From: a virus
Taxonomy: Duplodnaviria > Caudoviricetes
Reading direction: 5' to 3' (one strand)
DNA length: 24,540 bases
IMG/VR virus record: IMGVR_UViG_3300012987_000005
Span: 1 to 24,540 of that record
Position numbers and translations under genes: made by a program
The notes under the pieces: generated by a model
Seen by the model: the letters and a program-made list of their open reading frames with translations, nothing else
Told to the model about the DNA's origin: nothing
The model's database searches: none
In this document: positions 1 through 24,540 of the stretch, one piece after another
Layout: every line of letters begins with the position of its first letter
How positions within the stretch are numbered: the first letter of the stretch is position 1

Positions 1-123
1 CCGGAGGCGGCGAGCTCGCGCTCGGGCCGTCGTCGGTGTCGCCTGGCGATGGCAACGGCGGCACCATCACGACGCCGCCCGAGGGCGGCACCGGCACACT
101 GCCCGGTTGCGGCGACGGCAGCG
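1..123. repeat. Terminal direct repeat, left copy (circular assembly overlap)
   Basis: Bases 1-123 (ccggaggcgg...gacggcagcg) are identical to 24418-24540, and a reading frame continues across the join. Confidence 0.97.
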
Positions 124-247
124 GGGGCTTGACGGGCGGCGGAGTCGAGGTGGAAGCGTTCGCGTCTTTCTCACCGGCCACCATCAGCGCGACGACTGCG
201 CCGCCGGCGACGAGAACTCCGAGAGCAATTTTAGCACCGCGTTGCAT
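1..247 (-). CDS. 5' part of junction-spanning Pro-rich membrane protein (about 349 aa in total, ends at 23615)
   Basis: ATG at 247 gives MQRGAKIALGVLVAGGAVVALMVAGEKDANASTSTPPP..., with an N-terminal TM segment. In frame with ORF 23615..24514 through the repeat (position 97 = 24514). Confidence 0.85.
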   Translation of the reverse strand, partial: MQRGAKIALGVLVAGGAVVALMVAGEKDANASTSTPPPVKPPLPSPQPGSVPVPPSGGVVMVPPLPSPGDTDDGPSASSPPP

Positions 248-249
248 GG

Positions 250-633
250 TTACGCTCCAAGTAGGATCGAGGGGTCTTCAATGGTTCCGTTGGGCAGTCT
301 GACGCGCACGTGCACTCCGTTGCCGAGCCACTCAGCGTTACAAGCGGCCTTGATCTGGCCGGCGCAGTACAGTTCCCACAGGCGGTAAATCACGAGATCG
401 TCGCAGTCTCCCCAGCCGCGTTGAAACGTGACGTTCGGGAGTGCCCAATCCTCGTAGCCAGAGCCATGCCCCGGCTCTTGTCGAAACTTGATGCCGCTCT
501 CATACAGCGGCGGGAGTTGCCACGACCGAGCGAGCGGAACGCAGCCCCGGGCGATGCCTTCGATCGTGCACTTCGCAAAGTGCGCGACCAGGCCGCCCGA
601 GAGCCCGCCCCGCAGCTCGGTCGAGATGATCAA
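250..633 (-). CDS. Transglutaminase-like (papain-fold) Cys-His-Asp enzyme, possible maturation protease
   Basis: GWGDCDDL (Cys), GVHVRV (His), IEDPS (Asp); ATGA overlap with the upstream candidate capsid gene. Confidence 0.75.
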   Translation of the reverse strand: MIISTELRGGLSGGLVAHFAKCTIEGIARGCVPLARSWQLPPLYESGIKFRQEPGHGSGYEDWALPNVTFQRGWGDCDDLVIYRLWELYCAGQIKAACNAEWLGNGVHVRVRLPNGTIEDPSILLGA

Positions 634-1301
634 CGACGGACCGCTGCGCCGAAGAACGCGCCGGAAAACACCTTGTCCACGGCCGTCGGATTCGACACCA
701 CGAACTGCACGCCCGTCGAAGTTTCGATCGTCGGGAACACGATCTGCGGCGCGGTCGAAACCTCGCTAAAAAACTCGATGGGCACACCTTCGCTGGCGTT
801 GAAGATGTTCGTGCCCGCGATGCTGATCTCGTGCAAAAGGAGGCCCTGCACGGTCGACGGTGCGCGGAAGCTCTGCGGTGCCATGGGGCGCTGCGGCTTC
901 TTGTCGATGGTTTGGCGCGCACCGCCCGCGGTGATCGTGGTGCGCCCGATGCCGAACCACGTCACGTCGCCGGCGACGTAGTCCATGGGCGCGTAGTTGA
1001 TCGGCCGCTGGACGCCCTGCGCGGACTCCACCTGCGCGATCGGCGCGCCCGTGTAGTACGGCAGCACGCGCGGATCGCCCGTGTAGTACGGCATCACGCG
1101 CGGATCTCCAACGCTGCCAGCACCGGCGAGCAAGGCGTCGACTTGCTGCGAGAGCCCAGGGTCGCCGACGTGGAACGGCGCGGGCATCTGGATCAGATTG
1201 TCGAGCTGTTGAGCGAGAGTCGCTGGCTCAGCTGCAGCAGCAGGCATCGCAGCGACCAGAGACAGAGCGGGAAGGATCGAGAGCACTTTTGCAGTTTGCA
1301 T
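630..1301 (-). CDS. Candidate major capsid protein (hydrophobic leader, repeat linker, C-terminal beta-sandwich of about 110 aa)
   Basis: Good RBS (GAGGT), second gene of the structural operon, alternating beta-strand pattern in the C-terminal half. The CDS is solid; the capsid role is inferred. Confidence 0.55.
   Translation of the reverse strand: MQTAKVLSILPALSLVAAMPAAAAEPATLAQQLDNLIQMPAPFHVGDPGLSQQVDALLAGAGSVGDPRVMPYYTGDPRVLPYYTGAPIAQVESAQGVQRPINYAPMDYVAGDVTWFGIGRTTITAGGARQTIDKKPQRPMAPQSFRAPSTVQGLLLHEISIAGTNIFNASEGVPIEFFSEVSTAPQIVFPTIETSTGVQFVVSNPTAVDKVFSGAFFGAAVRR
1047..1106. repeat. 30-bp tandem repeat x2 (GDPRV[ML]PYYT)
   Basis: gcccgtgtagtacggca[g/t]cacgcgcggatc at 1047-1076 and 1077-1106, one mismatch. 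Confidence 0.95.
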
Positions 1302-1406
1302 TCTTGGACCTCAATGGTTGGTGGACGAGCGATCGCGCACGCTTACACGCGCGCAAGCCGCGTCGCTGTCAGGCGCGCGGCGGGTGTCGGCGACGAAAGC
1401 GAGGGC

Positions 1407-1754
1407 TTATTCAGCCTTCGTTTTGTCGTTCACGAAGCGGTAGGCCGCGTTTGAAATCAGCGAGATGCCGGTCATCGCAACAGCGACGCGACCGGGGAGT
1501 TTCTCGATGACCAAAGCTGGCGCAGTGAGTACCACGCCGACTAATCCAACGGTCGGAATGCCGAGCACCTTGTGAGGCTCGCCGTCCTTTCCGTATTTCT
1601 TGTCGAAGTAACCCGCACCCGCGCCCGTTGCGAGTGAGGTCGCTCCGCCAAGCATGAGCGTGTCTGCAGTGCGGCCTTCGGCCACACGCCGTCGCCCAGC
1701 TTCGGTCATCGACTTGATGCGCTGCGTCGCCTGCGCGAGTAGAGATTTCGACAT
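1407..1754 (-). CDS. Small membrane protein (2-3 hydrophobic segments), first gene of the structural operon
   Basis: ATG 1754 (MSKSLLAQ); hydrophobic VLGIPTVGLVGVVLTAPALVI and VAVAMTGISLISNAAY. Confidence 0.75.
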   Translation of the reverse strand: MSKSLLAQATQRIKSMTEAGRRRVAEGRTADTLMLGGATSLATGAGAGYFDKKYGKDGEPHKVLGIPTVGLVGVVLTAPALVIEKLPGRVAVAMTGISLISNAAYRFVNDKTKAE

Positions 1755-1818
1755 CCTGTCAAGAGAATTCAAAGAAAGCGGTTTCGCCACATAAAAAAGG
1801 GCGGCATACTTACAGATC
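1755..1818. promoter_or_regulatory. AT-rich divergent control region
   Basis: Only divergent gene junction in the genome and clearly AT-richer than background; -10-like CATACT at 1805-1810 on +. Confidence 0.55.
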
Positions 1819-2373
1819 ATGATGAACGACGGGGAATTGCGCCGGAGCCTTCAAAACGTGGGGCCACTGCTGCCCGCACTGCACTGGCAGGGTGAGCTAC
1901 TAGATGGCAAACGCCGCACCCTCATCTGCGACGAGCTCGGGCTGTACCTGCCCGTTCGGTACGTCGAGTCTCTCCAGGGCGCGTGCAGCTTCTTGTGGCC
2001 GGTGCATCCACAGCGCGCGCTCGAACTCGCCGGGCAGCGCTCGGTCGCCGAGCTCGCCGAACTGTGCAGCGTCGGAGTTGGCGCGATCGCAGTCGAGCTC
2101 GCACGCACGCGTGTGAAGCCCAAGCCCGAACGCCGCGCTACACGACACAAGCGCGACGAGAAAAAAGTGCTCGTGCAGGTGTGGGTAGATCCGCAGTGGA
2201 AGCACTACGTTCAGCGCGCGGGCGAAGCGGCGCGGTTGCCGGACCTGTCGTCTGCGATCCGCCGCGCAGGATGGGACCTTGTCCAGCGCGTGCTGCCGAA
2301 CCCACCGCAAGAGGGCGGACGACGCGGCCCGGCGCTCGAGCTCGTTAGACCCGAGCCACGTCGCGAGCGTTAG
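1819..2373 (+). CDS. Putative transcription regulator with C-terminal ribbon-helix-helix-like domain
   Basis: Only credible plus-strand gene, filling a gap in minus-strand coding; KKVLVQVWVDPQWKHYVQRAGEAARLPDLSSAIRRAGWDLV fits a beta-alpha-alpha pattern. Confidence 0.6.
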   Translation: MMNDGELRRSLQNVGPLLPALHWQGELLDGKRRTLICDELGLYLPVRYVESLQGACSFLWPVHPQRALELAGQRSVAELAELCSVGVGAIAVELARTRVKPKPERRATRHKRDEKKVLVQVWVDPQWKHYVQRAGEAARLPDLSSAIRRAGWDLVQRVLPNPPQEGGRRGPALELVRPEPRRER

Positions 2374-2654
2374 GCGACGACGCGCGCTCGAGCGTGGTCG
2401 TTCGCGCAGAGCACTCCGAACGGTGTCACGCGAAGCACCAACGGGTCCGTTTCACCGCAGCGTTCGCACGCCGCTTCAGCCGGCAACACGGAGCCCCGGC
2501 GATGACGCTGGTAGCAAGCGAAGCACATACCCAAGCGCGGCGAGTCCGTGACTCGCGGGCAGCACGTGCACACGACGGGCTGTTTTGCGTAGGTCTTTCG
2601 CATGCCCGTGAAGATGCGCACGACCACCGGCGCGCGCCAAGAAAAGTGTTTCAC
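2370..2654 (-). CDS. Cys-rich zinc-finger-like protein
   Basis: CTCC, CFAC, CERC, LCANDH motifs; converges on the plus-strand gene. Confidence 0.6.
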   Translation of the reverse strand: MKHFSWRAPVVVRIFTGMRKTYAKQPVVCTCCPRVTDSPRLGMCFACYQRHRRGSVLPAEAACERCGETDPLVLRVTPFGVLCANDHARARVVA

Positions 2655-2684
2655 CTGTTACGTTGCACGTGAAAACAAGCCCCT

Positions 2685-2873
2685 TCACGGCCGCATCAAT
2701 CCCCAGCGTTTAATCAACCGATGCATCGTGCGTCGGTCGACTTCCAGCACCCGCGCCGCTTCGCTCAGGTTCCAGCCGAGCTCGCTCAGGATTGTTTTTA
2801 CGTGGAGCGCCTTGGCCTGCTCGAGCGTGATTGGCGGTCCGTGCTCGAGCCCGACACCGCACCAGCGAGTCAC
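2685..2873 (-). CDS. Fis-type helix-turn-helix protein
   Basis: TLEQAKALHVKTILSELGWNLSEAARVLEVDRRTMHRLIKRWGL matches the HTH_8 domain of Fis and sigma54 activators. Confidence 0.88.
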   Translation of the reverse strand: MTRWCGVGLEHGPPITLEQAKALHVKTILSELGWNLSEAARVLEVDRRTMHRLIKRWGLMRP

Positions 2874-3070
2874 GATGCACCGCCAATCTTCAGCACTGCG
2901 GGGAACGCTTTCGGGTCTGCTTGGTTCGCGAGCTCGAGGAACTTCTGCCCGTCGTGGCGAGTCGCGTTGTACGTCGCGCAGCGCGGCACTTCGTGCTGCA
3001 TGCCGTTAGTCGCGGTATCGAGCCGACACGACCGACCGCACCCCGGGCACTTGAACTCAACGATCGACAC
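2870..3070 (-). CDS. Small Zn-ribbon protein
   Basis: FKCPGCG...QHEVPRC; overlaps both neighbours. Confidence 0.6.
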   Translation of the reverse strand: MSIVEFKCPGCGRSCRLDTATNGMQHEVPRCATYNATRHDGQKFLELANQADPKAFPAVLKIGGAS

Positions 3071-3749
3071 GAGGCCTCGCAGCGCAAAACTCCCCGCTCA
3101 GCTCGGCCACCTTCGAGAGCAATTTTTCGTTGGGATAGATCGGAGTCAATTTCAAATGGCCAACTTCCAGGGGAAGAAGTTCTACGCCACCGAGCCGCCG
3201 CGAGAGGCAGTAGTCCTCGGACACGTACGCGCCGTCGATTGCGGTCGAGCGAGTGAACTCCCAGCACGTCTCACCTCGCATGCTGAATTCATGGCTGTCA
3301 GCCGCGAGCTCGAGCAGCGCGGCCGCGCTGAACGCAACGAAACCGAGCCCCACGTGCCACGACCCTGGACGCATTGGGATGACTGGTTCACCCGTCGCGA
3401 TCGCGCACTCAGGCAGCATCCGCGACGCCGCCAATTGTCCACCTTGCTGCACGTACGTAGCCGACGCCGGCGCGCCCGTCTCGCGTGTGCGATCCACCAC
3501 GCGCTGCGCGTCGTTGAGCGAAAACACGATATCATCGTCCACCATCAGAATCGTGTCGATGCCCTTGCCTTCGTCCAGCTCGAGCGCGCGCTTTGCCATC
3601 GACAGAGCGTGGTTCCGCGCGAGCGCGACGTCGCTCGAGCCCGACTGCTCAATCAGCCGCGCGCCGGCGTTGCGGCATGCGCGCACCGCCTTGAGCGTTT
3701 GCGGGTGAAGCCCGCGGTTCGTGGAAATGACCATCAGCGTCTTTTTCAT
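3057..3749 (-). CDS. GT-A fold (family 2-like) glycosyltransferase
   Basis: DVALARN, ILMVDDDIVF (DxD), VGLGFVAF, YVSEDYCLSRR. Confidence 0.8.
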   Translation of the reverse strand: MKKTLMVISTNRGLHPQTLKAVRACRNAGARLIEQSGSSDVALARNHALSMAKRALELDEGKGIDTILMVDDDIVFSLNDAQRVVDRTRETGAPASATYVQQGGQLAASRMLPECAIATGEPVIPMRPGSWHVGLGFVAFSAAALLELAADSHEFSMRGETCWEFTRSTAIDGAYVSEDYCLSRRLGGVELLPLEVGHLKLTPIYPNEKLLSKVAELSGEFCAARPRVDR

Positions 3750-4282
3750 TTGGTTGCCTCAAAAATGCTTGTCTCGAGCAGCGCGACCGGGGACGTCTTG
3801 TGATGGCCGTCAATGTCGCGCAGGTCTTGTGTGTAGAAGCTCTGCCCGTAGTCGGGCCTGGCTGATGCAGTGAAACCAAGCGCGATCAGCACGGCCCATG
3901 CCATGTCACCTGTCCAGCAAGCTCGGTGCCCCGAGCCGGAGATGATGTATCGAAAGACGTCTGCCCGACCCGCTCCGGCTGCTCGACGACACGCGATCAG
4001 ATAGCGGCAGTACTCGGTCACCTGCCACTCCGACGTGAAGCGCGTCACGTCTGGGAAGGAGAACCGAAGCACACCGCCGGGCTCGAGCACCCGGCGGCAC
4101 TCGGAGAGGAACGCCATGCCCTCAACGAACGGGACGTGTTCGATCACGTGCTCAGCGAAGATGTAGCGCGCTGTGCTTGACTCGAAGGGCAGCGGCCGGG
4201 CGATGTCGATGTCGCGATCGTGGTTCTCCCATGGTGCCGGAAGCTTGTTCGGGCCGCACCCGAAGTGAAGCCAGCGCATCAC
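3746..4282 (-). CDS. Class I SAM-dependent methyltransferase (Methyltransf_11-like)
   Basis: LHFGCG motif I, AEHVIEH, ECRRVLEPGGVLRFSFPD. Confidence 0.88.
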   Translation of the reverse strand: MMRWLHFGCGPNKLPAPWENHDRDIDIARPLPFESSTARYIFAEHVIEHVPFVEGMAFLSECRRVLEPGGVLRFSFPDVTRFTSEWQVTEYCRYLIACRRAAGAGRADVFRYIISGSGHRACWTGDMAWAVLIALGFTASARPDYGQSFYTQDLRDIDGHHKTSPVALLETSIFEATK

Positions 4283-4488
4283 CGGCGCTCCCTTCGCACG
4301 CTGGCAGCATTCACAGCACTCGAGGCAAGCGATCTTGCGGACTGTTCGTAAGCCTCGCGACTCACGTTGCTGAATGTGTGCTCACCGTGGGAGTAGCAGC
4401 GAAACGAAGGTGGGTACACACCGTTTGCCGCAGCGACTAGGAACACTTGGTCACTCCCGCAGATCGGACACTTCACTTTCGGCCCCAT
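4279..4488 (-). CDS. Small Zn-ribbon protein
   Basis: MGPKVKCPICGS...FRCYSHG; TGATG coupling. Confidence 0.6.
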   Translation of the reverse strand: MGPKVKCPICGSDQVFLVAAANGVYPPSFRCYSHGEHTFSNVSREAYEQSARSLASSAVNAASVRRERR

Positions 4489-4718
4489 CACTCGCTCCCC
4501 ATTTGCCGCAAAGCATCTTGTGCCGCTGCGTCGATGTCCAAGCCTGCGGCGTATCCGGTCACGGTCCGTCCGTCTTCGAACTCTACGGATACCGCGACGC
4601 GGTTGCTCGTTGCGGCGTAGCACCGAAAGGTGCGACCAAAACCAAACGCTAGCTTGCGCCAGGCGCGCAGCGCGCGCAGCTCCCGCAAGAGGCGTCGATT
4701 CTTCTCTCGCATCTTCAC
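4488..4718 (-). CDS. Hypothetical protein
   Basis: 76 aa, coupled to both neighbours. Confidence 0.55.
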   Translation of the reverse strand: MKMREKNRRLLRELRALRAWRKLAFGFGRTFRCYAATSNRVAVSVEFEDGRTVTGYAAGLDIDAAAQDALRQMGSE

Positions 4719-4909
4719 GTCGCACCCGAGGAACGAAACAGGTCGAGTGTCTTGGCGAAGACGCGTTCCGTCTCGTCGCGGCCCATTGCCCCTTCCACCA
4801 ATGCGACAAATCTGGCCGCGATCATGACCAACGTTGCCATACTCGGCGTCTGTTCGAGCACCTGGTCTGATAGACGCTTGGCCTCCTCGACGTGTTCCAA
4901 GGGGCTCAT
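4715..4909 (-). CDS. Hypothetical helical protein
   Basis: ATG 4909 (MSPLEHVEEAKRL), ATGA overlap. Confidence 0.55.
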   Translation of the reverse strand: MSPLEHVEEAKRLSDQVLEQTPSMATLVMIAARFVALVEGAMGRDETERVFAKTLDLFRSSGAT

Positions 4910-5157
4910 CGTGCGCCTGCCGCGCGCCGGCGCGCGAGCCAATCGATACCGATACTCACGACCTTTGTTGCGAGCCGCTTTTGCACGTCCGGCGTCTTGA
5001 GCAGCTCGGCCTTTTCGGCCAGCTCTCCGATCAGCGTGTAGACGGAGTCCGGACTCAGCAGCACTGCTCGAGCCCCCAACCCGTCGGCAGCTGGAATGTG
5101 GAGCCACATCCCTGCCGCGTCGACGGTCACCCATGGGCGTGACTGTTTTTGCGTCAT
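4906..5157 (-). CDS. Hypothetical protein
   Basis: 83 aa, ATGA overlaps at both ends. Confidence 0.6.
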   Translation of the reverse strand: MTQKQSRPWVTVDAAGMWLHIPAADGLGARAVLLSPDSVYTLIGELAEKAELLKTPDVQKRLATKVVSIGIDWLARRRAAGAR

Positions 5158-5357
5158 CCTGTTTCTCCCTGGACTAGTTCAACCTTTTTTCCTTCGCGTC
5201 GCATCAGCGCGTGCACCCAACACAGGTGCACGTCCCCGCACCAGCGGCCTTCACTCGGACAGCGAAAACCACGCACGCCAGCTTTATTGCTCACGAACCT
5301 CGACACCGCAGCGCAGCGCGCAACCTTCGGTTGCTGCTTTGCAATCGTGCCGGTCAC
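5154..5357 (-). CDS. Small Cys/His protein
   Basis: GTG 5357; RC...RC...HLCWVH. Confidence 0.5.
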   Translation of the reverse strand: MTGTIAKQQPKVARCAAVSRFVSNKAGVRGFRCPSEGRWCGDVHLCWVHALMRREGKKVELVQGETG

Positions 5358-5566
5358 TTGAGCGCTCCGCGCTGCACGCCAGCCGCGTGACGATGCCGCC
5401 ACCCCTCGCAGTGCGGCTCGGGATGCACGACCTCGAGCACGAGCTCGTCGACTATGAGCGTTGCCGAGCAGCTCGAGCAGAGCACGTCGGTGTCACACAT
5501 CGGTGCGGGGTCCGTCTTCCGTTCGTCGCGTTCTTCGGGTTGGTTCATGGGAGGCGCACCTTTCAA
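5354..5566 (-). CDS. Small Zn-binding protein
   Basis: CSSC...HPEPHC; start overlaps the ssb stop. Confidence 0.5.
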   Translation of the reverse strand: MKGAPPMNQPEERDERKTDPAPMCDTDVLCSSCSATLIVDELVLEVVHPEPHCEGWRHRHAAGVQRGALK

Positions 5567-5976
5567 AACGGGATATCGTCGTCACCACCACCGCGGCCGT
5601 AGTCGGGCTCGTCAGCCGGCGGGGGACGGTTGTTCGAGTTGGGCGCGCGCTCGCAGAGCGTCACTTCGAACGCGCGCACCTCAGAGGCGTAGCCCTTCGT
5701 GCCGTCGTCTTTTTCCCATTGTCGGTGACGCAGCTCGCCCTCGATGTGCAGCCGCATGCCCTTCTCTAGAAACCTCGCGAGGCCCTCCGCCCGCTTTCCC
5801 CAGATGATCACGGTGTGCCACTGCACGTCCTCTTGCTTGACTCGGTTCTTGTCCAGGAACGTGCGCGACGTCGCAATTCTCAGGCTCATCACCGCCTGGC
5901 CGGCAGCCGTCATTCGCATCTCGGGATCTGCGCCGAGATTGCCCAACAGAAACACTTTGTTCAGTCCGTTTGCCAT
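5563..5976 (-). CDS. ssb: Single-stranded DNA-binding protein
   Basis: LNKVFLLGNLGADPE, WHTVIIWGKRAE, IEGELRHRQWE, acidic tail DDDIPF. Confidence 0.97.
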   Translation of the reverse strand: MANGLNKVFLLGNLGADPEMRMTAAGQAVMSLRIATSRTFLDKNRVKQEDVQWHTVIIWGKRAEGLARFLEKGMRLHIEGELRHRQWEKDDGTKGYASEVRAFEVTLCERAPNSNNRPPPADEPDYGRGGGDDDIPF

Positions 5977-5985
5977 GGTCGCGCT

Positions 5986-7476
5986 CTATGCTCCTTCGAG
6001 GTGTTTTCGGATCACTGCAGACACAATTCGCCGCTCGAGCGACTCCGACCATTCGGAGTCGCGCTTCGCATCGAACTGCGCTCGTAGCTCGTAGTCGGCT
6101 GCCGCGGTCAGCGGCGCCCGTTTGTAGTAGCCCTCGTCATCTAAGACGAAGCCGTTTGGCACGATGATGCCCAACTTCTCTTTGACTTTGCTCTCCTCGA
6201 GCGAGTGCTCGATGTCGACTCGCGCCCAATGTCCGCGCTGGTTTTCGTACAGACAACACGGGCACACGTTCGCCTTCTCAACTGCCCACTTCGCGAAGCC
6301 AGCGCTCGACTGTTTCAGGCGCTTTCCGTCGAGCTGTGCGTAAACCTCCGCGAACACTTCAGGAGCGGCGCGCTTGGCACCGCCCTCTTGGATCTCCCAG
6401 TCCTTCGTTAGGTATTTGATGAGCTCGCGGTCGACGTCGTGATCGGCTTTGCGAACGTCAGGCACGAGCAGCTCGACCGTTTCATCGGGTCCGAGCAGGC
6501 CCATCTTGCGCGCAACCTCGTGATAGGCACGCGTCCAAAGTGGATGCAAAACTTCCTTGTTGTCGATGTAGCGCGAGAACATCCACACGTGCAGATGTGG
6601 GTGACCTAAACCGTCGCCCTTGTTCGGTGTCCACTCGAAGACCAGCAGGTAACTCAACAGATCTGCAATCGGCACGAACTCCGGCGCACTTCCTGGACGT
6701 CCGTTCGGGAAATTGTGGGCCAAGTCGTCGAAGGTGATCGAGCTGAGACCACCGAGCTCGCCCCGCAATCGATCACCGAGCAGGCGCCAAAATCGCGCCC
6801 AGGTCTTGCGGAGTACTTCAATGCGTTCGCTCGCTGAACCACGCGAAGGCAACGTGAACGTGGCGAGGCGTTCTCCCCAACGTTCGCTCTTCTTTTGGTT
6901 GCGACGCGTGTATCCCGCAAGCGTGGCAGCCGTGACCAGCCCGAGCCTCTTTCGATTGAAGTCTTTTCGGAACTTCACCACTTGCTGAGTGCGGCACGTC
7001 GGACAGAACCACTTCGAGCCGCAGCCAACTTCGATCGGCGTCGCGTTCTTGCAGCTTCGACACACGAGAGTGATTTTCGTTCCCTCGGACGAGCCGCATG
7101 CGTCGACACGCTCGAAGAGCTCTCGCTTCGTTTTTGCGCGCGACTCGTGCCAGCGCGTGCATCGCCGGCGCAGCATTAGCTTGCTCGCGCGTTCGGGCTT
7201 CTTGCTCTGCGCAGTCCACTCCGCGCCCAGCTTGTCCGGTACGAACTTCCCCGCGTCGTTCACCAGGCCCAGAGGGGGCAGAACCGTGCCCATGCGCCCC
7301 CAATGAATGCCAGCGGCCGAGCCGTCAGGCTCGGCCGGACCAGACACGGGGCGGCCGCTCAGCTCCGCTCGCTCGACGGTTGACGACCAGACAAACCGAT
7401 CGCGCGCTAGCGCGCGCCCGCGAGACTCCAATTTCCGCGCTGACTGTTCTCTTCCAAGCGCAGTGAGCGCCTTCAT
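5986..7476 (-). CDS. rep: Rolling-circle replication initiator (HUH endonuclease with Zn finger); start uncertain, frame open to 8004
   Basis: CRSC...GCGSKWFCPTC Zn finger, motif I LATFTLP, motif II HPHLHVWM, motif III LIKYLTK; directly upstream of ssb. Confidence 0.88.
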   Translation of the reverse strand: MKALTALGREQSARKLESRGRALARDRFVWSSTVERAELSGRPVSGPAEPDGSAAGIHWGRMGTVLPPLGLVNDAGKFVPDKLGAEWTAQSKKPERASKLMLRRRCTRWHESRAKTKRELFERVDACGSSEGTKITLVCRSCKNATPIEVGCGSKWFCPTCRTQQVVKFRKDFNRKRLGLVTAATLAGYTRRNQKKSERWGERLATFTLPSRGSASERIEVLRKTWARFWRLLGDRLRGELGGLSSITFDDLAHNFPNGRPGSAPEFVPIADLLSYLLVFEWTPNKGDGLGHPHLHVWMFSRYIDNKEVLHPLWTRAYHEVARKMGLLGPDETVELLVPDVRKADHDVDRELIKYLTKDWEIQEGGAKRAAPEVFAEVYAQLDGKRLKQSSAGFAKWAVEKANVCPCCLYENQRGHWARVDIEHSLEESKVKEKLGIIVPNGFVLDDEGYYKRAPLTAAADYELRAQFDAKRDSEWSESLERRIVSAVIRKHLEGA

Positions 7477-7547
7477 GTCGGCCAGCCACTCGGAACGCGG
7501 CGTAAGTATCCGTAATCGCTTCGCCGTTGAGTTATGCCGATCCTCGT

Positions 7548-7602
7548 CCTTAACCCGTTGGGTTAAGGCCTCGGTATCAAGTGAAGGGGGCGCTTCGCGC
7601 CC
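7548..7602 (-). other. Candidate double-strand origin (nick site CTTG^ATA between two hairpins)
   Basis: Minus-strand CTTGATA at 7581-7575; perfect 9-bp inverted repeat 7548-7568 (CCTTAACCC-gtt-GGGTTAAGG); GGGCGC-GAA-GCGCCC at 7602-7588. Confidence 0.75.
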
Positions 7603-7712
7603 GGACGCTTCGCTAATGGCAACGCCGGCAGCCGTTCTGTGGTGGCCCGTCGGCCGAACTTTCGAGCGTGCGACAGATTTCGAACCGGTGGGGGCATACG
7701 AGCCGCGAGAGC

Positions 7713-7928
7713 TCAGGCGAGCCCCCAGGGTAGAACGTCGTTTGCGGGCGCTAACGGGCTGTAGGCGAGCTCCGCGAGCTCGACGCGAATGCAGGAGCGG
7801 CGCAGCTCGGGAGCGCGACGCCTGGGCAAGTGGCGGCAGCGGCCACCCTGTGTGAGGACCAGTCCGGCAAAGAGCAGTCGCCAGCGGGTGTAGGCGTTCC
7901 AGCGCCACCGCACGCGCGGCCGACTCAC
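7713..7928 (-). CDS. Hypothetical basic protein
   Basis: GTGA coupled to the upstream ORF. Confidence 0.4.
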   Translation of the reverse strand: MSRPRVRWRWNAYTRWRLLFAGLVLTQGGRCRHLPRRRAPELRRSCIRVELAELAYSPLAPANDVLPWGLA

Positions 7929-8131
7929 GGGCGCCGCCTACGCGCCGAGCGCAGCAAATCCGGCGGGAGCCGGTCGTACTGGTGCCAGCTGCAGCGCGGG
8001 GCAAATCCGGCGCCGGAACGCACCAGCGCGACGGCTCGCCGATCGCAGCGTGTGCACACGGAGGCCGGCTTCAGCCGCACCCAGCGCTGATCGCGGTGCG
8101 GACCGTGGAACAGCTCGAGCTGGTGCTTCAC
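7925..8131 (-). CDS. Small Zn-finger protein
   Basis: VCTRC...RCSWH; GTGA coupling. Confidence 0.55.
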   Translation of the reverse strand: MKHQLELFHGPHRDQRWVRLKPASVCTRCDRRAVALVRSGAGFAPRCSWHQYDRLPPDLLRSARRRRP

Positions 8132-8328
8132 GGCTTACCGCCGGGGTTGAGGCAGCTTTCGCACTGGCAGTGCGGCACGTGCACGTGCGTGGACCGCGTC
8201 CATGCTTGGCGTAGCGCGAGGCCCGTCCGGCAGAGCGGCCACGGAGGGGCGCAAATCAGGCAGGTGCGCACATGTGCGCTAAACTGACTTGCGATTTCGC
8301 TTGTTTCAGTTCCTACTGTGTGAGTCAT
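8128..8328 (-). CDS. Small Cys/His-rich protein
   Basis: HVRTCLIC...LC...HCQCESC. Confidence 0.55.
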   Translation of the reverse strand: MTHTVGTETSEIASQFSAHVRTCLICAPPWPLCRTGLALRQAWTRSTHVHVPHCQCESCLNPGGKP

Positions 8329-8353
8329 CGGCTGTGAGGCAGTCCGCGGGCAA

Positions 8354-8384
8354 TGCCCCTCCCGGGTGCAACCGGAGAGGGGCA
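8354..8384. terminator. GC-rich intergenic hairpin (terminator or regulatory)
   Basis: TGCCCCTC-CCGG-gtgcaa-CCGG-a-GAGGGGCA, followed on + by aacttcttt. Confidence 0.5.
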
Positions 8385-8401
8385 AACTTCTTTGTGAGGG
8401 T

Positions 8402-8635
8402 TTAGGGCTTCGTGTTGGCGGCTCGCGCTACGCACGCGATCGCAGCGGCAAGCTCAGCGATGGACGCGGTCCGTTTCGCGATCTGCTCGGTCGAATCAGA
8501 GCCGTAGGTTGTGGTGCGGTGCTCCGCCTCGAGCTGTGCGCAGTAGGCGTCGCGCTCCTCGATCAGCTCATGCAGCTTTCCAGTCAGCTCGGTCAGGAGC
8601 CGCTGGAAGGGCACAGCTGGGAACATGCGCGCCAT
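8402..8635 (-). CDS. Hypothetical coiled-coil protein
   Basis: MARMFPAVPFQRLLTELTGKLHELIEERD; TGATG coupling. Confidence 0.55.
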   Translation of the reverse strand: MARMFPAVPFQRLLTELTGKLHELIEERDAYCAQLEAEHRTTTYGSDSTEQIAKRTASIAELAAAIACVARAANTKP

Positions 8636-8949
8636 CACTCCGCCGCGGTCTCGGTCGGCAACGGTGGTTCCACCGCATCGAGTTTGACGATGGCCATGGC
8701 GAGATCGAGCACGCTCGAGCGCAGCGTCAGCGGCTCGCTTCCGTGGAAGGGTTGCACGATGACAGCACGCGCACGCTCGAGCACCAGCCGGAGCGGCGCA
8801 ACTAGTGCTCGTTCGTACGCCAGCTGCGTTTGCATGCAGAGCGCTCCGTTGCGCACCCAGCAAAAGCGCGCGCCTTTCAGCTTGTTCGACTCGACCACAC
8901 CGCGCGGGCGATGGCAGTCGGGGCAGCGATCAGCGTGGGAGACGTTCAC
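8635..8949 (-). CDS. Zn-finger plus helical protein
   Basis: GTG 8949; RCPDC...FCW...LC. Confidence 0.55.
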   Translation of the reverse strand: MNVSHADRCPDCHRPRGVVESNKLKGARFCWVRNGALCMQTQLAYERALVAPLRLVLERARAVIVQPFHGSEPLTLRSSVLDLAMAIVKLDAVEPPLPTETAAE

Positions 8950-9176
8950 TTGGAGGCCCTCGCAACGCGCTCGATCTCGAGCGCAAGTGCGCGCAGCACC
9001 TGCGCGGTTTCGAGTGCGTTCTCTGCAGTCGTCTCTAGGCGATAGCCGTCCTGATGATGGGTGGTCTCGAGCTGCGGGCTTGCATTGACTGACTGCACGC
9101 TCGAGAAGCGAGTGCCGGGCAGCGTGAAGCTCAGCACGAGCTTGCTCTCGAACACGACATTTAGCTCCTGCTTCAT
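8946..9176 (-). CDS. Hypothetical protein
   Basis: MKQELNVVFESK; TGATG coupling. Confidence 0.5.
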   Translation of the reverse strand: MKQELNVVFESKLVLSFTLPGTRFSSVQSVNASPQLETTHHQDGYRLETTAENALETAQVLRALALEIERVARASK

Positions 9177-9475
9177 CACTCGTCTCCCACGCGATAGAAC
9201 GGCACTCCGGCATAGCTGTGCGGCTGACCGAGGTGTTCCGGTTCGAGTGTGCATGGCGCACCATCAGCAGCGCGCCGGGCTTGGCAGTAGCGCTTCGGGG
9301 TCGGGAATTCCCGCTCGAGCACGTCGGCAATGCGCTCGAGCGCATCGGCCGCGCGCTCGGCCACGCAAACTTCTCGGTACGACGAGCACTGGCCCGGGTG
9401 CCCTGCCCTGAGCAGGCAGCGTGTGCCGCTAACAGTGCGATCGCAGAGCGCCCCGCAAAACACCGGTGTCGGCAT
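9176..9475 (-). CDS. Protein with two C-x(n)-CxLxxxHxG metal-binding repeats
   Basis: FCGA...RCLLRAGHPGQC and YCQA...PCTLEPEHLGQPH. Confidence 0.6.
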   Translation of the reverse strand: MPTPVFCGALCDRTVSGTRCLLRAGHPGQCSSYREVCVAERAADALERIADVLEREFPTPKRYCQARRAADGAPCTLEPEHLGQPHSYAGVPFYRVGDE

Positions 9476-9705
9476 CAGTCGCCCTCCGCCTCAAGTGCCA
9501 TCGCTGCGACGTGCGCCGACACCTCGATCAGCGCCTCCTGGAAGTCTTCGCGTTGCTGCACTGTGCACTTGCCGACGTCACCGCCGCAGTGCGCGACGAA
9601 CAGCCGCAGCGCCGTTTCGAATTTCTCTTCGGCTGCGAGCATCGCTGACTCGTGTGCCCGCTCTTCTTTTCGTCGACCCATCACCGTTGCCCTTTCGGTT
9701 TCCAC
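9475..9705 (-). CDS. Hypothetical helical protein
   Basis: Coupled to the downstream ORF. Confidence 0.5.
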   Translation of the reverse strand: METERATVMGRRKEERAHESAMLAAEEKFETALRLFVAHCGGDVGKCTVQQREDFQEALIEVSAHVAAMALEAEGD

Positions 9706-9905
9706 CCATGCTTGCGCCAGTACGCTTTGACGGACTCGAGCTCAGCTCGGTGCGTCCAAGCGCCGTTCCAAAGCACTCGCTCGTTATCGTTGGCCACACT
9801 CGTCTTGCCGCTGCGCACGTAGTCGAGCTCCCATCGATAGGCCGCCGTGACATCGGCAACGCCCATCCAGGTCCACCCAACCCGTTTGAACTTGCGCGCC
9901 CTCAT
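9681..9905 (-). CDS. Trp-rich basic protein
   Basis: ATG 9905 (MRARKFKRVGWTW), ATGA overlap. Confidence 0.5.
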   Translation of the reverse strand: MRARKFKRVGWTWMGVADVTAAYRWELDYVRSGKTSVANDNERVLWNGAWTHRAELESVKAYWRKHGWKPKGQR

Positions 9906-10270
9906 GCCGGCGCAAACTCCACGCGCACGACCAGAGCCACCGGCTCGACGTGGCGATTCAGCACCAGCATTCGCACGCTCGAGCGCGCTGAGACCATTGG
10001 GAACTGCAGGTGCTCGCCACTCAGCCGGCAAAGCTCGATGTTCTTTGTGTACGACTCGGGCTTCAGATCTTCGAACGGCGCCGGCCTAAGCAGCACTTCG
10101 TTATGCTCCATTTGGAGCGACTGAAGCGTGAGCGCTCGAAGCCGCTGACTGTAGAACGCGACCGCGCGCACTCGGGCCAGCGGGAAGCGAGGCACGACTT
10201 CGTGAAACAACAGCACGCCCGGTGCTGCAATCAGTCCGTGAGGCGCGTTGTTCAGTTCGCCTCCGTTCAC
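9902..10270 (-). CDS. Beta-rich protein, apparent remote paralog of the candidate capsid domain
   Basis: LQFPMVSARSSVRMLVLN aligns by eye with IVFPTIETSTGVQFVVSN of 630..1301. Confidence 0.55.
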   Translation of the reverse strand: MNGGELNNAPHGLIAAPGVLLFHEVVPRFPLARVRAVAFYSQRLRALTLQSLQMEHNEVLLRPAPFEDLKPESYTKNIELCRLSGEHLQFPMVSARSSVRMLVLNRHVEPVALVVRVEFAPA

Positions 10271-11067
10271 TGGCAGCCCCCAACGAGCTCGAGCACCGAC
10301 CACCAATTGCCACTCGGAGTGACGATCACGATGCGCGCCGAGCTCGCGGACGTCGGCTGCTCGAGCACCAGGTCAAGTACTCCGGGCGCCGGCGTCGACG
10401 TCGTCTGCGCAACCGAGGCACCGTCGAGCTCGAGCTCGAGCTCGAGCGGCATGTCACCAGGGACGGAACGGAGCTCGAGTCGGTCGAGCGTTGTCGGCTT
10501 GCCGAGCTCGAGGGCAATCCACTGCCCCGCCGCTTGGGGCTCGCCGCTGGACCAGCGCGTTCCTGGATCGCCGTCTAGCATGGCCTCCGGAGGCTCATTG
10601 GGCCGAGCAGCAAACGCCGAAACTCGCCAGCCAGCGCGTGAGCAAACAGCAGCAGGAAGCGAGCCTCCCTCGCCGCCATGGTCAGAGCTCGAGCCCGCCG
10701 CCGAGCTCGAGCCCGCTGCCGAGCTCGAGCCGGCAGTGCTCGACGGCGTTCCGCCGGCGCCGGCGCCGGCGACATCGTTACCCGTGCCAGCTTCGTCCGC
10801 GCCAGCTTCGCCGGCGGCTGCAACCAGTGCTTCCTCATGCGAGATAAACTTCGGGCCACACCCGCAAAGCAGGTGTGACAGTGCACCCGCGACGATGACG
10901 ACAAGAACGAAGAACAACGCGCGTTCGATGGCGATCTGCGCTCGCGTGGGCATCGAAGAACCGCAGCGCATGCAGTAGGACGACACACACGAGGCGTCTT
11001 TTGAACGACCACTGCAGATCGAGCACGCCGCCTGCGGCCCGTCGTAACCGCAGTTGCGGCAGTTCAC
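10267..11067 (-). CDS. Membrane or lipoprotein with Gly/Ser linker and F5/8 type C (discoidin/CBM32) domain
   Basis: TM ALFFVLVVIVAGALSHLLCGC; AMLDGDPGTRWSSGEPQAAGQWIALELG is a typical discoidin motif. Start GTG 11067 (coupled) or ATG 10953. Confidence 0.8.
   Translation of the reverse strand: MNCRNCGYDGPQAACSICSGRSKDASCVSSYCMRCGSSMPTRAQIAIERALFFVLVVIVAGALSHLLCGCGPKFISHEEALVAAAGEAGADEAGTGNDVAGAGAGGTPSSTAGSSSAAGSSSAAGSSSDHGGEGGSLPAAVCSRAGWRVSAFAARPNEPPEAMLDGDPGTRWSSGEPQAAGQWIALELGKPTTLDRLELRSVPGDMPLELELELDGASVAQTTSTPAPGVLDLVLEQPTSASSARIVIVTPSGNWWSVLELVGGCQ
10685..10736. repeat. 18-bp tandem repeat, about 3 copies (AGSSSA linker)
   Basis: gagctcgagcccgc[c/t]gcc repeated. Confidence 0.85.
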
Positions 11068-11249
11068 GACGCCACCGCCGCGGCTTCGGTACAAAGGTGG
11101 CAGTCGAGCACTTGCGCGCCCGAATTGGCCTCGACGCACTGATTGCCGTGCCTGCAGTGATGTGCGGCCAGGCCGCCCGCTTCCTTGATGCTGACCTCGC
11201 GCCCGCACGCTGGGCAGACGGTGCGCGGCTTCTTGTAAAACTTGGTCAC
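11064..11249 (-). CDS. Small Zn-finger protein
   Basis: VCPACGREV...HHC...C...CHLC; GTGA coupling. Confidence 0.6.
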   Translation of the reverse strand: MTKFYKKPRTVCPACGREVSIKEAGGLAAHHCRHGNQCVEANSGAQVLDCHLCTEAAAVAS

Positions 11250-11545
11250 CGGCAACTCCGTTTCTTCGGCGCTGCCACGGCAGCGACAACAGCCTGAGTC
11301 AGTTGGCGAGCAATTGGAGCTGGACGGTGCGCGCGCTTGTCGCGAACCCACCAGCGTCCGTTTGAGCACGCGATGACGTCTTGGTCGCGCAGCGCACGGA
11401 GCGCGTCATCAATGTCAGCTCCGTTCATGGCGAGCCGCTGCGGAACGTTGCGCACGACCACCGAGTGCGTTGGAGAGTTCGCGATCTCCTGCAGGAGCCA
11501 GTTTGTAAACTGCTCGAGCTTCGAGCTCTGCGCGCTCACGACCAC
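11246..11545 (-). CDS. Possible winged-helix DNA-binding protein
   Basis: VPQRLAMNGADIDDALRALRDQDVIACSNGRWWV resembles a wHTH recognition helix plus wing. Confidence 0.5.
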   Translation of the reverse strand: MVVSAQSSKLEQFTNWLLQEIANSPTHSVVVRNVPQRLAMNGADIDDALRALRDQDVIACSNGRWWVRDKRAHRPAPIARQLTQAVVAAVAAPKKRSCR

Positions 11546-11880
11546 ACCAGCCGCGCAAACGTCACGATCAGCACCAGCGCGAATGAGATACCCAGCACCG
11601 TGCCCGCGCGGTCAGCCGCGGAGAAACGCGGCGCGCTCGACAGGCGCGGCAAACGGTTTGGGTTCGGTGCTTCATCACGCACCTGTTCGAAGCCGCCAAG
11701 GACCCACCCGGGTTGCCCCTCGAGCGCGTGCTCGACTTCCCCCCATTCGATCGAGACCAGACGCGCCTCGTAGCGATAGGTCCGGCCGCACTCGGCGCAG
11801 ATCGTCACGGCTCCCACTTCCGGGGCAACGCGCGGCAAGAAACGAAAGCTCTCACCGCACAGGCAAACGCGCGACATCAC
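11536..11880 (-). CDS. Zn-ribbon protein with C-terminal TM helix
   Basis: VCLCG...ICAECG; VLGISFALVLIVTFARLVW. Confidence 0.65.
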   Translation of the reverse strand: MMSRVCLCGESFRFLPRVAPEVGAVTICAECGRTYRYEARLVSIEWGEVEHALEGQPGWVLGGFEQVRDEAPNPNRLPRLSSAPRFSAADRAGTVLGISFALVLIVTFARLVWS

Positions 11881-12662
11881 CGCGCGCCCCCGGTCGTTTT
11901 ATCCGCAGCGGCGCGAGACGACGCGCAGAGTCGGTGGTGGCGCAGCGTGAGGCGAGCGTTCAATCTCGCCGTTGGCTCGTCGGACCGCGAACTCAGGCTC
12001 ACCCGCGCGGGTGAGTTCGTCGGCGTCGTACGCCTGCTTATTGAACCAGATAACGATCGTCGCTCGTTCGCCCGTCTTGATGAGCTCCCCCGCCCGCACC
12101 GCCGCCCATAATTTGAACGGCGGCGCGTTCCACACCCAAAGCGCCGCCGCCAATCGCCGTTCGTCCCGCGCCATTGTGTGGCATCGTGCAGCAGCCGCCA
12201 CAGACGGGCCAAGTTGACCCCTCTGTATCTTATGCGAACCGCTTCCGTGAGCGGAGATGCGAGCACATAAATAAGTACCGCGACGAGCACCGCCGCGATC
12301 CTCTGAGCTGCCGTGCTCGCTGATTCGCCAGTCGAGCGCACCTCGTCGAGAAATTCAGCGCCGCAAGCGTCCGAAATCTGCGCGCGGAGTTCTGCAACGG
12401 AGGCGTCTCCGAGGTAGCCGTACCCGCGGGATTCGAGCATGTCGCAGCACCGCGCAAGGATTCGCGCGGTGACCTGCATTTCGACAGGATCGGGCTTGGG
12501 GTTCGCGCCGGTGTAAACATCGTGCGCCTGGGCGCACTGCTCCGGCGTCATTCCGAGCGAATGGCCGGCGGTCCCAATCAGCACCGTCAAAACGTCCTGC
12601 GAGCGCAGACTGCGATCGCGACGGCCTTCACGGCGCGTCGGCGTCTTTTTGCGGCGGCTCAT
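11877..12662 (-). CDS. Hypothetical protein; 3' third ambiguous with alternative ORF 11899..12201
   Basis: ATGA coupled at 12662; the N-terminal 140 aa look protein-like. Confidence 0.4.
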   Translation of the reverse strand: MSRRKKTPTRREGRRDRSLRSQDVLTVLIGTAGHSLGMTPEQCAQAHDVYTGANPKPDPVEMQVTARILARCCDMLESRGYGYLGDASVAELRAQISDACGAEFLDEVRSTGESASTAAQRIAAVLVAVLIYVLASPLTEAVRIRYRGVNLARLWRLLHDATQWRGTNGDWRRRFGCGTRRRSNYGRRCGRGSSSRRANERRSLSGSISRRTTPTNSPARVSLSSRSDEPTARLNARLTLRHHRLCASSRAAADKTTGGAR

Positions 12663-12985
12663 TTCGCCAAGGGCTCCCGAAACTTGGCCCATGACGATTG
12701 CAACGACGCGATCCGCGCAGCTGGATCACCCTCGGGCAGCTTCAGAGCCGGCAACCGTTCGCCCCATCGTTCCCCGTGTTGGCGTGGAGAAACGTCACGA
12801 AATCCGGCGCGGCGTGCCGCGGTGACAAGGCCGAGGCGATATCGCGCAAAGCTCTTACGGTACTTAGCCAGCAGCTGCTGGTGGCATCCTGAGCAGTGCC
12901 ACCCAGCACCGGCACACACGCCGTCTGGTGGTGCCGCCCCGCAATTGCGGCAGACGAACGCGGAACAATCGACTATCTTTTTCAT
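12659..12985 (-). CDS. Truncated paralog of Rep (Zn finger and motif I region only)
   Basis: Shares VCRxC, WxCxxC, RLGLVTAA and ERWGERL with Rep; lacks HUH and the catalytic Tyr. Confidence 0.85.
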   Translation of the reverse strand: MKKIVDCSAFVCRNCGAAPPDGVCAGAGWHCSGCHQQLLAKYRKSFARYRLGLVTAARRAGFRDVSPRQHGERWGERLPALKLPEGDPAARIASLQSSWAKFREPLAK

Positions 12986-13011
12986 GTCTGGACTCCAACT
13001 AGTTCGGACCT

Positions 13012-13050
13012 GGCCCCGGTCGTGTAGCAGCGACGCGGGGCCTCTTCAGT
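13012..13050. terminator. Hairpin at the boundary of the structural and early arms
   Basis: GGCCCCG-GTCG-tgtagcag-CGAC-g-CGGGGCC, followed on + by tcttcagttt. Confidence 0.45.
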
Positions 13051-13187
13051 TTGTACGTTCGACCCGGCCGATCCATTCACCGGCACCATCGCAGAAAAGC
13101 AGGTTTTCGCGCGCTGTGCAAACGCCACCCCGCAGGCGCTCAGTGCCGCTCGACCCTGGCGGGTTTCGCCACCAAGCGCCGGGGCGG

Positions 13188-13757
13188 TCACACTGCCCCC
13201 GTGAGAAGCGGTTCAATCGAGAAAAAGGCCGTCACGGCCGAACGCGCCGCGCTCGAGCGCGTGACAGCGCCGCCGGCGCCGTTGCCGTTGACCAGCTGTA
13301 CCGCAGTCGGCGTCACGCTCTCGACGACGGCCATGTGTTGGTTGTGATCGAAGTAGGCCATATCCCCCGGCTTCGGCGACTGCGTGATCGGGAGCGACTG
13401 GTGCTTGTCCGACAGGGCGAAGCCGGCTTCGATCTCCCAAAACCAGTCCAGGGCAAGCCCCGCCTGGTGCAAGCACCACAGCGCGAACGCGCCGCACCAG
13501 TCGGCGCCGGCGGGGTCCTTGCCCGGCAGCACGTCGTCCCAATAGATCTGGGGGTTCGTGTTGCCGAGCTGGCTCACCGCGGCCGCGACAACGGCTGCGC
13601 GCCCCGTGAGCGGCTGCGCCGGCACCCTGGTGTCAGGTCGCGGCACGACGCCCCCGGCGGGCGCGTGCGACGTTGCACGGGAGCTCCCACCGACCATCAG
13701 CGCGACGAGCCCGCCGAGAATGGGCAGAGCGAGCAGCCAGGCCTTGCTGCGCATCAA
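13188..13757 (-). CDS. CHAP-domain peptidoglycan hydrolase with N-terminal TM or signal segment
   Basis: DWCGAFALWC, PKPGDMAYF, HMAVVESV, VNGN. Confidence 0.88.
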   Translation of the reverse strand: MMRSKAWLLALPILGGLVALMVGGSSRATSHAPAGGVVPRPDTRVPAQPLTGRAAVVAAAVSQLGNTNPQIYWDDVLPGKDPAGADWCGAFALWCLHQAGLALDWFWEIEAGFALSDKHQSLPITQSPKPGDMAYFDHNQHMAVVESVTPTAVQLVNGNGAGGAVTRSSAARSAVTAFFSIEPLLTGAV

Positions 13758-14440
13758 AACGGCACCTCGGCCAGCAGCTTCGCCAGCTCCTCAGGGCTCT
13801 GCTTGTATCTCCGCGCGTTGCGCACGGTGCGGCCGAGCTCGCGCTGCTGTTTGAGCAGCTCGCGCAGCGCCGAGTCGGCCTCGGCTTGCTGCACGCGCAA
13901 AATCTCGTCCGGGTTCTCCTCGGCCCAGTCGAGAAACGCTTCGGTGCGCGAGCGCTTCGGCGTGCCCTTGATGCGCCGGCTCACCTTATCGAACACCGGC
14001 ACGAGCTCGGCGGGCAGGTTGGCGCGGACCGCGTCGTCATCCTCCTGCGCGCGCTTGCGATGCGAGCTGCGGAGCACCGGCTCCTTGCCCGCGTTGCGCA
14101 CTTGCCGCTGCAGCGAACGCTCGGCACGGAACGTCCGCCGCGCCCCGAGCTCGAGCTCGAGCCCGGTCGCTTTGGCTTTCGCCTTGCCGCTCGAGCACGC
14201 CTGACGCTCGAGCACGCGCTCGGCACGCTGGCCCTGCACGAACTCCGCCCGCGCGGCCGCTTGCCGCTCTTTGAGCGCCGTGCGCGTCGCGTGGCAGGTC
14301 TCACGCGCGGCGCGCACCATCAGCTTTCGCTCGACGCGCGCGTGCTTGATCTTCGCGCGAAGTAGCCCGAGCGTCGCCCGGTCTTTTTCGCGCAAGTCGT
14401 CGGCCAGCTCGCGCTGCAGCTTCCTGCGATCGGCGTGCAT
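13754..14440 (-). CDS. Basic coiled-coil protein
   Basis: Arg/Glu/Ala-rich helices; strong RBS GGGGGAG. Confidence 0.7.
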   Translation of the reverse strand: MHADRRKLQRELADDLREKDRATLGLLRAKIKHARVERKLMVRAARETCHATRTALKERQAAARAEFVQGQRAERVLERQACSSGKAKAKATGLELELGARRTFRAERSLQRQVRNAGKEPVLRSSHRKRAQEDDDAVRANLPAELVPVFDKVSRRIKGTPKRSRTEAFLDWAEENPDEILRVQQAEADSALRELLKQQRELGRTVRNARRYKQSPEELAKLLAEVPF

Positions 14441-14453
14441 GCCGCTCCCCCCG

Positions 14454-14957
14454 TCAGCCGGTCTGGGGTTCGAGCTTCAGGAGTTGTCGCTTTGCGAACT
14501 CGGCGAGCGGTGCGTGAGAACAATGCTCGACGACGGTTTGCAGGGCGGCACGGTTGCCCTCTTTGGCCCAACCGCGCACCAGCGCGTAGACGTCGTCTTC
14601 GCGCTCGAGCCGCCCGATCGCTGAGAGGACGTCCGCCGGCTCCTTCAGGCCGAGCTCGGCAGGCGTGACAGCCTCAGCTCGCTCCGCCGCGCTTGGCTGC
14701 GCGCTCGGCAATGTAACACCGAGCGCCGACGCAACAGTTTCCGGCGTCACCGCGTCCGGCACGTGTGAATAGAACATCAGCACGTTGTCGAGGCTGCCGA
14801 ACGTGCGCTCGACCGCGGCGAGCTCGCGCTGGAGAGCATACGCATCGGCCTCCGGGAGTAGCTCTGCCGCGCGCGAGATGATCGCTGCGAGCTCTGATGC
14901 GTGCGTTGCGAGCTGGTGTTTCAGCGTGTCGACTAGAGACAGGTGATGAGTGTGCAT
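14454..14957 (-). CDS. Hypothetical helical protein
   Basis: RBS AAGGAA then ATG 14957 (MHTHHLSLVDTLKHQL). Confidence 0.7.
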   Translation of the reverse strand: MHTHHLSLVDTLKHQLATHASELAAIISRAAELLPEADAYALQRELAAVERTFGSLDNVLMFYSHVPDAVTPETVASALGVTLPSAQPSAAERAEAVTPAELGLKEPADVLSAIGRLEREDDVYALVRGWAKEGNRAALQTVVEHCSHAPLAEFAKRQLLKLEPQTG

Positions 14958-14968
14958 GCACAATTCCT

Positions 14969-16372
14969 TTATGGGAGTGGTGGTGGGAGAAAGATATTCA
15001 CGGCGTTGTCTCCCAACGTCGTCGCGTGCAAACCGTCGGTGGTGAATGCCGCTTGTCCCGTGGCACCAGTGACCGCCCAGAGCCCCGAGTTGAGACCGCT
15101 TTCTTGAAACGAGGTGATGTCGAAATAGCCGGTAAAGTTCGGGATAGTCCCCGTTGTCAGCGCGCGCACCCACGTGTTGACCGTCACTCGCTTCCCGTTG
15201 TTCGGATCGAGCGTTTGGCCAGGCAGGTCCTGCCAATTATTCGACGACGTCGTCCGTGGAGAGATGGTGCCCAGGTAAGCTAAGGCCCGGGGGAAATATG
15301 CAGCGATGGTTTGTAGATTCGCCTGCACCTGCGCAGCCGACTGACTGGCGAAATCGTTGATCCCGAGCACGAGCTGAATGGTCGTCGGAGGCGCCAGGTT
15401 TGCGAGCCTCAAACGGCGTGTGGGCCCAGCGACGAACCCCGACGCTGTGCTGCCTGCGCCGCACAGGCGAAATGTCGCGTGGTTGCGTCCCAAACACAGC
15501 TGCGACTGTCCGCGAAAAGCCGAGTCGACAAAGGAGTTCTCTCCGTAGCCTTCGCCTCTGGAGTCCTCGATCAGACACAGATCGTTTCTCCGCGACGTGA
15601 AGGCCATGATGCGTTGCGGCCACATGCCGAAGAAACTGCCTGCGACCAGCGTCGGAGCAAGAGTCGAATCGACCGCGTTCTGATTCGATTGATCTCCCAT
15701 CTTGGTGCTCGGGTATGGCCCGTACGGGGAGTACGGCAGGCCGCCGGCCCCCTGCTGTTGCCAAAAGCTCCTAATCCGGTAGTGCCCGCAGACAGTGGCT
15801 CCCGCTACCGCGAGCTCAGTGTTCACACCGGTTGCGAACTTCATCACCGTGTCACTCAACGTCGTAATGGCACCGATCGGCCCGTTGTTGGTTCCGCTGC
15901 GCGTCGATGCGAACACCGTATCGCCTACGCGGAACTCGTCGCTGAGCCACGATCCGCTGGTGCGGGTGATCGTGTTCGTAGCCGCGTCGAAGCTCACCAC
16001 CGTGCCCGGTGTCATGCACGGGATGGTGCGCGGCAGCTGGACCAGATCGGTCACTCCCTCTGCGCCGTCTGCGATGACGACGGACGTCGCGCCCCCATTG
16101 AATGTCAATCGCGTGATGGTGCCTCCGAGAGGGAACTCGATCGCCGCCGTGAGATAGACCGGCCCCCCTGAGACGGTTTCTGCCCCTGACAGCACAGCCC
16201 AGTTCGTCCACGCGACCTTGATCGCCCGAATTGGCGACATTGCCGTCTGACCGGTCCAGCTGTTGTACGGCAGTGCGCCCGCGAGAATGTTGTCCGGCAT
16301 CGTTGTGCGGTTAGACACCTCTCGCAGAACAGCGGCCAGCCCACCAAAGAAACCACCCGCCGACCCTCTCAT
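14969..16372 (-). CDS. Spike-like protein with C-terminal SGNH/GDSL hydrolase domain
   Basis: IEDSRG (block I variant), GAGS, LGIND, DGLH; Thr/Gly-rich beta N-terminus; ATGA coupling at 16372. Confidence 0.8.
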   Translation of the reverse strand: MRGSAGGFFGGLAAVLREVSNRTTMPDNILAGALPYNSWTGQTAMSPIRAIKVAWTNWAVLSGAETVSGGPVYLTAAIEFPLGGTITRLTFNGGATSVVIADGAEGVTDLVQLPRTIPCMTPGTVVSFDAATNTITRTSGSWLSDEFRVGDTVFASTRSGTNNGPIGAITTLSDTVMKFATGVNTELAVAGATVCGHYRIRSFWQQQGAGGLPYSPYGPYPSTKMGDQSNQNAVDSTLAPTLVAGSFFGMWPQRIMAFTSRRNDLCLIEDSRGEGYGENSFVDSAFRGQSQLCLGRNHATFRLCGAGSTASGFVAGPTRRLRLANLAPPTTIQLVLGINDFASQSAAQVQANLQTIAAYFPRALAYLGTISPRTTSSNNWQDLPGQTLDPNNGKRVTVNTWVRALTTGTIPNFTGYFDITSFQESGLNSGLWAVTGATGQAAFTTDGLHATTLGDNAVNIFLPPPLP

Positions 16373-16959
16373 GCGAACGCCAGCCCCGCGACCTGCGCGT
16401 AGATCGTGGTCCCGTCCCAATACCCGCTCACAATATCCTGCGCACCGACGGGCGTGGATAGAGTGAGCCCAGCGCCGCCAGGAGTCTTCGCGCCCGTGAG
16501 CGTGAGTGTGTAGCTCCCCGTGCCGCCCTGGATCACCTTCAGCTGAAACCAGCACGCGCGAGTCGCTGGCAGACCAGTGAGCAGCACCGTGGCGTTGCCC
16601 GTGAGCGTGAACCTACGAGTGAGGGAGTCTGCGAGGCTCACGGGGACCGCGCCGGTGACGTTTCCCGCGTTGTCCTCGGCCGGGAAGTTCAATGCCGGCG
16701 AGACGCTCAAGAGCAGCAGCTCGTCGGCGCCCGGCGCAATCACCTCAGCGTCGATGTTTGTGCCGGCAGCAATCTTGCTCGACAGGTAGTTTGGCACCTG
16801 GTCTGCGCTCGAGACCGACACCTTGTGGTCACCGCCCGCCTCGATCGGAACCGGTTTGACGCTCAGGCCATCGTCGTCGATGGCCAGCACGTATCCGGGG
16901 GTGCTGGGCTCGAACGTCTGGCCGGCGTTGCCCCCGCGCAGCTGCAATGAAGGGTTCAT
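16369..16959 (-). CDS. Fibre or spike structural protein
   Basis: TLTGNATV...IQGGTGSYTLT...LTLST...DIVSGYWDGT resembles a common phage fibre beta-sandwich. Confidence 0.7.
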   Translation of the reverse strand: MNPSLQLRGGNAGQTFEPSTPGYVLAIDDDGLSVKPVPIEAGGDHKVSVSSADQVPNYLSSKIAAGTNIDAEVIAPGADELLLLSVSPALNFPAEDNAGNVTGAVPVSLADSLTRRFTLTGNATVLLTGLPATRACWFQLKVIQGGTGSYTLTLTGAKTPGGAGLTLSTPVGAQDIVSGYWDGTTIYAQVAGLAFA

Positions 16960-16975
16960 GGACGCTGTCCTTTGT

Positions 16976-17013
16976 GCTCGACGCCGCGCGCACGAAGCGC
17001 GCGGACGTCAAGC
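16976..17013. other. Strong intergenic hairpin
   Basis: Minus strand GCTTGACG-t-CCGCGCGC-TTCGT-GCGCGCGG-CGTCGAGC; no U-tract. Confidence 0.7.
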
Positions 17014-17021
17014 GTTGGGGT

Positions 17022-17627
17022 TCAGAAGCATTCTTCGAGGCGCATGTAGAACGTGCCCTTCGACGTCGTCGAGCTGCTCGCCGTCGTCGGTGAGTACAGC
17101 TCGGCGCCGGCGCCGCCGAGATAACTCGGCTGCGCTGCCGCCGCGCGGATCTTGATCGACGGCGAATTCGCGAGCACACCGAGATCTGAGCCGAGACCGA
17201 GCGGGAGACGCAGAGTCACCTGACGGCCGCTCAGCACGTCCGTGGCCAGGTCCGCGGCCGCGGATGGGTGGTGCGTGTTGGCTGCGATCTCATTCCAGGT
17301 CGTGCCGCCATCGACCGAAACGTCGAGGTACAGGTTAACCGTACTGTCGATGTTGGTCGACGTGTTCACGACGTCGAAGGTGAGCTCCGCGCCATAGCGC
17401 GCGCCCGGCTTCGGATTGTCGAACGTCAGCGACAAGGCGTTGGCGTCGGAGCCGCCGAAACCAGCGGCCTTGATCGTCGTCTTCGCCGTCGGTATGACCT
17501 CTGAGCCGTCGCCGATCAGCGAGGAGAGATCGATCATGCGCAGTCGGAAACCCGGGCCCGGATCGAGAGGCACCTGGTTGTCGCTCACGGCGTCGGGGCC
17601 AGAGGGGGAAACTCGAAGAATCGTCAT
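17022..17627 (-). CDS. Beta-rich structural protein (vertex or receptor-binding candidate)
   Basis: ATG 17627 (MTILRVSP); alternating beta pattern, SVDGGTTW Asp-box-like motif. Confidence 0.65.
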   Translation of the reverse strand: MTILRVSPSGPDAVSDNQVPLDPGPGFRLRMIDLSSLIGDGSEVIPTAKTTIKAAGFGGSDANALSLTFDNPKPGARYGAELTFDVVNTSTNIDSTVNLYLDVSVDGGTTWNEIAANTHHPSAAADLATDVLSGRQVTLRLPLGLGSDLGVLANSPSIKIRAAAAQPSYLGGAGAELYSPTTASSSTTSKGTFYMRLEECF

Positions 17628-18310
17628 GCTGCTGCTCCGTTGGTAGTTGTGGTGTTGACTACTTGCGCCGCAGCGGTCGCCGCCTTGGCCAAGGATGTTT
17701 TGCGCTCCTCGAGCATCAGCTCGAGCGCGCCCATCACGACAGGGCCGGCCTGTCGGATTTGCTCGCTGATCGCCGCCATCGGATCGGAGTTCTGCTTGGT
17801 CTCCGTGAGCAGCGCGTGCTCTTTCATGGCGCGGTTGTACTCGTGCAAATCGTGCAATTGCTCGGCTTGGCTCTCGAGCGTTTTGGTCAGCGACTCGATC
17901 TGAATCTGCGCGCTCTTCAGAGTCGCGCCAACTACGTTCGTGATCAGCGTCATCGCCTCGGCAAAGGCCTTGCTCGCCTGCGCGTTCGCGCTCTGCGACA
18001 TCTCGCCGGCGGCCTTGTTCGTCCCCATCACTCGGATCTTGTGAGTGGAGCGGACGGTGCCCTCTGCCGTGGTTGCCGTGAAGACAAAGTCCACGTAACG
18101 CACAGGCATCTCTGTCGTGAGCGTGCCCACGAGTGCCGCCGCTTGTTGCACCCACTGGTCCAGGTCAGCGATCGGGCACACCCAGGTTTCCCAGGTGTTG
18201 TTCTCCGTCGTGAGCTGAACCATCTTGGTCACAAGCGTCTCGACCTCGCCGGTTGCTGCCGGCGCGAGGTTTCGCTTTGCCCACTCGAGCAGCTGGATCG
18301 CGTGCGACAT
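17624..18310 (-). CDS. Protein with C-terminal coiled coil
   Basis: 228 aa; heptad region QIQIESLTKTLESQAEQLHDL; coupled at both ends. Confidence 0.7.
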   Translation of the reverse strand: MSHAIQLLEWAKRNLAPAATGEVETLVTKMVQLTTENNTWETWVCPIADLDQWVQQAAALVGTLTTEMPVRYVDFVFTATTAEGTVRSTHKIRVMGTNKAAGEMSQSANAQASKAFAEAMTLITNVVGATLKSAQIQIESLTKTLESQAEQLHDLHEYNRAMKEHALLTETKQNSDPMAAISEQIRQAGPVVMGALELMLEERKTSLAKAATAAAQVVNTTTTNGAAA

Positions 18311-18696
18311 CAGAGGCCCGCTGCCTTCATGCGCGCAATCAGATTCGGGAGCGTGCTCAGCAGAAGCTGGCTGTTCGTGTTCGTGCCCGTCGACATCACC
18401 CCGGGGTTAGTGGGCGTGGCCGCCGGCGTGAACAACGCGACGAAGGTCTCGGGATCTGCCGGGTCCCAGAGCAGCGTGAAATTGCCAGGGGGCTGTCCAG
18501 GTTCTGCGGGCCACTCCGCGGCATCGATCGCGACGCCGCCGTTCACCGCGGGCATGTGCGCGCGCACCGCGTTCGGTGGCAGCGTGAAGCCTTTCGGCAC
18601 GCGCGGCGCGGCGCTCGCCGTCTTGCTCGCTCCGGCGAGCACGAGGGCACCAACGCCCAACACGCCGACCATCAACACCTTTGATAGAGCACCCAT
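18310..18696 (-). CDS. N-terminally anchored membrane protein
   Basis: MGALSKVLMVGVLGVGALVLAG. Confidence 0.7.
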   Translation of the reverse strand: MGALSKVLMVGVLGVGALVLAGASKTASAAPRVPKGFTLPPNAVRAHMPAVNGGVAIDAAEWPAEPGQPPGNFTLLWDPADPETFVALFTPAATPTNPGVMSTGTNTNSQLLLSTLPNLIARMKAAGL

Positions 18697-18698
18697 GA

Positions 18699-19259
18699 TC
18701 AACCCTTTCGCCTGCGTGAAACCAATAAAAGACCAGCACCGACCATCACGATCGCAAGCGCGACACCGACGCCGCTCGCAGCGCTCTTGAGCGCTTCGCC
18801 GGCGTCGGTCGCTGCTCCACCAAGCGAGTCTGGCCGCGGCGCGTTCGTGATCGGATTGCTCGCGCTCGGTGCCCACACGTCGTCGAGCAAGTACTCGTCA
18901 TCATGCGGCCAAGGCGTGAACGCCTGCGCGCCTCGGTTGAAGAACCTCACAATGAACGGCTTCGCTGGTTCCCCGAGCATCAAAGCATTGTCGCGCGACG
19001 CGGCGAGCTCCAGCCCGTCGTGAGTCGGGATAATCTCAACTTGCGCCCCTTTCAGCGCCGCCGGGTTGAGTGGATCGGCTACTGCAGCGCCGGGCGCAGC
19101 ACTCGCCACGTCCTCTACCCAAATGCGGAGCCGGCGCTCGTGCGACAACCCTAGGTTCATCGGGTTCAGATCGCCGAGATCATCCACTTGCCACACGGTC
19201 CAGACGTTCCAACCAGGGAACACTGGCGCGAAGCCCGGCGGGATCTGAACCGCAGTCAC
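18699..19259 (-). CDS. C-terminally anchored membrane protein
   Basis: Ends GVGVALAIVMVGAGLLLVSRRRKG. Confidence 0.75.
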   Translation of the reverse strand: MTAVQIPPGFAPVFPGWNVWTVWQVDDLGDLNPMNLGLSHERRLRIWVEDVASAAPGAAVADPLNPAALKGAQVEIIPTHDGLELAASRDNALMLGEPAKPFIVRFFNRGAQAFTPWPHDDEYLLDDVWAPSASNPITNAPRPDSLGGAATDAGEALKSAASGVGVALAIVMVGAGLLLVSRRRKG

Positions 19260-19260
19260 G

Positions 19261-19362
19261 TTACTTCTTCTCCGAAGCCGACGCCGGCGCCGTCATCAGC
19301 GCGATCGCGCCACTGACGAGGAGTCCGACGATAAGCCAGGTTGGGGTGCGTCGCTTCGACAT
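19261..19362 (-). CDS. 33-aa membrane peptide (not in the ORF track)
   Basis: MSKRRTPTWLIVGLLVSGAIALMTAPASASEKK*, RBS GGTGAGG, fills the gap between neighbours. Confidence 0.75.
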   Translation of the reverse strand: MSKRRTPTWLIVGLLVSGAIALMTAPASASEKK

Positions 19363-19366
19363 CGCC

Positions 19367-19735
19367 TCACCGGTGAATCAGCTGTTGAATGTACGGGGAC
19401 GCGAACTCCCAGATCACCACGAGTGCGCCGACCAGCGCGCCCATGCGATTCGAGGTGTGCCGCGCGGCCGACTTCGAAGCGTCCGCCACGAGCTCGCCGC
19501 GCTGCTCTTTGAGCGTCTTTCCGTGCTGACTGACCTCGCGGCTCAAGGTTCCAAACTGCACAGTCAGCGCGTTGACCGCAGCGGTGTTCGCTTGCGTCGC
19601 GCGCATCACCATGCCGAGGTCGACGAGCTCCGGAGATGCTTCTTTTTCTGGCGGCACAGTGTCCACCGGCCGAAGCTTCGGCACACTGCCGTGCCGCTTC
19701 GTGATCTCTTCGTTCTTATCGAACCCACGCACCAT
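19367..19735 (-). CDS. Coiled-coil protein with C-terminal TM helix (holin or XhlA-like candidate)
   Basis: TGATG coupled to the lysin; MGALVGALVVIWEFASPYI. Confidence 0.6.
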   Translation of the reverse strand: MVRGFDKNEEITKRHGSVPKLRPVDTVPPEKEASPELVDLGMVMRATQANTAAVNALTVQFGTLSREVSQHGKTLKEQRGELVADASKSAARHTSNRMGALVGALVVIWEFASPYIQQLIHR

Positions 19736-20847
19736 CAGGAATCCTCCTTCAGCAATCGCTTGATCGAAAACCACGCGAGCGCCGGGTCATCACGCCGGCG
19801 CGTGCGACGCTGGATCGGCCGCGGCTCCCCTTGGTTGCCCTCGATCGTCGTCACCGTGTTGTTGTCCACGGCCTCGACGATGAAGTGGTGCTGATAGGGC
19901 TGATCCTGGTAGCCCATATCGCCGCGGCGCAGCTCGTCCTCTGGCTTCACGCGCTGCAGCGCGTACAAGAACCCAGAGCGCTTATCGCTCGCCGTCTGAA
20001 AACGCCAGAACAGCGAGGGAGCCAGCGCCGCATCATGGAGGCAAAAGAGCGCGAGCGCGCCGCACCAGGCCGGCGGGTGAGGCAGATTCGGCGCCTGGTG
20101 CAGGGCGCTCGCCCAGTAGTCATTAACCCGTGAGGGTGTGAACGCGCCAGACTCGACGAGCGCGAGCTCACGGCTGGCAACCAACACGACGGCATCTCGC
20201 GCGAGCATGCTAACGATGCCGCCGACGTGCGCGCCATAGGAGCCAGCCGACAACGGCGGCGGAGCCGAGCGCAAGGACGGGAGCTCCACTGGCGGTTGGC
20301 TTTTTTTTTGCGCCTGGAACAACAACCGTGGCCGCGCGGTCGCTTGCGCGACCCGCGTCTCGATCTTTTGCGTCACATCGCCGACAGTCAGCGTGCCGTC
20401 GCCGTCCGCGTCCAGACCCGAGTTCTGATCGTAAATCTGCTCCCCCTTGGTCGCCAAAATGAAGTCTTTCGGCTTCCCCACGAACGCGGGCAGGAAGGTG
20501 GCCATGTAGTAGTCACCCGGCTCCTCCCTGCGAATCGCTCGCCCCGCCTGCCGATAGAACGCCTCAACAAATGGCAGCTGCTCGATCGCCGTCATCTGCG
20601 CGAGCGCGCTCGACGAAGTGCCCAACGCGGTCGCCGTCGCCGGCATGAATTGGATCAACCCAACCGCGCCACCATTCGCGTTTCGGGCGCTCGGATTGAA
20701 CCCCGACTCAAGCGACATCACCGCGCCGATGTAGTTGGGGTCTAGCCCTAGCCGGTCCGCCACCGCCTGCAGGGCAGTCGCAAACCCTGGCTCGAGCGCT
20801 TCACGAGCGCTCAAGCCAGGTAGATCGAGGTAGGTCAGCGTTGCCAT
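19735..20847 (-). CDS. Lytic transglycosylase (SLT-like) plus CHAP fusion in the zero frame; CHAP could also start at ATG 20208
   Basis: LESGFNPSARN...AVGLIQFMPATA; AWCGALALFC, GDMGY, HHFIVE, TIEGN. Confidence 0.85.
   Translation of the reverse strand: MATLTYLDLPGLSAREALEPGFATALQAVADRLGLDPNYIGAVMSLESGFNPSARNANGGAVGLIQFMPATATALGTSSSALAQMTAIEQLPFVEAFYRQAGRAIRREEPGDYYMATFLPAFVGKPKDFILATKGEQIYDQNSGLDADGDGTLTVGDVTQKIETRVAQATARPRLLFQAQKKSQPPVELPSLRSAPPPLSAGSYGAHVGGIVSMLARDAVVLVASRELALVESGAFTPSRVNDYWASALHQAPNLPHPPAWCGALALFCLHDAALAPSLFWRFQTASDKRSGFLYALQRVKPEDELRRGDMGYQDQPYQHHFIVEAVDNNTVTTIEGNQGEPRPIQRRTRRRDDPALAWFSIKRLLKEDS
20301..20309 (-). other. A9 slippery run between the SLT and CHAP domains
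   Basis: CAA AAA AAA AGC; the -1 frame reads KPTASGAPVLALGSAAVVGWLLWRARRRHR* (TAG 20212-20210). Confidence 0.7.
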
Positions 20848-21017
20848 CGTCAGTGTTGTCAACTTCGAGAGTGGCGCCGCTCGCGCGGCGGAGAGAGAGC
20901 AGCAACAAGGGGAACTGTTTGCGCGGCGGGTGAACCGCTGATCCGAAGCAAACGACCGTCAGGGCGTCGAGGAGCGTCCTCACGGCAGAGGCTGGCTGCC
21001 TCCGGCGGGGACGCGCC

Positions 21018-21380
21018 TTATGAAGGCGCGGGAGGGGGCGCCCCGCCGTCTGCGAGGTTGGCGCAAAGCCGATCTTCCGTCGCTTGCACACGCGCCCGAA
21101 TCGAGTCCGGTGGTGGCTGCAGCTTTGGGTCGAGCTGGAGCACGGCTCGCTCGAGTGCACGCAGCCCGCACAGGTCTGTTGCGATCTTTGCGGTCTGCGC
21201 GGGTGTCGGCGGCGGTGCTGAGCAGCTCGAGAGAACGGACAGCGCCGCGACCGCGCACGACCCAGCGAACCATGCGAGCGTCAACATCACCACCGGGTGT
21301 CGGCTCTCTCGCCGCACGCACAGCCAATACATGAAGCACACGAAAAGCATCGCGAGAAAGGTCACGATCACCGCGTTCAT
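21018..21380 (-). CDS. Two-TM protein with lipobox-like LSSC (lysis accessory candidate)
   Basis: AVIVTFLAMLFVCFMYWLCV; VVMLTLAWFAGSCAVAALSVLSSC. Confidence 0.65.
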   Translation of the reverse strand: MNAVIVTFLAMLFVCFMYWLCVRRESRHPVVMLTLAWFAGSCAVAALSVLSSCSAPPPTPAQTAKIATDLCGLRALERAVLQLDPKLQPPPDSIRARVQATEDRLCANLADGGAPPPAPS

Positions 21381-21718
21381 CGGCCGGCCTTCCGTGCACG
21401 CGCAGCTTTCGCGCGACCCTTGGCCATGCGCTCGAGAAACTCTTTCTTACTGACCTTCTTTTTGGCCTTCTTCTTACGCGCTGGCGCCTTCTTTTTGGCT
21501 TTCTTCTTAGCTGCCTTGCGCTTCTTGCGGATCGGCTGCCCGAAGACGGCCATGTGCAGCTCGGCGCGCTTGCGCTCGAGCTCGGAGAGCCGTTGCGACG
21601 GCGTCTTCTTGCGCGCCTTCGTTTTGGCCTTTTTCTTGGCGGCCTTTTTCTTGGCGGCCTTTTTCTTCGGCTTGGCCGCGACTGCCCGTTCGAGTTTTTT
21701 TAGCAAACTACCGCTCAT
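21377..21718 (-). CDS. Histone H1-like Lys/Ala-rich DNA-condensing protein
   Basis: KKKAAKKKAAKKKAK repeats throughout. Confidence 0.8.
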   Translation of the reverse strand: MSGSLLKKLERAVAAKPKKKAAKKKAAKKKAKTKARKKTPSQRLSELERKRAELHMAVFGQPIRKKRKAAKKKAKKKAPARKKKAKKKVSKKEFLERMAKGRAKAARARKAGR

Positions 21719-22275
21719 ATCTCGTACTCCTCGAAGCCGGCGCCGCCGGCCTGCAGCAGTGATCCCGATCGCAGCGGTATCCGCTCACCCGCCGCAACTG
21801 CGTATGGTCCGAACCCGCCGACCAACAAAGTCGACGCCGTCAAGGCGACGAAGCACGCCGCGTCGACTGATAGATCTGCGGGACCTGCGACGAAGCGCCT
21901 GCACGTCGCAACGCCGGCGGCATCTGCCGGCGCGATCATGCACACGACCTCGGCTGCCTCCTCGCCGCTCGGGTAGGCCTCGACTGTCACCTGCCCTGGC
22001 ACGTAGACGACCAGCGGCGGATCGATTGCGCGGAGCGTTCGCTTGGCGTTGGGGCCCCACGCGAGATCGACGAGCACGTGCCGCCCAAAGACGGATACCT
22101 TCCAGAGCTTCGCTGCGCGCATCGCGTCGCCGATTTGGACGCGCGACGAGTCCTGCAGCGGAGCATCCCAGCGGTTCGACGACTGCAGGCCGATCCACGT
22201 GGTGAGTCCACCGCTATTCGGCGTGCCCGGCGGCAGAGGCATCGCCGGGCGTGGGCTGAAGGGGTTCTGGTTCAT
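21715..22275 (-). CDS. Beta-rich structural protein (minor capsid candidate)
   Basis: 186 aa, beta-strand pattern, within the structural operon. Confidence 0.6.
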   Translation of the reverse strand: MNQNPFSPRPAMPLPPGTPNSGGLTTWIGLQSSNRWDAPLQDSSRVQIGDAMRAAKLWKVSVFGRHVLVDLAWGPNAKRTLRAIDPPLVVYVPGQVTVEAYPSGEEAAEVVCMIAPADAAGVATCRRFVAGPADLSVDAACFVALTASTLLVGGFGPYAVAAGERIPLRSGSLLQAGGAGFEEYEI

Positions 22276-22278
22276 GGG

Positions 22279-23613
22279 CTACGCCGATCGTGCGTGCCAA
22301 TGCGCAAGCCCACCGCGTACGTGCGCGTGGTGCCGTGCGTGGTGCGCGCGCGCTTGCCGATGGTGATGAGCGAGCGGCGCGCCGATGTACATCGGCACGA
22401 CCTGCGCAGGCAGCCCCACGCGCGTCAGGTTCACTGGGTTGCGCGTCAGGATGTTCGCCGCCGTCGCGATCTGGTGCGCTGCGGTGTTGCCGGCTTTCGC
22501 TTGCTGCGCGACGTTGGCGAGGGTGTTGCGCGCCTGGGTGGCTGAGTGCACAGCGGCTACCAGGTGCGCGGGCGCCTTGATGCCCGGAGGCAACGCCTTG
22601 ATCTGAGCTGCGGCAGCCACGCCTTTCTGCACGTTGGACACGAGTCCCGTCGCGGCCCCGGCGGCCGCTCGAGCGGCGTCCTGGATCGACTTGGCCTGCC
22701 CGATCGCCGCGCCGATCTGCACGGCTTTCTGCGCCTCTGGCGGCAGCTGTTTCAGCGCGGCGTCGATGACCACCTGCGAGACCTTCTCGCCTTTCGCGAG
22801 TCGCTTCGCCGCGTCGAGGCCCTGCAGCATCGCCGCCTTTGCCTGAGGCGATAGCCCTGGCAGCGCGTTGATTGCGATCGTCGTGATCTGCTTGCCTTGC
22901 ATCACGTCGCTTGCGACGCTGAACGCCGCTTGCGCGAGCGGACCGCCCGGGATCGCGCCCTTCACGCCAGCCAGGAGCGCATCGCTGATGCTCTGACCGG
23001 CGGCGAGCGCCATCGACGCGCCGATCGCTCCGCTCAAGCCCTGCCCTACCCCCGGCACGAACGAGAGCACCGTTTGCGCGTACGGTGCGATCGCCTTCAC
23101 GTTGGCGAGGGCAGACTTCAAACTTCCGAGCGCTACCCGATCGATGCGACCGCCGGCGGCGAGTTGGTTGACCGTGTTCGCGGGCAACAGCATCAGGTTC
23201 CCCGCGGCATTTGCGAGCGGACCGATCACCGGGATTTTGCCGAGCGCGCTCACCGCGTGCTGCGCGTAATTGGTCGCGACCTTCGCGACCTTCGCTGCCG
23301 CCTTCGTCACTGCAGTCACCCCCGTGGCTTTCGCTACGCTGCTCACGCCCTTGGCGACGCCCTTTGCAGCACTCGACACCGCGTGGGCGATCGAGCTGAA
23401 GAGACCGCCAACTGTCAGCGGCTCGCCGACGGCCATGGGCAACGGACAACCGACGGCCGCGAACTCACCCGCGAACTCTTTCCAGACGCGATTGAGCGGC
23501 ACGAAGACCTCTTGCTGCATGGTCTGCCCGCTCGCAGTCTGCACCTTGACCTTGAGGACGACGCCGTTTTCGCGCCAGTCCCAACCGAGTCCGCGCAAAG
23601 TGTTCATCGACAT
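22279..23613 (-). CDS. Ala/Gly-rich amphipathic protein with His/Arg tail (DNA delivery or membrane penetration candidate)
   Basis: GLFSSIAHAVSSAAKGVAKGVSSVAK helix; tail HHHRQARAHHARHHAHVR. Confidence 0.75.
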   Translation of the reverse strand: MSMNTLRGLGWDWRENGVVLKVKVQTASGQTMQQEVFVPLNRVWKEFAGEFAAVGCPLPMAVGEPLTVGGLFSSIAHAVSSAAKGVAKGVSSVAKATGVTAVTKAAAKVAKVATNYAQHAVSALGKIPVIGPLANAAGNLMLLPANTVNQLAAGGRIDRVALGSLKSALANVKAIAPYAQTVLSFVPGVGQGLSGAIGASMALAAGQSISDALLAGVKGAIPGGPLAQAAFSVASDVMQGKQITTIAINALPGLSPQAKAAMLQGLDAAKRLAKGEKVSQVVIDAALKQLPPEAQKAVQIGAAIGQAKSIQDAARAAAGAATGLVSNVQKGVAAAAQIKALPPGIKAPAHLVAAVHSATQARNTLANVAQQAKAGNTAAHQIATAANILTRNPVNLTRVGLPAQVVPMYIGAPLAHHHRQARAHHARHHAHVRGGLAHWHARSA

Positions 23614-23614
23614 C

Positions 23615-24540
23615 TTAGGCCTCCTGCAGGTGAATCAGACTCGTGATCGGCTTCTCGGGCGTTCCCCAGCCCTGGCCCTTTTCGCGCTCTGCCGCGGCCA
23701 AGAGCTGCGACTTGCGAGGCTCGCTCGCGGTTGCGGCTTTCGCGCGGAGCGCCGCGCGGTAGTCCTCGAGCCAGTGCCCCTCAGGGTAGGAAGCGTTCGG
23801 CCAAGCTCGGATGATTGGGAGCATTCCGGTTTCGTCGGCCAGTTTCAGCGCCGTGCCGGTGCCGAACTTGCCATCAGCGACGAGACCTCTGTTCTTCTGC
23901 CACGACACCAACGTGGGCTCTGGGATGCGTCGCCATTTCGGTGACTGCTCTTGCGCGAGCATCGCCGAGATGGTCGTCAACGTGTCGGCCGCGATGTTCG
24001 TCGGCTGCGACGGGTTGCCCGGCTCTGCGACGATCGGCGGTACCGCGACGGGCGGCTCTGGCACCGAGGCGCCAGGCGTCGGCGCCGTGGGCACCCCATT
24101 CGGAGCAACCACCGGAGGCAGCTGCGTTGCCGGCGGCAGCGTTCCAGGTGGAACTTGCAACGGCGGTACCGGCGAGCCAGCCGCCGGCGTGAATACGCCC
24201 GTCGCTGGGTTGAACGTGCCAACGATCGTGCCGTTCGGACCGAACACGTTGCCCGTGGCAGGGTTGAAGGTGCCGATCCCCGGCAGCGTGATCGTGTTGC
24301 CGTTCGGGTCCGGAGTCACGCCAGGCAGAGGCACCGAGCCAGGCCCCACCCCGGTACCGGGATTGAACGAGCCGCCACCAGGCAGCGGGATCGGTTGCGT
24401 TACTGGCGGGGCGACCCCCGGAGGCGGCGAGCTCGCGCTCGGGCCGTCGTCGGTGTCGCCTGGCGATGGCAACGGCGGCACCATCACGACGCCGCCCGAG
24501 GGCGGCACCGGCACACTGCCCGGTTGCGGCGACGGCAGCG
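23615..24540 (-). CDS. 3' part of Pro/Gly/Thr-rich membrane protein with a C-terminal peptidoglycan-binding-like motif
   Basis: Pro-rich stalk with repeated G[ST]FNP[AG]TG; WQKNRGLVADGKFGTGTALKL resembles the PGBD motif (Q..GL..DG..G..T). Confidence 0.8.
   Translation of the reverse strand, partial: LPSPQPGSVPVPPSGGVVMVPPLPSPGDTDDGPSASSPPPGVAPPVTQPIPLPGGGSFNPGTGVGPGSVPLPGVTPDPNGNTITLPGIGTFNPATGNVFGPNGTIVGTFNPATGVFTPAAGSPVPPLQVPPGTLPPATQLPPVVAPNGVPTAPTPGASVPEPPVAVPPIVAEPGNPSQPTNIAADTLTTISAMLAQEQSPKWRRIPEPTLVSWQKNRGLVADGKFGTGTALKLADETGMLPIIRAWPNASYPEGHWLEDYRAALRAKAATASEPRKSQLLAAAEREKGQGWGTPEKPITSLIHLQEA
24418..24540. repeat. Terminal direct repeat, right copy
   Basis: Identical to 1-123; implies a circle of 24,417 bp. 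Confidence 0.97.

Follow-up and report, generated by a model that had tools for sequence, protein, structure and literature searches.

The closest described analogues of the genome analysed here are the Portogloboviridae (SPV1 and SPV2). The SPV1 virion has a jelly-roll shell and a membrane, within which a nucleocapsid protein condenses the 20-kb dsDNA circle; portogloboviruses have no recognisable replication initiator, are non-lytic and infect Sulfolobales (PMC8459092). SPV1 has no ATPase and has been proposed to stand close to the ancestral state of vertical single-jelly-roll viruses, one without a motor (PMC8812541). The Halopanivirales (Simuloviridae with SNJ1, Sphaerolipoviridae, P23-77, Matsushitaviridae) have two jelly-roll capsid proteins and an FtsK/HerA ATPase. 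Among them, the Simuloviridae combine an HUH Rep, jelly rolls, an episome and circular dsDNA, and one member is without Rep (PMC12642351). Finnlakeviridae (FLiP, ssDNA) and the Odin group (genomes of 7–11 kb) lack a packaging ATPase and have double jelly-roll capsid proteins, and Corticoviridae (PM2-like) have a double jelly roll plus an FtsK-type ATPase. Caudoviricetes have an HK97 capsid, terminase, portal and tail. Adenoviruses and polintons have a double jelly roll, a linear genome, an ATPase and eukaryotic hosts, and carry a cysteine protease (vUlp1) beside the capsid genes (PMC11161782).

The window (the whole stretch of 24,540 nt that was analysed) shares with portogloboviruses a predicted single jelly-roll capsid fold and the lack of a packaging ATPase, without sequence similarity between them. 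In contrast to portogloboviruses, it encodes an HUH Rep and SLT and CHAP lysins, a Cys-His-Asp protein adjoins its capsid gene, and its host is bacterial, as judged from the peptidoglycan hydrolases and the single-stranded DNA-binding protein (SSB). An inner membrane and a nucleoprotein core with dsDNA would fit the membrane and basic proteins encoded here, which point to them only indirectly. The HUH Rep, the circular episome and the absence of Rep from some members are likenesses to Simuloviridae (SNJ1; PMC12642351), and a fold search with the jelly-roll model matched chains of HCIV-1, HHIV-2 and P23-77; however, no FtsK/HerA ATPase was found, and profile comparison (52 proteins, five alignments) gave no second conserved jelly-roll paralog, for which the 186-aa and 201-aa proteins are candidates. 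A small conserved gene lies ahead of the capsid gene as in Odin (PMC5894146), whereas the single ~114-residue domain differs from the double jelly rolls of FLiP and Odin, and the 24.4-kb length from the Odin genomes. Neither the corticoviral pair nor, by Pfam, PHROGs and NCBIfam, the Caudoviricetes set was found. By the features tested, the genome is outside Portogloboviridae, Halopanivirales, Finnlakeviridae and Corticoviridae. The likeness to adenoviruses and polintons, a protease candidate beside the capsid gene, is an analogy only; the Cys-His-Asp protein is transglutaminase-like by motif, and homology to the adenovirus protease is not claimed. In adenoviruses, proteins VII and VI are comparable with the basic core protein encoded here and with the Gly-Gly site that precedes an amphipathic helix. 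By analogy, the genome likely works like a portoglobovirus.

We favour, with moderate confidence, a temperate, tailless, membrane-containing bacterial virus, in which a single-jelly-roll shell would surround dsDNA condensed by a Lys/Arg-rich protein, with no recognisable ATPase. This reading draws on the circle, Rep, origin, conserved gene block and lack of P-loops observed in the sequence, on a jelly-roll fold that is predicted, and on a mechanism that we infer from them.

The ends of the window carry an exact repeat:
1–123 (no strand): terminal repeat of the assembly, identical to 24418–24540

The circular unit is 24,417 bp, and the record is classed in IMG/VR as direct terminal repeats. One soil DNA run carries the genome at an even depth of ~5; this run, with its matching contigs, may be the sample behind the record. 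An 873-nt contig of the run covers 1–315 and extends 558 nt beyond the start, and a contig of equal depth has a difference at 24057, 198 nt from the contig end. Arithmetic from positions and depth suggests that the 873-nt contig spans the circle junction (23860–24417–315). The complete 24.4-kb circle proposed in the initial annotation agrees with the repeat, the unit length, the IMG/VR class and this contig. In our view, the genome is real and complete, and its family is apparently undescribed.

A capsid profile found 64 metagenome loci, one IMG/VR record and, in genome bins, one contig each from Polyangiaceae and Verrucomicrobiia. After removal of the window's own contig (L004) and its duplicate (L008), 65 loci were compared, which still include repeats of one contig and near-copies, and many of which are too short for the entire virion block. 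The order of this block was fixed: divergent regulator, small membrane protein, jelly roll, Cys-His-Asp protein, Pro-rich protein, 444-aa protein, 186-aa protein, basic protein, lysins, 186-/228-/201-aa proteins and variable spikes. Conserved genes lie on the minus strand throughout, with the regulator as the single exception. Five relatives were read whole and all close as circles, through terminal repeats of 123 nt (G001), 141 nt (G002:C503), 55 nt (G003:C51) and 75 nt (L021/L066 contig) or a 5.8-kb duplication (L031/L035 contig). Sizes are narrow (circles of 21–28 kb), and relatives carry plasmid-type replicons, a resolvase, ParA, an IS element and restriction-modification-like cargo. One locus, L013, runs into cell-like genes. 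The lineage had been called poorly described, and indeed Pfam, PHROGs and NCBIfam miss it and the literature search found no description, with an unnamed entry in the supplementary table of a jelly-roll survey being possible.

The virion block and accompanying genes of the window are as follows:
1819–2373 (+): divergent gene, likely a regulator (48/65 loci)
1407–1754 (−): small membrane protein, encoded immediately upstream of the jelly roll (hydropathy)
630–1301 (−): predicted single jelly-roll protein, likely the major capsid protein (AlphaFold model, fold search)
250–633 (−): transglutaminase-like protein, candidate maturation protease (motif, alignment of 39 sequences)
1–247 (−): Pro-rich protein, N-terminal part with membrane anchor, wrapping the junction (hydropathy)
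23615–24417 (−): Pro-rich protein, C-terminal part (38/65 loci)
22279–23613 (−): 444-aa Ala/Gly-rich protein (32/65 loci, alignment)
21715–22275 (−): 186-aa conserved protein, probably beta-rich, candidate minor capsid protein (27/65 loci, alignment)
21377–21718 (−): Lys/Arg-rich protein, candidate genome-condensing core protein (composition)
21018–21380 (−): two-helix membrane or lipoprotein (hydropathy)
19735–20862 (−): SLT lytic transglycosylase with C-terminal CHAP-like domain (Pfam SLT E 1.1e-9)
18310–19735 (−): four small genes (122, 33, 186 and 128 aa), three with a membrane segment (hydropathy)
17624–18310 (−): 228-aa conserved protein, no family, no P-loop motif (16/65 loci, alignment)
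17022–17627 (−): 201-aa conserved protein, candidate vertex protein, upstream of the variable spike genes (20/65 loci, alignment)
14969–16959 (−): variable spike-like genes, 196 aa and 467 aa, the latter with an esterase-like domain (PHROGs)
13754–14440 (−): 228-aa basic protein, net +19, conserved, position variable (15/65 loci)
13188–13754 (−): membrane-anchored CHAP amidase (Pfam E 9.7e-9, hydropathy)
3057–4282 (−): methyltransferase and glycosyltransferase pair (Methyltransf_11 E 1.9e-6, TAGT E 0.009)

The jelly-roll protein has an N-terminal arm with repeated VG motifs and a core at residues 109–222. Its homologs comprise 45 close sequences and a superfamily of 348 representatives. Three to four VG-type motifs were present in the arm of 39 of 43 scored homologs, at a density of 4.7 per 100 residues in the arm versus 1.05 in the core, and distant homologs have similar IVG motifs. 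The small single-jelly-roll protein expected by the initial annotation was located here by model and fold search, and the single domain of the conserved gene accords with the stated lack of a double-jelly-roll-sized capsid gene. On the predicted fold, 630–1301 likely encodes the major capsid protein. The protein could instead be a vertex, spike or scaffold part, the particle being a pleomorphic membrane vesicle round a nucleoprotein core or having another main shell protein. We consider this unlikely, because the jelly roll comes first among the globular genes of the virion block, is 45–89% identical among homologs and is more conserved than the other beta-rich genes, and because tandem double forms, which a capsomer-forming domain would be expected to have, were seen by eye among distant homologs.

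The start of the 250–633 gene overlaps the jelly-roll stop, and the gene is present in 59/65 loci. C77, H108 and D120 of its product are invariant in 39/39 aligned sequences. It had no family match in Pfam, PHROGs or NCBIfam, and its only structural match was 4fgo (E 1.9), which we take to be a transglutaminase-like protease. The same three databases gave no match for the 1819–2373 product, likely a regulator divergent from the virion block. The 1407–1754 protein was found in 23/65 loci by tblastn and in 39 loci as a blastp cluster.

In the 444-aa protein, an amphipathic helix (hydrophobic moment 0.53) comes after a conserved VG..VGG motif; a VGG-like site with such a helix was found in 18 of 22 sequences by pattern and in three more by eye. 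This protein is a candidate for membrane penetration or DNA delivery. These motifs suggest proteolytic maturation at VG-type sites of the capsid arm and the 444-aa protein; alternatively, the 250–633 product may be a true transglutaminase and act by cross-linking. The Lys/Arg-rich protein (44% K+R, net +44) is likely, by analogy, the counterpart of the SPV1 nucleocapsid protein, and a Lys-rich ORF follows the 186-aa gene in 24 of the 25 loci long enough to test. The Atlas model of the 21715–22275 protein was of low confidence (TM under 0.5).

Within 18310–19735, the 186-aa gene (18699–19259) occurs in 20/65 loci, and the 201-aa gene is duplicated in G001. The spike-like genes matched phrog_19200 (E 3e-4) and phrog_8480 (E 1.5e-24) and occur in 4/65 and 0/65 loci, respectively; an F5/8 domain is also present in the genome (Pfam/PHROGs). 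The methyltransferase (18/65 loci) and the glycosyltransferase (27/65) both lie ahead of the virion block. Lysins, spike-like proteins and about ten membrane proteins had been noted before: the SLT and CHAP domains matched in Pfam, the esterase-like candidate matched in PHROGs, and a hydropathy scan flagged 13 of 52 called proteins.

The replication genes lie apart from this block:
5986–7536 (−): HUH rolling-circle Rep with zinc-binding segment (weak Pfam matches, motifs)
7548–7602 (−): predicted double-strand origin: hairpin, CTTGATACCGA, hairpin (motif, hairpins, alignment)
5563–5976 (−): SSB (Pfam E 4e-28)
12659–12985 (−): short paralog of the Rep zinc-binding segment, without HUH motifs (Rep profile E 8.4e-23)

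The start codon of Rep is uncertain, as the open frame extends to 8070. Rep carries the motifs HPHLHVW and YLTK, and its matches to Rep_1 and Zn_Tnp_IS91 were weak and below the cut-off. The gene was found in 7/65 loci by tblastn and had no match in 72,556 plasmid records; tblastn matches of the short paralog land on Rep genes. CTTGATA occurs once in the window, at 7581–7575 (−), just upstream of Rep between two hairpins. ATACCGA is invariant between the hairpins in 7/7 aligned Rep-bearing sequences, the stem sequences of which differ, and the downstream hairpin was matched by none of 200 shuffles in four sequences and by 1, 3 and 12 in the others. We take the origin motif to be a pC194-type nick site. 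The SSB gene was found in only 2/65 loci. The HUH Rep, origin and SSB named in the initial annotation are all retained.

An HUH Rep was found in eight loci (L003, L005, L006, L015, L016, L022, L061 and L073), and a different gene at the Rep position together with a serine resolvase (Pfam E 1e-32) in L021/L066, L035, L036, L037, L047, L055 and L069/L075. No locus had both; the two profiles were built from these same loci, so that the absences carry the information. The alternative gene had no family match, and its modelled product has four helices and a beta hairpin in winged-helix order. Among the five complete relatives, three belong to the resolvase type and have the same virion block without HUH Rep; therefore, one particle serves two replicon types. 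In capsid and protease trees, all nine resolvase-type rows (two labelled by resolvase alone) group with Rep-bearing L061 in a starred clade, the trees being midpoint-rooted and so without direction of change. The resolvase-type replicon would not be expected to yield single-stranded circles.

A FLiP-like virus packaging a rolling-circle single strand would give the Rep-bearing branch a 24.4-kb ssDNA genome. The ssDNA genome of Aeropyrum coil-shaped virus, at 24,893 nt, is near this size. This alternative is nonetheless doubtful: the three fully read relatives share the virion block without HUH Rep, SSB is rare among the loci, and T/(T+A) at four-fold sites (0.51 in the window) overlaps between the eight Rep loci (0.41–0.69) and the nine resolvase-type loci (0.47–0.69), with no difference in codon skew between replicon types. 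In addition, SNJ1 has both an HUH Rep and dsDNA (PMC12642351). Of the overall reading in the initial annotation, the lineage, the small jelly roll and the lack of an ATPase stand, whereas its lean to ssDNA and Finnlakeviridae was not borne out; it had not named Portogloboviridae.

The Walker A patterns [GA]x4GK[ST] and [GA]xxGxGK did not occur in any of the six reading frames around the circle, and the GK[ST] triplets that are present, six in number, all lie outside a P-loop context. No terminase, portal, HK97, FtsK or integrase family was found in the 53 called proteins (Pfam, PHROGs), in the 26 of these searched with NCBIfam or in 50 alternative long ORFs (Pfam), in line with the initial annotation. 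A match to phrog_196 'baseplate hub' (E 1.8e-37) was rejected as a tail gene, being limited to the SLT domain of the lysin; an AAA-lid match on 14454–14957 (E 0.0065) fell under the cut-off. In the five relatives read end to end, credible Walker A motifs were confined to ParA (two) and one AAA-type ORF (G003:C51), which sits among restriction-modification-like cargo (read by eye), and no P-loop protein is common to all five. The proposed lineage without a packaging ATPase thus extends to these relatives and, on sequence evidence, the absent motor is a trait of the family.

A preformed shell might still be filled by an unseen motor: a viral protein of non-P-loop type, an ATPase from the host or a helper virus. 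Five conserved proteins without family (17022–17627, 17624–18310, 18699–19259, 21715–22275 and 22279–23613) are candidates, and similar-sized vertical jelly-roll viruses mostly have an FtsK-type ATPase, according to PMC8812541 and PMC5894146. We regard this as quite improbable, since the alignments of four of the five (all but 18699–19259) have no conserved GK[ST] or Walker-like column, the genome has its own shell, lysis and spike genes, and circular dsDNA without an ATPase has a precedent (PMC8459092). That the contig is no virus but an assembly artefact, or a plasmid with cell-wall and surface genes, as the replicons and cargo of its relatives might suggest, is very improbable given the narrow sizes, fixed virion-like block, lysins, variable spikes, even depth and junction contig, the lack of Rep matches among plasmid records being informative neither way.

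The peptidoglycan hydrolases point to a bacterial host. The best SSB match per genome scored 109–144 bits in 40 of 41 genomes of the G003 family (record titled Polyangiaceae) and 45–130 bits in 38 of 41 genomes of the G002 phylum (a set including one unpublished genome, G448); the window SSB is closer to the former. Bins of circular contigs say little about the host, and a search of 400 other genomes of that class with the capsid profile gave no additional copy. The host is probably a Polyangiales myxobacterium; the literature search found no tailless virus of myxobacteria.

In the dsDNA virus that we favour, the genome would persist as a plasmid-like episome, because it has no integrase and relatives carry a resolvase and ParA. 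Rep would nick CTTG/ATA, and the rolling-circle copies would become dsDNA circles coated by the basic protein. Small membrane proteins may recruit host membrane, and the jelly-roll protein would form a lattice around the membrane/DNA core. The Cys-His-Asp protein would then trim the VG-repeat arm of the capsid protein and free the amphipathic helix in the 444-aa protein so that it can act in entry. The SLT and CHAP enzymes would open the wall.

Tentatively, this family may be the first bacterial lineage of ATPase-free single-jelly-roll viruses. A protamine-like protein would wrap the 21–28 kb circle, and maturation would depend on a transglutaminase-like protease of the virus itself, which cleaves behind VG motifs both in the arm of the capsid protein and in a membrane-lytic precursor; for a prokaryotic virus, this would be an adenovirus-like programme. 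The capsid superfamily of the family, with single and tandem-double forms, would then represent an independent single-to-double route. The presence of an HUH Rep and the lack of an ATPase are not in themselves a sign of ssDNA. The family would give a marker profile for a group missed by Pfam, PHROGs and NCBIfam. So far, two archaeal viruses from hot springs are the basis for the motor-less single-jelly-roll design; if soil bacteria also have a viral family built in this way, the design would be shown to be widespread, and motor-free assembly would become testable in mesophilic proteins.

In addition to its Rep gene, the window carries a short gene that copies one segment of Rep:

12659-12985, minus strand: copy of the Rep zinc-binding segment, 108 aa (Rep profile, E 8.4e-23)

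The catalytic motifs are absent from this copy, and no separate gene equivalent to it was seen in the relatives (metagenome loci with L-numbers, found with the window's capsid profile). It may serve to regulate replication, or it may be a remnant. Three relatives, L017, L018, and L019, differ very little from one another, and profile comparison found neither of the two replicon genes in these partially covered loci. This trio possibly represents a third replicon type, as judged from loci of partial coverage.

A conserved gene of the window is divergently oriented:

1819-2373, plus strand: conserved divergent gene, likeness by eye only

By eye, its product looks like a ParB-type N-terminal domain (GPLLP...LDGxRR) joined to a C-terminal ribbon-helix-helix. 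The family libraries Pfam, PHROGs, and NCBIfam gave no match for this gene.

An insertion element and restriction-modification-like cargo were observed in relatives:

L075 1558-7819 and L069 1-810: block resembling type I restriction-modification, including an AAA-type ORF, read by eye
L035 712-1617: inserted IS3-type transposase (Pfam rve, E 7e-29)

The L075 and L069 stretches are of one 23.3-kb circular relative, in which the block and its AAA-type ORF adjoin the resolvase. The insertion in L035 is consistent with an episomal stage. Cell-like genes of lower GC begin past the putative protease gene in L013 (3875-11706), which may reflect integration or chimeric assembly.

Some relatives contain a second jelly-roll domain copy, sited in the accessory region:

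L066 9845-10399: diverged second copy
L018 7108-7527: diverged second copy
L019 5278-5697: diverged second copy
L061 1-345: diverged second copy
L073 10206-10934: diverged second copy

A possible role of these copies is interference against co-infecting relatives. Of note, the jelly-roll domain is tandem in the distant homologs P0099, P0125, P0133, P0149, P0166, and P0184, and contigs in their clusters reach 20 kb.

M15 and M23 peptidases occupy the lysin slot in relatives (L017 4443-5111; L023 5932-6513); exchange of enzymes occurs at this slot. The early region of the window encodes an anchored protein:

10267-11067, minus strand: membrane-anchored protein with a Ser/Ala/Gly linker and F5/8 domain

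Similar anchored linker proteins are also found in relatives, e.g., L003 1395-2069. The anchored F5/8 protein possibly functions in superinfection exclusion.

Follow-up and report, generated by a model that had tools for sequence, protein, structure and literature searches.

A single lytic transglycosylase gene of a virus-like genome from soil very probably gives rise to two proteins, as judged from the conservation of two reading frames behind a run of adenosines. The window, i.e. the whole stretch of 24,540 nucleotides that was analysed (IMG/VR record IMGVR_UViG_3300012987_000005), represents a complete circular genome of 24.4 kb with a 123-nt direct terminal repeat and 65% GC, and its candidate genes are carried on the minus strand. 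The explanation that best accounts for the locus as a whole, and that we hold with moderate confidence, is an A-run slippage switch between a soluble SLT-CHAP fusion and a membrane-anchored SLT. According to this model, RNA polymerase would slip on the A9 run and add one A in some transcripts. The unslipped mRNA would be translated into the 370-aa soluble fusion, an endolysin acting together with the adjacent holin-like gene; the minority of mRNAs with A10 would encode SLT with an anchor at its C terminus (212 aa), a protein that would reside in the virion lipid membrane and cut peptidoglycan at entry in the manner of PRD1 P7. The same protein would result from a -1 ribosomal shift at A_AAA_AAA, which may contribute to its yield; both routes, polymerase and ribosome, may operate, with polymerase slippage somewhat favoured as the main one.

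Nine homopolymers of at least 6 occur in the window; the run, at 9, stands alone, the second longest being 7, and the original prediction that CAA AAA AAA AGC, located after the SLT domain, is the longest thus holds across the whole genome. Its reading of the two frames is borne out as well: the zero frame passes from ATG 20847 through a linker into CHAP and ends at TGA 19735 after 370 aa, and, beyond the run, the -1 frame spells KPTASGAPVLALGSAAVVGWLLWRARRRHR-stop, a predicted transmembrane helix with a basic tail. Because the -1 frame of the window contains no ATG, GTG or TTG upstream and no ATG before the helix, it would be reached by a shift, and it follows from the sequence that the identical 212-aa protein, SLT plus anchor, results from either the addition of one A or a -1 shift at A_AAA_AAA. 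Lysine is encoded 151 times by AAG versus 64 times by AAA in the window genome, and AAA-AAA accounts for 2 of the 24 Lys-Lys pairs in 20 window genes; given this codon use, the A9 run is more than a chance occurrence. A downstream stem formed by GUGGAGCU and GGCUCCGC, which had also been pointed out earlier, does form in the MFE fold, yet not more strongly than in shuffled sequences (z -1.0 and -1.5). No internal Shine-Dalgarno sequence was found within 40 nt 5' of the run in the window.

Table 1. Features of the window that bear on the proposed switch and on the virus type (positions of the whole stretch).
Feature	Position	Strand	Basis
Candidate single jelly-roll capsid protein, 223 aa: C-terminal jelly-roll-like sandwich, N-terminal GDP..Y repeats	630-1301	-	predicted fold
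Large protein weakly matching Rep_1 and the IS91 zinc domain; weak HUH Rep-type matches at 5986-8004	5986-7908	-	Pfam
Next gene: overlaps the fusion stop (TGATG), GGAGG upstream, C-terminal hydrophobic segment	19367..19735	-	sequence
Frame-0 product: SLT, Pro/Ser-rich linker, CHAP (370 aa)	19735..20847	-	Pfam, aligned fusions
CHAP part with its own ATG, one base past the -1 stop	19735..20208	-	sequence
-1 frame: 30 codons, hydrophobic helix and Arg-rich tail, then TAG 20212-20210	20210..20302	-	translation; homologous anchors
Possible downstream stem	20259..20289	-	MFE fold
Putative A9 slippage site, CAA AAA AAA AGC on the minus strand (T9 on the plus strand)	20301..20309	-	sequence
SLT lytic transglycosylase domain, common to both products	20332..20847	-	PF01464 E 1e-9

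The frame-0 product, for which no transmembrane helix is predicted at the junction, is predicted to be a soluble endolysin. Its SLT domain matches the lytic transglycosidase in PDB entry 9udh (E 2e-35) and its CHAP part matches PF05257 weakly (E 0.04); the Glu of the SLES motif of SLT and the WCG and HH motifs of CHAP are invariant in all 16 aligned fusions. The in-frame ATG at 20208, noted earlier as lying one base past the -1 stop, is indeed there in the window, but a CHAP Met at this place is not universal: it occurs in 11 of 16 fusions, and the relative L150 has no in-frame start ahead of the CHAP core. CHAP alone is a possible third product, made by re-initiation at 20208, in the window but not in general. 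The adjacent downstream gene has a weak holin match (PHROG 1356, E 0.043), and the gene order at this place is shared by the relatives L001 and L152. When queried alone, the CHAP part had no relative in viral contigs, and no cultured phage covering 80% of the fusion was present among 239 matching records. A second CHAP gene with an N-terminal hydrophobic helix lies at 13188-13754 on the minus strand of the window (Pfam E 1e-8), and in L152 a gene similar to it sits directly before the SLT gene.

L001 and L002 encode an SLT that is 65% identical to that of the window, in a syntenic genome. In all four close relatives with DNA (L001, L150, L151 and L152), A9-10 followed by G is found at the same place, and the -1 frame encodes an IFWATLR-type anchor with a basic tail; in L001, a stop in the -1 frame directly precedes the run. 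Conservation does not extend to the +1 frame past the run, in either the close relatives or the surveyed SLT regions. Frame 0 continues into CHAP in the window, L001, L150 and L151, and in L152 it ends after 40 codons, with CHAP as a separate gene two genes on. When the relatives were inspected for loss of the run or of either product, the run and the -1 anchor were found to be kept, and the soil clade keeps an open frame 0 into CHAP. The claim that one locus yields anchored and fusion products by slippage or frameshifting is thus supported by the joint conservation of the run and of both frames. What is conserved, however, is the choice between anchored and soluble SLT, whereas the CHAP fusion is a local add-on, as frame 0 ends in L152 and in the Bacteroidota loci.

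Two surveys provide a wider view of runs in SLT genes. In the first, scans of viral, metagenome and genome sequences yielded 204 distinct SLT 3' regions. A run of at least 9 is present in 13 of them; a -1 helix accompanies 12 of these runs, that of the window included, but not the thirteenth (L214), and is found in 0 of 4 regions with A7-8 runs. The second drew on 401 genomes each around Runella and around a Bacteroidales genome, among which an SLT gene in 16 and 17 genomes, respectively, gave 50 distinct regions; a -1 hydrophobic segment is present in 14/14 of those with a run of 9 or more. Three of these 14 loci had already been counted in the first survey, and the total is 23 loci, window included. 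Many run-bearing loci are Bacteroidota proviruses, two of them in cultured Runella strains, R. limosa DSM 17973 and R. defluvii DSM 17976 (L218 and L226, with A10); three Bacteroidota run loci adjoin phage integrases, many neighbour genes end in hydrophobic segments, and frame 0 stops 1-7 codons past the run, leaving a bare soluble SLT. The 23 runs are A9 (13 loci), A10 (nine) or T9 (one, L388, near position 2017), occupy codon phases 0, 1 and 2 in 3, 12 and 8 cases, and are followed by G in 21. As a background, 40 other runs of 9 or more occur in 310 kb, a chance of ~1.4% per 210-nt interval, and 11 of these 40 are followed by a hydrophobic stretch, counting any of the three frames. In a tree of 84 SLT cores (midpoint root, chosen rows), in-frame anchors need at least seven changes on well-supported branches and nest within run-bearing clades; the anchor switch has likely been gained or lost several times.

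At the protein level, 13 further full-length SLT-CHAP fusions were found. A set of 148 homologues comprises 68 with an in-frame anchor, 27 with a Lys motif and a Pro/Ser-rich stretch, 32 with x-P-L/K, four others and 17 unclassed, and overlaps with the DNA set, in that L150 and L152 apparently encode P0014 and P0028. Many SLT homologues have an in-frame anchor and no run, and the anchored form is the version that is kept where the switch is absent. All 27 Lys motifs could be encoded by A9, and no Lys-Lys motif was found that could not. Codon position 2 is the wobble position of the -1 frame, and residues with G or C at this position make up 0.78 of the Lys-motif linkers versus 0.47 of the SLT cores, and 0.75 of the x-P-L/K linkers versus 0.42 of the cores, a composition that would be the trace expected of a hidden -1 coding frame. 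The x-P-L/K class (P0005, P0040, P0044-P0059 and others), which is judged by linker composition alone as the motif pattern often caught an earlier P-L, has a linker resembling the hidden -1 anchor, in many cases followed by a peptidoglycan-binding domain; it is possibly a ribosomal version of the switch, which at the protein level would fit C_CCU_UUR or C_CCA_AAR. Two pattern scans for DNA of this class returned 48 and 6 loci, with SLT in 0 of 54, and a DNA scan with P0065 returned one weak unrelated match. P0023 and P0030 carry the Lys motif, the linker and a CHAP-like part behind a different N-terminal domain, which suggests that the anchor/CHAP cassette is portable.

Alternatively, programmed -1 ribosomal frameshifting on A_AAA_AAA, with the help of a 3' hairpin, could be the main source of the same two products, a route that we consider rather unlikely to be the principal one. 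Any A9 contains an in-frame A_AAA_AAA, and the heptamer is found in frame at all A-run sites; loci L357-L359 make do with A6-8 and A_AAA_AAC and still have the -1 helix, and the 32 x-P-L/K proteins with their similar Pro/Ser linker would suit a ribosomal mechanism. The sequence 3' of the run folds modestly more strongly than controls (mean z -0.98 versus -0.06, p 0.001) and than that at in-frame anchors (mean z -0.22, p 0.012), with p values that are optimistic given that the loci are related, and L001 has a 13-pair hairpin directly after the run (z -3.9). Yet A6-7 in one phase would do for the ribosome, and 23 of the 26 loci with a -1 anchor keep 9-10 bases, in three codon phases and once as T9; this points to selection on length, not phase, and favours the polymerase. 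In addition, only 2 of 23 loci have A_AAA_AAG, a strongly shift-prone heptamer, in frame, the stem of the window is not significant, and the 3' folding z lies below -2 in 5 of 23 loci and above it in 18. Short GGAG/GAGG-type matches are present 5' of the site in 5 of 13 loci at varying distance. An upstream hairpin as a stimulator of slippage is unsupported in the 23 loci (mean z -0.01).

DNA-level phase variation, with A9 and A10 genomes in the virus population and one product from each, would draw on the high mutability of homopolymers, and L400 (A8 with the anchor in +1, near position 2010) does differ from its paralogue L391 (A9) within one genome; L214 (near position 10466) even has the reversed polarity, with the anchor in frame 0 behind A9 and stops in both other frames. 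Both states would then be expected, yet the anchor lies in the -1 frame at 23 loci and in frame behind a long run at L214 only, and 0 of 22 other in-frame-anchor genes, a list that does not contain L214, have a run of 9 or more; moreover, the virus would likely need both enzymes in one cycle, and phase variation is accordingly judged quite improbable. The idea that the run is incidental, with the hydrophobic frame belonging to an independent small membrane gene or being a relic, earns about as little credit: an ATG between run and helix exists in 5 of 23 loci (L177, L188, L221, L383 and L384), but the other 18, including the window and all soil loci, lack one, and none has an upstream start in the anchor frame. 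Against this very unlikely reading speak the homology between the -1 segment and the anchors that P0035-38, P0041 and P0060 carry in frame, and the wobble GC of the -1 frame, which is 0.86-0.91 in three soil loci. Finally, the true run could be A10 and the locus two ordinary genes, homopolymers being error-prone and ATG 20208 a conceivable start of a separate CHAP gene. A contig from run X1, possibly the source sample, covers 20055-20699 with 0 differences and 0 gaps and reads A9, not the A10 that had been named as the mark of an assembly error; at a depth of 4.9, and with contigs hiding rare alleles, this contig shows only that a second assembly agrees. The relatives refute an error, the probability of which is close to nil: 22 other loci show an identical offset, as do 13 additional fusion proteins drawn from several sources, and CHAP has no start in L150.

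To enter a cell, a phage needs a wall hydrolase carried in the virion; to leave it, a soluble one. Under the favoured slippage switch, a division of labour between an anchored entry enzyme and a soluble lysis enzyme is likely, by analogy with PRD1 P7 and P15. PRD1 P7 and Toil gp23 are virion-borne and combine a lysozyme-like domain at the N terminus with a C-terminal anchor (available text of PMC6750898 and PMC5773508), and a second gene supplies the endolysin in Jorvik (Slt/M15) and PRD1 (available text of PMC10589892). The predicted -1 product resembles P7 and gp23 in its domain layout, with N-terminal SLT and a C-terminal anchor, and as in PRD1 and Jorvik a second, soluble lysin would be needed beside the anchored entry enzyme. 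As far as these excerpts describe PRD1 gene VII, the anchor is retained in both of its products, P7 and P14, the latter consisting of nothing else, and the endolysin P15 comes from another gene; in the window, unlike in PRD1, the catalytic domain would be shared and the anchor optional. Where the studied membrane-containing phages use two genes, one appears to serve both ends here, with a fixed ratio set by the slippery run. The anchored form is missed by gene callers, so that such genes are annotated as plain soluble lysins or odd fusions.

Productive polymerase slippage on 9 or more A/T is described for Thermus thermophilus dnaX, Citrobacter tssM1 (A11, 20-25% slippage) and Yersinia tssM3 (A9, active) in the available text of PMC5009743 and PMC4256274, and -1 ribosomal frameshifts for phage lambda G/GT and E. 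coli dnaX (A_AAA_AAG) in that of PMC5009743. The window shares with T. thermophilus dnaX, tssM1 and tssM3 a 9-10-base A/T run within the gene, at which an extra A would create a second C-terminus and two length variants. In those chromosomal genes, which serve replication or secretion, slippage has been demonstrated experimentally, whereas the window has a viral cell-wall hydrolase to which putative slippage would add an anchor. Lambda G/GT and E. coli dnaX likewise obtain two products in a set ratio from one gene; unlike the -1 frameshifts described for phage tail and capsid genes in these excerpts, however, the present sites have a long run in varying phase, mostly without A_AAA_AAG. A further parallel is the Ebolavirus glycoprotein, of which the unedited mRNA gives a soluble protein and one extra A the membrane-anchored virion form. 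The logic is all that is shared, as that case involves an animal RNA virus, a viral polymerase and an unrelated protein; the available text of PMC5009743 mentions no more than realignment in Ebola viruses.

While slippage and frameshifting are known mechanisms, their use in this switch appears to be new: a literature search in a mostly open-access library, covering listings and excerpts of PMC5009743 and PMC5894146, returned no description of it. If correct, the model would mean that bacterial viruses put transcriptional slippage to productive, conserved use. More tentatively, tailless lipid-containing viruses ranging from rolling-circle viruses of soil to proviruses of Bacteroidota may form a large, as yet undescribed set that would make entry and exit enzymes from one gene via host polymerase slippage. 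Its switch would have come and gone repeatedly, would be exchangeable for ribosomal heptamers (A_AAA_AAC, possibly C_CCU_UUR or C_CCA_AAR), and would have a soluble arm that takes CHAP, a peptidoglycan-binding domain or nothing. The A9, A10, T9 and A6C site variants offer a natural series to tell polymerase slippage from ribosomal frameshifting.

The gene set of the window fits a tailless, membrane-containing virus, with a presumed membrane in the virion. No head-tail capsid or terminase gene was matched in Pfam or PHROG among 32 window ORFs, and several window proteins have terminal hydrophobic helices. The large Rep_1-like protein is likely a rolling-circle initiator, and its gene is followed by an SSB gene. 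A linear genome with inverted terminal repeats and a protein-primed polymerase, as in Tectiviridae, is not what the window contains (no inverted repeat of 8 or more), and the genome type is not that of a tectivirus. A canonical Walker A motif is absent from a six-frame scan of the window genome; the FLiP and Odin groups likewise have no FtsK/HerA-type packaging ATPase according to the available text of PMC5894146. The capsid candidate is conserved (45 homologues) and predicted to fold as one beta-sandwich, and its structural matches to HHIV-2 (Z 7.3, rmsd 7.2, 112 aligned), HCIV-1 (Z 7.0, rmsd 3.3, 108 aligned), SPV1 (Z 6.8, rmsd 3.1, 110 aligned) and P23-77 VP17 (Z 6.7, rmsd 4.4, 112 aligned) are all below the tool's bar of 8, and a cellular GOLD domain scores above all of these viral jelly-roll proteins (Z 7.5). 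Foldseek gave no match for it at E 0.001, and an Atlas comparison led to unnamed viral clusters only.

As to the host, a MYXO-CTERM match in the window (E 0.096) is too weak to be indicative, and no sigma-70 promoter-like site was found in window positions 19000-21500. A very Lys/Ala-rich histone-like protein, possibly a DNA-condensing protein, is encoded at 21377-21718 (-) and has a counterpart at the same place in L001. In the ORF at 10267-11289 (-), whose true start is likely internal, a probable lipoprotein-like segment and a Ser/Ala/Gly linker lead up to a terminal F5/8 type C carbohydrate-binding domain. Among the Bacteroidota loci, L177, L218, L225, L226 and L214 are unannotated proviruses that encode many small proteins with membrane anchors; a Walker A-like motif occurs in L218 (4038-4670), and a 242-aa protein of L177 (4411-5139) gives a weak 0.78 Atlas lead to the P2/P3 double jelly-roll capsid families.
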